Below, piece by piece: positions 1-64,000 of a DNA stretch of 64,000 nt. Every line of letters starts with the position of its first letter. Positions within the stretch are counted from its first letter, which is position 1. The notes under the pieces are model-generated. The model searched no databases and was not told the DNA's origin. It saw nothing but the letters and a program-made list of their open reading frames with translations. The stretch is from a virus, in the IMG/VR virus record IMGVR_UViG_3300005077_000003, positions 113,612 to 177,611 of that record, one strand, 5' to 3'. The position numbers were made by a program, and so were the translations under genes.

Positions 1-20
1 TGGGCTACAGTATATATACC

Positions 21-3000
21 ATGACATTTCATCCGCAATACGGACATTGGTCTAGAGAAACCTTTTCAGATTCTGGCGGGGCAATATATGAAAACCCCGG
101 AGAGTTTGAAATACGTGGTGGCGTAACCAAGCTTATACCAGTAAATTTTAATACTGGAACTTATTCTTTTAATGCGCCCTGGGACCAAGTACCTGAATGG
201 CATATTAATTCTACAATGGATTCCAAGTCCATTGTAACAGGAGACTTTTTTATATATACTGGCACAACTACGTCATCCTATGGTAATATAGGTACATATT
301 ACAATAGTGCATTTTATACTAGCGGTAATCAATCCTGTTTTGTATTAGGTCTTGGTCCAGACGGTTTAGGATCTGGTGTAACAATTGAACTTGATACAAG
401 ATCTTTATGGGCAGCTCAAAGCGGTAGCTTAACAGGGACTGGAGACTGCGCCTTTTATCCAAGTATAATATTTGCGAGAAATGGTACCGAACTTAAATAT
501 GCGCAAATAGAAATTCGCCCAGATGGTTTAAGGATACCATATATATCAGGTGCCTATATACCAGGAGACTATAACGATGCACTAAGAGCAATTAGAATAA
601 TTAAGAATGGCGACGATATTATACTAATGACTCAAAAGGATGAACAGGTCCTTTATGTTAACGATGGTATGCAAGATTATTCTTCGGCAATTCCTAATGT
701 AGAAGACTATATCGCATTTGGTAGTTGGCCACAAGTACAAAGTAATAAATATTATTCTGGAGCAGCAGGAAACGCAAAGTTTATAGATTTTTATACTTCT
801 CCTAACTCATCTGGCTTTCAAGGTATGGCCTTATGGGATGATGTTAAAATAAATACTGGCTTAGCTGTTTCAATTAGACCAGAAGATTACTTCCCGGATT
901 ATCCAGGCGGGGATAAGGTTATATACACTGATGAATGGCATCCAAGCAATAGTATAACATCATATCAAAATGCTTTTGTTTCTGTTATAGGGACAAGTGG
1001 AGGTAGAACAAAAGTAGAAGTAGAATATCTTGAACCACTTGGTGATTACGGCGATAAGCAGTGGACTCAATATTCTGAATACTTAAATATAACTAGTGGT
1101 CATAATGAAACCTATTACTTAGGCTTAACTGACATACCAGTTCAAAGTGATAAATTTGGTAATGCATTAAGATTTAAGATAACTTCTACAAAAGCCGCTT
1201 TTGATCGTGGCGTTCCACCAGAAGTAGATACTATAACAGTAATAGCAAACAATAATGCAAATGTAGGTATTATAAAACCAAACTGGAAAATGTCTGCTCT
1301 TCCAAAAGAGCATATAGTATATCCAGACATTATAGCTCACGATAAGTACATACCAAAACCAAGCCCCCAAGATATTTGGTTCTTACATAACGAAGATGGT
1401 ATAGATAATATAGCTTGCAATACCTATATAAGTCAAGCACAAGTAGGATTACTTAGTGGATTAGTTACTGGTACTTTAACAGATTTTGATACTGTACCGC
1501 AGGGGCTTGTCAAAATAACTGACGGTATATATGGTAATGCATGGAGTAACTTTGGATATAGCGGTGAATATGTAGCAGTATGGGAATCTACTAATTCATA
1601 TTTTACCGGCTCATCCGGCGATGGTGGGATGGCTGAAGGCGAGCTACTTGATATATATTCTATATATCCCACTGGAGCTATGACATTAGCTTACGGTACC
1701 CATTCAGTAAAATATAGTATTTATAAATATAGTGACTTTGATGGTGTAGAACGTAAAGCTCAAAAAGTAAGAGTAATTAACTATAACAAAGAAACTACAG
1801 ACTCAAGCTACTATGATACATGGGTTGGAATGCATATTAATAATATGCAAGTTCCTAGCAAAACTGGTACGCAAAGGCAATTTGGTATAATAGAAGGCAT
1901 AATCAAAATACCAAAAGGTCCTGGTGTTACTATTGCTCTTCATGAAGGAGCTACAACTTCAAAAGTTTTCCTTAAAGGATCTGAGTATCGTACGCCAAAA
2001 CCATTTGCTTGTGCCACAAAATATTTTAAAACACATACAGGAGAAGGGCAAAACGGTCCCACCTACGCTTCATTTGGAGTATTACCAAGAAGCACTGGAC
2101 TCTCAATTCCAAACTACTATGAATACGGAGAATGGACAGAGCCATTTGATAGAGATAGAGTAGACGAGTTTATACTATATAGCGTTACTGGATATATAGC
2201 AGACCACTCATATATTATATATAGTGGTGGTGACGTAACTAACTGGAGAATAGGCGCTGGCATTACTGGTGGCGCTCAAATAGCTCTCAACTGGGGTACT
2301 GGTTGGGGAGAGTCCGGCACACTAGGTACAGTACAAGAAATAAATGAAAATTTCAATGAACAAGGGTATGTTGTTGATTACGTCCCAGTAAGGAGAAATT
2401 CATTATTGTTCGAAGGCTGGTTCAGGCCATATGGAATTAGAGATCATACCGAAACAGAGCAGCTATTAGCTTCACTAACTGACAACCATGCTTCTGCGAG
2501 AGGAATGCATGTATACCTATCAAGAGATGGTTCAATAAGAACTACCGTACAAACCGCTACGTGCTATGCATCATTTGGATTAATGGGCGACAGCGTAGTT
2601 GCGTCACCAGTTACAAATGAACTAAACTCAAAAGAGTATAGAGTTTTATGGGGCAACTGGAATCATATAGGGATATGTACAGAATTTGCTGCAATAGGAG
2701 ATGGTAATATAGCATCAAATCAACCTGCTGCACCAATAGATCCATATACTAGAGAAGTATTGCATGGTGCCAGGGCATCAAAAATATACTTAACTCTTAA
2801 TGGCAGAATAGTTGATGAAGTAGATTGTTGTTATGATACATATAGCAAATTAAATTATAATAGTGGAGCATTAGCTGCTGGATATCCTCCAGTAGATGCA
2901 GTAAAAGATTCTTTACCCCCATTAAAAATGTTAGCCGCCAGGACTGGCGCATTTATTTCTACCATTGGGTCTGGAGTATATACAGATTTTGACCACGTCA

Positions 3001-5156
3001 GAATGAGCGTAAGAGATAGTGCTGACGTGCTTACAGACATATTTACACTTGGTAGTAAAGACACACCAGGTCTCCTATCCCATAAGAATGCGCCAAAGCC
3101 ATTTGCTCCAGTCGCTAGTGGAGTATCCCATTGGGAGCTTGCACATATATATAGATTTGATGAGCAATTAGATAAATATAATTTACTGGATGACGGGTTT
3201 GCTCCTGGCCACGCATTATTAGCGGGGTGGCCGACATTAGCCTCTGGTACTTCAGAACTTGAACCATATGAAGCAGACCCAATATATTTTATAAGTGAAG
3301 ATACTGGTCCAGATGGAAGGAGAGCTCTTCGTATAGGTCCAGGTGCACGCATTGATATTCCATGGAATTCATTTGATGAAAGACTATTTAACGGTCCCTA
3401 TTCTATGGATTATTCTGGTAATTATATAGTAACAGGTACTTCTCATTATACTGGCTATATGGCAGATAGAGGGTATGCTTTTAGCAGACAATGCTCCGAC
3501 TCTGCTCCAAGAATGGGAGGATGGTTCAAGCTTAATAAATATCCAACCACAGGTATAATGGATCTTTGTACCTTTGATGAGTTTGGAGCCCCGGAAGATT
3601 ATGGTAAACATCAAGTTTATATGGGAGTTGATTATACTGGAGGCTTTAAACTTGGTACAAGATATAACTTCTCTACAACAAATGAGGTAGGCCCATATCA
3701 TGCCAATGTTGGTGTGCTTGACTTAAATACCTGGTACCATCTTGGTCTCAACTTCTCTTTAAGAGAGAATATGATTGAAGTAGCCAATAGAAACCTATGG
3801 AAACTATACTTAAATGGTGAAAGAGTCTGGCAAGCAAGTATAAGCGCAGGAACCGGGGGTGGTTCAGTATTAAGCCAAGGGCGGGCAATGGCTTACCAGG
3901 GGATTCAGGGCTATGGAGCAGGCACTAATTTCTCTAAGTTTAGAGTAGGTGGAGACCTTCCCAGAACAGGAGCAACCCATTCTTGGTCATACTGCTATGG
4001 CGATATAAGCGTACAAGATTTCGTTATAGGATACCAGCTACAGCTAGATGCCACCGGCGATTCAGTAGGAGACACCAGCCAATGGGACTGGGCAGCCTTA
4101 GCAAGCACCGGGCAAAAGTATGGACGAGATGAGATAATGGTAGCCAATGGAACCACAGTAGCTACTATATCTGGTGGTCCTGGTACTGGTACTGCATACT
4201 ATCCCGCCACATTATATGAAGATGCTGGTGAGCAATTAGTTTTCTTTACTGTCAATAGAGGTAATGATTATGAGTCTCTATTAAATAGAGGTTTAGCACT
4301 ATACCCAGAGGTACCATTTGTTAATGCCGCATCATATTATGTAATATACCAAGATGACAATTCAAGAGAAGTAATAGGATCTACTGATTCCCCAATACAA
4401 ATTGGGGATACTGTTCCAAGTGAAGGAGTAAATCTCGCACTTGTAAATATAAGCTCGTGGGATCCAGAGAAGTCTATATCAACATTTAATTTGTCAGATA
4501 GGACATATAGTAATATTACTCCAAAAATATTTGGCGATAGATACCTATCATTTGATACTATATCTGGTAGTATGATATCACGCCAAGCCACTATGACTGA
4601 TAATGTTAGGGTATCAAGTATCCCAGTATATTCTAATAATAGTAGTATATCAAATCCTGGTTACTTTATGCACCAGATAGGAGATGATAAAAAGGGCGTA
4701 TATATTAAGAGTGCATATGGGCATGCCAGTGCTTCAGGTGATTTAGTATTTAGTAATCTTGATAAGATCAATAACGCGATTTCAATAAAAGATGTTGATG
4801 GTAATGAAATTGATTATGAAACATTCTCCTATAAACTAATCGCAACTGGTAGTTTTAATAATATTCAACTTCAAGACGGCACTTTCGCTGTTACCTTGGT
4901 AGGCCAAAAACAAACTATTGGCCAATCTGTATTCATTCATTATCCATCAATAGACTATAGGAATGGTTACATAAACCTACAGGATAAAGAAGTATATAAT
5001 CCAATACCAGTTATGAAGCATATTTATACAGATATGTCTACTCCATTTAGTGGAGAGTTTTCTACTAATTATGGAATATTTAAAAACAAATTTGATATAA
5101 CAATATATGGAGCTACCACTGGCGAATTAATGACTGATAACCAAGGATCACTATGA
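21..5156 (+). CDS. Giant virion structural protein (1711 aa) with LamG/concanavalin-A-like jelly-roll domains
   Basis: Long ORF. LamG-like signatures LLFEGWFRP...WNHIGI...LTLNG and MGGWFKL...TWYHLGL...KLYLNGE. G/S/T/Y-rich beta-type composition. First gene of a coupled operon that ends in a fibre gene. Confidence 0.6.
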   Translation: MTFHPQYGHWSRETFSDSGGAIYENPGEFEIRGGVTKLIPVNFNTGTYSFNAPWDQVPEWHINSTMDSKSIVTGDFFIYTGTTTSSYGNIGTYYNSAFYTSGNQSCFVLGLGPDGLGSGVTIELDTRSLWAAQSGSLTGTGDCAFYPSIIFARNGTELKYAQIEIRPDGLRIPYISGAYIPGDYNDALRAIRIIKNGDDIILMTQKDEQVLYVNDGMQDYSSAIPNVEDYIAFGSWPQVQSNKYYSGAAGNAKFIDFYTSPNSSGFQGMALWDDVKINTGLAVSIRPEDYFPDYPGGDKVIYTDEWHPSNSITSYQNAFVSVIGTSGGRTKVEVEYLEPLGDYGDKQWTQYSEYLNITSGHNETYYLGLTDIPVQSDKFGNALRFKITSTKAAFDRGVPPEVDTITVIANNNANVGIIKPNWKMSALPKEHIVYPDIIAHDKYIPKPSPQDIWFLHNEDGIDNIACNTYISQAQVGLLSGLVTGTLTDFDTVPQGLVKITDGIYGNAWSNFGYSGEYVAVWESTNSYFTGSSGDGGMAEGELLDIYSIYPTGAMTLAYGTHSVKYSIYKYSDFDGVERKAQKVRVINYNKETTDSSYYDTWVGMHINNMQVPSKTGTQRQFGIIEGIIKIPKGPGVTIALHEGATTSKVFLKGSEYRTPKPFACATKYFKTHTGEGQNGPTYASFGVLPRSTGLSIPNYYEYGEWTEPFDRDRVDEFILYSVTGYIADHSYIIYSGGDVTNWRIGAGITGGAQIALNWGTGWGESGTLGTVQEINENFNEQGYVVDYVPVRRNSLLFEGWFRPYGIRDHTETEQLLASLTDNHASARGMHVYLSRDGSIRTTVQTATCYASFGLMGDSVVASPVTNELNSKEYRVLWGNWNHIGICTEFAAIGDGNIASNQPAAPIDPYTREVLHGARASKIYLTLNGRIVDEVDCCYDTYSKLNYNSGALAAGYPPVDAVKDSLPPLKMLAARTGAFISTIGSGVYTDFDHVRMSVRDSADVLTDIFTLGSKDTPGLLSHKNAPKPFAPVASGVSHWELAHIYRFDEQLDKYNLLDDGFAPGHALLAGWPTLASGTSELEPYEADPIYFISEDTGPDGRRALRIGPGARIDIPWNSFDERLFNGPYSMDYSGNYIVTGTSHYTGYMADRGYAFSRQCSDSAPRMGGWFKLNKYPTTGIMDLCTFDEFGAPEDYGKHQVYMGVDYTGGFKLGTRYNFSTTNEVGPYHANVGVLDLNTWYHLGLNFSLRENMIEVANRNLWKLYLNGERVWQASISAGTGGGSVLSQGRAMAYQGIQGYGAGTNFSKFRVGGDLPRTGATHSWSYCYGDISVQDFVIGYQLQLDATGDSVGDTSQWDWAALASTGQKYGRDEIMVANGTTVATISGGPGTGTAYYPATLYEDAGEQLVFFTVNRGNDYESLLNRGLALYPEVPFVNAASYYVIYQDDNSREVIGSTDSPIQIGDTVPSEGVNLALVNISSWDPEKSISTFNLSDRTYSNITPKIFGDRYLSFDTISGSMISRQATMTDNVRVSSIPVYSNNSSISNPGYFMHQIGDDKKGVYIKSAYGHASASGDLVFSNLDKINNAISIKDVDGNEIDYETFSYKLIATGSFNNIQLQDGTFAVTLVGQKQTIGQSVFIHYPSIDYRNGYINLQDKEVYNPIPVMKHIYTDMSTPFSGEFSTNYGIFKNKFDITIYGATTGELMTDNQGSL

Positions 5157-8100
5157 TATCTAATAGAGCAATAGCACATGCTAGGGAAATAATTTTGCCT
5201 CATACTACAAGGCCTGTTGGGGTTCTATTATTTACTGATCCACTATATCCAAATAATAGTGTTGATTATAAAGTAAGTTTAACCACAACACAAATTGGTA
5301 TATATACTAGTGGTCAAGATCCATTTATGGTAGACTACGTTGGTAAAACTATAAAGCAAGTAGCTGCTGAATTAAGCAATTCGCCATTTCCAATAGAAGT
5401 AAAGTCACTTGTAGATATATCTTATTTACAAGAAGGAGAGCTGCTAACAAGTGGGACCACTATACCATCTAGTTTTAGCCTAATAGATAGAAGTATAGAC
5501 GGGAAAGGCGCTATAATAAGAGCGCGTCGCTGGTCAATTAGTTATAATAAACAAACAACAGTAGAAGTAAAAGCGCCGTACAACACAGGTTCTGTGCAGC
5601 CATGGTATGCAAGAATTAGCAATGGTTCATTTTCTAAAATAGAGAATGCCACATTATATTACTTTGGCGTACCAGAATATAAAAACCAAGCATGGTCTAC
5701 CAGATTTGGTTATCCCTTTGTAGACGTAGAAGGAGAGAGAGTTAATTTAGTAGGTGATAAAAAAATAAGAACTAATAGGTCACCTATATATTGGAAAGGT
5801 AACAATATAGTTATTACAGATATATCTGGTAGTAGAGTATATCCATCTACTATTATAAAAGATGTTGATACTATTAATGGAATAATCTATTTAACAGATG
5901 GTGCTAGGGTTGGCAGCAATGCATTAATTCACTATACATATAAAGAAGATAATCTAATATATAGGGGGGTGAATTTAAATGCACATTTCTCACAGAATCC
6001 GCAGATTCTTGATATGTATGTTGTATACTATGCGCTACCAATAAAATCTACTGCAGGTGGGGAGAGAGAAAAAGGTATATATCATTCTATTGGTAATAGT
6101 ATACCAGAAGCAATTAATAATATAACAGATGTATCTATGGCAGAAGCTATTGCTATACTTGGAGCAATACATGTTACATCTAATTTGGGATATGAAGAAT
6201 CAAATATAATTGATACAAGAAGTTATGGCGGCGGCCTTACTGAAGATAGAGTTGGTAAACTAGCAGAGAAAAGATTCCCGCAAACTCAATACTTTAATGA
6301 TCTAAGCACATATGATGGTATACCATATCATGGATCTGCAGCAGTTGTGGTAGAACTACCAAAAGAAATTACTAACGTAATGTCATTGGAAGACTTGAAA
6401 AGAGCTACCAAAAAGTTTATTGCTGCAGGTGTATATGTAATCATGGACTATGAGAACATATCAAATATATGGTATCCAACTGAAAGAACGCCTGATATAT
6501 CGCAGGTAAGTTTTGGGCTTAGAAGAAGGGCCGAACCAGAAAGAAGAAACTATCTTGACTTTACAACTACCTGGTATGACTCTGGTGATGCAATTGCTGC
6601 TGGGTTCGGATCAAGCTGGGCATATCAATATCAGGTTAAGCTAGCTGTTAGGGGTAACCCTTTATATTATACACTATATAATGATGTAGAAAGATCAGAT
6701 GGACAAGTACCAACATGGAAGCTATGGATACAAAGCGGTCAAGGCGGCGGTCTTGATGCCTACCATGTTATGTGGGGATATGTAAGAAAAGATTGGGGGT
6801 ACCCATATAACTGGGAAACAGAACACTCATTTGGTCATGATACTCCATACTATGATCCTCTAGTAATAGGATATGCAACAGATTACAATACAATTTCTGT
6901 AGAAGTTAAAGAGCCTGAAACTGATGCTGCAGAATATTTCTCTATTTCAATGGAAGTTAGGGGAACAACAGGAACCCCAACTATAGTAAAGAAAGATTTC
7001 TGGGGTGCATGTTTTAAATGGGTAAATGGAGTTCCTGTATGGAACAATAGTTTAGCTGCCGGTGCACTTAATAAGAACCTCCCTTCTGGTAGTTCTTTTG
7101 TTAAGTATGTTAGAGATGGTTGGTATAGATGCGGTATAACTGTACACTTAACAGGAAGTGATCTTGATTATTTTAGTGGTGATTATAGGCAACTATTCCT
7201 CCGCCCTAATGATCCAGGAAGCGTTGGTCCTGTTTTACCAGGTATTGGAGATTTTGGTAAAGGAACTTACTTTGCTAGACCTCAAGTTCAGGATACTCCA
7301 AACTTCACCTATTATCAAGAGATACCTGGCATGTGGGATGTTACTCTTAAAGATGATGATCCACGCAAAGATAGTTTTCATACACTATTAGATAAACAAG
7401 TAGGACCAACAGGTACTGCACCAGGTTGGATCAACTCTAGGTTAAGACTCCCTAATGATATAACAACTGGTTATAATGCATTAACATATGATTGTACTCC
7501 TGATGTAAAAAATAATCATATACATATAGAGCCGGGCCAAACTTATTATGTAAAATATCTGCGTAGCTCTCCACATGCGAACTTCTCTTGGGAAGAGCTA
7601 AATAATGAAGGTAAGTGGGTAAGCAAAACACATATAGATAAAAGAGATGTACCTGCTAATACTATAGCTGCTGGTAAGATAACTTTCTCAAGTAGAGCCG
7701 AGAAAGAGATCCGCAATTTTTCTGGTATTGCCCCGTTTAAAGCAAACACTATTGATAGCTTAATAGATAAAATAATACCAGAAGTACATCAAATATATTT
7801 AGACCTATCCGCGCTTAGTCTTACAGGTACTTCATACCAAGTAGCCACAGGTGTGGTATCAAATATATCAGACGGTACAATATCATTACCAAACGTAGGA
7901 ACAACAACAGAACTGCTAACAGATTTGTCATACAAACAATTTTTACTTAATACCTATAACATAGGTAGTATGGTTGCTAACTATAAATCTGTTGCTCTTA
8001 GTACAAATCCTTTAGCCGTAGGAAGGGCGCTCTTATTTGCCAGCGGAGTTCTATACACAAGTGATTATCCAAGAAGATATGATTGGAACACTAAAACACT

Positions 8101-9433
8101 TATACCACATATAAATACTCCATATGATTTTATGGATGAACTATATACATATTCAAAATACACACAAGATGTAATTAATGAATATGTATATGGAAGATAT
8201 TATCCAACATCTACTGCGCCAACAGAAGCAGATCCTTTATTAGCAGTTGTACAATCTGGTATATTTGCTTTAGCCACTCAGTTTGAAGAAGACACTACTG
8301 CTCCAGGCGGATGGGATATTGGTGGTCAAATAAGATCTCCATTCTTTAGAGCCTCATCTACAACAGAATATCCTTTAAGCGGAGATTACGCGGAAACAGC
8401 TGAAGACATAAGCAATATGTATCTATCAACTGATTACGTAAGAGCGTATGCAAAACTTTATACTGCCCAAGATAGACATACTAATGCAGAGTTTGCAAAT
8501 GCTACAAGTATACAATATAATATATCACCGCTTAATATCGCGGTATCAGGCATAAATTCAGCTATACATCATTTTGAAAGATATTACTTTGCTCCTAGGT
8601 TTAGTGGAGAATACAAAACCCTAAACTGGCTATATACATATAATAGACACGGGAAATTAGCTGGCAGATTTGTAAGGAACATAACATCTGCTATTGATGA
8701 TATCTATTTTGGAAATGGAGAATGGGCTGGTTGGTATGGCGAAAAAGGCGGCGGCTATGCAGGCCCTCCACAACAGTTTGAAGACACTAGATTTAGCGGC
8801 CAATTTAGTAGACCAGAAGGCGGAAGTGTAGTACTATCAGGGCATTTCCCGCTTATGATAAGTGGATATAAGCAAATTCTTGATGAAATGCGCCCGCTTG
8901 TTGAAGCAAATATGCAGTTTGGTGGTATTACAACACCTGAAATGGTAGACTTAATAAGAGGCTATCTATGGATACCAAGGCGTGCTGCAAGGAATTACCC
9001 GTACTTTGTTGATGCATTCAATCAAGATGATATTGATACATTTGAATTAGGTATGACATCATTACTAAAAGGGTCTTTTACAGAAGACGGACAATTCTTT
9101 GAAAGTACCTCTTTCAAGCATGAGCCAGTAGGGCAGCCATATTTCCCAGTAGAAGTATTTAAGGGAGCTGTTGATGCAGTAGAGTACTATAGACAAATAG
9201 ATGATTCTTACAATGAAGCTAGGTGGATAGCCATATTAGATGGTATGTGGAATACAGCTACTGGCCTATATAAGAATACCTATGGATATCCAACAATGCT
9301 AACCTTTGATAATAGTGGTGATTCTGGATCTAAATTACTTGAAGCTGCCCTACCTATATTATCTCTTAAGCCCGATCAATATACTAGTGGAGATCTGTTC
9401 ACATTAACTGGTGGTATGTCATCTAGGATATAA
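5153..9433 (+). CDS. Large virion structural protein (tail/baseplate-like, 1426 aa)
   Basis: ATGA overlap with the upstream gene; structural-operon context; no enzyme motifs recognised. Confidence 0.5.
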   Translation: MISNRAIAHAREIILPHTTRPVGVLLFTDPLYPNNSVDYKVSLTTTQIGIYTSGQDPFMVDYVGKTIKQVAAELSNSPFPIEVKSLVDISYLQEGELLTSGTTIPSSFSLIDRSIDGKGAIIRARRWSISYNKQTTVEVKAPYNTGSVQPWYARISNGSFSKIENATLYYFGVPEYKNQAWSTRFGYPFVDVEGERVNLVGDKKIRTNRSPIYWKGNNIVITDISGSRVYPSTIIKDVDTINGIIYLTDGARVGSNALIHYTYKEDNLIYRGVNLNAHFSQNPQILDMYVVYYALPIKSTAGGEREKGIYHSIGNSIPEAINNITDVSMAEAIAILGAIHVTSNLGYEESNIIDTRSYGGGLTEDRVGKLAEKRFPQTQYFNDLSTYDGIPYHGSAAVVVELPKEITNVMSLEDLKRATKKFIAAGVYVIMDYENISNIWYPTERTPDISQVSFGLRRRAEPERRNYLDFTTTWYDSGDAIAAGFGSSWAYQYQVKLAVRGNPLYYTLYNDVERSDGQVPTWKLWIQSGQGGGLDAYHVMWGYVRKDWGYPYNWETEHSFGHDTPYYDPLVIGYATDYNTISVEVKEPETDAAEYFSISMEVRGTTGTPTIVKKDFWGACFKWVNGVPVWNNSLAAGALNKNLPSGSSFVKYVRDGWYRCGITVHLTGSDLDYFSGDYRQLFLRPNDPGSVGPVLPGIGDFGKGTYFARPQVQDTPNFTYYQEIPGMWDVTLKDDDPRKDSFHTLLDKQVGPTGTAPGWINSRLRLPNDITTGYNALTYDCTPDVKNNHIHIEPGQTYYVKYLRSSPHANFSWEELNNEGKWVSKTHIDKRDVPANTIAAGKITFSSRAEKEIRNFSGIAPFKANTIDSLIDKIIPEVHQIYLDLSALSLTGTSYQVATGVVSNISDGTISLPNVGTTTELLTDLSYKQFLLNTYNIGSMVANYKSVALSTNPLAVGRALLFASGVLYTSDYPRRYDWNTKTLIPHINTPYDFMDELYTYSKYTQDVINEYVYGRYYPTSTAPTEADPLLAVVQSGIFALATQFEEDTTAPGGWDIGGQIRSPFFRASSTTEYPLSGDYAETAEDISNMYLSTDYVRAYAKLYTAQDRHTNAEFANATSIQYNISPLNIAVSGINSAIHHFERYYFAPRFSGEYKTLNWLYTYNRHGKLAGRFVRNITSAIDDIYFGNGEWAGWYGEKGGGYAGPPQQFEDTRFSGQFSRPEGGSVVLSGHFPLMISGYKQILDEMRPLVEANMQFGGITTPEMVDLIRGYLWIPRRAARNYPYFVDAFNQDDIDTFELGMTSLLKGSFTEDGQFFESTSFKHEPVGQPYFPVEVFKGAVDAVEYYRQIDDSYNEARWIAILDGMWNTATGLYKNTYGYPTMLTFDNSGDSGSKLLEAALPILSLKPDQYTSGDLFTLTGGMSSRI

Positions 9434-12192
9434 TGGAAATACTAAAGAAAATATTTTCTGCAATACCAGCAGGACATCAAGCTGCAATTAAGCAAGTAAT
9501 GCTTGCTATAAGGAAATCTAGTGAAGATAAAACTTCACGAGAATTACAATTTGATGCCAAAAGATTGGTAAATATGGTTAAGGGTAATAAATCAGTATAT
9601 AATCCAATATATGCTAATACTCTTACTGTAATAAGTTCTGATGTACACAATCAGAATATGGAAGGTGCTTATATAGATCTAAAAACTCTATATACAGAAT
9701 CTGCGCATATAGGGAATATACAAAGCTATCAGAAAGCATCAATTGAAAGTAATTTCTCCAAAGCTAGGGCGGCTATTCTTAAACTAATAAATGATGCTCG
9801 CATATTTACGCTTAGAACAAGATACCAAGAGTTTGATGATATTAAACTAGTTAATTTTAATATTGCACGTAATGAAACCAAGCTAACACCAACCGCAATA
9901 ATTGATCAAGAAAGCAGACTACTTAAACTTCCCGAAGTAGCCAAAGTAAGAAACCATATTAAGAGGAGAGGCCAGCGCAATACAAAAGCTTCTGTTGAAT
10001 TATTAAGCGCTGGTCAAAAGGGACTTCTTTCAACCCAGTTTTCCCCAGACTTAGCCCTTGATAGTAAAACAGAAACATTCTGGGGAGAGATAATATATTC
10101 TTCAGAACCACTTCAAACAACTTATACGCGCATAAATATATCTGGACATGGATATCAAAATGAATTTGTAACAGGTCCAGTAGTAAAATTCAAAATAGAA
10201 TTCAGCTCTGCAGAATCAATAAATCAAATAAAAATTCTACCATTTGCACCAACAGCCGTAAAAGTATTAGATATAACATATAAACCATCTAGTGCATCAA
10301 CCGTAAAATATCCAATACCAGACTTTACTGTTGAAGAAAGCTTAGACTGGATAGAATATAATTTTGATAGAATTTATGCAAAAGAAATTGAAATAGTTTT
10401 TGCACAAGAAAGTTACCGCGAATATATTATCCATGCACCAAAGCATGTTTTATACTCCACTGACTTTTTCCTACGTCTTTTAGAAGAGCGCAAATTACAA
10501 CTACAAGAAATACCAGACTTAGACTCTATAGATATTGGTGGCAATCATGAAATTTATAATCAGGCAATAGAAGATTTATCTAGTTTAATACTAGAAAAAG
10601 AATTAGATAAATCACCAAGTACAGAATTAGATTTAGCCGGCAAAGTTATAATGTCTATAGGCGAGGCATTGGCCAGCTTTAGCCCTGATGTAGCAACCTT
10701 ATTAGAAGATGTATCAAACTATACGGCTGCATTACCAAAAGAAATATCTGATAAAATAGAAACCATAACAAAGTATGAGTATATATTAGGGGCTAAAGAA
10801 ATACAAGTAAATTATGTTGTATACTCTCCTTATGGGATATATCAGTCACCAGAGTTTGATACTGCGGCAACAGTAGTTTCTGCGCAATTATTAGTAGAAG
10901 AATCACACCCATCTTCTGTATCAATTAATGGATCAAGACCAAATACCTCAACAGAATGGGAGGTCGAATTTTCTAGTGATAGAAAGGTTCCTATATATCC
11001 CGCAAATAATGTTGAGAATGGATTCCTGCCAGTAATAGGGGAAAGATTAATACTAGACCCAATAACAAAGCTGGGCTTGTCAAGATTCTCTGCCCATATG
11101 AGTACGGTTGCTGTGAGAGAAAATGGTAGACTTTTAGATCCTTATTGGGGATATAGTTCTGTATGGTCATCTGATTATGATGGCAGATTACAGATAACTA
11201 TAACAGAAACAGAGTACGATAGTAATGCAGTATATACTATAGATTATTATGCCGCGCCATCTTCAAAAGAAATAGATGTGCTATCTAGATATGATGCGAA
11301 AAAAATTCCGTCTCCTGATTCATATGATAAAACAGATTCTGATAAGAAAGTAGTAACCAGCTATTTCCCATTTGTAGATTATAATATAATTAACTCTGAT
11401 GTATTCTTAAAAGATACAGATACAAATGACTATAAATATATTGCACCAACAGGCGTATATAATCTTGGGCTATTACGAGTAAATCCAAACTGGGTATTTG
11501 CATCTGGAATAGTACCTGATTCTGTTATATCTGGGAGTAACCAAGTAGTATTACAAACTGGGTGGGTTACAACAGGGGACTTTTCTGTACTTGATAGTGC
11601 ATATCTAACAAATCCATATAGGTACTACTTAAAAATACAGAACTATGAAACTCCATTTGAAGTACAGTCTATTGACAGTTCAACCGGCCTATCTCTTACA
11701 AGAGTTCCATTAATAAGCTCTGGAGAAATAGGGGATACTATTGATAGTCAGTATTTTATTGGGAATGCCCTATCTGGCACTACATGGCCCGACGTTACTA
11801 GCGGCCTTACTGGATATCTTGAAGTACCATATGAGCTCCATGTTGTATATAAAAATGGCGATGAACTATTCGGATTTGACCACCTAACTTATGCTCCTAT
11901 CACGGTTTATATCGGTGGTAGTAGAGCAAAAAATATTTCAGACTATGAAAATCTAGAGCAGCCGGCATTTACTGTATCAGAAAGTAATGATGATGAGTAC
12001 GAATTTATTCATGATGGTAAAAATATTTACTTCAATCAAGGAATATCTAGTACTGAAATACTAGTAGATTATAAGAAAATAATAGACTATATAAGAGTAA
12101 ACTGCATTCTTAGGTCTAATAAGATTATAAATCCTAACGTTAGTCCGCAAGTAAACGAGTATACTCTTATGCTCAATACAACAGTACTGTAA
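9433..12192 (+). CDS. Virion structural protein, paralogue family member 1 (919 aa)
   Basis: TAATG overlap with the upstream gene. N-terminal S..HN....Y.DL..LY motif and C-terminal IRVNCIL...SPQVNEY motif are shared with neighbours. Confidence 0.55.
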   Translation: MEILKKIFSAIPAGHQAAIKQVMLAIRKSSEDKTSRELQFDAKRLVNMVKGNKSVYNPIYANTLTVISSDVHNQNMEGAYIDLKTLYTESAHIGNIQSYQKASIESNFSKARAAILKLINDARIFTLRTRYQEFDDIKLVNFNIARNETKLTPTAIIDQESRLLKLPEVAKVRNHIKRRGQRNTKASVELLSAGQKGLLSTQFSPDLALDSKTETFWGEIIYSSEPLQTTYTRINISGHGYQNEFVTGPVVKFKIEFSSAESINQIKILPFAPTAVKVLDITYKPSSASTVKYPIPDFTVEESLDWIEYNFDRIYAKEIEIVFAQESYREYIIHAPKHVLYSTDFFLRLLEERKLQLQEIPDLDSIDIGGNHEIYNQAIEDLSSLILEKELDKSPSTELDLAGKVIMSIGEALASFSPDVATLLEDVSNYTAALPKEISDKIETITKYEYILGAKEIQVNYVVYSPYGIYQSPEFDTAATVVSAQLLVEESHPSSVSINGSRPNTSTEWEVEFSSDRKVPIYPANNVENGFLPVIGERLILDPITKLGLSRFSAHMSTVAVRENGRLLDPYWGYSSVWSSDYDGRLQITITETEYDSNAVYTIDYYAAPSSKEIDVLSRYDAKKIPSPDSYDKTDSDKKVVTSYFPFVDYNIINSDVFLKDTDTNDYKYIAPTGVYNLGLLRVNPNWVFASGIVPDSVISGSNQVVLQTGWVTTGDFSVLDSAYLTNPYRYYLKIQNYETPFEVQSIDSSTGLSLTRVPLISSGEIGDTIDSQYFIGNALSGTTWPDVTSGLTGYLEVPYELHVVYKNGDELFGFDHLTYAPITVYIGGSRAKNISDYENLEQPAFTVSESNDDEYEFIHDGKNIYFNQGISSTEILVDYKKIIDYIRVNCILRSNKIINPNVSPQVNEYTLMLNTTVL

Positions 12193-12340
12193 AATATGGA
12201 GTACTTGTAGAGATTTACTAAATCTTAGTGGCGGTGTATATTCAGTAGACATACATCCAAGTGGCTCTTATGCAGTAGTTTCAAATAGCAACACATTCTC
12301 CTACAATAGTGTTGGAGACATAATTTGTATTAACCTATAA
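12155..12340 (+). other. Cryptic open frame with no ATG/GTG/TTG start, encoding a WD40-like VYSVDIHPSGSYAVVS segment
   Basis: The frame is open from 12155 to TAA 12338-12340, which overlaps the next ATG (TAATG). It fills the only large gap in the operon. An out-of-frame ATG lies at 12196. Confidence 0.3.
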
Positions 12341-13914
12341 TGGATATCTTTCAAGCTATAGAAGTATCTCCTCTTTCATCAGAAAGAGTAAGGTATCACT
12401 TATCAAAAATAAGCGAAGCACAATCTCAGTCAGGTGATATTGGAGAAGCTATAGCTGAAGCTATAACGGAGTTCAATAAATTCTTTTTGAATTATGGCAA
12501 ACCATATTTTAAAGTAAATAAGTTTCATAAAAATATAGATACACCAAATTCAAAAAAATATAATGAAACTCTTGAAACATTAAAGGAAGATATTGACAGA
12601 CTATATAACATGGCAGAGGCTGCAGCAAACTCTACAGTCTCTGCCTATAACTATTCTTCTATCACATCAGAAGAAATAAAAAACCTTGCTGCTCAAGCAT
12701 CTAGCAAAGTACTTGATCTTAAAATACTAAATGACTTTGTAAAAGGCACTACTATAGTAGCTGGCGACGACTTTATTGATACGTCTAAAATAGATACGAC
12801 TATACAACCAGAAACTACACAAGCCGAAGTTCTTGAGGGCGCAAGCTCTATTGGACTAAAAGCAGTAGGAGTAGAGCGAGTTAGCAGACCAGACAACACA
12901 TCTATCAGAATAACCCCTATTTCACCAGCATTTAGAATAGAACAATATTACACAACTAACCATTCTCTCTTTGGACATTCCATTGAAAGCCAAAATAGAT
13001 ACGTAAGCGCTGATAGAGTTAATACTGAACCAACCCCAGATAACATAGAGCGGTTTTACGAAGGCCATTTTTATGCACCAGTAGGCGAAATAAGACCAGA
13101 AGGTGGAAGTTTAAACTTTAAATATATTGTTGATCCTGCTGATTTGCCACCAGAAATTGCCACAAGAGTAGTACAAAATAATACAACTGTAAGCGACGAT
13201 GGCGTGGCAGAAGCTCAAGAATATAAGCATGCTGGGTATTATTCAGTAGTAGCAGCCTCTGAAGAAGACAAGCAGGCAATTAGGCTTAGAATGATTGATG
13301 GGAAGCCAGAAACCTTCTGGGAATGTGAATACGTTTGTGCTACGCCATCTCTTATAGATACAGTAAATATTGAAGATGGTATCGTAGATGGATCAAGCGA
13401 TACCGTTGCAAATGTTTCAGAAGAAGTAACTAGCGTTTCTGTAAATGTTAGCGCAGCAGAGGCATTAGCAAAAGCATATGACTTTGCAGGCAGAGATTTA
13501 ATAATTCATATAGATTATGAATTTGATCAAGAAGTGCCAATGAACTTCGTTGTAATCAATCCTGTACAATTTCATACTTCAGCATTTGCTGAAGTTATAG
13601 ATGTCGCCACGTCATCTAATGATAAAGAATTTGAAACAGTCGATGGATTTGATGAACAAATGTTTGATAAGATTCTTACTCCAGAAGCAAATAAGATAGT
13701 CAATAATGAAATTGTTGAAAAGACATTCGCGCCATCTAATTTTGCATATCAAGGACTTGGAGTATTTTCATTCCCTATGAGGATAGGGAATAAACTTAGA
13801 GTAACCATAGCTATGAAAGACCCAGTATTAGTTCCATATGAAAGAATTCATATATTATTGCAAGAAACATTCTTGTTGACTAATACTACAACGGTAAAGA
13901 AATCTCTATTCTAA
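12340..13914 (+). CDS. Virion structural protein, paralogue family member 2, N-terminal part (524 aa)
   Basis: N-terminal NSKKYNETLETLKEDIDRLY motif matches the family; the family C-terminal motif is absent. Confidence 0.55.
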   Translation: MDIFQAIEVSPLSSERVRYHLSKISEAQSQSGDIGEAIAEAITEFNKFFLNYGKPYFKVNKFHKNIDTPNSKKYNETLETLKEDIDRLYNMAEAAANSTVSAYNYSSITSEEIKNLAAQASSKVLDLKILNDFVKGTTIVAGDDFIDTSKIDTTIQPETTQAEVLEGASSIGLKAVGVERVSRPDNTSIRITPISPAFRIEQYYTTNHSLFGHSIESQNRYVSADRVNTEPTPDNIERFYEGHFYAPVGEIRPEGGSLNFKYIVDPADLPPEIATRVVQNNTTVSDDGVAEAQEYKHAGYYSVVAASEEDKQAIRLRMIDGKPETFWECEYVCATPSLIDTVNIEDGIVDGSSDTVANVSEEVTSVSVNVSAAEALAKAYDFAGRDLIIHIDYEFDQEVPMNFVVINPVQFHTSAFAEVIDVATSSNDKEFETVDGFDEQMFDKILTPEANKIVNNEIVEKTFAPSNFAYQGLGVFSFPMRIGNKLRVTIAMKDPVLVPYERIHILLQETFLLTNTTTVKKSLF

Positions 13915-13976
13915 TGGAAGATCTAAATAAATTATCATCTGCTTTAGCGGACTATATCATATATAGTATAAAATAA
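13914..13976 (+). CDS. 20-aa mini-ORF MEDLNKLSSALADYIIYSIK bridging two structural genes
   Basis: Not in the ORF track. ATG 13914 overlaps the upstream TAA, and its own TAA 13974-13976 overlaps the downstream ATG (TAATG at both ends). Confidence 0.45.
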   Translation: MEDLNKLSSALADYIIYSIK

Positions 13977-14776
13977 TGGGCTGGTTTTCAAAATCATCTA
14001 CTACAATTACAAAGACTACTACTGTAGCTAGTACTGTAGTAAAGTTATCATATTTGCAAACGCTTGCTACTTCCCAAAATTTAATAAATGCGTCTGATCT
14101 AGAAACAGAAGCATTTGATGAAGACATAAAAAATGCACAACAAAAAGATTCCTTAATAAAAGCCCACGGCATAATTGGCGGGTTAATAGGTGCTGGATTC
14201 GGCGCTATTGGAGCTATATTAGGATTCTTTGGATTTGGACATACTAAAGTATCAACTAATGAAAACCTGAAATCTTCTGGAGCTAAAGTAAAAGATACTT
14301 GGAACCAGCCATATTTCGACAAAATATCCTACAAGTTGGGTATTAAAGAAATGGCTGTATCAAGGTATACATTTGCAGATACATCAGAATTTACATCTGT
14401 AGCATATGGATCTCCAAAAGAGATTATAAAAATTTCATTAGTTGTTGACGAATATATACCTGCTCAATTTGATTCATCACAAGTATGGTTGAAATACTAT
14501 ATAAAAATAGAGGGAGAAAATAATTGGGTAAGAATTAATCCGCTAAATAAGCCCACTATTTTTGATAGCGAAGGTCTTATAGTTCCAAGAATACTCAATT
14601 ATAATATACCAAAGCCGACTTCAGCACAAATAGAGGACAAATACCAATATACTTCAGATCCAGTAAAACAAGTTAGAATTAGAGTTGTATTATCTAGGCC
14701 GTCAGGCAGCGGGAATGAAGCATCAATAACTCCTCTATTAAAATCATATAGAATAGCAATGCACCCAAGAGAATGA
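13976..14776 (+). CDS. Virion structural protein carrying the family C-terminal domain (266 aa)
   Basis: C-terminus VRIRVVLSR...ITPLLKSY matches the C-termini of 9433-12192 and 14773-17721; hydrophobic Gly-rich GIIGGLIGAGFGAIGAILGFFGFG segment. Confidence 0.55.
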   Translation: MGWFSKSSTTITKTTTVASTVVKLSYLQTLATSQNLINASDLETEAFDEDIKNAQQKDSLIKAHGIIGGLIGAGFGAIGAILGFFGFGHTKVSTNENLKSSGAKVKDTWNQPYFDKISYKLGIKEMAVSRYTFADTSEFTSVAYGSPKEIIKISLVVDEYIPAQFDSSQVWLKYYIKIEGENNWVRINPLNKPTIFDSEGLIVPRILNYNIPKPTSAQIEDKYQYTSDPVKQVRIRVVLSRPSGSGNEASITPLLKSYRIAMHPRE

Positions 14777-17721
14777 TAGGCATATCAAGATACAAAAAAT
14801 TATATGACAAGTATTTTACCCGACTTTTAAAGAGAGGTAAAATACCGACATATGAAGAAGTCACAAATGAAGCAGGAGATAAACTAAATATAGTTAATTC
14901 TCCTGATGAGCCTGTATATAAATATAGGCCACAGGTAAGAAAATCAGTATTTGATGTTGATTACTATAATGAAGCAATAGATGATATATCATTTGATCTC
15001 GATGTTTTATTTGAGGACCTAGAAGAGTCAACAAAAAATAACATGCAAAGAATATTGCATGCTAATATGTTTCATACAGTACATAATGCTGAATTAACTC
15101 GACTATCTAATACTCTTGATGCGCTATTGTTTTCTACAGATGGTGGTGATGAAAACTTTTTTGTGCAGTTTGAAGACTTCTCAAGCTTTAATAAAACTGA
15201 TACAGAATACAGTACAAATGGAATAGTAAACACATCAGAGAAGGTTATAGCACTACCAGTTGGACTCCATGGTTCTTTAAAAATAGATATGTCTCATTTG
15301 CAGAATACACAAACTGCAAGTGATTGGCAGGTATCTCGCTCTGATATAAGAAGCGAAGAACAGCACGCTAATACAAAAATAGGAGATATAGTAAAAGATA
15401 CAGCATTCCCTTGGGGCTATACAATAGTTACAGAAAATGATGGCCCATTAGAAGTATCATTTACATTACGGCTAAAGCACGAAGAATTTATTAACAGGAT
15501 ATCTGTAGTACATTTTGGATATAAGCCAACAACTATAACTATAAAAACTAGTGTAGATAAAAAGAATATTAAAGATATTCAAGACTATGCTGGTGGTGTT
15601 GTACTACAAACACAAGCAAAAACATACGGATTTGATTTTGACGATAGGCTTGTAGATTATTTGCATATCACTTTAAGAAAAGAACAAGCTGATACTACTA
15701 ACGAAGAAGAAGATGGCAGCAAATCATACTCATATGATTTTGGTATTAGAAACATTTCTGTTTATTCCACCGGAAGATTAGAGACAGCAATATATCAATC
15801 AAAAGCCTTTGACTTTTCTGAAGATTTAGCAGCGATAGGCCGCATTGCATTAAACACTACAGAAATTATACCAGAAAATACATCAGTTGATTGGTATATT
15901 GTACCTATATCTAGTGATGGAACTCAAGGTAGTTCTATAGCTATTACTCCACAAAATCATAGTACAAGCGCGGGTCCCCCAAAAACTATAGTATTGCAAG
16001 ATGTATTAGCCAACAGTAAATCATTTACTACATCATATAGTAATATAGCCAACATAGAAAACTATAATAACATAAGCTATTGGAGGATACAACTTTTAAA
16101 TACTAAGCCAGTATTCGGTACTGCTAAATTATATAGAGGTTTTAAGTCTTGGTATAGGGATAGTAGCGCCGCAGTAAATCCTGTTTTGGTTAAAGATAAT
16201 TATATTACTTTCTCAAAAGGCGATACTCAATCTTTATATAATACTATTAGTGAATCACATGATTATGTTATATCAGACTTAAATGGTGATAATGTTGTAA
16301 CTGTTGTCCTAAATAATAGGCCGCTATATAACCCTGCAAAAGGCCATTTTCTTATTCCAGAACCTGGAATAAATACAGATAAAGATACCCAACCTAATTA
16401 CGCAATATATAGTGTTTCTTTAAATACAAGCACCGATTCTGTTACAACTTCATCTTTTACATTTGATGGCGGAACTGCCAATGATGGTAGCCCCAACGTA
16501 AAAGATACTGGTATACGTATAATAAAATATGCCAATCCAGGTGATGTAGTACTAAAGAAATATGATGGATCGTATACATATATAGATGGCACACATTATA
16601 TAGTACAATTAAATGATGATGGTTACCCAACTGGGAAGATAGTTGGGTTACATACTGATTTAACTCAAGAAGGAGAGAGCGGTTGGCAGTCTGTAAAGCT
16701 AACTTATAATAGAGACACAAACCTTACCAGGTTTGTTACAGAAATATCTGGACAGCAAATTTACTTTAATTTAGAAGATGGAGAACTTCCAAGTGATGCA
16801 TCATTAATTATTAAATATAGATATGCTGCACAAGATATTCTTAAAGCTTCTGTAAAAGCAAAGTCTATGTATGGGATATTACTATCTGATCTATATATAC
16901 AAGGAGTAGACTATATATTTGACTCATCTACAGGCACAATACAAAGACTAACAACTGGATCAATAAATCCTGGTGCAGATATATATGTTGACTATAAGTA
17001 TAATGATTTATCTGATCAATTGGAACAGTTCTTTATTTGGGCACATGTAGAAGATAAAAATGGTAAAACAATAAGTACTGCAACTAAAGATACTGGATTC
17101 CTTTCAAAAGAAAGTACTCTTGTACCAAATACAGAACTTGGCGAGCAACTCCTTGCAAATATCCCAGCGGTTGGTCTTATAGATTTATCAAAAACTACTG
17201 AGTGGCCAACTATACAGGGGTGGGTGCAATTTGTTGTAAAGTCTATTACACCTACAGTTGAAAATAATGCATTGATAAATCAGGTAATTAAACTAAAAGA
17301 TAATTCTGGACAATTCATATTTGTACAGAGTGGTAAATATTTTGATACTCTTACCGCTATAAGAGATCCATTAATACAAGTCGCCTATCCTTTTTTAAAG
17401 AATGGCGTACTTAAAAATGATCATACAAAATTCTCTATTAGAGAAGTATTAGGTGGAGATATAACATACGAAGTAATAACAAATTTCCAACCTAATACAG
17501 ACGATATGCTATACAGATATACTCCTAATAGTGTTCCCGGGACAGGAGAAGACGAAATAATAGAAACAGATGAAGAATGGCAAATAAATTGGTCTAGTAC
17601 AGAAGTCAATAATGATTCTATTTCTAGGCTTGCAGTAAAAGCTGTTCTAAATAGAAATAAAAATGTCGATGGCAATATAACTCCAAAAGTAGATAAGTAT
17701 TTTTTAAAGGTAGGGTTTTAA
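14773..17721 (+). CDS. Virion structural protein, paralogue family member 3 (982 aa)
   Basis: ATGA overlap. N-terminal YYNEAIDDISFDLDVLF and C-terminal LAVKAVLNR...ITPKVDKY family motifs. Confidence 0.55.
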   Translation: MIGISRYKKLYDKYFTRLLKRGKIPTYEEVTNEAGDKLNIVNSPDEPVYKYRPQVRKSVFDVDYYNEAIDDISFDLDVLFEDLEESTKNNMQRILHANMFHTVHNAELTRLSNTLDALLFSTDGGDENFFVQFEDFSSFNKTDTEYSTNGIVNTSEKVIALPVGLHGSLKIDMSHLQNTQTASDWQVSRSDIRSEEQHANTKIGDIVKDTAFPWGYTIVTENDGPLEVSFTLRLKHEEFINRISVVHFGYKPTTITIKTSVDKKNIKDIQDYAGGVVLQTQAKTYGFDFDDRLVDYLHITLRKEQADTTNEEEDGSKSYSYDFGIRNISVYSTGRLETAIYQSKAFDFSEDLAAIGRIALNTTEIIPENTSVDWYIVPISSDGTQGSSIAITPQNHSTSAGPPKTIVLQDVLANSKSFTTSYSNIANIENYNNISYWRIQLLNTKPVFGTAKLYRGFKSWYRDSSAAVNPVLVKDNYITFSKGDTQSLYNTISESHDYVISDLNGDNVVTVVLNNRPLYNPAKGHFLIPEPGINTDKDTQPNYAIYSVSLNTSTDSVTTSSFTFDGGTANDGSPNVKDTGIRIIKYANPGDVVLKKYDGSYTYIDGTHYIVQLNDDGYPTGKIVGLHTDLTQEGESGWQSVKLTYNRDTNLTRFVTEISGQQIYFNLEDGELPSDASLIIKYRYAAQDILKASVKAKSMYGILLSDLYIQGVDYIFDSSTGTIQRLTTGSINPGADIYVDYKYNDLSDQLEQFFIWAHVEDKNGKTISTATKDTGFLSKESTLVPNTELGEQLLANIPAVGLIDLSKTTEWPTIQGWVQFVVKSITPTVENNALINQVIKLKDNSGQFIFVQSGKYFDTLTAIRDPLIQVAYPFLKNGVLKNDHTKFSIREVLGGDITYEVITNFQPNTDDMLYRYTPNSVPGTGEDEIIETDEEWQINWSSTEVNNDSISRLAVKAVLNRNKNVDGNITPKVDKYFLKVGF

Positions 17722-18443
17722 TGTTAAATAAGAAAATAATAATCTGGCTAACTACTATGTTGGTATCTATATTTTTAATTGGATGCATAAGCACTGATCC
17801 AAATGAAGACATAGTAATTACACGACCAGAAAACGTTTTACCAGAAGTAATGTCTGGTGATTATACAAATATTCCTCTGGAAGAGCGCCCAGTACAGGTG
17901 GTAAAGCCTGATGAAATCAGTGGCCAACTTGGTAATACTGTAAGAAAAGTAATGCCTGACGCAACTGTTTTGGTATTTACGCAACGTAAATTCCTGAAAG
18001 AGGAATTCAGATCTACTACAGACCTAAGTCAAGCAATTTTCCTTGTAGTAGGACATATGGATCCTGAAACAGGCGAAGTAACTCCTGATACACAAGGTAT
18101 TATAAGTACTCTTACTGGTGTCGTAGGGGCATTCGCCCCTGAATTTGCCCCATTAGTTGGCTTAATTGGGCTGCTTCCCTGGTTTGCTCGTAAGCGCTCC
18201 AGGCAGCATCTGGCTACAGCTGTAAAAGCAGCAGTACCATATGATGGCACTATAAATATAGCCGCATCAGCTTCAGCAATAGCTAAAGCATTTGGCTGGA
18301 GCCATAGCACAGAAAATCCAGAAGAATTAGAGGCTATTGCTAAGCGTAAGCGCGTAGCAGAAGCAGCTAAAAATGGAGGCCTTGACACATTGGCGAAATC
18401 TATTGAGCCAAAGCCTCAATCTGATGTAATACAACCATCATAG
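17721..18443 (+). CDS. Lipoprotein with a second internal hydrophobic segment (240 aa)
   Basis: Basic N-terminus, hydrophobic h-region and lipobox LIG-C at residue 22; later segment IISTLTGVVGAFAPEFAPLVGLIGLLPWF followed by ARKRSR. Confidence 0.6.
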   Translation: MLNKKIIIWLTTMLVSIFLIGCISTDPNEDIVITRPENVLPEVMSGDYTNIPLEERPVQVVKPDEISGQLGNTVRKVMPDATVLVFTQRKFLKEEFRSTTDLSQAIFLVVGHMDPETGEVTPDTQGIISTLTGVVGAFAPEFAPLVGLIGLLPWFARKRSRQHLATAVKAAVPYDGTINIAASASAIAKAFGWSHSTENPEELEAIAKRKRVAEAAKNGGLDTLAKSIEPKPQSDVIQPS

Positions 18444-18454
18444 TGTAATAAAAA

Positions 18455-19786
18455 ATGGAAACTAAAATAGTACAACCACAAGTAACTAGAGACCCCCTAA
18501 GATTTAGGGGTCATAACTCTTCTGAAGAAGCCAACCGGTTTCAAGACGCAGTAGTATATGATGTACATAATCTATCTACTGCAGTAAATACTCTTAACTC
18601 TAAAATAATATCTCTATCTGGTGAACGTGATTCAGAAGTATCTTTCTTAAAGAGGCGCCTAGCTGACCTGGAAGAAAGGTTTGCATATAGGGAACACACA
18701 TTCGGCAAAGCAGGTATTAAGATAGATAAGTATATTGATTTCCATAATACAAAAGGTTTCTATATTTCACCCAGTCTTTCTGCTCTTAAAACCGCCTCGT
18801 TTAAGAGTCAGTTTGGTGAAGTATATTTACCTGCTACTGCAATAGAAAATAAATTTTATAATTTATCTCTTAGGACTACTGAAATAGTATTGCCGCCAGA
18901 CCTCCTGGTAGACACCACAAGCCAATTTGACAAAGGTGAGGGCGATGGTATTCAGGACTACGAAAACGGCGGCATAGCCTCAGAGACAAGCCCTCTGAAT
19001 GCCTTTAATGGGATTAATGAGAAAGCCTGGATCAGACATGTAACTTTCCCATTAGAATCAGACGTAGATCAGGTAGAAGTGCAATTAGATGCAGTAGTCC
19101 CCGCTGGTGCATCAGAGCATGCTAATTTAATTGAGATAGTTCCCTTCCCAGAAGGCTCCTGCGACATTACTTTGTTAGCCACCTCTCCTTCAATTGGCTC
19201 CTCATTTGTATCAGTTGACAACTTTGAAGAAACTAATAATGCTACTGCTACTAGATATCATTTTACTCCAAGGTCTGTAGACCAAATAAGAGTTAGAATG
19301 AGATGTAGAAACTGGCGAGAACTAAATGGCAAAAAGGTATTTATATATGGCCTACAAGAGCTAGGTGCAAAACATATTAATTATGTAAAAGAGTACTCTA
19401 CTGATGATAACTTTGGAGATAACGTTACTCATATAGTTAAAATAGATGCTCCTAGAGATCATATATTTACAAAGCTATTTAGGATAGATCCATATCCAAA
19501 TTTCTTTAATGAAGACCTACAGTATAGACATATTAGACTAAGATTGTCTACTACTCCAGATTATAATAATGTTTTCTGGGATTCAGCTACAAATATAGCT
19601 CCTCAACTAGGAGTTGTTGCTGGCATAACTATGGGTGGCAGCTCAACAATATATGCAATATATACGCTGAAATATGTTGATAGTATTTCTACTGGTGCTA
19701 TTCAAGTATTTTCGACAGGCACTACATCTTATCAAAAAGGTTTGGGATTAGTATTTAGTGCTACTCCAACAAATGCTAATAGGTAA
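18455..19786 (+). CDS. Virion structural protein, distant paralogue (443 aa)
   Basis: N-terminal NSSEEANRFQDAVVYDVHNL resembles the family motif; coiled-coil-like N-terminus followed by a beta-rich region. Confidence 0.5.
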   Translation: METKIVQPQVTRDPLRFRGHNSSEEANRFQDAVVYDVHNLSTAVNTLNSKIISLSGERDSEVSFLKRRLADLEERFAYREHTFGKAGIKIDKYIDFHNTKGFYISPSLSALKTASFKSQFGEVYLPATAIENKFYNLSLRTTEIVLPPDLLVDTTSQFDKGEGDGIQDYENGGIASETSPLNAFNGINEKAWIRHVTFPLESDVDQVEVQLDAVVPAGASEHANLIEIVPFPEGSCDITLLATSPSIGSSFVSVDNFEETNNATATRYHFTPRSVDQIRVRMRCRNWRELNGKKVFIYGLQELGAKHINYVKEYSTDDNFGDNVTHIVKIDAPRDHIFTKLFRIDPYPNFFNEDLQYRHIRLRLSTTPDYNNVFWDSATNIAPQLGVVAGITMGGSSTIYAIYTLKYVDSISTGAIQVFSTGTTSYQKGLGLVFSATPTNANR

Positions 19787-19791
19787 CTAAA

Positions 19792-20073
19792 ATGACTGAC
19801 TTATCAGGAAGAGTTGATGCATTAGAGTCTGGACTAACTTCTTTAGAAGGTCAAATACTTGCATTACCAACGAATAGTGATATATCAAATTTTACACAGC
19901 TAATATCTGGTAAATTAAATACAATAGAAACTAGTTTAAATAATCATGGCGATGTTATTACACAATTAATACAAAGCTTTGCTAATTTAAAAAATACAAT
20001 TCTTGGTATTGATACTGCTTTTGCTGCACATACCGGCACTACTACCGGCGAAGGCGTACACGGACATCAATGA
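19792..20073 (+). CDS. Small coiled-coil protein, possibly fibre-associated (93 aa)
   Basis: Heptad-like LxxRVxxLExxLxxLE pattern; His-rich C-terminus; ATGA overlap with the fibre gene. Confidence 0.5.
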
Positions 20074-23000
20074 GAATAAATGCGCAAACATTTAAGATAC
20101 ATTCTGGTGGATCAGGTGTAAAGGAAGTAGAAAAGTTTATAGCTAATCGAATTGGCAGAGATCTTAGTTTAATACATAGCATCTCTGCTATTTCTATAAA
20201 TGCGACTACTACAGAATTAACTTTAAATTATTACGACTCACCAGAAATATCAGTACAAACAACAAACCCCCCTAATGGGTTTGTTGCTAGTACAGGTACG
20301 CCATTAGATGTAATATTTGCACAATATTCTTCGCCACTTAATGAAAACTCTATTAGTGGTGGCATTACATTAAATGGGTCAGAAACTACTGGTTGGTATA
20401 TAGAAGAAAATACTAATAATTATATATTAGCCATACAGATTAATACTGGATCACAAGACGAAGTTGCAGTAATAGTTGTATTAGATGATTCCATAGAAGA
20501 TTATAGGGGCAACCAACAAAACGGTAGTACAGTGCTAGGGTATACCACTAGCACTAGAGCAATAGTCACTGAAGGCTATGAGGATGTATATTCTGCTAAA
20601 GATATAAGGGGAACCGTAAAACTTAAATATGCTAGGATAGATGCGTCCGCTTCTCCTACCAGAAAAATAAAAGAAATATTAAATAAATCAGATGAACTAC
20701 TAGCATATGCTTCAGTATCAAAAAATATTACTACTACCGAGCTGTTTATGCTAATAGTAGATGAAGCGGAGCCAGTAGTTAAAAGTATGTTCCCTCGTCA
20801 AGGAGCCAACAACCCTACCGACGTTTCTTTTGGCTCGCTTGTTTTGTCGTTTGCGAATCCTATTGATATAGTACAAGCTACTACCGTATTAGGAACATTT
20901 GGTGTATATCAATCATATGGAGTTACACAAGATGTTCCACTAAATAGAATTAGCGCAATTGATGAGAGAACTATTAAGTTTGATACATCTGGTATATGGT
21001 CTGATTTATCTTTAACTACAGCATATGTAAATATATTTGTAAGACCAGGCCTTAGAAGTGCTAAGGGATTAGAGTCTACAAAAGGGTATGTATTTGGTCA
21101 CGAGATAAGTGAAATAGCTTTCGGAGGCGTTGGTGCACAAGGTCCTCCAGGTCCTCCAGGACCTACAGGAGCACAAGGAGAATCAGGAGCACCAGGAGAA
21201 CAAGGACCCACTGGTGAGCCAGGTCCTACTGGTGCTACAGGTGACCCGGGTCCTCAAGGGGATCCTGGTCCTCCAGGAGAAGACGGTGAAGATGGAGCTC
21301 CAGGCCAAGGATTTATATGGTCTGGAGAATGGACCTCGACAAATACGTATCAACCATATGATGTAGTATATTATTCTGGTAATGGTGACACATATGTTTG
21401 CGTTCAGACTGACCTAGGACATCCTCCAGAAACAACCAGTAGTTGGGAGTTAATGGTTAGAGCCTATGATGGCACTGGTACTGGAGGTGGAGGTGGACCT
21501 ATAGCTCACTCTGATCTAATAGATATGCCCTCTTCCCTTAATGATGATCATGATGGGAGATATAGCTTAACAGGCCACAACCATGACGGTATCTATGTCA
21601 CTACCGGTGCTTTCTATACACTATCAGGTGAAGTAACCAATATATCAAATGATTTAACTACACTAGAATCAGCATTTGATACTCACTCTGGAGATGATAC
21701 TATCCACTTTACTATGGGCGAAATATTAATTTCCCATAGTGATCTTACTGATTTAGATGCTGACGACCACACACATTACTATAATCAAACCAGAGGAGAT
21801 GCTCGCTATGCCTTATCCGGTCATAATCACGACAGCTCTTACCCTACTATAGGTAGCTTTAGCTATCTATCGGGACAAGTTGGGACACTTTCCACTGATT
21901 TAGAAATACTATCAGGTGACTTAGATACACATACATCGGACTCCACAATTCACTATACTGTAGACAGTATAGTGCATAGTGATTTAGCAGAATTAGATGG
22001 CGATGACCATACACAATATTATAACCAAACCAGGGGAGACGCGCGCTATGCTTTGTCGGGGCATAACCATGATAGTTCCTACCCAACAATAGGCGCATTT
22101 ACTTCTTTATCAGGTACAGTAGCCACTTTAGTAACCGACTTAGCTACTACTTCCGGCGACCTTTCCGCCCACACTTCTGATAATACCATTCACTTTACTG
22201 AAGACTCTATTTCTCATAGTGCTATAGATGACTTAACCTCTGATGACCACCTTCAGTACTTTACCACAGGTAGAGCAGACACAAGATATTCACAAACCGG
22301 CCATACTCATACACAGTTTGATGATATTAGACCAGATGCTTTTGCATTATCTGGCGGCAACTGGTCGGCAGTTCCAACCTATGTACTAGGCGATGTAGTA
22401 TTTCATAGTGGAATATCTTATGTAGCTAGACAGTCCAGCACTGCCAAAACTCCCGCGCCTATTTCAGCATATTGGTACCAATTAGGTACATTAACAACAT
22501 ATACTGGATTTAGCGGCGCCAGTACGTCAATAGATATTACTGCCGTACACTATCAAGGCCCATGGAGTGATGTAGAATATTACTATGAAAATGATCTAGT
22601 AACATATAGCGGATTAGCCTATATAAATATACAAGAGATTATATCTAATCCACCAACTGATACAGATTATTGGGCTAATATAGGCGTACTTACTGGATAC
22701 CTAGATGACTATCTTACTGGTGGAGCAGGTACATACGTAGCCCTTTCCGGCGCATTTTCTGGAGCTTCTATAGACAACATAGCCACGTTTGCTACTGCTG
22801 ATGGTCTACAAATAAAAGATTCTGGTGTAGACATAACTAAGGTGGCCCGCTTACAAGAGCATAATACATATACTGCCCCCAATACATTCCAGGGAGATGC
22901 TGGCTTTGAATCTGATGCTTATTTTAATGAGCAAGCAGTCTTTAGTAAAGGCATAAAAACTCCTAGTGTTTTATTAATCCCTAGCGGCCAATCATTTAGG

Positions 23001-24230
23001 CCAGACTTTGGCGTTTCCTATCTACAATATGCAAATGCAAGTTCTTTTACTACTGGCTCAATACAAATACCAGAATGCATTGATTTAGCTAGCGGGAAAA
23101 CAATAGAATTATTATTGTTAGCTCCAGCAGTTGATTTACCAATTGGTTATAACAATAGCTGGAACTGGGTTGCAGACAGATCAACTACAGTATGTGCTAA
23201 TGATAATATAAAAATAAAATTTATATGTATTGATGAAACTAGCCAATCTGGTATTTGGGTTGATATGTCGAGAAACAACCCGCCAATGCCAGCTGTGCAT
23301 AGCCACGCATATCATAATGGTCAAGGTAACTTAGGAGTATCTGGAGATCTTACAGTAGAAAGCGGGCTATCAGTCGGTGGCTTAATTAATGGCGTCGACT
23401 TAACTGGTCACACTGATGATGCAACAATACATTTTACTGAAGGCTCTATTTCACATAGCAACATAGACAACTTAGACGCTGATGACCATACACAATACTA
23501 TAATGAGACCAGAGGGGACGCTAGATATAGCTTAACCGGACATACTCACACAGAGTATACTACAGACGTAGAGTATAACTATCTTTCTGGAGAAGTAAAT
23601 ACACATACGTCAGACTCCACAATACATTTCACAGAAGCGTCAATTGATCATACTAATATACAAAATATTGGTACCAATACTCACTCACAAATAGATACTG
23701 CCATATCTTCTGGAGTTTCCCACAGAGCTGATTCTACTATACATTTTACTGAAGGATCTATATCCCACAGTAATATAGACGATCTAGATGCAGATGATCA
23801 TACTCAGTATCATAATGATACCAGAGGTGACACAAGATATTTATACACTGGTAATGCTTCTTCGTATACACCTACAACAGACTATCACCCAGCTACCAAG
23901 GTATATGTAGATGACCTGGTAAGCGATGCTTATTATTATCAACCAGTAATAAATATTGCTGGAAACCTCTCTCTTACTGCTGCGCATAGAAATGTATTTG
24001 TAAATGCTACCGCCACATCTTATACTGTAATCCCGCCTAATCCTACAACAGTATCCGGCCACGTATTCTCTACTACAAAAACAGATTCTAGTGCCTATAC
24101 GGTAACAGTAAACCCTGCTGGCGCTAATACTATTAATGGCTCATTAACATATGTACTTACTGCACAGTATGATAGTATTACCTATATTAGTGATGGTACA
24201 GAGTATAAAATTATTGGAAAGTATCCATAA
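20070..24230 (+). CDS. Long tail/whisker fibre (1386 aa): two Ig-like (SbsA/Big_5-type) segments, collagen repeat, three CBM5/12-like motifs, His-rich repeats, C-terminal fibre-tip domain
   Basis: GXY repeat; motifs W...TY...DVV.Y.G..Y at about 21330, 22362 and 22563; repeated IHFT...HS.L.DL..DDH.QY...RGD.RY...GH.H; C-terminal TV.P...TING...L..QY.SI..ISDG..Y.II. Confidence 0.8.
21132..21311 (+). repeat. Collagen-like Gly-X-Y repeat (19 uninterrupted triplets plus GQG)
   Basis: [60 protein letters not shown]. Confidence 0.95.
21501..22310 (+). repeat. His/Asp-rich fibre repeats, block 1 (one partial plus three ~65-aa units)
   Basis: Units H.SD.TIH(F/Y)T..SI.HS....L..DDH..Y....R.D.RY...GH(N/T)H; similarity is visible at the DNA level as well. 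Confidence 0.9.
23409..23840 (+). repeat. His/Asp-rich fibre repeats, block 2 (two full units plus one partial)
   Basis: [31 protein letters not shown] occurs twice; a partial unit [11 protein letters not shown] lies between them. Confidence 0.9.
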
Positions 24231-24263
24231 AAGTATTTTAATTATATGTAGTATATATTATAT

Positions 24264-24977
24264 ATGACACAAGACCCACCAAAAGATCATAGAGATTTTG
24301 CTAGATGGTTTGTAAAAGAGTATTCTTCACAACTATATAAATCTATTTCCCGCAGGTTAATACCTAATAGGTATTCTATAGATGATGTAAAACATTATAT
24401 GATAGAGAGAATACTAGACATCCTAGATAAGCGCGAACAAAGAGGCAACCCAATAGAGGAGCCAAAGACTTATTTTCGAAAGCTTATCCCATATTGGTGT
24501 GTAGAATTCCAACGCATGCATGGGTTCATATACTCTTTACCTAAAAGGCCAAGGGATGCTAACGCAGAAAAAGATATAGGACAGCACGGGTTCGTATATC
24601 TTAATTCTGATTATAATGTTGACGAGAATAATTCTAACAATGAACATGCAATACAAACATCATATATAGAATGCAGCTTCAACGAACCAATAAAATATCT
24701 TAACCAATATAAAGTAGTTGGAAATGATCCTGATGAGATATCTCCTGCGTGGGAAGTTCTTATGGGAGCCTTAAAAGAAGAAGAGGCTGATATTATATCA
24801 TGTTTATTTAGATATAACTTAACGGTCCCACAAGCAGCCAAGAAGCTTGGTATAGCTGTATCTACGGCCTATCAAAGGAAGGAACGAGCATTAAATATAC
24901 TTAGTGGATATATAGTAGCAAATACTAGTATTAACGATATAAGCTGGATTACGTTAAAAGGATTAACTAATGGTTAA
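24264..24977 (+). CDS. Phage RNA polymerase sigma-70-family factor (237 aa)
   Basis: Region-4 HTH LKEEEADIISCLFRYNLTVPQAAKKLGIAVSTAYQRKERAL; region-2-like helices near the N-terminus. Confidence 0.75.
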   Translation: MTQDPPKDHRDFARWFVKEYSSQLYKSISRRLIPNRYSIDDVKHYMIERILDILDKREQRGNPIEEPKTYFRKLIPYWCVEFQRMHGFIYSLPKRPRDANAEKDIGQHGFVYLNSDYNVDENNSNNEHAIQTSYIECSFNEPIKYLNQYKVVGNDPDEISPAWEVLMGALKEEEADIISCLFRYNLTVPQAAKKLGIAVSTAYQRKERALNILSGYIVANTSINDISWITLKGLTNG

Positions 24978-25068
24978 AGAAAATGATTTGGCAGAAAAAT
25001 TTGTATTTGGATTTACTGTACTAATTGTTGCAACCGTATTGTTATTAACCATATTGGTAGTTGTATAG
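24970..25068 (+). CDS. 32-aa single-pass membrane micropeptide
   Basis: Not in the ORF track. MVKENDLAEKFVFGFTVLIVATVLLLTILVVV; the start overlaps the sigma-factor stop by 8 nt. Confidence 0.5.
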   Translation: MVKENDLAEKFVFGFTVLIVATVLLLTILVVV

Positions 25069-25082
25069 TAATTACTATATAC

Positions 25083-25118
25083 AAAAAAATTAGGGAGCCA
25101 AAATTGGCTCCCTTTTTT
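25083..25118. terminator. Bidirectional rho-independent terminator between the convergent structural and glycan operons
   Basis: A7 tract, AGGGAGCCAA/TTGGCTCCCT 10-bp inverted repeat, T tract. Confidence 0.85.
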
Positions 25119-25119
25119 G

Positions 25120-25334
25120 TCTACTGACAAATTGAGCATTAAGTGGGGCGGATCAGCATCGAGAGACTCCTTATTTGTTTTTGTATTAGATATTTCTAAT
25201 TGTGTTTAAATGAAAATTACGAAGGTCAGTAGATATTCAAAACCCCTAAGCACAAAAAAATATAACACGTTAGCCTGTGGGTCGCATCTAACTATGTTAA
25301 TGGAATATGCTTAGGGGTATTCTGTATATAGAAT
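25120..25334. ncRNA. Candidate structured non-coding RNA (two multi-stem domains)
   Basis: Inverted repeats TCTACTGAC/GTCAGTAGA (25120-25128, 25225-25233), ACCCCTAAGCA/TGCTTAGGGGT (25242-25252, 25308-25318), TAACA-GTTAG/CTAAC-TGTTA, and ATTCT/AGAAT; no ORF of 60 aa or more here. Confidence 0.35.
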
Positions 25335-25339
25335 CGGCT

Positions 25340-26473
25340 TTATTCAAAGCACTCTGAAAGAGCTTTTTTTATAGTGGCAATATCTTCTTCTGTCATATAT
25401 GCGTGTGTTCCAATATGCACTCCATGATTTCCTACATATTCGGCATTTGGAAACTCGCCTAGCTTATGATTCATAAATTCATATGCTATATGTTGAGTAG
25501 GAATGCAGCCAAAATTTCTTTTCCACTCTATATTATATTTGTCTAATATCGTTGTTAGGTTACTTACCTGTTTGTTGTCTTTTAGTGTTATACTAAAGCC
25601 ATGAGGACATACAGAATATCCTTCAGGCTCTATGCTAAAATATGCTAAATCAGTAAATTGTTTTGTATAGTTTACAAGATTATACCATACTTCCTTTCTT
25701 TTAGAAAAAATATCACTGAAATTTTTAATGGAACTTATACCTAAGGCTGCTTCCATATCATTCATCTTAGAATTATAACCCACTCTAAGATGCGAAAAAT
25801 ATAAGCTATCATGTATTCTACCATGAGACCTGGTAGATACAACTGAATTATATACCGTATCACTATTGGTAGATACCATTCCTCCTTCAGCAGTGCATAT
25901 TAGGTGAGCAACATAGTAACTAAATGCTGCACCATAGCTTTCTTGGCCAATATATACAGGTCCTCCATAGTTATTAGTGTAAGTAGCTCCATGTGCTTCA
26001 CAGGCGTCCTCAAACACAATTAAATTGTGCTTGTTAGCAATTTCTAGTATTTTATTCATATTGCAGGGAAGCCCCATAGTATGTACTGCTAGTATTGCTC
26101 TGGTTTTATTTGTAATTGCTGCTTCTATTAGATCCTCGTTTATATTAAGAGTATCTCTTCTTATATCTACAAAAACAGGAGTAAATCCAGCTGTTAATAC
26201 AGCATTAGTAGACGCTATAAAAGAAAGTGCTGGAACAATCACTTCATCTCCTCGTTTAGCCCCAAAGTCATATAACGAAGAGACTAGATTAAGTACTGCA
26301 TCTGTACCTGAAGAAACTGCTGCGCTATATTTATAATTAAATATAGTGTTCCATTTTTTTTCAAACTCCTTTACCTTAGGTCCCATAGTAACCCAGTTAT
26401 TTTCTATACATTCTTGTATAGAACTAATGACATCATTGTCTATAGATAATTTACCAAAATTAATTTTTTTCAT
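25340..26473 (-). CDS. PLP/PMP-dependent DegT/DnrJ-fold enzyme, ColD-like GDP-4-keto-6-deoxymannose 3-dehydratase
   Basis: Typical DegT motifs (SSGT.A, GDEVIVP..SF.A, EDACEAHG). The Schiff-base Lys position is His (SYYVAHLICTAEGG), the 3-dehydratase signature. Confidence 0.8.
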   Translation of the reverse strand: MKKINFGKLSIDNDVISSIQECIENNWVTMGPKVKEFEKKWNTIFNYKYSAAVSSGTDAVLNLVSSLYDFGAKRGDEVIVPALSFIASTNAVLTAGFTPVFVDIRRDTLNINEDLIEAAITNKTRAILAVHTMGLPCNMNKILEIANKHNLIVFEDACEAHGATYTNNYGGPVYIGQESYGAAFSYYVAHLICTAEGGMVSTNSDTVYNSVVSTRSHGRIHDSLYFSHLRVGYNSKMNDMEAALGISSIKNFSDIFSKRKEVWYNLVNYTKQFTDLAYFSIEPEGYSVCPHGFSITLKDNKQVSNLTTILDKYNIEWKRNFGCIPTQHIAYEFMNHKLGEFPNAEYVGNHGVHIGTHAYMTEEDIATIKKALSECFE

Positions 26474-27428
26474 ATAGTTTTATCCAATAATCTATCATTT
26501 CATCTAACATAGATTCAAAAGTATATTCAAATTGAAGATCTATAATTTCTTTTGTTTTACTAGTATCGCCACATAAAGTATAAAGTTCCTGTGGTCTAAT
26601 ATATCTCTGGTTTTGAGTAACATATTTATTATAGTCTAATTCTAACTTGCTAAATACATATTCACACATTTCTCTTACACTATGGGTTATTCCAGTAGCA
26701 CATAAATAATCACCAGGAGTAGGTAACTGCATAAGCTGATACATTACTTTTACGTAATCTTTAGCATGTCCCCAGTCGCGCTTAGCTTCTAGATTTCCTA
26801 ATGCAAGTGTAGATTTTTTACCTTTAGCTATTTCAATAGCACCCTTTACTATTTTAGTACTAACGAAATTAGCTCCTCTTCTGACTGATTCATGGTTAAA
26901 CAGTATACCATTAGTAATATACATATTATATGCTTGCCTATAACATTTAGCAAGATTATACGCGGCTACTTTAGAGCAAGCATAAGGACTTACTGGATGC
27001 ATTGGAGTCAGCTCAGTTTGCATTTTATCAGTAGAATTGCCAAACATCTCTGATGATGCAGCATTATATATCTTTACATGGGGACATACTAACTTAACTG
27101 CCTCCAGTAAATTTAGTGTTCCAACTGCGTTTGTTTGGTAAGTATAAGTAGGCTTTATAAAACTAACATTAACATGTGATTGTGCTGCTAAATGATATAT
27201 AACATCTGGTTCATATTTTTGTAATAACGAGATTATAGATAAAACATCTGTTATATCTCCATACTCGATTGAAATATCTCCAATAATATGATTTAGCCTT
27301 GCAGACTGGTTCTCTGAAACTGAGTTCCTTCGGACCATACCACATACTTGGCTACCCTCTTTTAATAAGAGCTCTGCCAAGTATGAACCATCTTGGCCTG
27401 CTATACCTGTTATTAGGGCTTTTTTCAT
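26460..27428 (-). CDS. gmd: GDP-mannose 4,6-dehydratase
   Basis: KKALITGIAGQDGSYLAELLL, HLAAQSHV, ASSSEMFG, SPYACSK, NGILFNHES.RRG..FV..KI, RDWGHAKDYV. Confidence 0.95.
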   Translation of the reverse strand: MKKALITGIAGQDGSYLAELLLKEGSQVCGMVRRNSVSENQSARLNHIIGDISIEYGDITDVLSIISLLQKYEPDVIYHLAAQSHVNVSFIKPTYTYQTNAVGTLNLLEAVKLVCPHVKIYNAASSEMFGNSTDKMQTELTPMHPVSPYACSKVAAYNLAKCYRQAYNMYITNGILFNHESVRRGANFVSTKIVKGAIEIAKGKKSTLALGNLEAKRDWGHAKDYVKVMYQLMQLPTPGDYLCATGITHSVREMCEYVFSKLELDYNKYVTQNQRYIRPQELYTLCGDTSKTKEIIDLQFEYTFESMLDEMIDYWIKLYEKN

Positions 27429-28369
27429 TATAATCTAATCTCTGTTCCCCTCAGCATACTATCTTGGAACCATTCTATACTTTTTGTAAGTGCTTCTTTC
27501 ATATCTGTATACTTAAAGTCTGGTAGAATACTATCAAATAGTGTTCTATTTGATCTTCTAAACATTTGACCATTTGGCTTTGAACTGTCAAAAACAATAT
27601 TTTTATACCCATATATTTTGGCTACTAAGTTAGCCATATGGCTAATTCTATATTCTCCTTCGCCAGGAATTAATAACAATTCTGGAAGAATATCGTTATT
27701 AATTTTCTTTTCTGTTATATCCAATACAGCCCTAGCTAAGTCATGAGAATAAATAAATTCTCTTGTTGGTTCTCCCGTACCCCAGACAACAAATGGTTTA
27801 TTGTCTCGCTGAGCCTCATAGCATTTACGTATTAAACTTGGCATAACATGTCCCAAAGTTAAGTCATAATTATCATGTTCTCCAAATACATTGCCTGGGA
27901 TAACTGTCATATAGTTTGTTCCAAATTGTTTGTTATAAGCATGTATTTGTATATCTACCATGCGCTTAGTATAAGCATAAACATAGTGGAATGAAGCTGG
28001 AGGACTATCGTGGAGCTTGCTTTCTTCTAAGGTTTCTAGTTCACCAGGGAAGGCACAATTCGATCCAAATGCAATTACATTTGGTATGTTATTTATACGT
28101 GCTGATTCAATTACATTAGTATTAATTAAAATATTATCTCTAAATAATTCCCCAGAGTAATGCATGTTTCTATATATGCCTCCTACTCTGGCAGCAGCAT
28201 GTATTATAGCATCAGCATCTTTATGTAGTAAGCAAATATTATTTGCTACAGCTGGATCTCGTAGATCACATTCTCTGGGTATTGGAACCATATCATGGCC
28301 GCGCTTGATTCCGTTTTCTAATATTGCACTACCAGCTAATCCTTTAGGTCCCGTAAGTAAAATTTTCAT
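27428..28369 (-). CDS. GDP-L-fucose synthase / GDP-colitose synthase (Fcl/ColC)-like epimerase-reductase
   Basis: HAAARVGGI, NILINTNVI, SNCAFP, YAYTK (YxxxK), N.FG.HDNY, HVMPSLIRK, WGTG.P.REFIYS.DLA, KPNGQ. Confidence 0.9.
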   Translation of the reverse strand: MKILLTGPKGLAGSAILENGIKRGHDMVPIPRECDLRDPAVANNICLLHKDADAIIHAAARVGGIYRNMHYSGELFRDNILINTNVIESARINNIPNVIAFGSNCAFPGELETLEESKLHDSPPASFHYVYAYTKRMVDIQIHAYNKQFGTNYMTVIPGNVFGEHDNYDLTLGHVMPSLIRKCYEAQRDNKPFVVWGTGEPTREFIYSHDLARAVLDITEKKINNDILPELLLIPGEGEYRISHMANLVAKIYGYKNIVFDSSKPNGQMFRRSNRTLFDSILPDFKYTDMKEALTKSIEWFQDSMLRGTEIRL

Positions 28370-28974
28370 ATTTTTTGTGCCTCAACATTTAATGACATTA
28401 ATATACCATTTACTTTGTCAAAGTTAGGAAGATAAGATTGACTGTAATCATCTATCCACCAATGTTCTGTTTCTTTCCAGTCATATCTACATATGTTTGT
28501 AAAGCCTACTAGTTCTAGTATCGACTTGAGTCTGTCAAAATCCCAGCTTGATCTATGGATTGCTGATTCGTATAGAGAACTGCCATGAATAATATTCTGA
28601 AGAATAGTAAGATTCTTAGTAAGTAAGTAATAGTTTACTATTGTTGCGAAATCAGGCATAGCTAGTCTAAGAATACCTCCGTTTTCAAGAACAGAATACC
28701 AATTTGCTAAAGAAGAGTTTATTTCTTCTGGTTTTAAATGTTCAAGTACATGACAGGCATATATAAGCCCAACTGATCCTGGCTTATATTTGGAAAGAGT
28801 TCTTATATCATCTACTATGTCTGGATTACAATTTTCACGAGAATCTATGTTTATAAATCCAGGAATCTTTTTTATCCCGCATCCTAGGTTTAGTTTAGGA
28901 CCTCTAATTGTAAGTTTTTTAGAAGTTCCATCTATAATAGGACAGTCAGTTCCTTTTATATGCGCCTTTTCCAT
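28366..28974 (-). CDS. Class I SAM-dependent methyltransferase
   Basis: KLNLGCG motif I; IYACHVLEHL; L..GGILRL..PD. Confidence 0.85.
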   Translation of the reverse strand: MEKAHIKGTDCPIIDGTSKKLTIRGPKLNLGCGIKKIPGFINIDSRENCNPDIVDDIRTLSKYKPGSVGLIYACHVLEHLKPEEINSSLANWYSVLENGGILRLAMPDFATIVNYYLLTKNLTILQNIIHGSSLYESAIHRSSWDFDRLKSILELVGFTNICRYDWKETEHWWIDDYSQSYLPNFDKVNGILMSLNVEAQKI

Positions 28975-29717
28975 ATCTTTGGTGACTCCTTCCAGTTGTC
29001 ATAGGGGATTTGAATTTCGCGCTGCCCTGGGGCTGAATAAATTGAATTAAAAAGTGGTTTATCGTTCTCTATATCTGCTGCTACCAGTGGATGTGTAGCA
29101 TCTCTTGGTTCCCAAAACGCATCCATGGCAAAAAATGGGGGGATAATAATAGATGCTCCATCCATCTGGGCTCTAAATCCCATGTCGATTACGTTCATAT
29201 TTGCTTGTTCAAATCTGCAATCTAGTCCACCAAGATATCTAAAATAGCTAGTTCTAAGGAATGAGATAAGAGGAATTGCCCAGTTTTGGGATATTCCTGG
29301 AAGTCTTAACGCTTCATGATACCATGCCATCCAGTATCTTTCATGGAAATGTTGTTCTTGTCCAGGCTTGGTAAAGTCTTCTACATATCTCATACATACA
29401 ATGTCTTTCTCATTATTTCTTTCGTTAAGTATATCTGTAGTAGTTTGTATAGCATTTTGTCTTGCAATACAGTCATCTGGCATCCATGTTAAATATTTGC
29501 CTTCAACAAATAGCGAAGCTATTTGCAAAGCTCTCGCAGGAGATCCAAGTTCTCTAATATATTTTACATTATCTAGGTAAAGGTCTCCTGGCATTGCATA
29601 CGGACCACAAAAAATTACTTCAAATGATTTATTTCCTACCGATTCTTTTAAAGAATTATACGTTCTTTGCCAGGCCTCATTTCTAATACCAGGAACTATA
29701 ATTGAAATATCTATCAT
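28956..29717 (-). CDS. GT-A (GT2-like) glycosyltransferase, tandem paralogue 5
   Basis: ISIIVPGIR, FEVIFCGP, PDD motif, LGGLDCRFE, C-terminal W...IWKRR. Confidence 0.8.
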   Translation of the reverse strand: MIDISIIVPGIRNEAWQRTYNSLKESVGNKSFEVIFCGPYAMPGDLYLDNVKYIRELGSPARALQIASLFVEGKYLTWMPDDCIARQNAIQTTTDILNERNNEKDIVCMRYVEDFTKPGQEQHFHERYWMAWYHEALRLPGISQNWAIPLISFLRTSYFRYLGGLDCRFEQANMNVIDMGFRAQMDGASIIIPPFFAMDAFWEPRDATHPLVAADIENDKPLFNSIYSAPGQREIQIPYDNWKESPKIWKRRI

Positions 29718-30472
29718 ACTTTAAATCTCCTTTCCCATATTGCTGGGCTTTGTTTCCAGTTATAAAGATCTATACATTGAGGACGCTGCTTAGCTGTTAA
29801 CTCAGAACCATAAATTGATCTAAACAATAATTGATCTGGACCATCAGATAAACAAATAGCAGCATGGTCTCCAGAGTGTCCTGGCATATGGTCGTCATTA
29901 CTGATTTCTGTATTAGATGGATAACAATTTCCTCCAGCTCTCTGAATACGGAATAGTAAGTCATGTATATTGTAGTTGATATGTTCAAATCTGCAGTCAT
30001 AACCACCAAATTGTTTAATAGTTGCTAAACTAAGGAGGGTATGACCGCAAATTTTCCAGCCTGGATCTATTCCAGGAAGCCGTAGGGCTTCATGGTACCA
30101 CGCATTCCAGTTTTCAATAGGTGCCTCCTTACCAGTTCTTCCAGGAGATTCTCGATACCTCATTAGAATAACATCTAAATTTCCACACATATTATCATAT
30201 TGCTCGATAGCATTATCTATTGCTCCAGGAAGGAACAAAGCATCATCTACAGCATTAAAGTATAGTTCACCACTGCAATATAACAATCCTATTTGGGTAG
30301 CTCTTGATGGAGTTCCATAGTCTATAACACAAATAGTTTTGTCGTATACAGAAAAATTAGGACCTACTAATATAACTTCATATTCATATTTGGTACAAGA
30401 CTGAGCTAAGCTATCTAGCATAGCCGGAATAAGTGTGGATCTTATTGATGGAATTACAATACTAAGTTTCAA
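29714..30472 (-). CDS. GT-A (GT2-like) glycosyltransferase, tandem paralogue 4
   Basis: LSIVIPSIR, VDD motif, GGYDCRFE. Start re-placed at TTG 30472 by homology to paralogues (track start 30568 overlaps the upstream gene by about 100 nt). Confidence 0.75.
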   Translation of the reverse strand: MKLSIVIPSIRSTLIPAMLDSLAQSCTKYEYEVILVGPNFSVYDKTICVIDYGTPSRATQIGLLYCSGELYFNAVDDALFLPGAIDNAIEQYDNMCGNLDVILMRYRESPGRTGKEAPIENWNAWYHEALRLPGIDPGWKICGHTLLSLATIKQFGGYDCRFEHINYNIHDLLFRIQRAGGNCYPSNTEISNDDHMPGHSGDHAAICLSDGPDQLLFRSIYGSELTAKQRPQCIDLYNWKQSPAIWERRFKV

Positions 30473-31226
30473 TTTTAAACCTCCTGCTCCAAACCCGCTC
30501 AGCAGTTTGCCAATTATCGTATGGAACGTATATCCTTTCAAGGCAACTTTCGTCTTTATATATATCAATTAGTAGTTGCCAGTCATGATTATTCTGAGCA
30601 TCTTCAATTGGTCCATGATCTAGATGACCATGATCACAGTCTAATATAAAGTTATTTAACATAGTAACTTCACATCCTGACCTATATGATCTCATCGCAA
30701 AATCAGCATGAGAACAACAGCCTACTTCAAATTTACAGTCAAGTCCGCCAAGTTCTATGAAGGTTTCCCTATGCATAATAGCAGGCTGAAACATCCACCA
30801 TGACGGGTCTGCAAATTTAGCAAGCGGGCTATAGTTATTTAATCTAAAATATTGATCTGGTTGTTTTGTTTTTACTATACCATTTCTCCCTTCATAATAT
30901 CTACCCACACATATTTTTTCTTTTGAGGATTCTTTTAGTAAAGTTATTGCCTCATCTAATGCATCTGGTAAATAGATTGCATCATCAGCTCCCCATGTAA
31001 TTAAGTTTCCTTCTGCAAACAGAGTTCCTATTTGCTGTGCTCTAACAGCAGAGCCAAAATCCTTTATATATTTTATATTTGCATATTTAGTAAGAGGTTC
31101 AGGTAAAAGAAATGGACCAACAAATATAACTTCTATATCTTCTTGTGAAGTATTTTTTATTGACGCATAAAGAGCTTCCCAATTATATGGGCGTATTCCT
31201 GGGATAATAATAGACAATGTTGGCAT
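30462..31226 (-). CDS. GT-A (GT2-like) glycosyltransferase, tandem paralogue 3
   Basis: LSIIIPGIRP, ADD motif, LGGLDCKFE. Start re-placed at ATG 31226 (TAATG coupling). Confidence 0.8.
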   Translation of the reverse strand: MPTLSIIIPGIRPYNWEALYASIKNTSQEDIEVIFVGPFLLPEPLTKYANIKYIKDFGSAVRAQQIGTLFAEGNLITWGADDAIYLPDALDEAITLLKESSKEKICVGRYYEGRNGIVKTKQPDQYFRLNNYSPLAKFADPSWWMFQPAIMHRETFIELGGLDCKFEVGCCSHADFAMRSYRSGCEVTMLNNFILDCDHGHLDHGPIEDAQNNHDWQLLIDIYKDESCLERIYVPYDNWQTAERVWSRRFKIET

Positions 31227-32005
31227 TATTGAAATCTCCTTGACCAAACATGTTCTGCGTATTTCCAATTATTGAAATCAATTATAGTTCTTGTTGAGGG
31301 AATACTATAAAGTTGGTATAATATACGATAGTCTGTTTGTGGATTATTCATATCATCTACCACTGTTACTGGATCATGATCTCCATACATTCCAGCTGAA
31401 CCAGGAGCCCAATCACACATTAATACTGGGCCACAGGGAGTTCCTATATGTGCTCCATACTTTATAAGCCTTACAGTAAGATCTTGTCCACCCCAGTTAC
31501 ATGTGTTAAAATTTATACAATCATACCCACCTATTGCATAAAACAAATCAGGAGACATGATAGAGTTAAGCATCATAGGCGCCCCATCTGGGATACCAGG
31601 AAGATTTAGATGTGGCCATCTTTTCATGTGCCAGTAATTCTCTGGCATGTTATTATTTCCTTCTCCATATCGAAGAGGAATTACGGTGTTTTCAGCTTCA
31701 CCTTTTTCCCATTCAGAGAATGCTTCTTCTAACTTTCCTGGATGATATACTCCATCATCTGCCCCAAGAGTTATAGCTTTTCCTTCGCAGAACATGGCTG
31801 CAATTTGAGCACCACGAGATACTGATCCAAAGTCTCTTATATATTTAAAGTTTTTGAATTCAATCATATCTTTTTGTGGTGGAAAAGGGCCACATATGAT
31901 TAATTCAAAACTATATTTTCCTATTGATGGGATAATACTATCGTAATATCTTTTCCATAGTTGTGGTCTAATGCCTCCAAGGAATATAGACAGATCTGGC
32001 TTCAT
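31226..32005 (-). CDS. GT-A (GT2-like) glycosyltransferase, tandem paralogue 2
   Basis: LSIFLGGIRP, FELIICGP, ADD motif, IGGYD, VWSRRF. Confidence 0.8.
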   Translation of the reverse strand: MKPDLSIFLGGIRPQLWKRYYDSIIPSIGKYSFELIICGPFPPQKDMIEFKNFKYIRDFGSVSRGAQIAAMFCEGKAITLGADDGVYHPGKLEEAFSEWEKGEAENTVIPLRYGEGNNNMPENYWHMKRWPHLNLPGIPDGAPMMLNSIMSPDLFYAIGGYDCINFNTCNWGGQDLTVRLIKYGAHIGTPCGPVLMCDWAPGSAGMYGDHDPVTVVDDMNNPQTDYRILYQLYSIPSTRTIIDFNNWKYAEHVWSRRFQ

Positions 32006-32775
32006 TTGAACCTCCTAGCCCATACGCTTGGGGCGTTTTTCCAGTTATTAATAGGAATTTTTATAATAGGAATATAGTCTGGACTATTATATTTAGTTCT
32101 AAATGCTGGTTCGTCCTCTTCGGTCTGTGCGTAATGAATAGGTGCATGATCTCCTGTGGTACCTGGCATATGGGTAATATCTAAAATAACTTCATTAGTA
32201 AAAATTATCTTTGCAGCATCTTGTTGAGCTCTTATACTAAAGTCAACAAAGGCCATGGCAGTACCTTGAAATACAGAATCAAGTCCACCAAGTGATCTCA
32301 TATATTCTGTTTTTATCATAGAGGTAGGAAGAAATACATAACTGTCATCTATGTTATGTGAAGATATGCCAGCATGAATATTTATATGGCATTCGTTGTA
32401 ACTGTAAATACGAGCAGATTCATGTGCTACCATTCCTAAAATAAATTTAGGTTCTTGTTTTATAGTGTTTTCAAATATTGTTATGCATTGTGATAGTAAA
32501 GTTGGTCTAAATAATCCATCATCAGTAACATCTATTAAAATTTCTCCTTCTACCATCTCGAGTCCAATATTAAAACACCTTGTAGGAGATCCAAAGTCCC
32601 TAACTAATTTTATGTTTTTATATTGCTCTAATTCTTGTGGTAACAAATAAGGAGATACTATAATAAGTTCAAATGAATTGTTTCCTATTGCATTTATTAA
32701 TGATGTAAATACATTTACCCAATTTTGGGGCCTAATACCAGGCATTACAAATGAAACTTTAGGTTTATCATACAT
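32002..32775 (-). CDS. GT-A (GT2-like) glycosyltransferase, tandem paralogue 1
   Basis: VSFVMPGIRP, TDD motif, LGGLDSVF, VWARRF. Confidence 0.8.
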   Translation of the reverse strand: MYDKPKVSFVMPGIRPQNWVNVFTSLINAIGNNSFELIIVSPYLLPQELEQYKNIKLVRDFGSPTRCFNIGLEMVEGEILIDVTDDGLFRPTLLSQCITIFENTIKQEPKFILGMVAHESARIYSYNECHINIHAGISSHNIDDSYVFLPTSMIKTEYMRSLGGLDSVFQGTAMAFVDFSIRAQQDAAKIIFTNEVILDITHMPGTTGDHAPIHYAQTEEDEPAFRTKYNSPDYIPIIKIPINNWKNAPSVWARRFK

Positions 32776-33682
32776 TATTTAAAATCTTTGACCAGAACGG
32801 CACTGGTGAGTAGTCTTCTAAATACCTAAGAAGACCTGCGGCAGCTATCTTATTTCGTTCTTCCTCGTGCATTGTGTAATATTCAATTTTTTCTAAAAGA
32901 TCTTTGGGAGTAGTATATTCTACATACTCTTTATCTACATGTAGCCTTTCTCTTGTAAAAGGATTCTCTCCTTCTAAAAGTAGACAGCCACAAGCCAAAG
33001 ATTCAAAGACTCTATTTTTTAGTTGCAATTTCCCTGATGGAGAACTTGGCATACCAATAGATATAGCAGATCTTCGTAATAATTTAGCGTACTCTTCTAT
33101 TGGCATTTTAGATATTCTTTTGCCAGGAGAATACGTAACTGGAATCTTAGAAAGAGACAAGGCCTGAAGATAAGGTATTCTTTGAGAATAAGTAGACCCC
33201 ATAAAAGAAACTGGGATATCTTTTGCTTCAGGGTAGAATAAACTAGGACATTGCGGTGCCGGTAAAGAAAGTAGTCCACCCCTTGCTAAGTTAGTTAATT
33301 TTTCATCTGGAAAATCAAAGCACGTATGAAGATCTGCATACGGATTTGTGTCATTCACAACCTTATAAATCCAAGGCCATACAGTATCCTGCCATAAGAA
33401 TATTTTCTTTCCACCTATCTTTGCTAAAGATCTTGTAGTAGGATTTGAGGGACAGTCTCCAATATAAGTAAAAGCGTAATAGTCTGGATGACTTGTTCTT
33501 TCTAATAAAACGTCATCAATATGTTTACCATTTATGAAAGATTCATCTGGGTAAAGGCATTCAACAGAATCAAATAGTTTGCATGCTATTGCTGATTTAT
33601 AGTATGTTTGATATGTATCAGATAGCAACATAGCAGGGTTGCCATCACACCAACGTTCTGAAACTAATATTAGACTGGACAT
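32768..33682 (-). CDS. GT-B glycosyltransferase (CgeB/Glyco_trans_1_2-like)
   Basis: DIPVSFMGS...R, RSAISIG, KNRVFESLACGCLLL, YTTPKDLLEKIEYY...ER.KIA..G. Confidence 0.8.
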   Translation of the reverse strand: MSSLILVSERWCDGNPAMLLSDTYQTYYKSAIACKLFDSVECLYPDESFINGKHIDDVLLERTSHPDYYAFTYIGDCPSNPTTRSLAKIGGKKIFLWQDTVWPWIYKVVNDTNPYADLHTCFDFPDEKLTNLARGGLLSLPAPQCPSLFYPEAKDIPVSFMGSTYSQRIPYLQALSLSKIPVTYSPGKRISKMPIEEYAKLLRRSAISIGMPSSPSGKLQLKNRVFESLACGCLLLEGENPFTRERLHVDKEYVEYTTPKDLLEKIEYYTMHEEERNKIAAAGLLRYLEDYSPVPFWSKILNNV

Positions 33683-35496
33683 AATTCTACTGAGTATTCA
33701 TCTTCATTGCACAAATATCCACCAGTTTTATTTTGATACCATACTACATTTCTAAGCCATTCTTCTTCTGAATAGTTTGTTAATTTATTATATAGCTTAT
33801 TATCTATTATAATTGATCCCAATTTTATAGGAGATTTAAGTAAAAAAATATTTAGTTTTATACTATTATAAATAGTATTTTTATCAATATGGGACCATGA
33901 TTCAGTGAACAATTTTGTTGTCTCTTCAACAAAATTTTCAAGTCCTTCTTTGTTAGTAACAAGTTCTGTAAATAATTTTATAAATACATATTCGTCTATT
34001 GGCCACCAGATTCCAAGTTTTGTTCTGGATGCAACCATTCCTGGTTTACCATTTTGAATATTGACAGCACTATGTTTAAATCTATCTATGATAGATTTTA
34101 GTGTTTTGTAATTGGAAGATACACCTTCTAAAACACTAAAAATATCAGCATAAGGAATACCATATTTATTATTTAATAAGTCAATTGGTTTTTGTAGCAC
34201 CTTATCAAAGTAATAAAAACTTACAACCCAACAAAATACCCTGGTTGCTACCCAACTATCTGATTGCATAGTTGATGTAGATGTTACTAAGTTTTCATAT
34301 TCAGGAATATATGTTCCTTTCTTTTTTATTGATGTATGAGCAGTAATTTGCTCTACCATAGTAGATACTATATTATATTTTTCCCTATAGCTTTGTTCTG
34401 ATAATTCCGTATTTGGTAGTACTGATAAATTATTAAATTGTATTCTATTGCATTGTCCTGATTCTATAATAGAACATACACTATCTTTAAATGATCCATA
34501 TGTTTCATTAGGAAGTCCTATAATAAAATCTGAGTATGTAAGAATACCATCAGAAGAAAATCTATGTTGTAATTCTCTATAAGATTCAGAAGATATATTA
34601 TCACGTTTTATAGCCTGAAGTACACTAGGTGTGGTAGTTTGTAATGCTATATTTACTCCTTTATTTAGGCCAGCAGCAGACAATAAACTTTGTACTGCAT
34701 AAACTTTCTCTGTAGAATTTTTGGCACTATCAAAAGATGTCGCCTTAGGAAAGCCAGTTCTTTCTTTTGTCTTAACAAGATATTGAGCTATTTCTAAATC
34801 TCGCTTAAGCATTCCAAAGTTACCATCACAACAAAATATAAATTCAATTTTATTTTCTGCTATCCAATCTATTTCTGCTTTTACTCTGTCTAATTCAAAC
34901 TTGTTTACTTTACTTGCAGTAGCAGATCCCCAGTTACAGTAAGTGCACTTAAAAGGACAACCGCGATTAGTTTCTAATAGAAAGAGCCATTGATGGTCTG
35001 CCTCTTCCATAATTTTATCAAATACGCCAGTAAGATAAGGAGATGGAATAGTTTCTAAATCTGAAATGCGGGTAGAAGAATATGGCATTTCATCCTCTGA
35101 ATCATTGATATAGGTATCTAAAATAGTAGTAAATACCTTTTCTCCTTCGCCAATGCATATAGCATCAACACATTTTATTTCTTTTGTTTCTTTAGTTATT
35201 TGCGGACCCCCGAAGATAGTAAAAATCTTAGGATTTAGTTTTTTTAGTTCGGTAGCAGTAGCAATAGAAATATTTATATTCCATACATAACAACTAAATC
35301 CTACAATATCACATCGTGATAATTTTTTTACTATATCTTTTAGATCTTCATTTTTATATATATAGGGAATAAACTCAAATTTACTTGAGTCTTTAGAATG
35401 ATGAATAAAATATGCCTCTAGTAACCCTATACTATATGGAAGATAGTTTGCACCGGCAAATTCATTATTAATCTGGACAAGGCCTACTGTATACAT
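33670..35496 (-). CDS. B12-binding radical SAM enzyme
   Basis: N-terminal cobalamin-binding-like domain (YLPYSIGLL, DIVGFSCYVWN, IFGGP); CxxxCxxC motif RGCPFKCTYC. Confidence 0.9.
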   Translation of the reverse strand: MYTVGLVQINNEFAGANYLPYSIGLLEAYFIHHSKDSSKFEFIPYIYKNEDLKDIVKKLSRCDIVGFSCYVWNINISIATATELKKLNPKIFTIFGGPQITKETKEIKCVDAICIGEGEKVFTTILDTYINDSEDEMPYSSTRISDLETIPSPYLTGVFDKIMEEADHQWLFLLETNRGCPFKCTYCNWGSATASKVNKFELDRVKAEIDWIAENKIEFIFCCDGNFGMLKRDLEIAQYLVKTKERTGFPKATSFDSAKNSTEKVYAVQSLLSAAGLNKGVNIALQTTTPSVLQAIKRDNISSESYRELQHRFSSDGILTYSDFIIGLPNETYGSFKDSVCSIIESGQCNRIQFNNLSVLPNTELSEQSYREKYNIVSTMVEQITAHTSIKKKGTYIPEYENLVTSTSTMQSDSWVATRVFCWVVSFYYFDKVLQKPIDLLNNKYGIPYADIFSVLEGVSSNYKTLKSIIDRFKHSAVNIQNGKPGMVASRTKLGIWWPIDEYVFIKLFTELVTNKEGLENFVEETTKLFTESWSHIDKNTIYNSIKLNIFLLKSPIKLGSIIIDNKLYNKLTNYSEEEWLRNVVWYQNKTGGYLCNEDEYSVELCPV

Positions 35497-36036
35497 TTAT
35501 TTTTCGTTGTAGTAATCTCCATATTCTACTAGAATAGAAGAATTTCCATGAGTCGCAGCATAATATGCATTTCTATATGTACTAAATATCTCTTCTGGCT
35601 CTTTTAGTTCATATATTTTTATATTATCACACATAGACCTAAATGCTTCTGAGTAATTACCTACGTGTTGGTGTTGTGGATGTATAGGTCTCTCTGAGCC
35701 TATACTTACTTTTATAATAACTCCTGGCATAAATGGCCTATCAGCCATTACTGGTATTTTATCTAAATGATTTACTATTTGATTTGTTGCTAGCAAAAGA
35801 AAGTTCCAGCGTGGATACACACTAATAGGTATCATTCCATCAAGAGCAAGTCCAATAGATAGCCCCATCTGGAACTCTTCGCATACGGGCATTTCTAATA
35901 ATTTTTCTTTTGGAATATCAGCAAAAGTATTTGACATAGCAGTCCCTGGATATGCTACTGCCTGACCTAAGAAGATAACTTCTTTCTTTTCTGCAAGCCA
36001 ATCCATGGTTCGCTTCATTTCATCAACATATTTCAT
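35497..36036 (-). CDS. ThDP-dependent E1 beta / transketolase pyrimidine-binding subunit, short (179 aa)
   Basis: VIFLGQAV, LLEMPVCEEFQMGLSIGLAL.G..P, NQIVNHLDK, HPQHQH; no C-terminal transketolase domain. Confidence 0.8.
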   Translation of the reverse strand: MKYVDEMKRTMDWLAEKKEVIFLGQAVAYPGTAMSNTFADIPKEKLLEMPVCEEFQMGLSIGLALDGMIPISVYPRWNFLLLATNQIVNHLDKIPVMADRPFMPGVIIKVSIGSERPIHPQHQHVGNYSEAFRSMCDNIKIYELKEPEEIFSTYRNAYYAATHGNSSILVEYGDYYNEK

Positions 36037-36641
36037 TAGAATTGTACCCTCTTACCTGCGCCAGCATGGGGATATTTATTTTTATAATCATAATATATTA
36101 TATGTTTTAAGTCTTTATATGGGAGTTCTTTCATTCCCCAAGTATTCTTTGTGTCAGTGCAGACAGAGAGACCGTTATTTTCCACTATAAATGTTATAGG
36201 TAAATTAAAGTTTTCTACATATGTAATACACTCATGGAATTGTCCTGTCACATAAGCCATGTCACCTAGAAAACAATATACATGAGTATCTGCACTTTTG
36301 CGCTTTATTGATAAAGCTACACCTGTAGCAATAGAAAGACAGCCTGTAACAATACCAGAAGAGAAGATATTATAGTTTGGATATTGTAAAGCAATAGATC
36401 TACCATTCAATATGTCTTTCTTGAGTTCTTCTGGAGGAACTCCTTTAAGAAGACATTGGTAGTGACTACGCCAGGTACAAAAAACCCAATCTTGTTCACG
36501 TACTTTTTGAAAAATCTCAATCATCTTCTCTTCATTATTAGAGTAAAGATGGATTGGTGCTCTTATGTGAGCGGCATCAAATTCGGCGGCAATATCCGTC
36601 TCAAAATCTATTAGATCTTGTGCTGTTAGGTTTGTAATCAT
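36036..36641 (-). CDS. ThDP-dependent E1 alpha-like subunit, short (201 aa)
   Basis: DWVFCTWRSHY, SGIV, GVALS, FLGD...G.F.E...N..LPITFIVENN ThDP-binding motif. Confidence 0.85.
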   Translation of the reverse strand: MITNLTAQDLIDFETDIAAEFDAAHIRAPIHLYSNNEEKMIEIFQKVREQDWVFCTWRSHYQCLLKGVPPEELKKDILNGRSIALQYPNYNIFSSGIVTGCLSIATGVALSIKRKSADTHVYCFLGDMAYVTGQFHECITYVENFNLPITFIVENNGLSVCTDTKNTWGMKELPYKDLKHIIYYDYKNKYPHAGAGKRVQF

Positions 36642-38128
36642 TATCTATTAGCGTAAGTTCTTTTTAAAGAATAAGACAGCATATCTTTTAACTCATCTGC
36701 TGCTCTAGGACCAAATTTCTTTGTCATCATATTAATATATCTTTCATCTGAATGATATGTGTTAAAAGCAAAGTCTCTGAATTTGAGTATCTCTCCTGCA
36801 GATAAGAATTCAGTAGGAAGGTTAAACGTTTCTGCTGAATATTGAGAATATCCTACCCAACTTACTCCATTATTTTCTGGCAATAATTCTGGAGCACTAA
36901 CAGAAATTTCTCTATGTAATCTTGATCCAGGGTATGCCATAGCAGAACAAAAACTTGCATACTCAGTATTTAGTTCTTGAGCTAAAGCCAATGTTTCTTT
37001 CATAGTATCTATATTTTCCCCAGGAAGACCAATAATATAATTACCTATTATACTTATATCATAGTATCTAATTTTATTTACTATATCCACTATATCAACA
37101 TCTTTGTATTGTCCTTTAGCACTTTCAAGACGTATATTCCTATTAGCAGACTCTATCCCAAGAGCAATCCAATTTACTCCCGCTCTCTTTAGAAGAGAAA
37201 GATATTCATCTTTTATAGTATCTATCCTTGCATAACACCATATATTAAATTTATGGCCTCTTTCTACAATAAGTTCACAGATACGAGCAAAGTGATTTGG
37301 GTTTAAAACAAACATTTCATCAGCTATTTTAAGATTAGTAATCCCCATTTCTGCTATTTTATCGAGTTCTGTTATTACAAATTCTGGACTCCAGTATCTA
37401 ATTCTTGGAGTACCAAATGGTGCATTTATCATACAGAACGAGCAGCTATATGGACAGCCTAAACTAGTATAAATGCTTGCAAATGGTTGGCGTTTATTAT
37501 TATTTGTCCAACTTAACCAATTATTCGCCTTATATCTTGTAGATGGAAGCAGGTCCCAAGCTAATCCTGGTAGTTCCTCATCAAGATTTTTTATTAATTC
37601 TGCTGGTTTAGTAGATACAATATCTTTTGATTTAGAATAGTAATATAGTCCTGGAACTGTACTAAGTTGAGTTTCGTCAAACATATTTACTTGAAGAAGC
37701 TTATCTAGTGTAAATAGGCCCTCTCCTTTAGCTACAAAAGCAGCTTTATCATCTAATATCGTTTTTTCTGGTAGAGCAGAAGGATGAGCTCCTACATATA
37801 TAATTGGTATATTACTTCCAGATAAAGCTGCAGAAATATCCATTAGCCCTACCATATTAGGAGTAGATGCTTGAGGATTTTGTCCATATGCGACAAGAGC
37901 AACAAGTCTAGGGTTAATGTTTACTATTTTTTTTGCTGCAGTTGTTGCTGAAATATTTTCTGCTTCTGTATCTAAAACACCAGCTCGATGTCCTTTCTTT
38001 CTAAGGCCGTTTGCTAATAAAGATATCCATATTGGTGGCTCTATTGCAGAAAGCCTAGTACTCAGAGTTTGGTATATCTTTTTTGAACCATTTGGATGAA
38101 CAAGAAGTAAATCTATATTATTATTCAT
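36641..38128 (-). CDS. B12-binding radical SAM enzyme (class B methyltransferase-like)
   Basis: IEPPIW, VGAHPSALPE, KGEG; SLGCPYSCSFC; DEMFVLN; LGIES; YIIGLPGE. Confidence 0.9.
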   Translation of the reverse strand: MNNNIDLLLVHPNGSKKIYQTLSTRLSAIEPPIWISLLANGLRKKGHRAGVLDTEAENISATTAAKKIVNINPRLVALVAYGQNPQASTPNMVGLMDISAALSGSNIPIIYVGAHPSALPEKTILDDKAAFVAKGEGLFTLDKLLQVNMFDETQLSTVPGLYYYSKSKDIVSTKPAELIKNLDEELPGLAWDLLPSTRYKANNWLSWTNNNKRQPFASIYTSLGCPYSCSFCMINAPFGTPRIRYWSPEFVITELDKIAEMGITNLKIADEMFVLNPNHFARICELIVERGHKFNIWCYARIDTIKDEYLSLLKRAGVNWIALGIESANRNIRLESAKGQYKDVDIVDIVNKIRYYDISIIGNYIIGLPGENIDTMKETLALAQELNTEYASFCSAMAYPGSRLHREISVSAPELLPENNGVSWVGYSQYSAETFNLPTEFLSAGEILKFRDFAFNTYHSDERYINMMTKKFGPRAADELKDMLSYSLKRTYANR

Positions 38129-38840
38129 ATTTAGTATCTTTTAAATTATTAAGTTTATTTGCAGCTTCTATAATGCTAGATACGCATTGTCTATAAATTG
38201 TTGACGGATGATTTGTTTTAATATTTACTCTACGTTCAATATATGTTGTATCTATTTGAGACTTACCTAGTATAAAGTGCATATGCTCATTTATAAATGG
38301 TAGTCTTTTTCTTCTATTAATAAGTTTTGCTATATCATTAATATAGTTGTCACTATAGTCAAATTCAAAACATGGTAATGATATATAGCCTACTGTTTCT
38401 ATCCATCTTTTGTGTATAATAGGATGACTTGCAAACCCTTCTTCATTTCCACCAGCAGTTCCTACTAAATCATCGCCTGATACTAACCATAATTTATCTA
38501 TCGAACTATCAAAAAAATCTATTATAATCTTATCCCAGCTGAGTGTTCTTTGTATTAGATCATCTCCGCATAAATATATTATATCTTCTTTAACATCTTG
38601 GTATAGTATATCAAGCATTGCTGAGAAGACTATTCTAGGTCGTACAATATAGTGAATTTGATCTGGAAAGCTTTCTTGAAGAGGTAATACAGCTGTTAAT
38701 GATAATAAGTCATCATCATCTATGTAAAGATATAATTTTAAATTAGATATATCATCAGCAGTATTAACTACTGATTGCCAAAATCTAATTAGCTCATTAG
38801 GCCTATTTCTTATAGGCATCAGCATAGCTATCTTAGCCAT
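38121..38840 (-). CDS. GT-A (GT2) glycosyltransferase
   Basis: IAMLMPIRNRP, YIDDDD, LCGDD, HPII...W..VG, YSD. Confidence 0.8.
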   Translation of the reverse strand: MAKIAMLMPIRNRPNELIRFWQSVVNTADDISNLKLYLYIDDDDLLSLTAVLPLQESFPDQIHYIVRPRIVFSAMLDILYQDVKEDIIYLCGDDLIQRTLSWDKIIIDFFDSSIDKLWLVSGDDLVGTAGGNEEGFASHPIIHKRWIETVGYISLPCFEFDYSDNYINDIAKLINRRKRLPFINEHMHFILGKSQIDTTYIERRVNIKTNHPSTIYRQCVSSIIEAANKLNNLKDTKYE

Positions 38841-38842
38841 GA

Positions 38843-39787
38843 CTATATATTTGTATAAGAAGTAAGAGTTCTGCTAATAATTTCATAGCATTTTAATAGT
38901 TCGGCTATTCCAGAATCCAAAGTATAAATTGGCTTCCATCCAAGTGATTCAATTTTTTTATTAGATACTATATAGTCTCTTTTATCGGGATCAGTTGCAA
39001 TATTATCTTTCTGTATAGAGAACTCTGGAATAAATTTTTTAATTCTTTCTGCAAGTTGCAATTTAGTTATGTTAGTATCAGATAATCCTATATTATAAGT
39101 TTGACCCGACATTTTATCATAGTTTTTTATTGCAAACTTAAATGCCCTAGCTACATCTTTTACATGGATATAATTTCTATTAAATTCCCATTCAAATAGT
39201 ACAATATACTTGTCTCGCATAGCTTTTAATGTAAAGTCATTTACCAATAAGTCTATACGCATTCTAGGAGATGAACCAAATACTGTTGCAAGTCTAAAAG
39301 ATACACCTCCAGTAGATAATATATGGTCTTCTGCCATACATTTTGTTTTTCCATAATGGCTAATTGGATTAAGGGGTGTTTCTTCTGTACAAAATACACC
39401 CTTTTCTCCTACGCCATACCCGCTATTTGTATTAGGATATATAATTTTTGTTTCAGCCCGTTTATGTTCAAGGATAGCCTTAATATGATTATAATTAACA
39501 TCAAGAGCTAATTGCTTATCCCGCTCACAAGCTGGAAACCCGACTATAGCTGCTAAAGGTATGATTATATCAGCCTTGTTTACATAACTGAGCAATTTCT
39601 TGATATCACGAACATCTCCATATACAAATGTAAAATCTTCGTTATAACAAAGGTCCATAAATGGAGTTTGCTTATACATAAGATTGTCATATACAATAAC
39701 TTTATGTCCAGCATTAATTAGCTCATATGTGAGCGTAGAACCTAAATATCCAGCTCCACCAGTAATCAAAACCTTAAAACTCGACAT
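38843..39787 (-). CDS. NAD-dependent nucleotide-sugar epimerase/dehydratase (extended SDR)
   Basis: VLITGGAGYLGS, LAAIVG.P.C, YGKTK (YxxxK), FRLATVFG.SPRMR.DLLVNDF. Confidence 0.9.
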   Translation of the reverse strand: MSSFKVLITGGAGYLGSTLTYELINAGHKVIVYDNLMYKQTPFMDLCYNEDFTFVYGDVRDIKKLLSYVNKADIIIPLAAIVGFPACERDKQLALDVNYNHIKAILEHKRAETKIIYPNTNSGYGVGEKGVFCTEETPLNPISHYGKTKCMAEDHILSTGGVSFRLATVFGSSPRMRIDLLVNDFTLKAMRDKYIVLFEWEFNRNYIHVKDVARAFKFAIKNYDKMSGQTYNIGLSDTNITKLQLAERIKKFIPEFSIQKDNIATDPDKRDYIVSNKKIESLGWKPIYTLDSGIAELLKCYEIISRTLTSYTNI

Positions 39788-40541
39788 AAGTTACTCCTCT
39801 TTTTTGTATTACCTTTGTTGCGCATTCGTTTGCATATTTTATCGCAGCAATTATATCTAAATTTAATAGGTATTTTATAGTTAATGCCGCTAGGAATGTA
39901 TCGCCTGCTCCTACACAGTCTTTCATTGGTACAGATGGAACGTGAAACTCTTCATTTTGATATATACATCCTTTATCCCCTCTAGTTACAATTACATTAT
40001 GAGCCAGTATTGGATTTAAATCAAACACATGTTTAGTATTATTATATTCACTTGTATTGAGTTTTATGAAGGTAATGTCATTACACCATCTGCCCAAGAT
40101 TTTTTTTGTGTCCAAGAATGTAATTGGATAATAAACAGCTATTTTTGATATATCAGATTCTGTTAAAAATCCTTTGCAGTAATCTGATATTATAACAGCC
40201 TTAGCATTTGGATAGCTATCAAATAGCTTATTAATATCACAGTGTTCTACTTTATCATCACCCTCATCTACTCTTAGCAACATACTATTAGTACGTTCTT
40301 CTACATACCTGGTCTTTGATATCTCTTTCCAATTATCATTAGTAATAATACCAGGTTTAGTATTTATATTGTTTATTTTTAGCAATGACTCTAGATTTAA
40401 TAAAGTATTCATAGCCATACCTGGATTGCTTTTCTGGCTAACTTTATTAAATACTAATGCTGGAGCTTCTGGGGCAATTCTATTACATGGTCCATAGATA
40501 AAATTATCTATACAACTTTCTCCAATGACAACTATTTCCAT
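39774..40541 (-). CDS. PfkB-family sugar kinase, HldE/RfaE heptose-7-phosphate kinase-domain-like
   Basis: VIGESCID.F.YG...R..PEAP..V, ISDYCKG, DCVGAGDTF. Confidence 0.85.
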   Translation of the reverse strand: MEIVVIGESCIDNFIYGPCNRIAPEAPALVFNKVSQKSNPGMAMNTLLNLESLLKINNINTKPGIITNDNWKEISKTRYVEERTNSMLLRVDEGDDKVEHCDINKLFDSYPNAKAVIISDYCKGFLTESDISKIAVYYPITFLDTKKILGRWCNDITFIKLNTSEYNNTKHVFDLNPILAHNVIVTRGDKGCIYQNEEFHVPSVPMKDCVGAGDTFLAALTIKYLLNLDIIAAIKYANECATKVIQKRGVTYVEF

Positions 40542-40545
40542 TTTA

Positions 40546-40959
40546 TTACCAACTTATTTCCCAATCTTTGAATTCACTAGCTAAACAATCAACTTTGTAG
40601 TCTTTACGCCCACCAATTGATTCTTGTATAATATTTTTCGCAGTATTTCTTATGCCATTAAGGCCATGTGTTAGTTTTAGGTTTCCATCGGAAAGCCCTT
40701 TTCTAACATTAGACTCATTATGCCATATATGTAAATTCATTTGCGACAAAACTATTATCGCACGAATCATTTCTGATTGTATACCTAGTAGTTCTAAATC
40801 ATGTAGTATATCTTTTATTTCCTGTGCATATTCTTCTTTATGCTCAGGAATAAAGACTTCTTTTAATTGTAAGATAGATAACCTATCTATCAATTCTGAA
40901 ACAGTTGGTAAATATTTTCTTTTGTTTTCATCCATAATATTTATAATATACTCGTACAA
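40546..40959 (-). CDS. Hypothetical helical protein of the glycan island (137 aa; start may be 40935)
   Basis: In-operon ORF with motif SELIDRLSILQLK. Confidence 0.6.
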   Translation of the reverse strand: MYEYIINIMDENKRKYLPTVSELIDRLSILQLKEVFIPEHKEEYAQEIKDILHDLELLGIQSEMIRAIIVLSQMNLHIWHNESNVRKGLSDGNLKLTHGLNGIRNTAKNIIQESIGGRKDYKVDCLASEFKDWEISW

Positions 40960-41900
40960 TGTTTTACTAATAATTCTGCATTATTACTTGGTAAATGTCT
41001 TTTTATAAAAGATTCTTTTATATATGATAGTGTTTTTTCGTCTTTAAAAGTAGTTGCCTCGGTGATTTTCTGTACCCACTCATCAATGTTATTGATATCG
41101 TCAACAACAAAGCCATATTGGGCAATATTATCATGTTTAACTGCACATCTATTAGATACAACTACTGGCAACCCAGCAACCTGTGCTTCAACAATAGTCA
41201 TCCCATATGTTTCTGTTCTAAATGGAGATACTAATAATGATACATTATTATACATGCTGCCGTAATGCTGTTGACCAATTATATTGATATTATTATTAAC
41301 AATAACTGGTTCAAAGTCTTTATATCCAACAATATTAAATTGTAATGACGGCATTTTAGATGCTATATTGTTAAGAATATCAAATCCTTTTACAAATGAT
41401 ACTCTAGACATTAGTATAGGACCATCTATGGCTCTACAATTATTAAAGTTCGAAAAATCTATACTTGGATATACTACTTCAGTCTTATAATTAAATTGGT
41501 CTTCTAATACAGATTTGAAATAATTAGAATTAGCAATAACTAAATCAGGTTTAAAGTTCTTATTTTGTAATTCACAATTAGAGCATTCTTTTGAACAAAA
41601 AGCAGTTATGCTTGGATATCCACCCTTTGAACAGATATGTTCATATGAATGAGCCATATAAACTAGCGGCTTATTTAATAAGCATGCAACCTGTTCTCCA
41701 TATGGAGTCCAGTTTAGTTGTGTAATAATAATATCAGAATCAACAAACTTTCTTAAACAAGAAAAGTCATTTAAATTAGTATTAGTAATTGTATAGCAAA
41801 TATGTCCACTATTTCTTAGTGCATTAATTAAGTTAATAGATGTTATTTCTGCACCACCAACTGGAATAGTTAGGTTATATGCTATATAAAGTATTTTCAT
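40941..41900 (-). CDS. GT-B (GT4) glycosyltransferase
   Basis: GGAEIT, IANSNY, RVSFVKG, ETYGMTIVEAQ..G.PVV.S. Confidence 0.9.
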   Translation of the reverse strand: MKILYIAYNLTIPVGGAEITSINLINALRNSGHICYTITNTNLNDFSCLRKFVDSDIIITQLNWTPYGEQVACLLNKPLVYMAHSYEHICSKGGYPSITAFCSKECSNCELQNKNFKPDLVIANSNYFKSVLEDQFNYKTEVVYPSIDFSNFNNCRAIDGPILMSRVSFVKGFDILNNIASKMPSLQFNIVGYKDFEPVIVNNNINIIGQQHYGSMYNNVSLLVSPFRTETYGMTIVEAQVAGLPVVVSNRCAVKHDNIAQYGFVVDDINNIDEWVQKITEATTFKDEKTLSYIKESFIKRHLPSNNAELLVKHCTSIL

Positions 41901-41922
41901 TTACTCTCTTATAAAAAGAAGG

Positions 41923-41967
41923 TGGCTCCCCGGCTGTGAATCGAATACAGGACATTCGGTTTAACAG
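41923..41967 (-). pseudogene. trnN: 3' half of a split tRNA-Asn(GTT)
   Basis: Minus strand: CTGTTAA ACCGA ATGTC CTGTA TTCGATT CACAG CCGGGGA G CCA, i.e. anticodon loop, T arm (A53 replaces G), acceptor 3' strand and encoded CCA. Confidence 0.8.
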
Positions 41968-42002
41968 GGAGCGTTAATCTCAGGACGGAAATATTATTAA
42001 GA

Positions 42003-42233
42003 CTAACAATATTTGGTTAGCAATTTTAATAATTCTTCTGCTTGTTCACGAGTTTGGCAACTCCAAAAGTCTATCCCACCAGGACTACCTATCGTCTCTC
42101 CAGGCAGAACATAATCACAACTTGGCTTATCATAATCTCCATACTCAGCTACAGTATAATCATACTGCACCCAATATGGGAAATCTGAACCTGATAGAGC
42201 ATCTATTATTTTATATTTAGGAGTATCATTCAT
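42003..42233 (-). CDS. Hypothetical protein (76 aa) inside the tRNA-Asn interruption
   Basis: ORF track; its start codon overlaps the HNH start on a CATG palindrome. Confidence 0.55.
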   Translation of the reverse strand: MNDTPKYKIIDALSGSDFPYWVQYDYTVAEYGDYDKPSCDYVLPGETIGSPGGIDFWSCQTREQAEELLKLLTKYC

Positions 42234-42573
42234 GTTAAAAAAATGTAAGCGGCATGGATTAACTGACCATGCACCAATTAAGGGTAGGAAAAATGGTTAT
42301 AGGTGCAGAAAATGCACTGTAGAAGCAGTACAAAAACGCAGGGAAGCTGTAAAACAAATGTCAATTGATTATAAAGGTGGTTGTTGTAACAAGTGTGGTT
42401 ATAGTAAATGTAATAAAGCTCTTGAGTTTCATCGTTTAGACCCTACTAAAAAAGACTTTTCCATATCGTACAATGGTAATACATATGCATGGACAACAGT
42501 AAAGAAAGAGCTTGATAAATGTGTTTTGCTCTGTGCTAATTGTCATAGAGAAAAGCACGCTGGCCTTTTCTAG
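42232..42573 (+). CDS. HNH endonuclease-family protein, antisense to the operon, possibly inactive
   Basis: GGCCNKCGY.KC..ALEFHR.DP..KDF.I...ELDKCVLLCANCHREKH; AGGAG SD upstream; the usual HH dyad reads HR. Confidence 0.85.
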   Translation: MLKKCKRHGLTDHAPIKGRKNGYRCRKCTVEAVQKRREAVKQMSIDYKGGCCNKCGYSKCNKALEFHRLDPTKKDFSISYNGNTYAWTTVKKELDKCVLLCANCHREKHAGLF

Positions 42574-42601
42574 ACGCTCTCAACCACTGAGCTACCGGGG
42601 A
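42573..42601 (-). pseudogene. trnN: 5' half of a split tRNA-Asn
   Basis: Minus strand: TCCCCGG TA GCTC AGTGGTTGA GAGC G TC. The acceptor 5' strand pairs 7/7 with the CCGGGGA of the 3' half, and the D arm is intact. Confidence 0.8.
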
Positions 42602-42608
42602 TTACGTT

Positions 42609-42797
42609 TTATATTATATGTACGTCAATTGATTCTATATACCAATCTCTTTCTATAAAAGAGTGGTCTAATTCTGGTTCAGCTTCATTGGCAGCAGTCA
42701 TCAATTGTTTTTCTGTTGGTTCATCAGAAAAATAAAAGTCTACATTGTATTCGTACCAATGTGCTTTGTATATAACATATGTTTTATCGTCATTCAT
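42609..42797 (-). CDS. Hypothetical protein (62 aa)
   Basis: ORF track; ATGA overlap with the upstream gene. Confidence 0.55.
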   Translation of the reverse strand: MNDDKTYVIYKAHWYEYNVDFYFSDEPTEKQLMTAANEAEPELDHSFIERDWYIESIDVHII

Positions 42798-43801
42798 AGT
42801 CTTCCAGCTCCATGGGGCATACTTTCAAGTACTCCATTGCTAGTAATTTCTGCCCAAATTGCGCGCTCCCTTATTTGGTGTAAATTATTAGCACCACAAT
42901 AAGTCATACCACTACGGATACCACCCATTAGGTCTTTTATTACATCTTCTACTGGACCTTTAGCTTGTACTGTAATCTCTATACCTTCAGCAGTTTTCCA
43001 GTCATTCATAGAACCCATGTAATCTTCTTGGGCTTCTTTAGAAGCCATGCCGCGAAACAGCTTAAATAGGCTCCCGCTATCATCTCTAATAACATTGCCA
43101 GGAGTTTCATCTGTACCTGCTAACATGCCACCAAGCATCACCAGATCAGCTCCAGCAGCGAAAGCTTTAACTGCATCACCAGGATACCTAATCCCGCCAT
43201 CTGCTATTAGGAGACAAGTAGTTCGCCTACATTCCTGAATAGCAGTGAATTGAGGCAGACCAAACCCCGTCTTCATTCTAGTTGAACATACGGATCCAGG
43301 GCCGATGCCGACCTTAATAGCGTCAGCCCCAGATCCAGCTAAATATTCTGCGCCAGCTTGTGTGCATACATTGCCAGCTATTATAAAACAACTATCATCT
43401 AATGATTTTATTTTGCCTATTAGTTCACCTACTGCTTTAGAATGTCCGTGAGCTACATCTACACAAAAGAATTTGGCGCCTACTTCATGTAATGCGGCAA
43501 ATCTATTTAGTTCTTCATTAGTACCTATAGATATAACTGCTTCGGCAGATTCCGCACGTACTCTTTGGTACATGCTTATATTATCTTCTATTGAGCAGAA
43601 CCTATGAAGAAAGCCAAGGCCGCCCAGCTTTCTTATTTTGATAGCCATCTTACTACCAGTAATGGTATCCATATTGGATGACAGTACTGGTATATCTAAG
43701 ATTAGACTACCAAAAGATACAGAGGTATCCGGCAACTTTCTGCTAGGTATATTATTATATCTTGGTAGTAAAGTTATATCATCAAATGATAGTGCTTTCA
43801 T
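42794..43801 (-). CDS. IMP dehydrogenase / GMP reductase family enzyme (no CBS domains)
   Basis: [46 protein letters not shown]...[31 protein letters not shown]. Confidence 0.9.
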
Positions 43802-43810
43802 TGATTTTAA

Positions 43811-44458
43811 TTAGCCAGGAATATAGGTGTATTCTATATGGAATTCCATACCAAATTTAAGGCCTACCAAATTATAAGTACCCGGCCAATCAGCATAATT
43901 GTCTAATAGGAACATATCTATCCAAGTGGACGGATACATACATAAGTTTATATTATTATCCCCCTCCCAATAAGAGGCGGGTGGATCATATGATCCAAGC
44001 AGACTAAAATAGAAAGGCCCCCATTCTAATGGAACTCCATTACACCACAGATTATCAGTATCAGTATGTCTATGTGCTATATGAGAAGAGTTAGGTGGTA
44101 CTACATACCAATAATGATCACCATGTGGAAATATAATTGATCCAAATGACAACATAGACCATATGTTATCTCTGGAATAAATCCATGGCACAGTAGATAT
44201 GCCGCTTACAATATCTTGTGCTGGGAAATACTGGTTTGTTGGATTAGTAATTAAAACTCTTGAATCCAACATAAATCTATCTACCTTTATTTGTACGTCT
44301 ATTAGCGTACCAAGGTTTGTATCAAATGGTTCTACCTGAAATGGAAATATTTCCCCATTAAAAATGTCAAGATTAGCAAACTGGTAATCTTGTGATATTG
44401 TTTGCGGGCTTGTTGGGCTTAATGTCATTATTAATGACGCAATTAAGTTAATTAGCAT
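43811..44458 (-). CDS. Secreted/surface protein, possibly choice-of-anchor-E-like (215 aa)
   Basis: Hydrophobic N-terminus; FDTNLGTL..V motif recalled from that family; AAAGGA SD upstream. Confidence 0.4.
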   Translation of the reverse strand: MLINLIASLIMTLSPTSPQTISQDYQFANLDIFNGEIFPFQVEPFDTNLGTLIDVQIKVDRFMLDSRVLITNPTNQYFPAQDIVSGISTVPWIYSRDNIWSMLSFGSIIFPHGDHYWYVVPPNSSHIAHRHTDTDNLWCNGVPLEWGPFYFSLLGSYDPPASYWEGDNNINLCMYPSTWIDMFLLDNYADWPGTYNLVGLKFGMEFHIEYTYIPG

Positions 44459-44477
44459 TTTTGTTATCCTTTTACAT

Positions 44478-44514
44478 AAAAAAAGTAGAGATCAAAATAA
44501 TTGGATCTCTACTT
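44478..44514 (-). terminator. Rho-independent terminator downstream of tRNA-Met
   Basis: AAGTAGAGATC/GATCTCTACTT 11-bp inverted repeat followed by a T tract on the minus strand. Confidence 0.75.
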
Positions 44515-44539
44515 CCCAAGTACTATTTAGTAATGTATA

Positions 44540-44628
44540 TGGTAGCGGGGGTTGGATTCGAACCAACACTTTGCATTAGATGTCTTCGGGACATGAACCC
44601 GACATGTTACCTGTTACACTACCCCGCG
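44540..44628 (-). tRNA. trnM: tRNA-Met(CAT), initiator-type, with an 18-nt variable region
   Basis: CGCGGGG/CCCCGCT acceptor with C1.T72 mismatch; D arm GTGT/ACAT; anticodon stem TCGGG/CCCGA (three G-C pairs); loop TTCATGT; T arm GTTGG-TTCGAAT-CCAAC; ends ACCA. Confidence 0.85.
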
Positions 44629-44638
44629 TTATTACTCA

Positions 44639-44842
44639 TCAGACTTCTTCCTCAGAATCTTCTTCTTCGTCAAAGTCAAATGGTTGTTCTACTGCATCTT
44701 CTATTACATCTTTAATATCTATTATAGATATATGGTCTGTAGTTTTTTCTTCATCCTCTTTAGGGGTTACTTTTTCTACTAGATCCTCTGATGTAATTGG
44801 TTGAGAATCTGATTTTTTTGGTTGTCTACCGTAGTGCTTCAT
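44639..44842 (-). CDS. Small acidic hypothetical protein (67 aa)
   Basis: ORF track; Asp/Glu-rich C-terminus. Confidence 0.55.
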   Translation of the reverse strand: MKHYGRQPKKSDSQPITSEDLVEKVTPKEDEEKTTDHISIIDIKDVIEDAVEQPFDFDEEEDSEEEV

Positions 44843-44844
44843 GA

Positions 44845-45543
44845 TTATAAAATGTCATCAATTACTTCTAGGATCATTTTTGACCAGGTTTCATATGTAT
44901 TTAAGTTCTTTGGAGTTTTAGCCAAAAACTTGGGCGATATAAGACCTTCACTATCTTTTACAGATACACTATCGTCAATTCCTAGAATAAATATTATTCC
45001 TAAATGAACTGCCCCCACAGGTGGGGTACTATATGTAATACATTTATCTTTTCCGTCTAATGGGGTATAAATTAGGCCAACTTCCACCAAATTTTTTGCA
45101 ATATCTGTCTTATCTATGCCTAATTCCTCTTCAACCTCTCTAGCTGCACCAAATAAAATAGTATTCCAGGTTATAGTTTTAATATTTCTATTCACAGCTA
45201 AGTTGTCAGCATAATTAATATGGCCACCTATACCTATGGATCTTTTGCCCTCTAATCTGCCTTCCCCGCCGCCCTTTCTTCTGTAAGAAAGTATTTTATT
45301 ATCTTTAGTAACGCATATTACATATGGTATTAATTGTACAATTGACGAGTCTCTTTCTGCCATCCACCTGGGCACAAATGAGCAATTAGACAGTACACTT
45401 TTTTCCCATTCTTTATCATGTGGAGATAAATGCACATAGTCAGTTTCAAAATTATATAGTTCTACTCTACTTATTGGATGAATACTCGCCAAGTTTTTTG
45501 TAACTAAAACTTGTTCCTCGCTTTTATCTGGTTTTTCTGTCAT
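44845..45543 (-). CDS. NUDIX-fold phosphoesterase
   Basis: QLIPYVI, Y.R..GGGE.RL.GK.SIGIGGHI, REVEEELG, VG.VHLG. Confidence 0.8.
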   Translation of the reverse strand: MTEKPDKSEEQVLVTKNLASIHPISRVELYNFETDYVHLSPHDKEWEKSVLSNCSFVPRWMAERDSSIVQLIPYVICVTKDNKILSYRRKGGGEGRLEGKRSIGIGGHINYADNLAVNRNIKTITWNTILFGAAREVEEELGIDKTDIAKNLVEVGLIYTPLDGKDKCITYSTPPVGAVHLGIIFILGIDDSVSVKDSEGLISPKFLAKTPKNLNTYETWSKMILEVIDDIL

Positions 45544-46568
45544 AGCATAATATTTTTTGATACTGCGGTTGAATTATTAATTTCATCTATATTAAATAAT
45601 ATATCAGTTTTAACTTTACCAGCAGCTGGATTATTAGAATAACATAGCTCACTATATGCGCAAAATGCGCATTCTTTATCTCCAAGTTCTAAATCAAGCT
45701 CTCCTTGTTTAGCTCCTTTCTTCAACCATTTTTCAACTACAGCAATATCTTTTTTGAATTTTATATTGTCGGTTTTGTATAGTGCCATAATATACTCTTC
45801 ACTATACTGAATTTCGTAATCTCTATCTGGAAGCTTGTCTTTTTTAATTTCTTTTAAAATCTTTTCGTTTCTTTTTCTTATTGCTTCCATAGTAATATCT
45901 GGATACTCAGTTTTATTACCCCTCTGGTCATATACTACCACGTATCCATTTTCAAACTTCATCCAAAACTGCCACATTAGTTTAAACATGCTACCATGTT
46001 TATATGCTTTAAGGTCCCAGTTTTCATCTCTTGAAACATATAATATTACCCAATAGTCTACACTCCTATATCCTTTCCTAGAAGTATTTTGGTATGCATC
46101 AAGATATATTGCGCATTGCATTAAAGCTTCTGCGGATGGGTTTTCAATACATTGTTTCCCCGCAAATTCTCCAACAGTTTTTATATCTACTCCAAATAGT
46201 TCTTTAGTTTCAATATCCATAAGAAACAAATCAGATGTTCCTATGGTATAGTTTGTTTTATCATAGAAGGTTTGTTCTGCTGACAGTACTACTAAATTAG
46301 TAGATATAGTATTCTTTCTAAGGTAGTCTTGTATACCTCTATGTAACCAATTTCCCATTTCTGCCGACAAAACATACTCGGGGTTTTTATCATTCGATGG
46401 TTCAAACCCTTTCCATTGGTAATAAAACTTCCTATGGCATCCTCCTATCTTTCTACCACTTGGTAACTCTATTGAGGCAGAGCTAGGATGTAGGCCATCA
46501 TTGGGTATATTTACATATATTTTCCTATCATTAAATGAACTATATAGTCTTTTACATATATCAATCAT
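45540..46568 (-). CDS. Cas4-like PD-(D/E)XK exonuclease with Fe-S cysteines
   Basis: LHPSSAS...C.R, G...H, IGTSDL...DIKT, Q...Y; C-terminal CAFCAYSELC. Confidence 0.8.
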   Translation of the reverse strand: MIDICKRLYSSFNDRKIYVNIPNDGLHPSSASIELPSGRKIGGCHRKFYYQWKGFEPSNDKNPEYVLSAEMGNWLHRGIQDYLRKNTISTNLVVLSAEQTFYDKTNYTIGTSDLFLMDIETKELFGVDIKTVGEFAGKQCIENPSAEALMQCAIYLDAYQNTSRKGYRSVDYWVILYVSRDENWDLKAYKHGSMFKLMWQFWMKFENGYVVVYDQRGNKTEYPDITMEAIRKRNEKILKEIKKDKLPDRDYEIQYSEEYIMALYKTDNIKFKKDIAVVEKWLKKGAKQGELDLELGDKECAFCAYSELCYSNNPAAGKVKTDILFNIDEINNSTAVSKNIML

Positions 46569-46572
46569 ATTA

Positions 46573-49500
46573 CTACCATTTCTCGTAAGTATTACTATTT
46601 GCTCTGCTTAGTGGAGTAGTTAATTGGTAACCGCCAGCTAACTGTATTGGATCTATTATAGAAGATTCTTTCATACTATTAATAGTAACAGTGTCAAAAC
46701 ATTGCATTCTAAAGTTTGACATGTCATAAACAAGCCACACTGGACCAGAGCCTCCTTCTTTAGATTTTCTTATATTTAATTTAATTATCGGCATAGGAGC
46801 TCCAGTATTAGGATTCTTTAATACTTCTGAAGTAGAACCTTCAAGATCATAGTAGGCATTATATGTAGTTGCAATAACATCAAAGTCATATTCTATTTTC
46901 CTTGCTTCAGTAATGTGGGCCAAGTGTGGTTCTTGTCCTATCCCCTGAGTTTTATTTAATTCAATTGTGGCTAGCAAACTAATCTTATCAGCTGCCGCCA
47001 TCCGCTTACATTCTTGTGAATGTGCTTTGGTAATAGAGAAATCAGTTTTACTTGATTCCTTATTAGATGCACCTATTTTATGAAATGAATCAACAACAGC
47101 AAGAACTGGCTTACTTAGTTCATCCTGCATCATGTGTATCCACTTTGATAATGTGTTTAATGTGGATCCAGCTGAGTGGTCTTTGACTATAAGTTTGCCT
47201 TCTATTGTCCATTGTTGTAATTTATTGACTGCATCTGCTATTAATATTTCTTCTTCAGGACTAGGCATTACTCTCTTTGTAACTGCCGTCCACTTTACTC
47301 CCGATATAATAGCAATAAGCCTTTCAATAAATCTTTTGCGTGAATCATCTAGTGACCATACTAATTGTGCTATATCATCGTTATTCTCTGCCATATTTAC
47401 AATTAAATTTTGTATAATGGCTGTTTTACAATTTTGCGGTGCACCTGCTATTCCCATTAGGGCGCCGCCCATGGCTATATATTGACCATGTTCATCAATA
47501 CCCATTGGTTTTGGCACACCAGATATTTTTCTATCTATTACATCATATCCGGTTTTCCATCCCTGTATGCCTACATCTCTAGATTTAAGTACCGATGCTA
47601 ATTCTAATAGGGCATTCTCTGATTCCTTTCTACCAAGAATATATTTATCATTCTTGGCTTCATCAATCATATCTAATTTTGGTCTAAAATCTTCTACTAC
47701 TTCTAGTATTTCATCAGCATTATTAGTGCGGCTTAATGCTCTAAGTAGCTGGTCTTTTATTAGCCTCGCTTCATTGTTAACCAGCCTTTCTATTTCAGAT
47801 CTTATATCTCCCTCATCAAATCCAGTAATTTTAGCTAATCTTTTTACTTGGTTACCTTGTTCTAATTTACTAGAAGTATTGATGATAAGTTTTATCATCC
47901 TATGTGCAAACTCAGCCTTATCTATCCCACTGCTTTCAGCTAGTTTGCTTTCTTTATCAAGAAAGAAGTCAAATGCAGTTATAGGAACCAAAGATAAAAA
48001 CTTAGGAAGACCATTTTTCCTAATATAATCATCAGCATCACATTCATCATCTAATAATGTTAGTGTTACTTTCAGTCCCTCTTTACCCTGCAGCTCCTCC
48101 ATATGTTGATAGGCGGCCCTTAGTCCGTTTTCATCAGGGTCAGCTACTATATTTATATGGTTGAACCCAGTATTAAGTATAAGTTCTACTTGTCCAGCAG
48201 TAAATGCAGTACCGCATGTGGCAACACAAGCAGTATGGCCCTCTCCCATGGAGGTTATTACTGATCCATAGCCCTCAAATATATCTAGTCTCCTAGCTGT
48301 ATTTCTTTTAGCAAATTGCAAATTATATAAGTAATCCGACTTAGTAAATATAGGAGAGTTCCTAGAATTTCTATACTTTGGTACCTTAGATGTCTTTCTA
48401 AAATTAATGAATCTTCCGGCAAAACCTACTGGGTTTGCTTTATAATCAAATAAGGTTATTGTAATTCTATCAGGTCCAAATAGTTCTGGTATTATTTCAA
48501 ACTCTTGTATTAATCTTGGCTTGGATATTCCAGTGGATCTTTGTACATTTTCTAAAAATGTATCATAATTAAGTATAGTACTTACGCCTAATGTTTTGCA
48601 TGTTGCCTCGTTCCAGCCTCTTTTAAGCGCATGCTCAAGTGTCCATCCTACTGGATTACCATCAACATCTGTTATTGCTAGCAATGAATGTACTGCTCTA
48701 AAAATCCGCGCAAACTCTATTTTTGTTAACTGTTCTTCAGTAAACTTAACTTTTTGATACTCAATATCAAAGTATTCAGCTAATTTATAGATATTATCTT
48801 CTATAAATCCAATGCCTTCTATTGGCCAACCCTTTAAAATATGTGCCGCGCTAAATATATCTCCTGTGGTTTGACAGTTGTGGACAGCCCCTAATTTAGT
48901 TGTAAAGGTACTTCCATTTCCAACGGTAATATCTACAACATTACGTGGGGGCATACTAGAAATTTTATTTATACATGAGAAATAATATTCTACGCCATGT
49001 ACTTCTTCAAAAAAGCCGCATAGTCCCTCTAGTTTTTTGAGTTTTAAGTTCCATCGTTCTCTATGAGATACATTATCTTTATCTATATATCCAGAACGGT
49101 AAGATATAGAAGGAAGAAGCCTAGCTTGTACTGCAATAGCATATAAGCCATATGCTAATTCCTTTGATACAGTTGTTGCGGAATATCTCTTATGCCCATC
49201 CCCATCCATATATCCAAAGATAAGAGATCTTTGTATGTCTTCTGGCCATGACAATGCTTCAACAGGAATCTTCTTGTTTTCTGCACCAGCACCAAACCAA
49301 TACTTTAATTGTTTACACAGATCTACTTTGCTACATACAACACTACATACATTTTTTTCTGGTATTAAATTTATAGTGGACTTAAGGTTAAATTCTTCTA
49401 AGAGTATTTGTTTTACTTCTTTAGCTAGCGTATGCTCTTCATTTATATGGAATGTAAAATTTACACTCCTTGCAGGTGCACTACCTTCAGCTATATATAG

Positions 49501-50229
49501 TCCATATAGCCTAGCAAGTTTTTTATTTACTGGAAGCTCTTTTATTTTAGAGGTTCTTGGCCCTTTAGTATAAGGTTTTATAATATTTGTATTGCGAAGT
49601 GGTGCATAGTCTCGTAGTTTTATAACTGGGAACATGAAGAAGTCCCCTTCTTCTAGTTCTATAGCTGGACACTCTGTTATTTTTGCTGAATTGGTATACT
49701 TATATGACTTCTTTAGCCCCTTAAGTCTTCCGTAGAACTTAATTCCATTTGGCCTGTTGCCTTGTGGCTGAATAAAAGGAAATGCCTTGCATGCATCAGA
49801 CCGTTTAACCACTACACAAGTATGATCCTCAGTTAATATCAAAGGATCATGCCTAAATGATAATAGTCCTATTCCTAATATATCCTTCCTATTATAAGTA
49901 ATTATTTTATTAGTAGTCTTTTCCCAGTTACCAGCACCATTTAATACATAATCATATTTATCATGAGTATGTGCAATGTTTTTTATTGGTTCTAAACCAT
50001 GGTCTGTCCAAATTAACTCATTTTCATCTAAACAACCGTAGCAAAAATATTGTTCTTCAGATAAATCTGGAAGTAATCTGCAGCTTGGAGTTTTGTCATC
50101 ATGGTTAGGATCTATACAAGAAAAAAATCCATTATTATCTATTGATATTCCTTCTTTTTCTAAGAAAGAGCGCAGTTTAGGTTTCAACCTAAGTTTAATT
50201 TCATCTAGTTCTCTTATGTTAAAATTCAT
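46573..50229 (-). CDS. Fused DnaG-type primase / DnaB-type (SF4) helicase containing an intein
   Basis: CHC2 zinc finger (C..P.H.D..PS...FC.G/C); RITI...G..VGF.GR; KYRNS....IF.K...LY; TOPRIM EG and DPD; helicase GAPQNCKT, WSLD, VDSFH, EYD.D. Confidence 0.9.
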   Translation of the reverse strand: MNFNIRELDEIKLRLKPKLRSFLEKEGISIDNNGFFSCIDPNHDDKTPSCRLLPDLSEEQYFCYGCLDENELIWTDHGLEPIKNIAHTHDKYDYVLNGAGNWEKTTNKIITYNRKDILGIGLLSFRHDPLILTEDHTCVVVKRSDACKAFPFIQPQGNRPNGIKFYGRLKGLKKSYKYTNSAKITECPAIELEEGDFFMFPVIKLRDYAPLRNTNIIKPYTKGPRTSKIKELPVNKKLARLYGLYIAEGSAPARSVNFTFHINEEHTLAKEVKQILLEEFNLKSTINLIPEKNVCSVVCSKVDLCKQLKYWFGAGAENKKIPVEALSWPEDIQRSLIFGYMDGDGHKRYSATTVSKELAYGLYAIAVQARLLPSISYRSGYIDKDNVSHRERWNLKLKKLEGLCGFFEEVHGVEYYFSCINKISSMPPRNVVDITVGNGSTFTTKLGAVHNCQTTGDIFSAAHILKGWPIEGIGFIEDNIYKLAEYFDIEYQKVKFTEEQLTKIEFARIFRAVHSLLAITDVDGNPVGWTLEHALKRGWNEATCKTLGVSTILNYDTFLENVQRSTGISKPRLIQEFEIIPELFGPDRITITLFDYKANPVGFAGRFINFRKTSKVPKYRNSRNSPIFTKSDYLYNLQFAKRNTARRLDIFEGYGSVITSMGEGHTACVATCGTAFTAGQVELILNTGFNHINIVADPDENGLRAAYQHMEELQGKEGLKVTLTLLDDECDADDYIRKNGLPKFLSLVPITAFDFFLDKESKLAESSGIDKAEFAHRMIKLIINTSSKLEQGNQVKRLAKITGFDEGDIRSEIERLVNNEARLIKDQLLRALSRTNNADEILEVVEDFRPKLDMIDEAKNDKYILGRKESENALLELASVLKSRDVGIQGWKTGYDVIDRKISGVPKPMGIDEHGQYIAMGGALMGIAGAPQNCKTAIIQNLIVNMAENNDDIAQLVWSLDDSRKRFIERLIAIISGVKWTAVTKRVMPSPEEEILIADAVNKLQQWTIEGKLIVKDHSAGSTLNTLSKWIHMMQDELSKPVLAVVDSFHKIGASNKESSKTDFSITKAHSQECKRMAAADKISLLATIELNKTQGIGQEPHLAHITEARKIEYDFDVIATTYNAYYDLEGSTSEVLKNPNTGAPMPIIKLNIRKSKEGGSGPVWLVYDMSNFRMQCFDTVTINSMKESSIIDPIQLAGGYQLTTPLSRANSNTYEKW
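48877..50034 (-). mobile_element. LAGLIDADG intein (386 aa) in the primase zinc finger
   Basis: YFCYG|CLDENE ... VVDITV....TF....GAVHN|CQTTG; LYGLYIAEG and IFGYMDGDG endonuclease motifs. Confidence 0.92.
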
Positions 50230-50699
50230 TTACAACCTACACAACTTGCAAACTTATTAAGATTATCATTGTTTTTAAAATAGTCATTAAAAATAACCAC
50301 AGCTAATGCACTAGTACACAATGATATTATTTTAATACTTTTTAATTTTAATATATGTTCATTACTAATATCTACAATATCGTTATCTTTTTCTCTAATT
50401 TTTGCCACATCAAATATAGAAAAATTTTTAACCCCTAGTTTTTTGGTAGCGACATCAATTGCACACGATATTATAGTGTACACATTATCATACACAGTAT
50501 ATTCTTCAACCTTTTCTTTGAGTGTATCAGAATAATTATCAGTAAATATGCCCATTATTAATAAATATATTTCTGTAGGGATAAGTAGTTCAATCATAGT
50601 ATCTGCATTAGTTGGTACGGGTAAAGCTTGTAAATTATATGCTCGCTCTGTGCTATTACTTGAGTCAACATATATCGGAATGTAATTTTCTATATTCAT
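50226..50699 (-). CDS. Hypothetical protein (157 aa)
   Basis: ORF track; ATGA overlap with the primase gene. Confidence 0.6.
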   Translation of the reverse strand: MNIENYIPIYVDSSNSTERAYNLQALPVPTNADTMIELLIPTEIYLLIMGIFTDNYSDTLKEKVEEYTVYDNVYTIISCAIDVATKKLGVKNFSIFDVAKIREKDNDIVDISNEHILKLKSIKIISLCTSALAVVIFNDYFKNNDNLNKFASCVGCK

Positions 50700-51473
50700 A
50701 TGAATAAGCCTTTGTATAGTATTAATGACATAGCTGCTTTTTATTTATGTCCATTAAAACTTTCTCTATTAAAAGAAGAAAATAATGAATTTCTATATTA
50801 CTTAGGAGATGAAAATATTCTCTTAGGATCAGTACTAAAAAAATCTTTTACATATTATGCGTCATCAAGAGCTACAAAGCGCAATGTAAACTATAAAACA
50901 GTTTTTTCTAAATTCAGTACACTGTGGACTGAACATAGACACAAGTATAGTCAATATCAAGGCACTGCATTACCAGACATAATAGCGCTATCTAATGTTT
51001 ATGATAAAATATCTCTATTTAAAGACTACATATCTTCGTATAGTGATATAGCAGTAGTTAATATGCCTTATGTAAAAAGCTTTGATAGTTTTAATGTATC
51101 TGATAACATAGATCTTATTCTGGTTAATAAATTAAATTCTTATACCTCAGTAGAAATATTATTAGTTGATAATGATTTAGCAATTCCATCTAGAACATTT
51201 TTTATAAACAGAATTAAGGCAGCTATGCAGATGTCTTATGTAAGAAGAGAATTAGCTGCACAGACTAATGATATATCTATAAGTACACTTAACTTATTCC
51301 ATGCTAAGAAAACTCCTATAAGTTTTACCATGAAGCATGTCCGCAAATATAAGAGAGCATTAAATCAAATTTGTAATTCTATTTCTAATGGAATAGACTA
51401 TCCAATACCAAGTAAATACAACTGTTCTAAATGTGTGTTTAATACCAAATGCCCTTGGGCCGATAAAAAGTAA
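50700..51473 (+). CDS. PD-(D/E)XK / Cas4-AddB-like protein with Fe-S cysteines, catalytic motif degenerate
   Basis: YLCP at the N-terminus and CSKCVFNTKC at the C-terminus; DNIDLI followed by EILLVD with no (D/E)xK lysine. Confidence 0.6.
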   Translation: MNKPLYSINDIAAFYLCPLKLSLLKEENNEFLYYLGDENILLGSVLKKSFTYYASSRATKRNVNYKTVFSKFSTLWTEHRHKYSQYQGTALPDIIALSNVYDKISLFKDYISSYSDIAVVNMPYVKSFDSFNVSDNIDLILVNKLNSYTSVEILLVDNDLAIPSRTFFINRIKAAMQMSYVRRELAAQTNDISISTLNLFHAKKTPISFTMKHVRKYKRALNQICNSISNGIDYPIPSKYNCSKCVFNTKCPWADKK

Positions 51474-51528
51474 ACACTACTTTTTTTAAAGTTGTTTCAT
51501 ATTTTTAAGAAAATAATATATTATATTA

Positions 51529-52980
51529 ATGGCAACACCAAAAGTAAATACACCAATTAAACTTCTATTAAACACAGACTCTGCAGTAATACATACGGGT
51601 TTAGCAGAGACTACTAGATTAGTATTTAGACGTTTACTAGAAAAGTATCCTGGCAAATATATTATAGAACAGCTAGGCTGGTTTCATATGCCTCAGCACA
51701 ATAGTGCTGAAAAAGTTCCTTGGAAAATTCACAATACCATTATTAATAACAATGGATTCGATCAGGATGATAAGTATGGCCAAAAGAGTTTTGAGAGAGT
51801 TAGAGCGGCCTTTAAGCCAGATATAGTATATGTTAATGGTGATTTATGGTGTTTTGAACATATGCTTAACTCACCTACTAGAAATACATTTAGGCTTATT
51901 ACATATTACACAATAGATGGTGAACCATATTATGGATTTAATTATAATCCAGGTGTGTCATCAGACTGGGGAACAAAATTAAGTAAAGCAGATGCATTAG
52001 TAGTGTTAAGTAAATATGGTAGACATGTTTTAAAAGGTAGTTGTCCTGAACTTAAAGATACTAATATACATGTAATATATCATCCATCAGACCTAAATAG
52101 ATTTCATCCTGTACCCCTAGATGAGCTACAAGAGTATAGAAGGAGTGTGTATGCACCAGGAATACCAGTAGATACATTTATAATGGGGTGGGTTGGTAGA
52201 AATCAATTTAGGAAACAAAACTATAAGATGTGGGAAACATTACATCACATCAAGCACGGAGATTATATTGAGTGTAATAATTGCAATAGAATCACTCGTT
52301 TTGAAATAGATAGGTCTACCCGGCTACCAAGAAAAATAGGTACATTAAGATTATACGATCCTGACTATGATTATAAATCTTGTTGGTACTGCAAATCAAC
52401 TGATATAGTTCAAGGAACTCCATTATCCGACGTTCTTCTTTGGATGCATATGAATAAAACAGATCCAGGATGGAGAGTTCCTGACCTTGTTAATCAATGG
52501 GACATTGCAGACAAAATAATTCACCCCTCTTATATAGATAGAGCATTTGGATTACCACCAGAAGAACTAGCTACCTTAATAGCAAGTTGGGATTGTATGT
52601 TATACTTATCAGGCGGTGAAGGCTTTGGTATACCAGTAGTAGAATCCATGGCTTCTGGTGTACCAGTAATATATACTAATTATAGTTCACATGCAGAACT
52701 AGCAGAGAATGGTGGGATACCAGTAAGGTGTGATCTCATACCAGAGCTTGCTTTCTCTATAAATAGATCAATGGCAGATACAAATGATGCAATTGCTAAA
52801 GTTTTATGGGCATATAGAAATAGAGAAGAACTAAAAGCACTTGGATATAAAGGCAGGGAATGGTGTGAGAAACAATCTATAGATATCATAGTTGATAAGT
52901 GGGACAAAATATTTACAGAGACTATGAAGTGTGAAATAGGGGTAAATAGTTCAAGTAAGCTATACGCAGACGTAATTTAA
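51529..52980 (+). CDS. GT-B (GT4) glycosyltransferase with an inserted Cys4 zinc-ribbon-like segment
   Basis: TGLA, YYTIDG, GWVGRNQ.RK, EGFGIPVVESMASGVPVI; insert CNNC...CWYC. Confidence 0.85.
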   Translation: MATPKVNTPIKLLLNTDSAVIHTGLAETTRLVFRRLLEKYPGKYIIEQLGWFHMPQHNSAEKVPWKIHNTIINNNGFDQDDKYGQKSFERVRAAFKPDIVYVNGDLWCFEHMLNSPTRNTFRLITYYTIDGEPYYGFNYNPGVSSDWGTKLSKADALVVLSKYGRHVLKGSCPELKDTNIHVIYHPSDLNRFHPVPLDELQEYRRSVYAPGIPVDTFIMGWVGRNQFRKQNYKMWETLHHIKHGDYIECNNCNRITRFEIDRSTRLPRKIGTLRLYDPDYDYKSCWYCKSTDIVQGTPLSDVLLWMHMNKTDPGWRVPDLVNQWDIADKIIHPSYIDRAFGLPPEELATLIASWDCMLYLSGGEGFGIPVVESMASGVPVIYTNYSSHAELAENGGIPVRCDLIPELAFSINRSMADTNDAIAKVLWAYRNREELKALGYKGREWCEKQSIDIIVDKWDKIFTETMKCEIGVNSSSKLYADVI

Positions 52981-54150
52981 ATGAAGAAATATTCAGATAT
53001 TAATATAACTTGGTGTGGAGATATCACATCTTACTCAGGGTGGGCTCAGCATGCCAGAGGCGTATTAGAACCACTTATTAACGGCGGTGCAAATGTCAGA
53101 CTTGAAATGGTACAGCCTGGCAGGCCTGAAACAAAGCTCCCTAAGTGGTGGGAAGAGACTTTCGGAAACCTTTCAAAGGCTTCCCCCGGCAATCTGGCAA
53201 TCTGTCATGGTGGTATAGATATGTTTAGAAGTAAACCAACTAATTTGCCGCTGGTTATTTCAACTCACTGGGAGACACAAGAAATACCTAGTTCTATAGT
53301 GGGTTTATTTAATGAAAGTAATGCTATAGGACTAATAGTTCCCAATGACGAATTGCGCAAATCTGCTGAACGAAAAATCAATAAACCAGTATTCACGGTA
53401 AATTTCCCTATAAATAAACTGCAACCCTCATCTAATCAACTAGAATTATCTGGTATAAAAGATAACACAATTGTATTTGGTATAGTAGGTGAATGGAATA
53501 ATAGACACAATATATCTGATGCGGTGATTTCTTACCTTCGCGCGTTTACTAGTAGAGATAACGTAGCATTAGTATTAAAAACATTTGTCCATAATCCATC
53601 ATCTGTAGATGAACGGCAAAAAATGCTCAATCTTCTTCGACAGATTAAAAATGATGCAAAAAAACCTAATACACCAAATATAATAGTTATACAAGACATA
53701 CTATCATATAATAGTATGGACGCATTACTATCACGAATAAACATATATATATCCACCTCAAGAGGTGCGTCCAAAGACATAAGTTGTATGAGAGTAGCAG
53801 CTGCTGGGAAACAATGTATAGTACCAGATCATACTGCATACAAAATATTAGCTTCTGCTCGCTATAATCAAATATATAATATACGCCACATATACGAGCC
53901 TGTAATACTTACACCTGGTTTGTATAATATAAATGACTCATGGGCAAAAATTGATACCGTACAATTATCAGACTTAATGAATAGAGCATATAATGATCTT
54001 CTATTAAATGCATCTATGCTAAAAGAAGATTCAGCAAAACTATCTGAAAACTTGCTGAGTACATACTCTCCAGACAATTGCACAGATCAATTGGCTTCTG
54101 CAATAAGGAAAGTAGTTAACCCAATACCAGTAATAGACTTTGCACAGTGA
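52981..54150 (+). CDS. GT-B (GT4-like) glycosyltransferase, divergent
   Basis: SYSGWAQHAR, STHWET, R.NI.D....Y..AFT..DNV.LVLKT, YISTSRG; the usual EGF(G) motif is altered. Confidence 0.7.
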   Translation: MKKYSDINITWCGDITSYSGWAQHARGVLEPLINGGANVRLEMVQPGRPETKLPKWWEETFGNLSKASPGNLAICHGGIDMFRSKPTNLPLVISTHWETQEIPSSIVGLFNESNAIGLIVPNDELRKSAERKINKPVFTVNFPINKLQPSSNQLELSGIKDNTIVFGIVGEWNNRHNISDAVISYLRAFTSRDNVALVLKTFVHNPSSVDERQKMLNLLRQIKNDAKKPNTPNIIVIQDILSYNSMDALLSRINIYISTSRGASKDISCMRVAAAGKQCIVPDHTAYKILASARYNQIYNIRHIYEPVILTPGLYNINDSWAKIDTVQLSDLMNRAYNDLLLNASMLKEDSAKLSENLLSTYSPDNCTDQLASAIRKVVNPIPVIDFAQ

Positions 54151-54487
54151 AGAAGACAATCAACAATACTTAGAGTTTCTAAAACTTAAGTATGGTGAAG
54201 ATAAAGCAGAATACTTATTCAACATAAGTATTAAGCGTCGTCAAAGGAAAGAATTAAAAGTAAAGAAGGCAGAAAGAACATACGCAGAAATAAAAGCTAA
54301 TTATATACACCCATATAATAACACAGACTTAGCTGCCATAATATTCCCAGAGTCTACAAAATTAGATAGCATACCAATTTTTAAAAGGTATGCTGCCTAT
54401 TTGTTTTATACTTATGGTGTAATTGAAACTGAAAAAATTCTTAACTTAAGTAGAATTACTATATGGAGATATCTTAATAGAATTTAA
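54140..54487 (+). CDS. Hypothetical protein with a C-terminal HTH (115 aa)
   Basis: ETEKILNLSRITIWRYL helix-turn-helix; TTG start. Confidence 0.5.
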   Translation: MHSEEDNQQYLEFLKLKYGEDKAEYLFNISIKRRQRKELKVKKAERTYAEIKANYIHPYNNTDLAAIIFPESTKLDSIPIFKRYAAYLFYTYGVIETEKILNLSRITIWRYLNRI

Positions 54488-54813
54488 CTTATTAATTCAA
54501 AGTTACTATTATATATTTTATAGCCTAAATATTTTGCTAAACTATATTCTATTTTAGTTCCTTCAGATGTTTCCCAATCATCTAATAGGACTATTGCATC
54601 GCAAATAAAAAAATTCTTAATTGCAATTTTCATCATAACCCGCCTAATATCATTTTCACTACAATAATCTGGTGGTTTTTCACTTCTAGGGTTGTATGAA
54701 TCAACCCCCTTATTGTCTAAGCGTTCCTGCATGCGTAGGAACGCTTCTTTGTTCCCATCTACTTTATTAGTAATTGGGCCAGCTATATATACTTTGAAAT
54801 GATCTGTAATCAT
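54484..54813 (-). CDS. DUF4406 / nucleoside 2-deoxyribosyltransferase-like protein
   Basis: KVYIAGPIT, YNP, CDAIVLL..W..S.G..IE...AK.LG. Confidence 0.8.
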   Translation of the reverse strand: MITDHFKVYIAGPITNKVDGNKEAFLRMQERLDNKGVDSYNPRSEKPPDYCSENDIRRVMMKIAIKNFFICDAIVLLDDWETSEGTKIEYSLAKYLGYKIYNSNFELIS

Positions 54814-55218
54814 TTATTCAAATAATTCAGGCACCAGGTTACTAACAGACATTTCTTCTGGACTATCTTCTATTTCTTCTATAGACTCTTCTTCATCTTC
54901 TAAATCATCTATAGTAGAAGTTTCACTACTACTGTCTTCGATTGCCATATCTTCTAATTCAATAGCTATTTCATCTTCTGTCATTGAAATTAGTTGAATT
55001 GGAGATAGATCTAATGCTTTACCAATAGCAAGGAGTGTCTTTATATTTGGATTTAGTCCTTTACAAGCATTACTGATTGTGTTAGAACTAATACCAATTT
55101 TATTTGCCAGGTCTTTCTTTGATACTTTTCTATTGCTAATTACAGAAGCAATAAAAGCACCAATTTTATTGATGAAGTCTTGTACTTCATCCAAGTTTAC
55201 CTTATTAATGTCGCTCAT
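54814..55218 (-). CDS. XRE/Cro-family HTH regulator with acidic tail
   Basis: SKKDLANKIGISSNTISNACKG.NP.I.TL..I..AL; D/E-rich C-terminus. Confidence 0.8.
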   Translation of the reverse strand: MSDINKVNLDEVQDFINKIGAFIASVISNRKVSKKDLANKIGISSNTISNACKGLNPNIKTLLAIGKALDLSPIQLISMTEDEIAIELEDMAIEDSSSETSTIDDLEDEEESIEEIEDSPEEMSVSNLVPELFE

Positions 55219-55219
55219 A

Positions 55220-56605
55220 TTATTTAAAATCGCTTAGTTTGTAAATGTGTGAAGTTTTAGGTATCAAATAGGAATCACCACCCTCTGTCAAAAACCAATG
55301 CCATCTGTCTGGTTTTTCAGGTGATACATTATTCCCATATCCATCTGTGAATACAAATACCGCGTCAGGATATTTGGTTTTTTCTTTTTTAATAGTAAAT
55401 TGTATACAGTTTTCAATTATATTAAAAGAAGTACCTCCGAATCCATATAATTTTCTATCAGATAAGTTTATATCATATACTCTTGTATCAAAACAAAAAG
55501 TTTTTAAATCAAATCTATCTAAAGGAAATGTTGTAGCACATTTAAAAAATTCATTTGCAATACCCTTACAAGAACCTGATGTGTCCATAAAAAACCATAC
55601 TTCAACTTTCTCACCTTTGTTTTCACTATAGTCGTGTTCTACAGGCAAAAACATGTGGTCGGGTAATTCTCTTATTCTCCTATTAGTGAAGTGCCATACT
55701 TCACTAATATCTTCCATCTTAGTTTTCTTAATGCGCCAAAACTTTATTATATCTGTCCATTTATAGTTATATTTAGGCTTAACCGTATTAGCTACATATA
55801 AAGCATTGCCTGCCATAGTGCCGGCATTTTTTGAGCTGCTATCTTTTTTATTATCGCTGTTTATTTGTTCAGAGAATTTCTTTTTATCTTCGTCAGACGA
55901 AGCGTTAGATATCTTTTCTGATATAGAGTTTTCGTCAGACTCACTAATATCTTTGAGCCCATCATGATTGTCTATCGACTTACCAAATAGACTATCAAAC
56001 TCTTCATCGGGATATATAGTTATACCACCTTTCCCTGTGCTATATGTTATTTTCCCATCAGCTACCATCTGCTTAATCTGCTTTATAAGTTTTGCGTAGT
56101 AATATTCCATACTTTGATCATAATTTTCTGGAATATCTTCTAAAAACTTATCTACCCACATTAGCTGCTCACCAAGCTCTCCAAGTAGCGTCCTATCAAA
56201 CCCAAAAGCAAAGGTTAGTAACTCATTTACTACCAGGTCAGCTGCTATGTTAGCTACTTGTGGCTGCTTACATTCACTCATCCTTCTACCATGGGATAAA
56301 TACACATGTAGACATTCATGACAAGCTATAAATGTTTTTTGATATAAATCAAGTTCATTCCAGAACTTTTTAGACCACAAAAATGATAAAAATCTACCTT
56401 CTCTATCAAATGCTACTGCAGCTGTGTCTAGGCCATCATTAACAAAAGAAGGGATGCCAATGTTTACTAACTGGTAAAATAATGGGCTAAATAGCTCTAA
56501 GGAACCAAGTAGTCTACTAAATTCAACCCTAGCTTCTTTGTAATCAAATTCTAGTTCAGCTACTTCTTCTGTAAGTGTAGCCTCTCCATTATTTTCTTCA
56601 CACAT
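55220..56605 (-). CDS. HExxH metallopeptidase-like + vWA domain protein (DUF2201 type)
   Basis: TAAV, CHECLH, NIA.D..VN; MIDAS motif DTSGS; GGT.F; FTDG. Confidence 0.85.
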   Translation of the reverse strand: MCEENNGEATLTEEVAELEFDYKEARVEFSRLLGSLELFSPLFYQLVNIGIPSFVNDGLDTAAVAFDREGRFLSFLWSKKFWNELDLYQKTFIACHECLHVYLSHGRRMSECKQPQVANIAADLVVNELLTFAFGFDRTLLGELGEQLMWVDKFLEDIPENYDQSMEYYYAKLIKQIKQMVADGKITYSTGKGGITIYPDEEFDSLFGKSIDNHDGLKDISESDENSISEKISNASSDEDKKKFSEQINSDNKKDSSSKNAGTMAGNALYVANTVKPKYNYKWTDIIKFWRIKKTKMEDISEVWHFTNRRIRELPDHMFLPVEHDYSENKGEKVEVWFFMDTSGSCKGIANEFFKCATTFPLDRFDLKTFCFDTRVYDINLSDRKLYGFGGTSFNIIENCIQFTIKKEKTKYPDAVFVFTDGYGNNVSPEKPDRWHWFLTEGGDSYLIPKTSHIYKLSDFK

Positions 56606-58161
56606 TCGCCTTCTCCTGAACCATTATCTTTATTTTCTGCAACGTATGAAAGATATTTTACAAATATATTTTGGTAGTCTTTTTTAAGTAATTCTATTAT
56701 GCTTTCAGAAGTATAATTTTCAATACATAAAACTATAATTGCATAGTGCAAAATATTTATATATGCAGTATTATATATTGAAGCACCTTGTTGTGAACGG
56801 CTACTATATATATCCAGCACACCCAGTAATCCAAATGCAATTTCTTTTGTTATACAAGATAAATTACAATTTAATATATTATCTAAAGCACTATTTCTCT
56901 TAAATGTACTACTAGAATTTGCTATTTCATCTTGAGCAGTTTTAATAGCCATTACAAGTGCTGCATCTGGTGTAGAATTTGTATTTATATTTTTGTTATC
57001 ATTTATCATAGCATGTGTATCTATAGTTAGATCATTTGCTACACATGATTCAACTAATTCAGATGTTCTTTTGCTTACAGAGCCACTATTGTTTAACTTT
57101 GATAAGTCTTTTGGTACTTTTTTAATTAGTTGTTCTACTTTAGATAAAGCCTTTACTGCTTTATTTTTAAGAGTTGCTTGTTTAGAATATGTAACAATAG
57201 ATTCTAGCGTACTTACAAATAATTCTGGCTTATCATTAAAAATAAGTTTTTCTAGCTTATTTGACTCATTTATAAGTACATTAATATATTCTTGAGATAT
57301 GTATTGCAAAGTTTTAGTTGCTAATGCCATATCTGTTTTTAAGTCTGCTTTAACAGCATCAAAATTATTTGGATTGTTAAAAAACTCTTTGATCTTTGAA
57401 CCATCTGAATCAGAACTTATTAAATTATCTAATGTAGATCTAGGAGATCCTTCTTTTACATACTTTATTAATTGTGCAGGGCTTACTGATCCTGGTAAAA
57501 TAAAATCTTTTATATTAAGACCGTTTTGAATTGCATTAATGGCAAATTCTAATCTTCTTGGAGATACTTTTTCTTTAGATTTATCTGGCAATTGTCTCCA
57601 AAAATGACAAGCACCAGAACCTATTTTTTTGCCATATTTATTAATAAAATATTCATCATCTACATCATATGGTACTCTAATCTGTACCTCAAATCTATCT
57701 TCTTGTGCTGGATCCAGTCTCTCTACTGAATACGTTGATTCTTGGTCATCATCTTCTTCTGGTGGGTTAATAGCTGCCCACACTACTTTAAGGTTAGGAA
57801 ATTTCTTACCATTAATTGACTTAAATTGAATCAATTCCATGGTAGCATTTCTAATTTTCTTATGGGATCTATTATATTCATCAAGAAATATGCCTTGCAC
57901 TTTATCGCTGATAAAAGACTTTGGTCTTACAAAGTCAAGGTATTTATTTCCATTCTCGTCAGTAATTTCTCTAGGAATACCAATAAAATCTACCCACGGA
58001 TCAATTGTGCTAGCAGAGAAGTATAGCCAATCTTCACCAAGCTTGCCGAATATTTCAGTGAAGGCCTCCTTAATCACTCCCGTCTTACCCGTGCCGTGAC
58101 GGCCTATTAATAGGCCATTATATCCACACTTTATAAAGTGCATTAACTGCTCTGCTTTCAT
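56560..58161 (-). CDS. MoxR/dynein-related AAA+ ATPase
   Basis: Walker A GRHGTGKT; Walker B FLDEYNR; A.NP, LDPA..DRF; SPRR. Confidence 0.9.
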   Translation of the reverse strand: MKAEQLMHFIKCGYNGLLIGRHGTGKTGVIKEAFTEIFGKLGEDWLYFSASTIDPWVDFIGIPREITDENGNKYLDFVRPKSFISDKVQGIFLDEYNRSHKKIRNATMELIQFKSINGKKFPNLKVVWAAINPPEEDDDQESTYSVERLDPAQEDRFEVQIRVPYDVDDEYFINKYGKKIGSGACHFWRQLPDKSKEKVSPRRLEFAINAIQNGLNIKDFILPGSVSPAQLIKYVKEGSPRSTLDNLISSDSDGSKIKEFFNNPNNFDAVKADLKTDMALATKTLQYISQEYINVLINESNKLEKLIFNDKPELFVSTLESIVTYSKQATLKNKAVKALSKVEQLIKKVPKDLSKLNNSGSVSKRTSELVESCVANDLTIDTHAMINDNKNINTNSTPDAALVMAIKTAQDEIANSSSTFKRNSALDNILNCNLSCITKEIAFGLLGVLDIYSSRSQQGASIYNTAYINILHYAIIVLCIENYTSESIIELLKKDYQNIFVKYLSYVAENKDNGSGEGECVKKIMERLHLQKK

Positions 58162-58163
58162 TA

Positions 58164-58367
58164 CTAGTCTTCTTTATTTATTTTATATATCTTTACCTTT
58201 ACCTGCCTATTACAAGATCCGCAGAAGAATATATCCTCAAACCAATGTTCTTCTATTTCAAGAAGATTACTTTTCATTTCTTGGTTATTAACATCAATCC
58301 ATATCGAGGCTTTCTGAGATATATCAGTACTGCCACAGGATAGACACTTAAATATTTCTTTTATCAT
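58164..58367 (-). CDS. Small zinc-ribbon protein (67 aa)
   Basis: CLSC ... CGSC. Confidence 0.6.
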   Translation of the reverse strand: MIKEIFKCLSCGSTDISQKASIWIDVNNQEMKSNLLEIEEHWFEDIFFCGSCNRQVKVKIYKINKED

Positions 58368-58369
58368 AA

Positions 58370-58723
58370 TTAATCATCAAGTATAGATGGGTCATTTTCA
58401 ATTGCTTCTCTAGCTTCTTTAGTAAGTTGATAAACAAGGTCTTGTTTGTTCTCATCCCATGACATATCTATTAAATTTTTATCCGATAACTCTAGTAATG
58501 CCTGCTGAATCATTGCAGCTTCCATAGCCTCAGTTAGCTCTGTAAAGCTAACAGATTGACCTATTTTATATTTAGCAAGTGCTACAGCTGCTGCCCACTC
58601 AGTAATTTGACCTAGATCTCCAGTATATGGCTTGCCAGATCCAAAACATTTAGCTTTCGAAGCAGAGGCTATGTCAATTTTTTCTTGTATTGTATAGTAA
58701 TTTTCTTCTTTACTCATAATCAT
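58370..58723 (-). CDS. Hypothetical protein (117 aa; start probably 58717)
   Basis: ORF track. Confidence 0.6.
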   Translation of the reverse strand: MIMSKEENYYTIQEKIDIASASKAKCFGSGKPYTGDLGQITEWAAAVALAKYKIGQSVSFTELTEAMEAAMIQQALLELSDKNLIDMSWDENKQDLVYQLTKEAREAIENDPSILDD

Positions 58724-58880
58724 TCACTACTTTGCAAGGAGCTCCATAATATAAACTTTTACCACAGTCAGGGCATCTAGCTAATTTCATCTCCATAGAT
58801 GAAAATAGTGTGGAAATTATTCCACACCATGTTGATAATATATTTAGTATTTTTATTAAAAATGCTTGTGAGTAATTCAT
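58710..58880 (-). CDS. 56-aa hypothetical protein with hydrophobic N-half and CPDC motif
   Basis: Not in the ORF track. MNYSQAFLIKILNILSTWCG...RCPDCGKSLYYGAPCKVVNDYE; fills the gap and abuts both neighbours. Confidence 0.55.
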   Translation of the reverse strand: MNYSQAFLIKILNILSTWCGIISTLFSSMEMKLARCPDCGKSLYYGAPCKVVNDYE

Positions 58881-59195
58881 TTATTTTACTACTCTAAATT
58901 CGTAATGGCCTCCTCTAGTAGAGGAATACCAACATAATGTCCAAAATATATGATTTTCTTTTAGTGCTGAAATTAGTCCTTCATTACCACTCCAACCACC
59001 AGTATGGACTGAGTAAATGTATTCCTTTTCTTTTTCTTCAAAAGAAAAATAGTTTTTCCACTTCCATTCTTGTTTAACAAAGTCTAAAAGAACCTTACAG
59101 TCTTCAAATTTTTGTATCTTCCAATTAGATATTAAATATAAACAGTATGGATGAGGATAAACATCTCCATGCCAATCGGTTTCCGAATTAGTCAT
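58881..59195 (-). CDS. Hypothetical Trp-rich phage protein (104 aa)
   Basis: ORF track; HTGGWSGNE motif. Confidence 0.6.
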   Translation of the reverse strand: MTNSETDWHGDVYPHPYCLYLISNWKIQKFEDCKVLLDFVKQEWKWKNYFSFEEKEKEYIYSVHTGGWSGNEGLISALKENHIFWTLCWYSSTRGGHYEFRVVK

Positions 59196-59196
59196 T

Positions 59197-59385
59197 TTAG
59201 TTCTTTATTTTATGTTGTATAGCAGTTTCAATTTGTTCATGTACTAATTTTAAATCATCTACTATATATTGTGGTACTATTCTATTTTTGCATTTTTGAT
59301 TAACGTTGCTAATGTAATCTATTATATCATTTAAATTTTTATTAGCTTCTATTATTTTTAATAGATTCATGCTTCCTATCAGCAC
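59197..59385 (-). CDS. Hypothetical protein (62 aa)
   Basis: ORF track; overlaps the RNR stop. Confidence 0.5.
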   Translation of the reverse strand: MLIGSMNLLKIIEANKNLNDIIDYISNVNQKCKNRIVPQYIVDDLKLVHEQIETAIQHKIKN

Positions 59386-62300
59386 TTAGAAAACCCACAG
59401 CTGGGACATACTTGACAGCCAGATTCAAATACTAAAGAGTTGCCACAAGCAGGACAAGGCACTCCATAAGAGGAGTCAACGCGATCTGATATAGAAGAAC
59501 TGTTATTTTCTGGTATATAATCATCATCATGATATTTTTTCCATTTTATTAACGCCTTGGCTAATGCATCTGGTAGAGAATATATTTTACCTTCAGGTCC
59601 AGGGGCTACCAATGTAGAAGATATGCCATGGAGCTGATCTATAATAGTATCTAGACTTAAACCATTTTGTAATGCTACAGATGCTAATCTGCACATAGCT
59701 TCTAGATCACCATTAATTAGTTCACCGCCTTTACCTACTTGAGCAAATATTTCTAATGGATATTCTAAAGTATCATCAGTAACTATTTTAACATGTAATG
59801 TCCCAAACTGAGTCTTAAGTCTTACTCGTTCAGCTGGAGCTATATCTGGGTTTACTTTAGGAGTTAAACATATTGACTTTGCCTCTTCTAATGTAACAAA
59901 TTCTCCCCGTTCTATCTCTGCTTCACCCTCCTCTATTTCTTTAATAGCTCTATGTGATGCTGTAATAGCTTTTGTTAAAATATTTTCATCTGACTTTTTA
60001 GCATCTTTTATTTTTTCAGCTACTTTCATAGGCTGGTTCATACCTTCAATACCGTCTCTACATCCATCTCTATATATAGATATACCTTTACATCCAGATT
60101 CATATGCTTGTCTATAACAAGCATCTATATCTTCTACCGTAGCTTCTCTAGGAAAATTAATTGTTTTTGAAATTGAGGTATCTATATTCTTTTGCCAAGC
60201 TGCTTGCATTTTGACATGATCTTCTGGGCAAATGTCGTGAGCAGTAACAAATACTTTCTGTAGATTTTCTATTTCTTTAAGCTGCTCTGAAGATAATTCC
60301 TTTTTATTGCTATCGAACCAGGGATTATAGTTTTTTATATTCCCATAACCTTCAGCATATTTAATTATTTGTTTCTTTAGAAAATCATCTAAAAGGATAC
60401 AATTATTAACTGCGGCAATAAAGTATTGGTTAACCTCTCTCATTACTGTAGGTTTGCCTGTATCGTCTGCCATTACTTGTCTATCAAATGCTAAAGCATA
60501 AGCTGGCTCAATACCACCAGAGCAATTAGCAATAATAGAAATAGTACCGGTAGGTGCAATAGTAGTTAAATGGGAGTTTCTTAATTTATGGTTTTCCTTT
60601 CCCCACTTAGATCCTTCCCAGGCTTTAAAAAGCCCTTTCTCCCTTGCAAGTTCTACTGATGCAGATTTAGCTGAATAATACAAGAATTTCCCTATTTTTT
60701 CTGCTAACTTTAATGCTTCTTCAGAGTTATATGGTATATTTAGCATGAATAGTAAATCTGCCCAACCCATTATACCAAGACCAATACGTCGACTATTGTC
60801 AGCCATCTCTCTCATTTCTGGTACTGGGTAATCATTTACAGTTATAACATTATCAAGTAATCTTACTGCAGTATAAATAGTTTTACTAAATAAATGCCAA
60901 TCTATTGGATCAACCCACTTGCCGCCATATTGATCTAGAGTTACCATTTTAGCCAGATTGATACTACCTAATGTACAGCTATCCCATGAGTGAAGCGGTT
61001 GTTCGCCGCAATTGCATGATACTATTCCTGACCATACTCCATCTTCGCTATCTCCTCTATATTCTGGATCAACTATAATATATGTATGGGTATCTTTTAC
61101 AGTGATGTTGTAAACATCCTCTTGTCCAGCTTCTCGGATAGCGATAACTTTATGGTTTTGTCCTCGTAGAGTGGTAAATATTTTTTTGTTTACCTCCTCT
61201 ACTGGAGTAACCCAACTTTCTCTTCCGAACCCTCCCGCTTTACGAGTTGCATAATGTTCTGATTGGTGGTCATATGCACTCATTAGCTCAAGATTATCAA
61301 TAGAATTGTTTTCCTTGTTCTCATCAATATGATGAATTACATGGTCAGCGGGGATTTCTCCATTCGCTTCTTCCCATATCATACGAGCAACCCATTGGTG
61401 AGCACACTTATTTGCTACCCATCCATGTGCTCTAAGATGTCCATTTTTACTCTTTGAAACAGAAAATGCTCTTACTGATTGCCCAACCTTTAGGTCTTTA
61501 GCCGCTATCTTACCGCCACAAAAAGCTCTAAAGTTATGATCGTAAGTACATCTTACCTTTAGTCCAGTATCAAACTCTACTTCAAGTAAAGGTGCCGACC
61601 GCAGTGTCCTTCTTGGGGCAAATGCGTCTTTGATAACTGGTAGCTTGCTCTCTGGATCCCATGAAAATACTTTTATAGCATATCCTAATGGATTATCTAG
61701 CTTAGCAACTTGTTTTCTCGCTAATTTATATTCATAGTCTTCTTTTTCCTTAACAATGTCTTTAATTTGTCTTGGACCATCGACTGTAAGAATCTTTGTA
61801 TCTCCTGTGACGCAAGGATTAGTCGCCGTAATTAAGCCTAAATTGGGTAAATAATTATCTTTATTTATAGTATCAAAGAATAATACACCTGGCTCTCCAG
61901 TAGCATGAGCTCGCTTACAAATAAGATCCCAAGTATCTTGAACATGCCAATGTTCCCACTCATTTTTCTTTTCAAAGCAGGGGTATTCAGCATCCTTAAA
62001 TGCTTTTATTTCTCCTGTTTTTATATGCTTCCATAATGATCCTGTTCCCCATTTGTTATGGAATACCCTATGTACAGTAGCTGGTTCATCGCTAAGTTGT
62101 TTCATAAATTCATCAGTAACCATTACAGATACATTATAATTCTGTAGTTCTTTTAGATCACTTTTGAGGTTGATGAAATCAACTATTTCTGGGTGGCTAA
62201 TAGAAAGTACGCCCATATTTGCCCCTCTTCTATAGGAATTATGTACCTCTATTCCATTTGCAATATAGGTATGTACGTCAGCCACGGTAAGATCATAAGT

Positions 62301-64000
62301 AATATGTTTACCATTATCTTCTTTTGAGGCTACTTGTGAATACCATATTGAATCATCTATGTCTAGAGTTAATCCTAACTTATCATTTGCTTCCTCTACT
62401 AGTTGCTTTAGTCTAAAATAAGTTAATTTACGGTCTTCTCTTGTATACTTAAGAACATTCTTCCTAAGTCTAGGAGCTTTTATCTTTTCTGTTTCTGTTA
62501 ATATTCTGTCCAACAAAGAAGTATCAGGATATTTTACTCCAGACTCAAACTTAATTTTATCCAATGATAAATTAGAGAATCTAGATCCTGGATCATATCC
62601 TACAACTTCTAAATATTTTTCTAACCCTAAATATGACTGAATACTAACTACATAGAACTCTGGACTTCTAGTAATAGGCTTATCTTTAAAATAATACTTG
62701 GTACTATGTTGGTAACAAACTCTTTTACAAGGTATGCCTAAGGACAGCAAAAGATATTGTAGTTCTTCTGTCGCTTGCGGAGAAGTAAGATTGATCATTG
62801 GGTAGCTATAAGAAAAACCTCCATCTGCTTCAAACAAGCCTCTTACAAATGCTGCAGCAACTTCGGCAGTAGACTGCAGAATTTTACTTGGTATACATAG
62901 TTTCGTTGACGACTCTTTGTAGAAACCATTAATACTTAACCATTCTACAATATAAGATGAATTAATTGTTAAATTGTAATGGTTATCTTGTTGATTCTTT
63001 TTACTCTTATGTATAAGGATGTCTCCAAATAGCTGCTTCAGCAATGGTACAAGTTTAGTGTCAGCTGGCTGGCCTTCTCTTACAGTAAAACCAAAGCGTT
63101 TTATATTGTTTGCTACACTACAAAAACCATCTCCAGCTAAAAATCCAAGGGTCCAAGCTAGGTCCTCATCTAAAACAGTGGGGACTTTATGTTTTATAGT
63201 ATTATGATGTGTCTCATCAGGTACTATTAGCTGCTGAGTACGTCCTCTGTGTGTTCCTATTGATAGAACTACTTGATCATTCTCTCTCAAGTCCTGCAAC
63301 TCTACCCATTTCTTATCTCCCTCATGGTTATGTATTAAAATTTTGTGATCTGGAGTGCCTACAATGGAGACACCATTTTTCAAAGATACTTTTATGGTGT
63401 TCTTAATTCCGTTGTTCCATAAGCATTCTACTTTGTTTTCATTGCTTGTTTTTAAAGGCCAAGATGGTATATACTCTCCACTTGGTTCCTCAGGAATAAT
63501 GTCACTAAGTTTTCTTAAACCGTTATTAGTGCTAACATATGTAGAGCCAACTAAACAGCCTTGCTGTATAGCGTCGGTAGCCTTAGAAAATACTTTCATA
63601 AAAGAAAGGGCGCCACTAGTAGTCCCCCCTGAGCTACTAATATGCGATCCTTTTGGTCTTAACTCTGAAAAGCTAAATCCCGTTCCCCCGCCACGCTGCT
63701 GGGTAGTAGCAGTAGCTTTTATTGCATCAAATATTTCTGGTATACTATCTCCTACTGGTAATACAAAGCAATTATGAACCAATATACCATTTGTTATATA
63801 GGTACCTGAATTATCTGTAGCAGTTTGTATATCATATACATCTACTTCATCCTCAGAGGCTTCAATACTAGCTACCCTGATTTTATTAATATAATTAGTT
63901 TTTTCTTTGGTATTATTTAATTTTATATTTTTACATTCTGATATGAAGCCAATTCTATTTTTGAAATTTTGTACATCACCAGATCTACAAATTGTTAAAC
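59379..64000 (-). CDS. nrdJ: Class II (adenosylcobalamin) ribonucleotide reductase with at least three inteins; 5' end outside the window
   Basis: CFV, GGGTG..FS.LRP.G, RRGANM, NP/CGEQPL, CTLGSINL, RRIGLG.MG, TIAPTGTIS, Q...D..ISKTIN, TSCPD-like domain, terminal CP.C...C..C.SC. The frame is open from 63782 to the window edge. Confidence 0.93.
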   Translation of the reverse strand, partial: LTICRSGDVQNFKNRIGFISECKNIKLNNTKEKTNYINKIRVASIEASEDEVDVYDIQTATDNSGTYITNGILVHNCFVLPVGDSIPEIFDAIKATATTQQRGGGTGFSFSELRPKGSHISSSGGTTSGALSFMKVFSKATDAIQQGCLVGSTYVSTNNGLRKLSDIIPEEPSGEYIPSWPLKTSNENKVECLWNNGIKNTIKVSLKNGVSIVGTPDHKILIHNHEGDKKWVELQDLRENDQVVLSIGTHRGRTQQLIVPDETHHNTIKHKVPTVLDEDLAWTLGFLAGDGFCSVANNIKRFGFTVREGQPADTKLVPLLKQLFGDILIHKSKKNQQDNHYNLTINSSYIVEWLSINGFYKESSTKLCIPSKILQSTAEVAAAFVRGLFEADGGFSYSYPMINLTSPQATEELQYLLLSLGIPCKRVCYQHSTKYYFKDKPITRSPEFYVVSIQSYLGLEKYLEVVGYDPGSRFSNLSLDKIKFESGVKYPDTSLLDRILTETEKIKAPRLRKNVLKYTREDRKLTYFRLKQLVEEANDKLGLTLDIDDSIWYSQVASKEDNGKHITYDLTVADVHTYIANGIEVHNSYRRGANMGVLSISHPEIVDFINLKSDLKELQNYNVSVMVTDEFMKQLSDEPATVHRVFHNKWGTGSLWKHIKTGEIKAFKDAEYPCFEKKNEWEHWHVQDTWDLICKRAHATGEPGVLFFDTINKDNYLPNLGLITATNPCVTGDTKILTVDGPRQIKDIVKEKEDYEYKLARKQVAKLDNPLGYAIKVFSWDPESKLPVIKDAFAPRRTLRSAPLLEVEFDTGLKVRCTYDHNFRAFCGGKIAAKDLKVGQSVRAFSVSKSKNGHLRAHGWVANKCAHQWVARMIWEEANGEIPADHVIHHIDENKENNSIDNLELMSAYDHQSEHYATRKAGGFGRESWVTPVEEVNKKIFTTLRGQNHKVIAIREAGQEDVYNITVKDTHTYIIVDPEYRGDSEDGVWSGIVSCNCGEQPLHSWDSCTLGSINLAKMVTLDQYGGKWVDPIDWHLFSKTIYTAVRLLDNVITVNDYPVPEMREMADNSRRIGLGIMGWADLLFMLNIPYNSEEALKLAEKIGKFLYYSAKSASVELAREKGLFKAWEGSKWGKENHKLRNSHLTTIAPTGTISIIANCSGGIEPAYALAFDRQVMADDTGKPTVMREVNQYFIAAVNNCILLDDFLKKQIIKYAEGYGNIKNYNPWFDSNKKELSSEQLKEIENLQKVFVTAHDICPEDHVKMQAAWQKNIDTSISKTINFPREATVEDIDACYRQAYESGCKGISIYRDGCRDGIEGMNQPMKVAEKIKDAKKSDENILTKAITASHRAIKEIEEGEAEIERGEFVTLEEAKSICLTPKVNPDIAPAERVRLKTQFGTLHVKIVTDDTLEYPLEIFAQVGKGGELINGDLEAMCRLASVALQNGLSLDTIIDQLHGISSTLVAPGPEGKIYSLPDALAKALIKWKKYHDDDYIPENNSSSISDRVDSSYGVPCPACGNSLVFESGCQVCPSCGFSKC
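61011..61814 (-). mobile_element. HNH-type intein (268 aa) at the NP|CGE thiyl-radical cysteine of RNR
   Basis: TATNP|CVTGDTKILT ... VHHIDENKENNSIDNL (HNH; exact IHHIDENKENN) ... DVYNITV....TY....GIVSCN|CGEQ. Confidence 0.9.
62238..63557 (-). mobile_element. LAGLIDADG intein (440 aa) at QG|SYRRGA of RNR
   Basis: AIQQG|CLVGST ... LGFLAGDG, VRGLFEADG ... TYDLTV...HTYIANGIEVHN|S. Confidence 0.92.
63771..64000 (-). mobile_element. C-terminal part of a third RNR intein ending before the redox-active CFV cysteine
   Basis: Hand translation 63998-63771: ...FKNRIGF...VYDIQTATDNSGTYITNGILVHN|CFVLPV. Confidence 0.85.

Follow-up and report, generated by a model that had tools for sequence, protein, structure and literature searches.

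The uncultured phage IMGVR_UViG_3300005077_000003 carries a 16.6 kb glycan island that is best explained as a mobile cassette for building an oligosaccharide in the host cytoplasm; virion proteins are the most likely acceptor, a leading guess that we put forward tentatively. The window analysed here is a stretch of 64,000 nucleotides of this phage, and the genome as a whole is 177.6 kb and a closed circle, since the RNR gene spans both contig ends. The island occupies window positions 25340-41900 on the minus strand (Table 1) and consists of 19 ORFs in a single operon transcribed from 41900 towards 25340. Neighbouring genes overlap or are separated by no more than 4 nt throughout, in agreement with the initial annotation, which had described a coupled minus-strand island of 19 genes.

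Table 1. Features of the glycan island and its surroundings, in window coordinates.
Feature	Position	Strand	Evidence or remark
Structural arm, 3' end	21..24977	+	Virion proteins, 1386-aa fibre, sigma-like gene; candidate acceptors
Bidirectional intrinsic terminator	25092..25113	.	9-bp stem, 6 G-C pairs, T runs on both strands
DegT-fold PMP-type sugar 3-dehydratase (ColD/E1-like), predicted; last gene of the operon	25340..26473	-	Pfam DegT 2.6e-84
GDP-mannose 4,6-dehydratase (GMD)	26460..27428	-	Pfam GDP_Man_Dehyd (PF16363) 7e-107, full length
Fcl/ColC-like GDP-4-keto-6-deoxyhexose epimerase/reductase	27428..28369	-	NF047922 GDP-L-fucose synthase 2.3e-53; YxxxK
SAM-dependent methyltransferase	28366..28974	-	Methyltransf_11 8.5e-5
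Tandem GT-A paralogues 1-3	28956-29717, 29714-30568, 30462-31268	-	Mutual identity 28-33%
Tandem GT-A paralogues 4-5	31226-32005, 32002-32775	-	Mutual identity 28-33%
CgeB-like Glyco_trans_1_2 glycosyltransferase	32768..33682	-	PF13524 1.3e-18
Cobalamin-dependent radical SAM C-methyltransferase (TokK/CysS/KedN5-like)	33670..35496	-	PDB TokK 3.8e-72, CysS 7e-56
Miniature ThDP enzyme, E1 beta-like (179 aa) and E1 alpha-like (201 aa)	35497..36641	-	E1_dh 4.5e-16, Transket_pyr 5.6e-6
B12-domain radical SAM enzyme, AprD4-like	36641..38128	-	PDB 6fd2 3.9e-16; CxxxCxxC at residue 225
Glycosyltransferase, phage family phrog_14945	38121..38840	-	3.7e-32
Extended SDR (NDP-sugar epimerase/dehydratase/reductase)	38843..39787	-	Epimerase 4.9e-31; 42-56% identity across cassettes
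PfkB sugar kinase, RfaE domain I-like	39774..40541	-	TIGR02198 9.3e-32; GAGD motif
Helical protein, 137 aa, viral/metagenome sequence only	40546..40959	-	75% identical in L012 and L020
GT4 glycosyltransferase, first gene of the operon	40941..41900	-	Glycos_transf_1 1e-11, Glyco_transf_4 1e-6
GT4 and GT4-like pair	51529..54150	+	Pfam/PHROG glycosyltransferase matches

The terminator marks the meeting point of the plus-strand structural arm and the minus-strand island operon. Plus-strand genes at 21-24230 resemble tail fibres and virion proteins of the 0305phi8-36 type (PHROG; 0305phi8-36 ORF171), and the phage is a distant relative of 0305phi8-36 and not T4-like. The structural genes and their convergence with the island are as initially described, but the supposed 25-kb structural operon forms the 3'-terminal part of a plus-strand arm that is 87 kb long. 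The opposite arm carries the replication genes; the island is found at its 3' end, after the replication and nucleotide-metabolism genes and in the same orientation. Other products of this arm are a primase-helicase, RNR, a nucleotidase-like protein with an HD domain and a DUF4406 protein that resembles deoxyribosyltransferases. The adjacency of island and structural genes thus follows from a two-arm genome layout with insertion at the convergence point, and is weak evidence for a virion target. Matches in a sigma-70 consensus scan were below shuffled expectation, and a k-mer search of upstream regions across the genome revealed no promoter motif in common.

Three neighbouring genes, those for the GMD, the DegT-fold enzyme (with His in place of Lys) and the Fcl-like reductase, resemble the GDP-L-colitose pathway. 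The pathway (GMD, ColD, ColC) is known from Gram-negative O-antigens. The GMD scores 347 bits against TIGR01472 gmd, under the 415-bit cut-off. In the DegT-fold enzyme a His aligns at the Schiff-base Lys position of perosamine synthase and is kept in all 12 of 12 cassette homologues, although the protein as a whole scores better against perosamine synthases than against ColD. The reductase reaches 181 bits against the Fcl family (cut-off 500) and is compatible at the family level with both ColC and Fcl, which this match does not separate. The arrangement differs from the colitose pathway in that ManB and ManC are absent from the genome and the three genes are embedded among branching and methylating enzymes, so that colitose may not be the end product.

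The likely branching enzyme is a ThDP-dependent pair whose two subunits are only about 60% of normal E1 subunit length. The pair matches PDH E1 alpha (1.4e-23), contains the GDM...NN ThDP motif, is 55-60% identical across cassettes and comes without E2 or E3. Branched-chain deoxysugars are formed by ThDP enzymes in yersiniose (YerE/YerF) and avilamycin (AviB1/AviB2) synthesis, and here too the ThDP genes adjoin predicted 4-keto-3,6-dideoxyhexose genes and SDR reductases. YerE is acetolactate-synthase-like, whereas the enzyme here has short E1-like subunits and is known from its genes alone. Assignment as a YerE-type single-chain, acetolactate-synthase-like flavoenzyme was ruled out by the split E1 alpha/beta-like organization; the pair may nevertheless work like YerE while standing outside the YerE family. 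Phosphonate chemistry, suggested by the small ThDP subunits and PhpK-like radical SAM matches, was set aside because PDH E1 alpha/beta are the best-matching ThDP families and a Pfam search of all 19 island proteins gave no match to PEP mutase.

Several further enzymes would tailor the sugar. The larger radical SAM protein (33670-35496) has the N-terminal B12 domain, the CxxxCxxC motif (at residue 180) and the full-length similarity to TokK that characterize the TokK/CysS family; the TokK match extends over residues 17-457, PF02310 (B12 domain) and PF04055 are both recognized, and the match to NF033712 is 5.7e-71. The closest solved relative of the second radical SAM enzyme is the sugar diol dehydratase AprD4. 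Its gene adjoins or is near an SDR gene in most cassettes, and among GenBank phage records it matches only at about 25% identity, in Streptomyces phage SF3. The SAM methyltransferase is kept in all 13 of 13 cassette loci. Taken with the catalytic motifs, these enzyme families support the initial proposal of a soluble cytoplasmic system for an oligosaccharide with rare sugars of deoxy, branched or methylated type, and at the level of predicted function the reading of the chemistry as a deoxy, branched, methylated sugar within a sugar chain is well supported.

Eight glycosyltransferases are encoded in the island, the number initially proposed: five tandem GT-A paralogues and the genes at 32768, 38121 and 40941. 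None contains a transmembrane segment. The DD and GG.D motifs are invariant among the GT-A paralogues, two of which probably begin about 30 and 14 codons downstream of the longest-ORF start. For one paralogue an AF2 model (pLDDT 93) gave Foldseek matches to GT-A folds, of which the best is WrtF (E 2e-11) and which include TarP, TarS, RmlT and protein O-GalNAc transferases; at the sequence level the profile matches the spore-coat enzyme SpsA. Every homologue of the GT-A family found is an unnamed viral or metagenome protein. The family is absent from 50,697 GenBank phage records searched by tblastn, and a pattern scan of a species-representative collection of cellular genomes, with a sensitivity limited by the patterns, found no relative. 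The patterns were built on a 10-sequence alignment, a 27-sequence alignment being too diverse. Two further GT4 genes at 51.5-54.2 kb, also part of the first description, are borne out by Pfam and PHROG. Homologues of this pair adjoin the primase-helicase in a complete relative, G001 (44% and 27% identity), and one is also present in G005; both relatives lack the GT-A family. The GT4 pair is conserved across the phage lineage independently of the island.

All 19 island proteins are soluble. The closed genome encodes no polytopic membrane protein, the maximum in any six-frame ORF being three hydrophobic 19-mer segments, and the same hydrophobicity analysis revealed no GtrA, Gtr-type glycosyltransferase, Wzx, Wzy or Wzm-like polytopic protein genome-wide. 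Profile searches of the whole genome for priming transferases and hydroxymethylases found neither the priming phosphoglycosyltransferase PF02397 (Bac_transf) nor the thymidylate-synthase homologue PF00303, and the C5-cytosine methylase PF00145 is likewise absent; positive controls worked for all three. Tet_JBP (PF12851), searched without a positive control, and PF00483 gave no match genome-wide. The reported lack of an export system, priming transferase and base hydroxymethylase in the window therefore extends to the closed genome.

These absences bear most directly on DNA or nucleotide hypermodification, in which the sugars would be placed on phage DNA bases for restriction evasion, as in T-even phages, RB69/DLP3 and MT/TET-coupled systems. 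The island and the GT4 pair do share an arm with the primase-helicase, RNR, HD-domain and DUF4406 proteins, and there is precedent for phage glycosyltransferases building multi-sugar chains on DNA (bioRxiv 10.1101/2023.12.21.572611; PMC13326640). However, the enzymes by which a hydroxylated acceptor base is known to be made, a thymidylate-synthase homologue or a C5-methylase with a TET-type oxygenase, are all missing from the closed genome, with the reservation on Tet_JBP given above, and eight to ten glycosyltransferases with a branched, methylated deoxysugar go beyond any known DNA glycan. The initial case against DNA glycosylation is strengthened, and we regard this explanation as very improbable.

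The lack of membrane components was also taken to exclude the host surface as target; the absence itself stands, and the exclusion does not. WrtF is an O-polysaccharide fucosyltransferase that uses GDP-fucose, and TarP is prophage-encoded. Like TarS and RmlT, both are GT-A enzymes that are soluble and have lipid-linked polymers of the host as substrates, so that missing membrane parts do not exclude a host-surface target. It is thus possible, if on the unlikely side, that the island remodels the host envelope: working from the cytoplasmic face, soluble enzymes would make a new glycan or lengthen one on a lipid-linked acceptor, which could be lipid A-core, teichoic acid, an undecaprenyl-linked O-unit or a precursor of the capsule, and a host flippase or ABC exporter and a ligase would export the glycan, resulting in superinfection exclusion or in progeny being kept from trapping on debris. 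The predicted sugar fits, as 3,6-dideoxyhexoses occur in bacterial O-antigens, in addition to nematode ascarosides, and the 3,6-dideoxy, yersiniose-like class is typical of O-antigens; C-branched, C-methylated 3,6-dideoxyhexoses are otherwise known from bacterial O-antigens and natural products. The island's location on the early/replication arm is likewise in keeping with envelope remodelling. Glycosyltransferase-rich islands of pelagimyophages have been read in this way, and the rfaE-like kinase of our cassette is found in PMP islands as well (PMC7029224). Against it, a full pathway with eight glycosyltransferases far exceeds known serotype-converting modules, neither a priming transferase nor a Gtr-type membrane protein is encoded, and the pattern scan found no homologue of the GT-A family in cellular genomes. 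Moreover, since the cassette moves between unrelated phage lineages, its product would have to suit the export machinery of many different hosts.

The mobility of the cassette is evident from its distribution. The core is syntenic in 18 other, unrelated viral contigs, some of them T4-like (at least G008 and G009), and its neighbourhoods vary between lineages; in one it is placed between RNR and a DnaB-type helicase. Conversely, the junction occupied by the island is empty in relatives L001 and L027, contains NeuB and a 2-hydroxyacid dehydrogenase in L045, a RuBisCO-like protein and HAD in L046, and GT2, SDR and FkbM in G001. Adjacency to the structural genes had been counted in favour of a virion target, an argument that this comparison weakens: relatives have the junction empty or filled with other cargo, and the same cassette elsewhere sits between RNR and a helicase. 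Differing sugar cargo at the same fibre-proximal junction is, though, the pattern expected for a surface under diversifying selection. From these sequence comparisons the island is a horizontally acquired mobile cassette, found so far only in viral and metagenome sequence, that moves among unrelated large marine phages. Viral contigs scanned with single proteins, the 608-aa radical SAM enzyme and a 443-aa virion protein, gave no match, and alignments were used instead. One relative of the phage, P0004, is 178 kb long and 68% identical.

Comparison of the cassette loci revealed no acceptor-like protein that travels with them. The most conserved cassette protein is the 137-aa helical protein, with 507 representative clusters and viral Atlas clusters; its AF2 model (pLDDT 91) has no Foldseek match in the PDB, searches of Pfam, PHROGs and VIA-align wide gave no meaningful match, and its fusion partners are uninformative. 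The absence of an identifiable acceptor, a most conserved protein without a known fold and the lineage-dependent contexts would agree with another cytoplasmic acceptor or a free product, for example a non-virion phage or host protein (glycosylated, perhaps, to inactivate a receptor precursor or a defence), a soluble glycoconjugate or metabolite, or a drain on GDP-mannose. Multiple paralogous glycosyltransferases point to a defined acceptor that carries an ordered oligosaccharide and speak against precursor drainage, and we know of no precedent; we consider such an outcome decidedly unlikely.

A plausible scenario for the preferred explanation, decoration of the virion, is as follows; the sequence of reactions, the sugar that results and, most of all, the acceptor are inferred. 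Host GDP-mannose would be converted by GMD to GDP-4-keto-6-deoxymannose, from which the His-type PMP enzyme would remove the 3-hydroxyl in a ColD-like reaction. The 4-keto-3,6-dideoxy intermediate could then be reduced by the Fcl/ColC-like enzyme (colitose-type), or receive a two-carbon branch from the ThDP E1 alpha/beta pair followed by SDR reduction, with the logic of yersiniose and an AviB1/B2-type enzyme. Further tailoring would come from the TokK-like C-methylase, the AprD4-like radical SAM enzyme with an SDR, and the SAM methyltransferase. The eight soluble glycosyltransferases would assemble the oligosaccharide in the host cytoplasm without a membrane component of their own, and fibre or other surface proteins of the virion would be decorated during cytoplasmic particle assembly; the lineage-conserved GT4 pair could act as priming enzymes.

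The proximity of the modelled GT-A fold to protein O-GalNAc transferases and the SpsA profile match point to a virion target, and a genome with no polytopic protein, Bac_transf, thymidylate-synthase homologue, C5-methylase or Tet_JBP is consistent with it. A position outside the structural arm is no argument against it, because in F1 mycobacteriophages proven virion-glycosylating glycosyltransferase genes lie far from the structural genes (PMC11256854). On the other side, the island runs towards the structural arm from the opposite strand and is not part of it, the cassette has an RNR/helicase site in another lineage and no acceptor-like companion, and the closest solved fold (WrtF) and several others (TarP, TarS, RmlT) belong to enzymes of host lipid-linked polymers. 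A bolder and rather unlikely version is that a virus-exclusive mobile cassette polymerizes a GDP-linked, C-branched, C-methylated 3,6-dideoxyhexose onto the virions of unrelated jumbo phages, with the GT4 pair priming and swappable cassettes providing the outer glycan. If true, phages would have an equivalent of the core-plus-O-antigen arrangement with which to vary or shield the particle surface.

Large glycosyltransferase-rich islands are already known in environmental phages; the cassette described here offers a defined, recurrent and compact enzyme set, including an uncharacterized GT-A family and a miniature ThDP enzyme, with a testable chemical prediction of a GDP-hexose that is 3-deoxygenated, two-carbon-branched and methylated. 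Should the glycan be on virions, virion glycosylation would extend from actinobacteriophages to marine jumbo phages and a widespread hypervariable island would be accounted for; should it be on the host envelope, lytic phages would be rewriting O-antigen-type sugars with soluble enzymes alone.

Cytoplasmic glycosylation without lipid carriers is known for chlorovirus and mimivirus virions and for the Bacillus subtilis spore crust (SpsA, CgeB). In these systems, as here, sugar-nucleotide synthesis of their own (with GMD in chloroviruses) and soluble glycosyltransferases serve to decorate a protein particle; SpsA is the enzyme matched by the GT-A profile, and one island glycosyltransferase falls in the CgeB-type Pfam family. 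The viruses are eukaryotic and the spore crust is bacterial, however, and the likeness is at the fold or family level only. The hypervariable 'host recognition cluster' islands of marine T4-like myophages (pelagimyophages and cyanomyophages; Zaragoza-Solas et al. 2020, PMC7029224) are similarly large, near tail-fibre genes and rich in glycosyltransferases, rfaE-like sugar genes and radical SAM cassettes, and non-synteny between close relatives, by which they are recognized, is also seen here. Those islands are flanked by VrlC and gp14 inside the T4-type structural module, whereas ours is found where the two arms converge, on the replication strand of a 0305phi8-36-like phage, and its combination of a ColD-type enzyme, ThDP pair, TokK-like enzyme and five GT-A paralogues is not in that report. 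Virion glycosylation in mycobacteriophages Che8, Rita, Corndog and Myrna (Freeman et al. 2023, as cited in PMC11256854 and PMC12619734) shares with the proposed system, as far as those citing accounts go, soluble cytoplasmic phage glycosyltransferases that act without export machinery and whose genes need not adjoin structural genes. According to the same accounts, glycans have been shown there on capsid and tail-tube C-termini, and the operons contain two to four glycosyltransferases with little sugar synthesis; the system described here is predicted from genes, was compared with them at the level of generic glycosyltransferase folds, and combines eight glycosyltransferases with a sugar pathway.

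The window forms the final 64 kb of a 177,611-bp IMG/VR virus contig, and the RNR gene leaving its end resumes in frame at the contig start, where the RNR N-terminal segment is encoded. Although its IMG/VR record is labelled 'linear', the contig thus forms a closed circle, and gene absences are meaningful; CheckV completeness is 92%. The phage is distantly related to Bacillus phage 0305phi8-36 (23% identity in one virion protein). The structural genes lie on a plus-strand arm of roughly 87 kb, and a minus-strand arm, which wraps round the contig ends, carries replication and nucleotide-metabolism genes. The two arms meet at 25.0-25.3 kb of the window on a strong bidirectional terminator, and the last structural-arm gene, encoding a protein with sigma-70 region 4, is conserved in no fewer than 12 relatives, where it immediately precedes a variable junction.

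Beyond this junction are 19 minus-strand ORFs running from 41900 to 25340 in which all junctions overlap or have gaps of 4 nt or less, such that the glycan island proposed in the initial annotation is indeed a single operon. In the DegT-fold enzyme the aminotransferase Schiff-base lysine is replaced by histidine in the alignment, a residue kept in all 12 of the 12 homologues from related cassettes; histidine at this site characterises the 3-dehydratases ColD and E1.

Features of the glycan island and its surroundings (window positions; single numbers are the lower window coordinates of genes)
Feature	Position	Strand	Remarks
GT4 glycosyltransferase	40941	-	
137-aa helical protein	40546	-	function not assigned
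RfaE-domain-I-like PfkB kinase	39774	-	GAGD motif intact
Extended SDR	38843	-	
Glycosyltransferase	38121	-	phrog_14945, 3.7e-32
B12-domain radical SAM	36641	-	closest solved relative AprD4, 3.9e-16
ThDP E1 alpha-like, 201 aa	36036	-	pair has GDM...NN motif
ThDP E1 beta-like, 179 aa	35497	-	
TokK/CysS/KedN5-like cobalamin radical-SAM C-methylase	33670	-	TokK 3.8e-72
CgeB-type Glyco_trans_1_2 glycosyltransferase	32768	-	
Five tandem paralogs, ~255 aa each	32002, 31226, 30462, 29714, 28956	-	GT-A
SAM methyltransferase	28366	-	
Fcl/ColC-like reductase	27428	-	
GDP-mannose 4,6-dehydratase (GMD)	26460	-	
DegT-fold enzyme	25340	-	His at Schiff-base Lys site
Sigma-70 region 4 protein, 237 aa	24264-24977	+	
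Bidirectional terminator	25092-25113		
IMPDH/GMP-reductase family	42794-43801		PF00478 4.9e-97, no CBS domain
Primase-helicase, 1218 aa	46573-50229	-	
Divergent gene pair	50226-50699; 50700-51473	-; +	
Four-gene unit with GT4 pair	50700-54487	+	
RNR large-subunit ORF	59379-64000 and contig start	-	1896 aa across contig junction

The enzyme families and motifs point to a pathway in which GDP-mannose would be converted by GMD and then a ColD-type step to a 4-keto-3,6-dideoxyhexose, which could be reduced to a colitose-type sugar. Alternatively, the ThDP pair would add a pyruvate-derived two-carbon unit at C-4, with reduction next; yersiniose follows the same C-4 branching logic, but the enzyme here is AviB1/B2-like and not YerE-like. 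Later steps would be C-methylation, another radical-mediated reaction paired with an SDR, and O- or N-methylation. The five tandem paralogs are 28-33% identical to one another and share invariant DD and GG.D motifs, and an AlphaFold model of one (pLDDT 93) matches GT-A glycosyltransferases, so the count of eight glycosyltransferases (GTs) first made for the island is right; a soluble set of this size implies assembly of an ordered oligosaccharide. The best fold match is WrtF (E 2e-11), a fucosyltransferase of O-polysaccharide that uses GDP-fucose, followed by polypeptide GalNAc transferases, RmlT, TarP and TarS. In 5.8 billion proteins the family forms about 60 clusters, every one unnamed and metagenome-derived, with no members among 50,697 GenBank phage records and none in a pattern scan of a species-representative genome collection.

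None of the 19 island proteins contains a hydrophobic 19-mer above 1.8 (Kyte-Doolittle), and every ORF in the six frames of the whole genome has three hydrophobic segments at most, ruling out Wzx, Wzy, Wzm, WecA and Gtr-type proteins of any family. Genome-wide searches found no Bac_transf, thymidylate-synthase homologues, C5-cytosine methylases or NTP_transferase, and no Tet_JBP in a search run without a positive control. The lack of membrane export, priming transferase and acceptor-base enzymes noted originally thus holds across the closed genome, and with these absences, including NTP_transferase, the pathway must draw on host GDP-mannose. Enzyme families, motifs and solubility likewise support the earlier proposal of a soluble system making rare deoxy, branched or methylated sugars. 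Glycosylation of the phage DNA is very unlikely, because none of the published acceptor routes (PMC13326640; bioRxiv 10.1101/2023.12.21.572611) is encoded in the genome, the Tet_JBP search having lacked its control.

Relatives, gathered using the 443-aa virion protein adjoining the fibre, still have the structural genes, together with the sigma-like gene and the N-terminal part of the fibre, but lack the island. The association of island and structural genes initially proposed therefore needs correcting: the island does meet the structural arm, but relatives keep that arm without it. Two relatives (L001 and L027) have a homologue of 44845-45543 immediately after the sigma-like gene, so that, compared with them, 24978-44844 (19.9 kb) is inserted sequence. 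Further relatives differ in cargo at this junction, with FkbM methyltransferase, SDR and GT2 genes in the complete genome G001 and a GT2-like gene in L039. In L045 it is occupied by a NeuB-family nonulosonic-acid synthase along with a 2-hydroxyacid dehydrogenase (18740-20448, minus strand), implying other sugar chemistry at the same site, and in L046 by a RuBisCO large-chain-like protein (PF00016 8.9e-41; 19860-21044, minus strand) and a HAD hydrolase (18599-19219, minus strand). The junction is a cargo hot-spot, often but not always with sugar genes. The insertion also holds an IMPDH/GMP-reductase-family gene, a guanine-nucleotide enzyme that may be functionally tied to the adjoining GDP-sugar island, together with a 215-aa ORF, a tRNA-Met and an HNH/tRNA-Asn remnant.

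The two GT4 genes at 51.5-54.2 kb belong to the lineage backbone and not to the island: the pair is kept beside the primase-helicase in G001, with one homologue in the relative G005, and the GT-A family was not found in either genome (positive control run). Between the two GT4 homologues of G001 lies a 147-aa ORF (L082:4252-4695, plus strand) whose homologues, 42-49% identical, adjoin the cassette in L015, L018 and L021, a hint that the conserved pair and the mobile cassette may be linked. The four-gene unit including the pair has opposite polarity within the replication arm, and the start codons of the divergent genes abut with zero intergenic space, reflecting either a mis-called start or promoters within coding sequence. 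The primase-helicase is larger than its 835-aa G001 homologue, and its residues 218-367 may be an inserted intein or endonuclease, given the PHROG endonuclease and RNR-like matches there; the RNR ORF has an HNH endonuclease segment, probably an intein, at about residues 843-930 of its window-encoded part.

The island core (SDR, AprD4-like radical-SAM enzyme, ThDP pair, methyltransferase, Fcl-like enzyme, His-type DegT enzyme and two to four GT-A paralogs) is syntenic in 18 further IMG/VR contigs, 25-318 kb long, usually with the kinase, GMD, CgeB-type GT and 137-aa protein. These contigs have essentially nothing else in common with this phage; T4-type gp23 capsid genes occur in two of the 18, one lineage has the cassette between RNR and a DnaB-type helicase, and in another it precedes peptidoglycan-hydrolase-domain proteins. 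The cassette is thus mobile between unrelated phage lineages, and is so far confined to viral or metagenome sequence. These surroundings, which are not structural, together with the position of the island on the replication arm and a predicted sugar class (3,6-dideoxy, yersiniose-like) typical of O-antigens, argue against a virion target and for placement of the glycan on the host surface, as do closest folds that include soluble enzymes working on host lipid-linked polymers, such as the prophage enzyme TarP. Hypervariable islands rich in GTs have already been described for large marine phages, and for those of pelagimyophages host O-chain modification was proposed (PMC7029224). What is new here is the mobility of the cassette between unrelated lineages, its specific and testable predicted sugar chemistry, and an uncharacterised GT-A family expanded five-fold.

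Host-envelope remodelling is somewhat unlikely, and there is a slim chance of some other acceptor or a free product. Virion proteins are a plausible acceptor and the leading candidate by a small margin, though at less than even odds: the hypervariable locus adjoins the fibre, the cassette is large and virus-specific, and proven virion-glycosylating GT genes can sit far from structural genes (PMC11256854). A further point in favour of virion proteins is that the predicted system is self-contained and cytoplasmic, like the glycosylation systems of mycobacteriophages, chloroviruses and mimiviruses and that of the Bacillus spore crust.

Follow-up and report, generated by a model that had tools for sequence, protein, structure and literature searches.

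A single tRNA-Asn(GUU) gene of a phage has probably undergone the non-conservative insertion of an HNH homing-endonuclease cassette, of a kind associated with tRNA-Asn genes, and has then decayed. The two pieces of the gene lie in one orientation on either side of an insert that contains a small orphan gene and an antisense HNH gene, and the tRNA gene is now most likely dead.

The window, i.e. the whole stretch of 64,000 nucleotides that was analysed (about 36% G+C), forms the final 64 kb of an IMG/VR virus record of 177,611 bp whose completeness is estimated at 92%. The source of the record is an uncultured phage of 178 kb. All genes that flank the split tRNA-Asn are carried by the minus strand and follow one another in one collinear order: GMP-reductase/IMPDH-family gene, orf62, tRNA 5' piece, insert, tRNA 3' piece and glycosyltransferase gene (Table 1). 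No close relative of this phage was found in the collections searched (viral and metagenome contigs), and the pre-insertion state was not observed. The GMP-reductase-like gene led to 33 loci with at most 70% identity, none of which shares the neighbouring genes or contains tRNA halves. The glycosyltransferase gave nothing in viral contigs and only relatives of 23–28% identity in metagenome contigs, and orf62 and orf76, both orphans, have no homologues that could serve as a route to an empty site. Exact DNA patterns taken from the tRNA 5' half gave no match, and the protein clusters of the HNH gene, orf76 and orf62 are each known from a single contig.

Table 1. Features of the split tRNA-Asn locus (window coordinates) and arrangement of the HNH relatives found beside broken, split or intron-bearing tRNA genes
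Feature	Position	Strand	Description
GMP-reductase/IMPDH-family gene	42794-43801	-	PF00478, E 5e-97
orf62, orphan 62-codon ORF	42609-42797	-	First gene beyond the tRNA 5' piece
tRNA-Asn 5' fragment, positions 1-28	42573-42601	-	nhmmer match to profile 2-28; pairs 7/7 with 41927-41933
Inverted repeat, second arm	42574-42579		In D-stem 3' strand and positions 26-27
Insert between the tRNA halves	41968-42572		605 bp
HNH endonuclease gene, 113 aa	42232-42573	+ (antisense to tRNA)	phrog_2255, E 1e-29
orf76, orphan 76-codon ORF	42003-42233	- (tRNA/operon strand)	ORF within the insert
35-nt spacer	41968-42002	-	orf76 stop to tRNA 3' fragment; holds repeat arm 41969-41974
tRNA-Asn 3' fragment, positions 32-76 including CCA	41923-41967	-	Profile 31-74
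GT4 glycosyltransferase gene	40941-41900	-	Beyond the tRNA 3' piece
L085			tRNA-Asn-like, acceptor TCCCCAG/CTGGGGA: 5' part, 95-nt AT-rich leader, sense HNH, 3' part
L154/L160			tRNA-Ile(UAU) split after U33 by 512 nt including HNH
L088, L156			tRNA 3' half directly after HNH stop
L080, L143			tRNA-Asn remnants on one side of HNH, whole tRNA on the other
L138/L139			Antisense HNH, stop abuts reversed tRNA 5' fragment; nearest analogue of the present locus
L095	869-1149 (own contig)		HNH directly upstream of tRNA-Asn with ORF-less group I intron at U35/U36; 67.4 bits

An earlier note, made by a model from the letters of this DNA, had described two collinear minus-strand tRNA-Asn halves with fully paired acceptors, a 76-aa ORF and an antisense HNH gene whose TAG ends at the break, and the loss of the three anticodon-stem bases GGT. 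These points are borne out by our reading of the sequence and by a profile made from 45 intact tRNA-Asn genes of phages for the halves, by the ORFs listed in Table 1 for the two genes, and by comparison with intact tRNA-Asn arms for the missing bases. The 5' fragment consists of the acceptor strand TCCCCGG, TA, a D arm GCTC/GAGC with a 9-nt loop, G26 and TC. The 3' fragment begins with an uninterrupted anticodon loop CTGTTAA, followed by the 3' stem strand ACCGA, the variable loop ATGTC, the T arm CTGTA-TTCGATT-CACAG, the acceptor strand CCGGGGA, G73 and an encoded CCA. The acceptor strands of the two pieces form seven pairs out of seven. The bases GGT (positions 29-31) are found at neither junction, the 5' piece stopping after the stem bases TC.

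The profile gives exactly two partial matches in the window, at 42600-42573 (model positions 2-28) and 41968-41925 (31-74), and detects no further tRNA-Asn in the 177.6-kb genome; ARAGORN and the Rfam tRNA model call no tRNA at the locus. When viral contigs were scanned for the arm predicted for the intact gene, TCGGT-CTGTTAA-ACCGA, 42 stretches were recovered. As most of them are ordinary tRNA-Asn genes, many with the variable loop ATGTC, this arm is common, and the 3' piece therefore corresponds to an ordinary tRNA-Asn from position 32 onward. The T stem contains an A53:C61 mismatch (41946/41938), where A replaces the G of the normal G53-C61 pair. With no canonical cloverleaf, a loss of 3 nt, a 605-bp insert and this mismatch, the locus has the features of a tRNA pseudogene. 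The halves are otherwise nearly intact, and therefore either the event is recent or something preserves them. Since three bases are lost and no ribozyme is present, we infer that no normal tRNA-Asn can be made in this phage.

The HNH gene is preceded by an AGGAG ribosome-binding site located 8 nt 5' of its start. Its TAG stop ends at the tRNA break, the G of TAG pairing with tRNA C28. Homologues of similar length number 799, with at most 68% identity to the encoded protein; a profile search against the PDB gave confirmation limited to the McrA-type C-terminal half of the motif. In an alignment of relatives (A1), the HNH motif is ALEFHH-x-(D/N)P, and the window copy reads EFHRLDP. The window protein retains the Cys ligands, Asn103 and His105/His109, and its catalytic motif is altered, the second His of EFHH being replaced by Arg (residue 68, codon CGT, 42433-42435). 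All 87 relatives recovered from the loci have a His in this column, as do 92 of 94 motif-matching homologues from the database. We take column 68 to be equivalent to the general base of Cas9 (D839-H840-IVP) and of colicin E9 (H102-H103). With an Arg in place of the probable general-base His, the local enzyme is probably inactive.

The ATG of orf76 and that of the HNH gene overlap in CATG. No homologue of orf76 was detected in a word-indexed search and no match was found in Pfam or PHROGs. The matches of an exhaustive HMMER search were limited to repeat proteins that share a short GG-x-(D/N)FW-x-C motif with it; the topoisomerase-type zinc-ribbon-like motif of these proteins is only partly conserved in orf76. 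A single-sequence AF2 model of moderate confidence (pLDDT 67.5) gave nothing below E 0.1 when compared with the PDB by Foldseek. The codon-usage score is 0.36 for orf76 and 0.21 for the HNH gene, to be compared with 0.39 ± 0.11 for long genes of the phage and −0.16 ± 0.26 for non-coding frames. With a codon usage like that of the phage's other genes, orf76 probably represents a genuine small gene. A paralogous relationship between orf62 and orf76 was rejected, as the two do not align. The spacer that separates orf76 from the tRNA 3' fragment shows no similarity to a tRNA 5' half, and its reading as a decayed one was rejected. On the plus strand it contains GTTAATC, a motif that also precedes the HNH start in four relatives (L077 and L079-L081).

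The HNH clade to which the window gene belongs is found almost exclusively in phage tRNA arrays and is strongly biased to tRNA-Asn. Its genes usually lie directly beside a tRNA-Asn gene, on the strand of the latter. The five closest homologues whose contigs were examined all lie inside phage tRNA arrays, on the strand of the tRNAs. In four of these five (L077/L078, L079, L080 and L081), the 3' end of the HNH gene, i.e. its final codons and stop, is shared with the 5' end of a GUU-anticodon tRNA gene. When IMG/VR was scanned with an alignment of 20 HNH sequences, 80 further loci were added, the counts that follow being made over 75 non-redundant HNH cores. tRNA genes are found in the flanks of the HNH gene in 73 of the 75 loci, and 459 of the 478 tRNAs share the strand of the HNH gene. 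tRNA-Asn represents 54 of these 478 tRNAs (11%), while tRNA-Asn(GUU) is the nearest neighbour in 18 of 47 cases downstream (38%) and in 16 of 34 upstream (47%), i.e. about 40% combined. In 22 of the 75 loci, the HNH stop codon falls within the following tRNA gene. The window HNH shares this immediate adjacency, its stop abutting tRNA position 28, and its antisense orientation relative to the tRNA is rare in the clade. The same family also includes ORF44 of the cultured Salmonella phage Felix O1 (NP_944863.2), which matches the window HNH at the DNA level and whose 3' end overlaps a tRNA-Ile by 7 nt.

Broken tRNAs recur beside members of this family, for which the earlier note had proposed a genome-wide search: tRNA halves or remnants accompany the HNH gene in L085, L154/L160, L088, L156, L080, L143 and L138/L139 (Table 1). 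At L085, the HNH stop TAA occupies the place of U36-A37-A38 of the anticodon loop. The breakpoints mostly fall around profile positions 27-36 (the remnants of L080 and L143 end later and the break of L138/L139 is in the D loop), a clustering to be read with the tendency of local profile alignments to end at the start of the variable anticodon stem. The position of the HNH gene beside an intron-bearing tRNA, as found in L095, corresponds to the arrangement termed "collaborative homing" (PMC2790892, PMC3984707). Comparison with these relatives supports the first suggestion of the earlier note, a non-intron HNH element that would target the anticodon arms of tRNA genes and destroy the gene; the window enzyme itself, which has lost a conserved His, is a candidate for such targeting.

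Taken as a whole, the history of the locus can be viewed as follows. The enzymes of the clade would cut the DNA of tRNA genes, in particular tRNA-Asn, in or near the anticodon arm in genomes devoid of the HNH gene. Repair from an HNH-bearing genome would then copy the HNH gene in and would normally leave or supply an intact tRNA. In some genomes, the same region of the adjoining tRNA-Asn is interrupted by an intron at U35/U36. In the phage studied here, a double-strand break would have occurred in the 5' strand of the anticodon stem of its only tRNA-Asn gene, and end-joining or microhomology repair would have captured a fragment bearing the HNH gene together with a small gene. Such a break and its repair by capture would account for the loss of 3 nt, the antisense orientation, the co-captured gene and the lack of an intron. 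Both partners would then have decayed, as suggested by A53:C61 in the tRNA and by Arg68 and the less phage-like codon usage of the HNH gene.

A possible last step would be an inversion between the 6-nt repeats of the junctions, starting from a split with a sense HNH gene like that of L085. In the un-flipped insert, the HNH gene is on the tRNA strand and its stop adjoins the 3' fragment, the arrangement of L085, L088 and L156, and GTTAATC lies beside the 5' fragment, as in L080. This origin of the antisense cassette is weakly indicated by the sequence, as the repeat is near chance level and orf76 would become antisense. Several observations stand against the main account. The 28/32 break differs from the 35/36 intron site in the tRNA-Asn of L095. 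The codon usage of orf76 is native to the phage, which a simple foreign cassette leaves unexplained. The locus is known from a single metagenomic assembly and no relative shows its pre-insertion state.

The near-intact state of the halves raises the question whether the insert could be a working intervening sequence, be it a very degenerate or a novel self-splicing element, or the gap of a split tRNA brought together at its ends by a GAGCGU/ACGCUC helix, giving a working tRNA-Asn. In favour of this reading, the halves are collinear on the same strand and show little damage, the CCA is encoded, the arms of a 6-nt repeat lie exactly at the two junctions, and the phage splices another tRNA by a group I intron. 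The search for a group I core nevertheless gave no match to RF00028 at E ≤ 10, with the laxest filters, either in 40000-46000 or in 41900-42620 (721 nt), while the positive controls scored 62.2 bits (the phage's own tRNA-Ile(CAU) intron) and 67.4 bits (the tRNA-Asn intron of L095), in agreement with the earlier note, which had seen no such core. A core hidden within orf76 was rejected, as Rfam is silent there and the orf76 frame itself scores as coding. Unlike a group I insertion, the break lies outside the loop: it follows C28 in the stem and leaves the anticodon loop uninterrupted. The insert ends in C (...GCTCC|CTGTTAA), whereas a group I intron has G as its last base. As positions 29-31 are at neither junction, no join yields a 5-bp anticodon stem and joining leaves the tRNA incomplete; ARAGORN run on 540 trial joins of the halves reported no normal-length tRNA-Asn but only over-long artefacts. 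The A53:C61 mismatch in the T stem also argues against function.

The junction repeat, GAGCGT (41969-41974) and ACGCTC (42574-42579), to which the earlier note had given a possible role in joining the two ends, is real but weak: its chance probability is 0.018 for two junction stretches of 12 nt, the narrowest used, and 0.12 for stretches of 24 nt, and the same 851 bp contain 23 unrelated inverted repeats of at least 8 nt. The 679-nt transcript is not unusually stable (fold z = −1.7), and its predicted fold uses the D stem, with which the repeat competes; the repeat thus exists, and its proposed role finds no support. In Nanoarchaeum equitans, split tRNAs have long complementary leaders and are processed by the archaeal splicing endonuclease into complete tRNA products. 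The present locus resembles this system in that the 5' and 3' parts of the tRNA lie apart with complementary sequence near the break. It differs from it, as the complementary sequence is limited to 6 nt, the phage record has no such endonuclease and three bases are missing; instead of a bulge-helix-bulge or split-tRNA structure, the junctions allow only a 6-bp helix in competition with the D stem. The phage record lacks RtcB, an Rnl2-type ligase and the archaeal splicing endonuclease PF01974 (archaeal controls being positive for the latter), and gave no match to Rnl1 in a search that had no working positive control. With the missing bases, the lack of a ribozyme, the absence of RtcB and PF01974 from the phage record, the near-chance repeat and the fold z-score, the splicing or fragment-tRNA option offered by the earlier note finds no support, and a working tRNA-Asn made through such an insert is very improbable. 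It is likewise hardly to be expected that the pieces are expressed and used after being joined or assembled by some route other than group I splicing. Were this the case here, and also in L085, L154/L160 and L138/L139, it would provide a ribozyme-free way to tolerate endonuclease genes inside tRNAs.

Two other origins have to be weighed against the insertion into one gene. The halves could derive from two neighbouring copies (tRNA-Asn, orf76, tRNA-Asn), the HNH gene having taken the place of the first copy's 3' part, and the second copy having lost its 5' part by deletion. The resident-like codon usage of orf76 agrees with this scenario, as does the presence of tRNA-Asn on both sides of the HNH gene in L099 and L110/L113. 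In these loci, however, the acceptor stems of the flanking copies are completely different, whereas the acceptors of the two window pieces pair 7/7, and this comparison also tells against the two separate tRNA genes that the earlier note had considered as a source of the halves. The scenario moreover requires two deletions that end at most 3 nt apart in tRNA coordinates. No second decayed tRNA copy was found beside either window half, be it a 5' half before the 3' fragment or a 3' part after the 5' fragment. Together with the 7/7 pairing, this leads to the view that a single tRNA gene was split, and makes a two-copy origin unlikely. An assembly artefact, i.e. a chimeric contig or a segment mis-oriented at a junction, may be suspected for a locus seen on a single metagenomic contig, which is also the only source of three small proteins, and with short inverted repeats at its junctions. 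Yet the junctions are at most 3 nt apart in tRNA coordinates, unlike a random mis-join, the genes on either side follow one another on the same strand, and analogous splits occur in the independent assemblies of L085, L154/L160 and L138/L139, so that an artefact appears very unlikely.

Homing-endonuclease genes located in tRNA clusters are already known, and the present case is distinguished by its position inside a tRNA gene without an intron. One comparison is with SegB of phage T4, a free-standing GIY-YIG homing endonuclease encoded in the T4 tRNA cluster, whose major T2L site is in tRNA-Asn and which cuts the DNA of tRNA genes at a conserved tRNA motif, driving the inheritance of its own gene and of the flanks (PMC2330249). 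Like segB, the window HNH gene is a selfish endonuclease gene among phage tRNA genes. SegB belongs to the GIY-YIG family, recognizes a T-arm motif and is encoded between tRNAs, whereas the window gene encodes an HNH protein and splits a tRNA; cleavage and homing by SegB were demonstrated experimentally, whereas the window HNH is known from its sequence. The F-Tfl endonuclease ORFs of T5 also lie in a tRNA cluster, as cited in PMC2330249. They and ORF44 of Felix O1 are located between intact tRNAs, on the same strand, in contrast to the window gene, which is antisense inside a tRNA and has lost its probable catalytic His.

Among intron settings, of which four classical and 17 new ones in tRNA genes are counted in Williams 2020 (bioRxiv 10.1101/2020.01.27.920355), the group I introns at 35/36 of tRNA-Asn(GUU), such as that of L095, are the closest to the present locus: they share the host gene, the anticodon-arm region and the HNH family, found in or next to the intron. 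The L095 intron has a ribozyme core (67 bits), follows a 5' exon ending in U and ends in G, and its exons join into a whole tRNA, whereas the window insert has none of these features. [quoted passage not shown]

Considered alone, the locus amounts to a broken gene. It is of value as an example, caught in the act, for a large and little-studied HNH clade that is found in three states: next to a tRNA that is intact, next to one protected by an intron, and within one that has been destroyed. This series bears on the way in which free-standing endonucleases and group I introns come together. It also bears on the remodelling of phage tRNA sets by homing endonucleases, and such remodelling has been linked to the escape from host defences that cut tRNAs (PMC13096335, PMC10264068). 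Felix O1 and other cultured phages carry members of the clade, so that its target specificity is open to direct testing.

The group I intron found elsewhere in the same phage genome (L034, 6605-7049), which served above as a control for RF00028, deserves a final remark. ARAGORN reads its host tRNA as Gln. As the 5' exon ends in U and the intron ends in G, the sequence reads better as a tRNA-Ile(CAU) split after U36.

Outside the window, the same phage genome carries a tRNA with a group I intron that spans 763 nt, matches RF00028 at 62.2 bits and includes a sense HNH ORF. ARAGORN called this tRNA tRNA-Gln(CTG). If the 5' exon is taken to end in U and the intron in G, it reads as a tRNA-Ile(CAU) broken after U36, the classical 'Ile2' setting. 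According to a review, no phage tRNA introns were known as of 2014 (PMC3984707).

Interrupted tRNAs adjoin HNH-clade genes in four other viral contigs, with anticodon-loop inserts of different lengths that nhmmer placed at profile position 35/36. Rfam recognised no group I intron in these inserts (48–194 nt), which are too short or too divergent, and they may be degenerate introns or inserts of another type. In L154 and L160, a tRNA-Ile(UAU) is split by a longer insert, with TATAAT present at each of the two junctions. The HNH protein encoded within this insert is extended at its N terminus by some 55 residues, and a weak tRNA-like element (29 bits) is nested in the same insert. Several phage contigs have, adjoining HNH-clade genes, tRNAs that combine a GUU (Asn) anticodon with a long variable arm, i.e., a class II shape.

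A GTTAATC motif lies 3–35 nt upstream of the HNH start in four viral loci and is also found in the window. In some tRNA-Asn genes, this sequence corresponds to G34-U35-U36-A37-A38 followed by the first stem bases, and in L080 it runs on from the 5' remnant of a tRNA-Asn. The motif preceding the HNH gene could be what remains of the target, or it could function as a regulatory site.

Coordinates of the features in the window, in the same phage genome and in viral contigs with HNH-clade relatives
Feature	Location	Strand	Remarks
Intron-split tRNA	L034 6558-7397 (genome C1:31557-32396)	minus	outside window
GOLLD RNA	L034 15813-16264 (genome C1:40812-41263)	minus	RF02032, 150.8 bits, E 9e-41; outside window
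GTTAATC motif	window 41973-41979	plus	common to L077, L079, L080, L081
GMP reductase/IMPDH-family gene	window 42794-43801	minus	PF00478, E 5e-97
tRNA-Met(CAU)	window 44540-44628	minus	54 bits
tRNA-Ile(UAU)	L154 110-695; L160 1224-1809		512-nt insert after U33
85-91-nt GUU tRNAs	L110 1069-1155; L121 968-1056; L128 1330-1420; L159 1189-1275; L084 1806-1890		class II shape
85-91-nt GUU tRNA	L138 1143-1229	minus	class II shape
Interrupted tRNA	L103 1865-1987		48-nt insert
Interrupted tRNA	L112 2228-2396		96-nt insert
Interrupted tRNA	L108 1200-1415		141-nt insert
Interrupted tRNA	L102 2080-2348		194-nt insert

The phage-encoded GMP reductase/IMPDH-family gene of the window has relatives (60–70% identity) in other viral contigs of 100–180 kb, with which it has no neighbours in common. 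The tRNA-Met(CAU) of the window has a 15-nt insertion in its variable region, which is seldom seen in class I tRNAs. A tRNA-like element (RF00005, 50.7 bits, model positions 4–67) is embedded in the GOLLD RNA. In L085, a contig with an HNH-clade relative, an HDV-like ribozyme match below threshold (3110-3178; RF02682, 34.3 bits versus a gathering score of 44) directly follows one of the tRNAs of a phage tRNA array.
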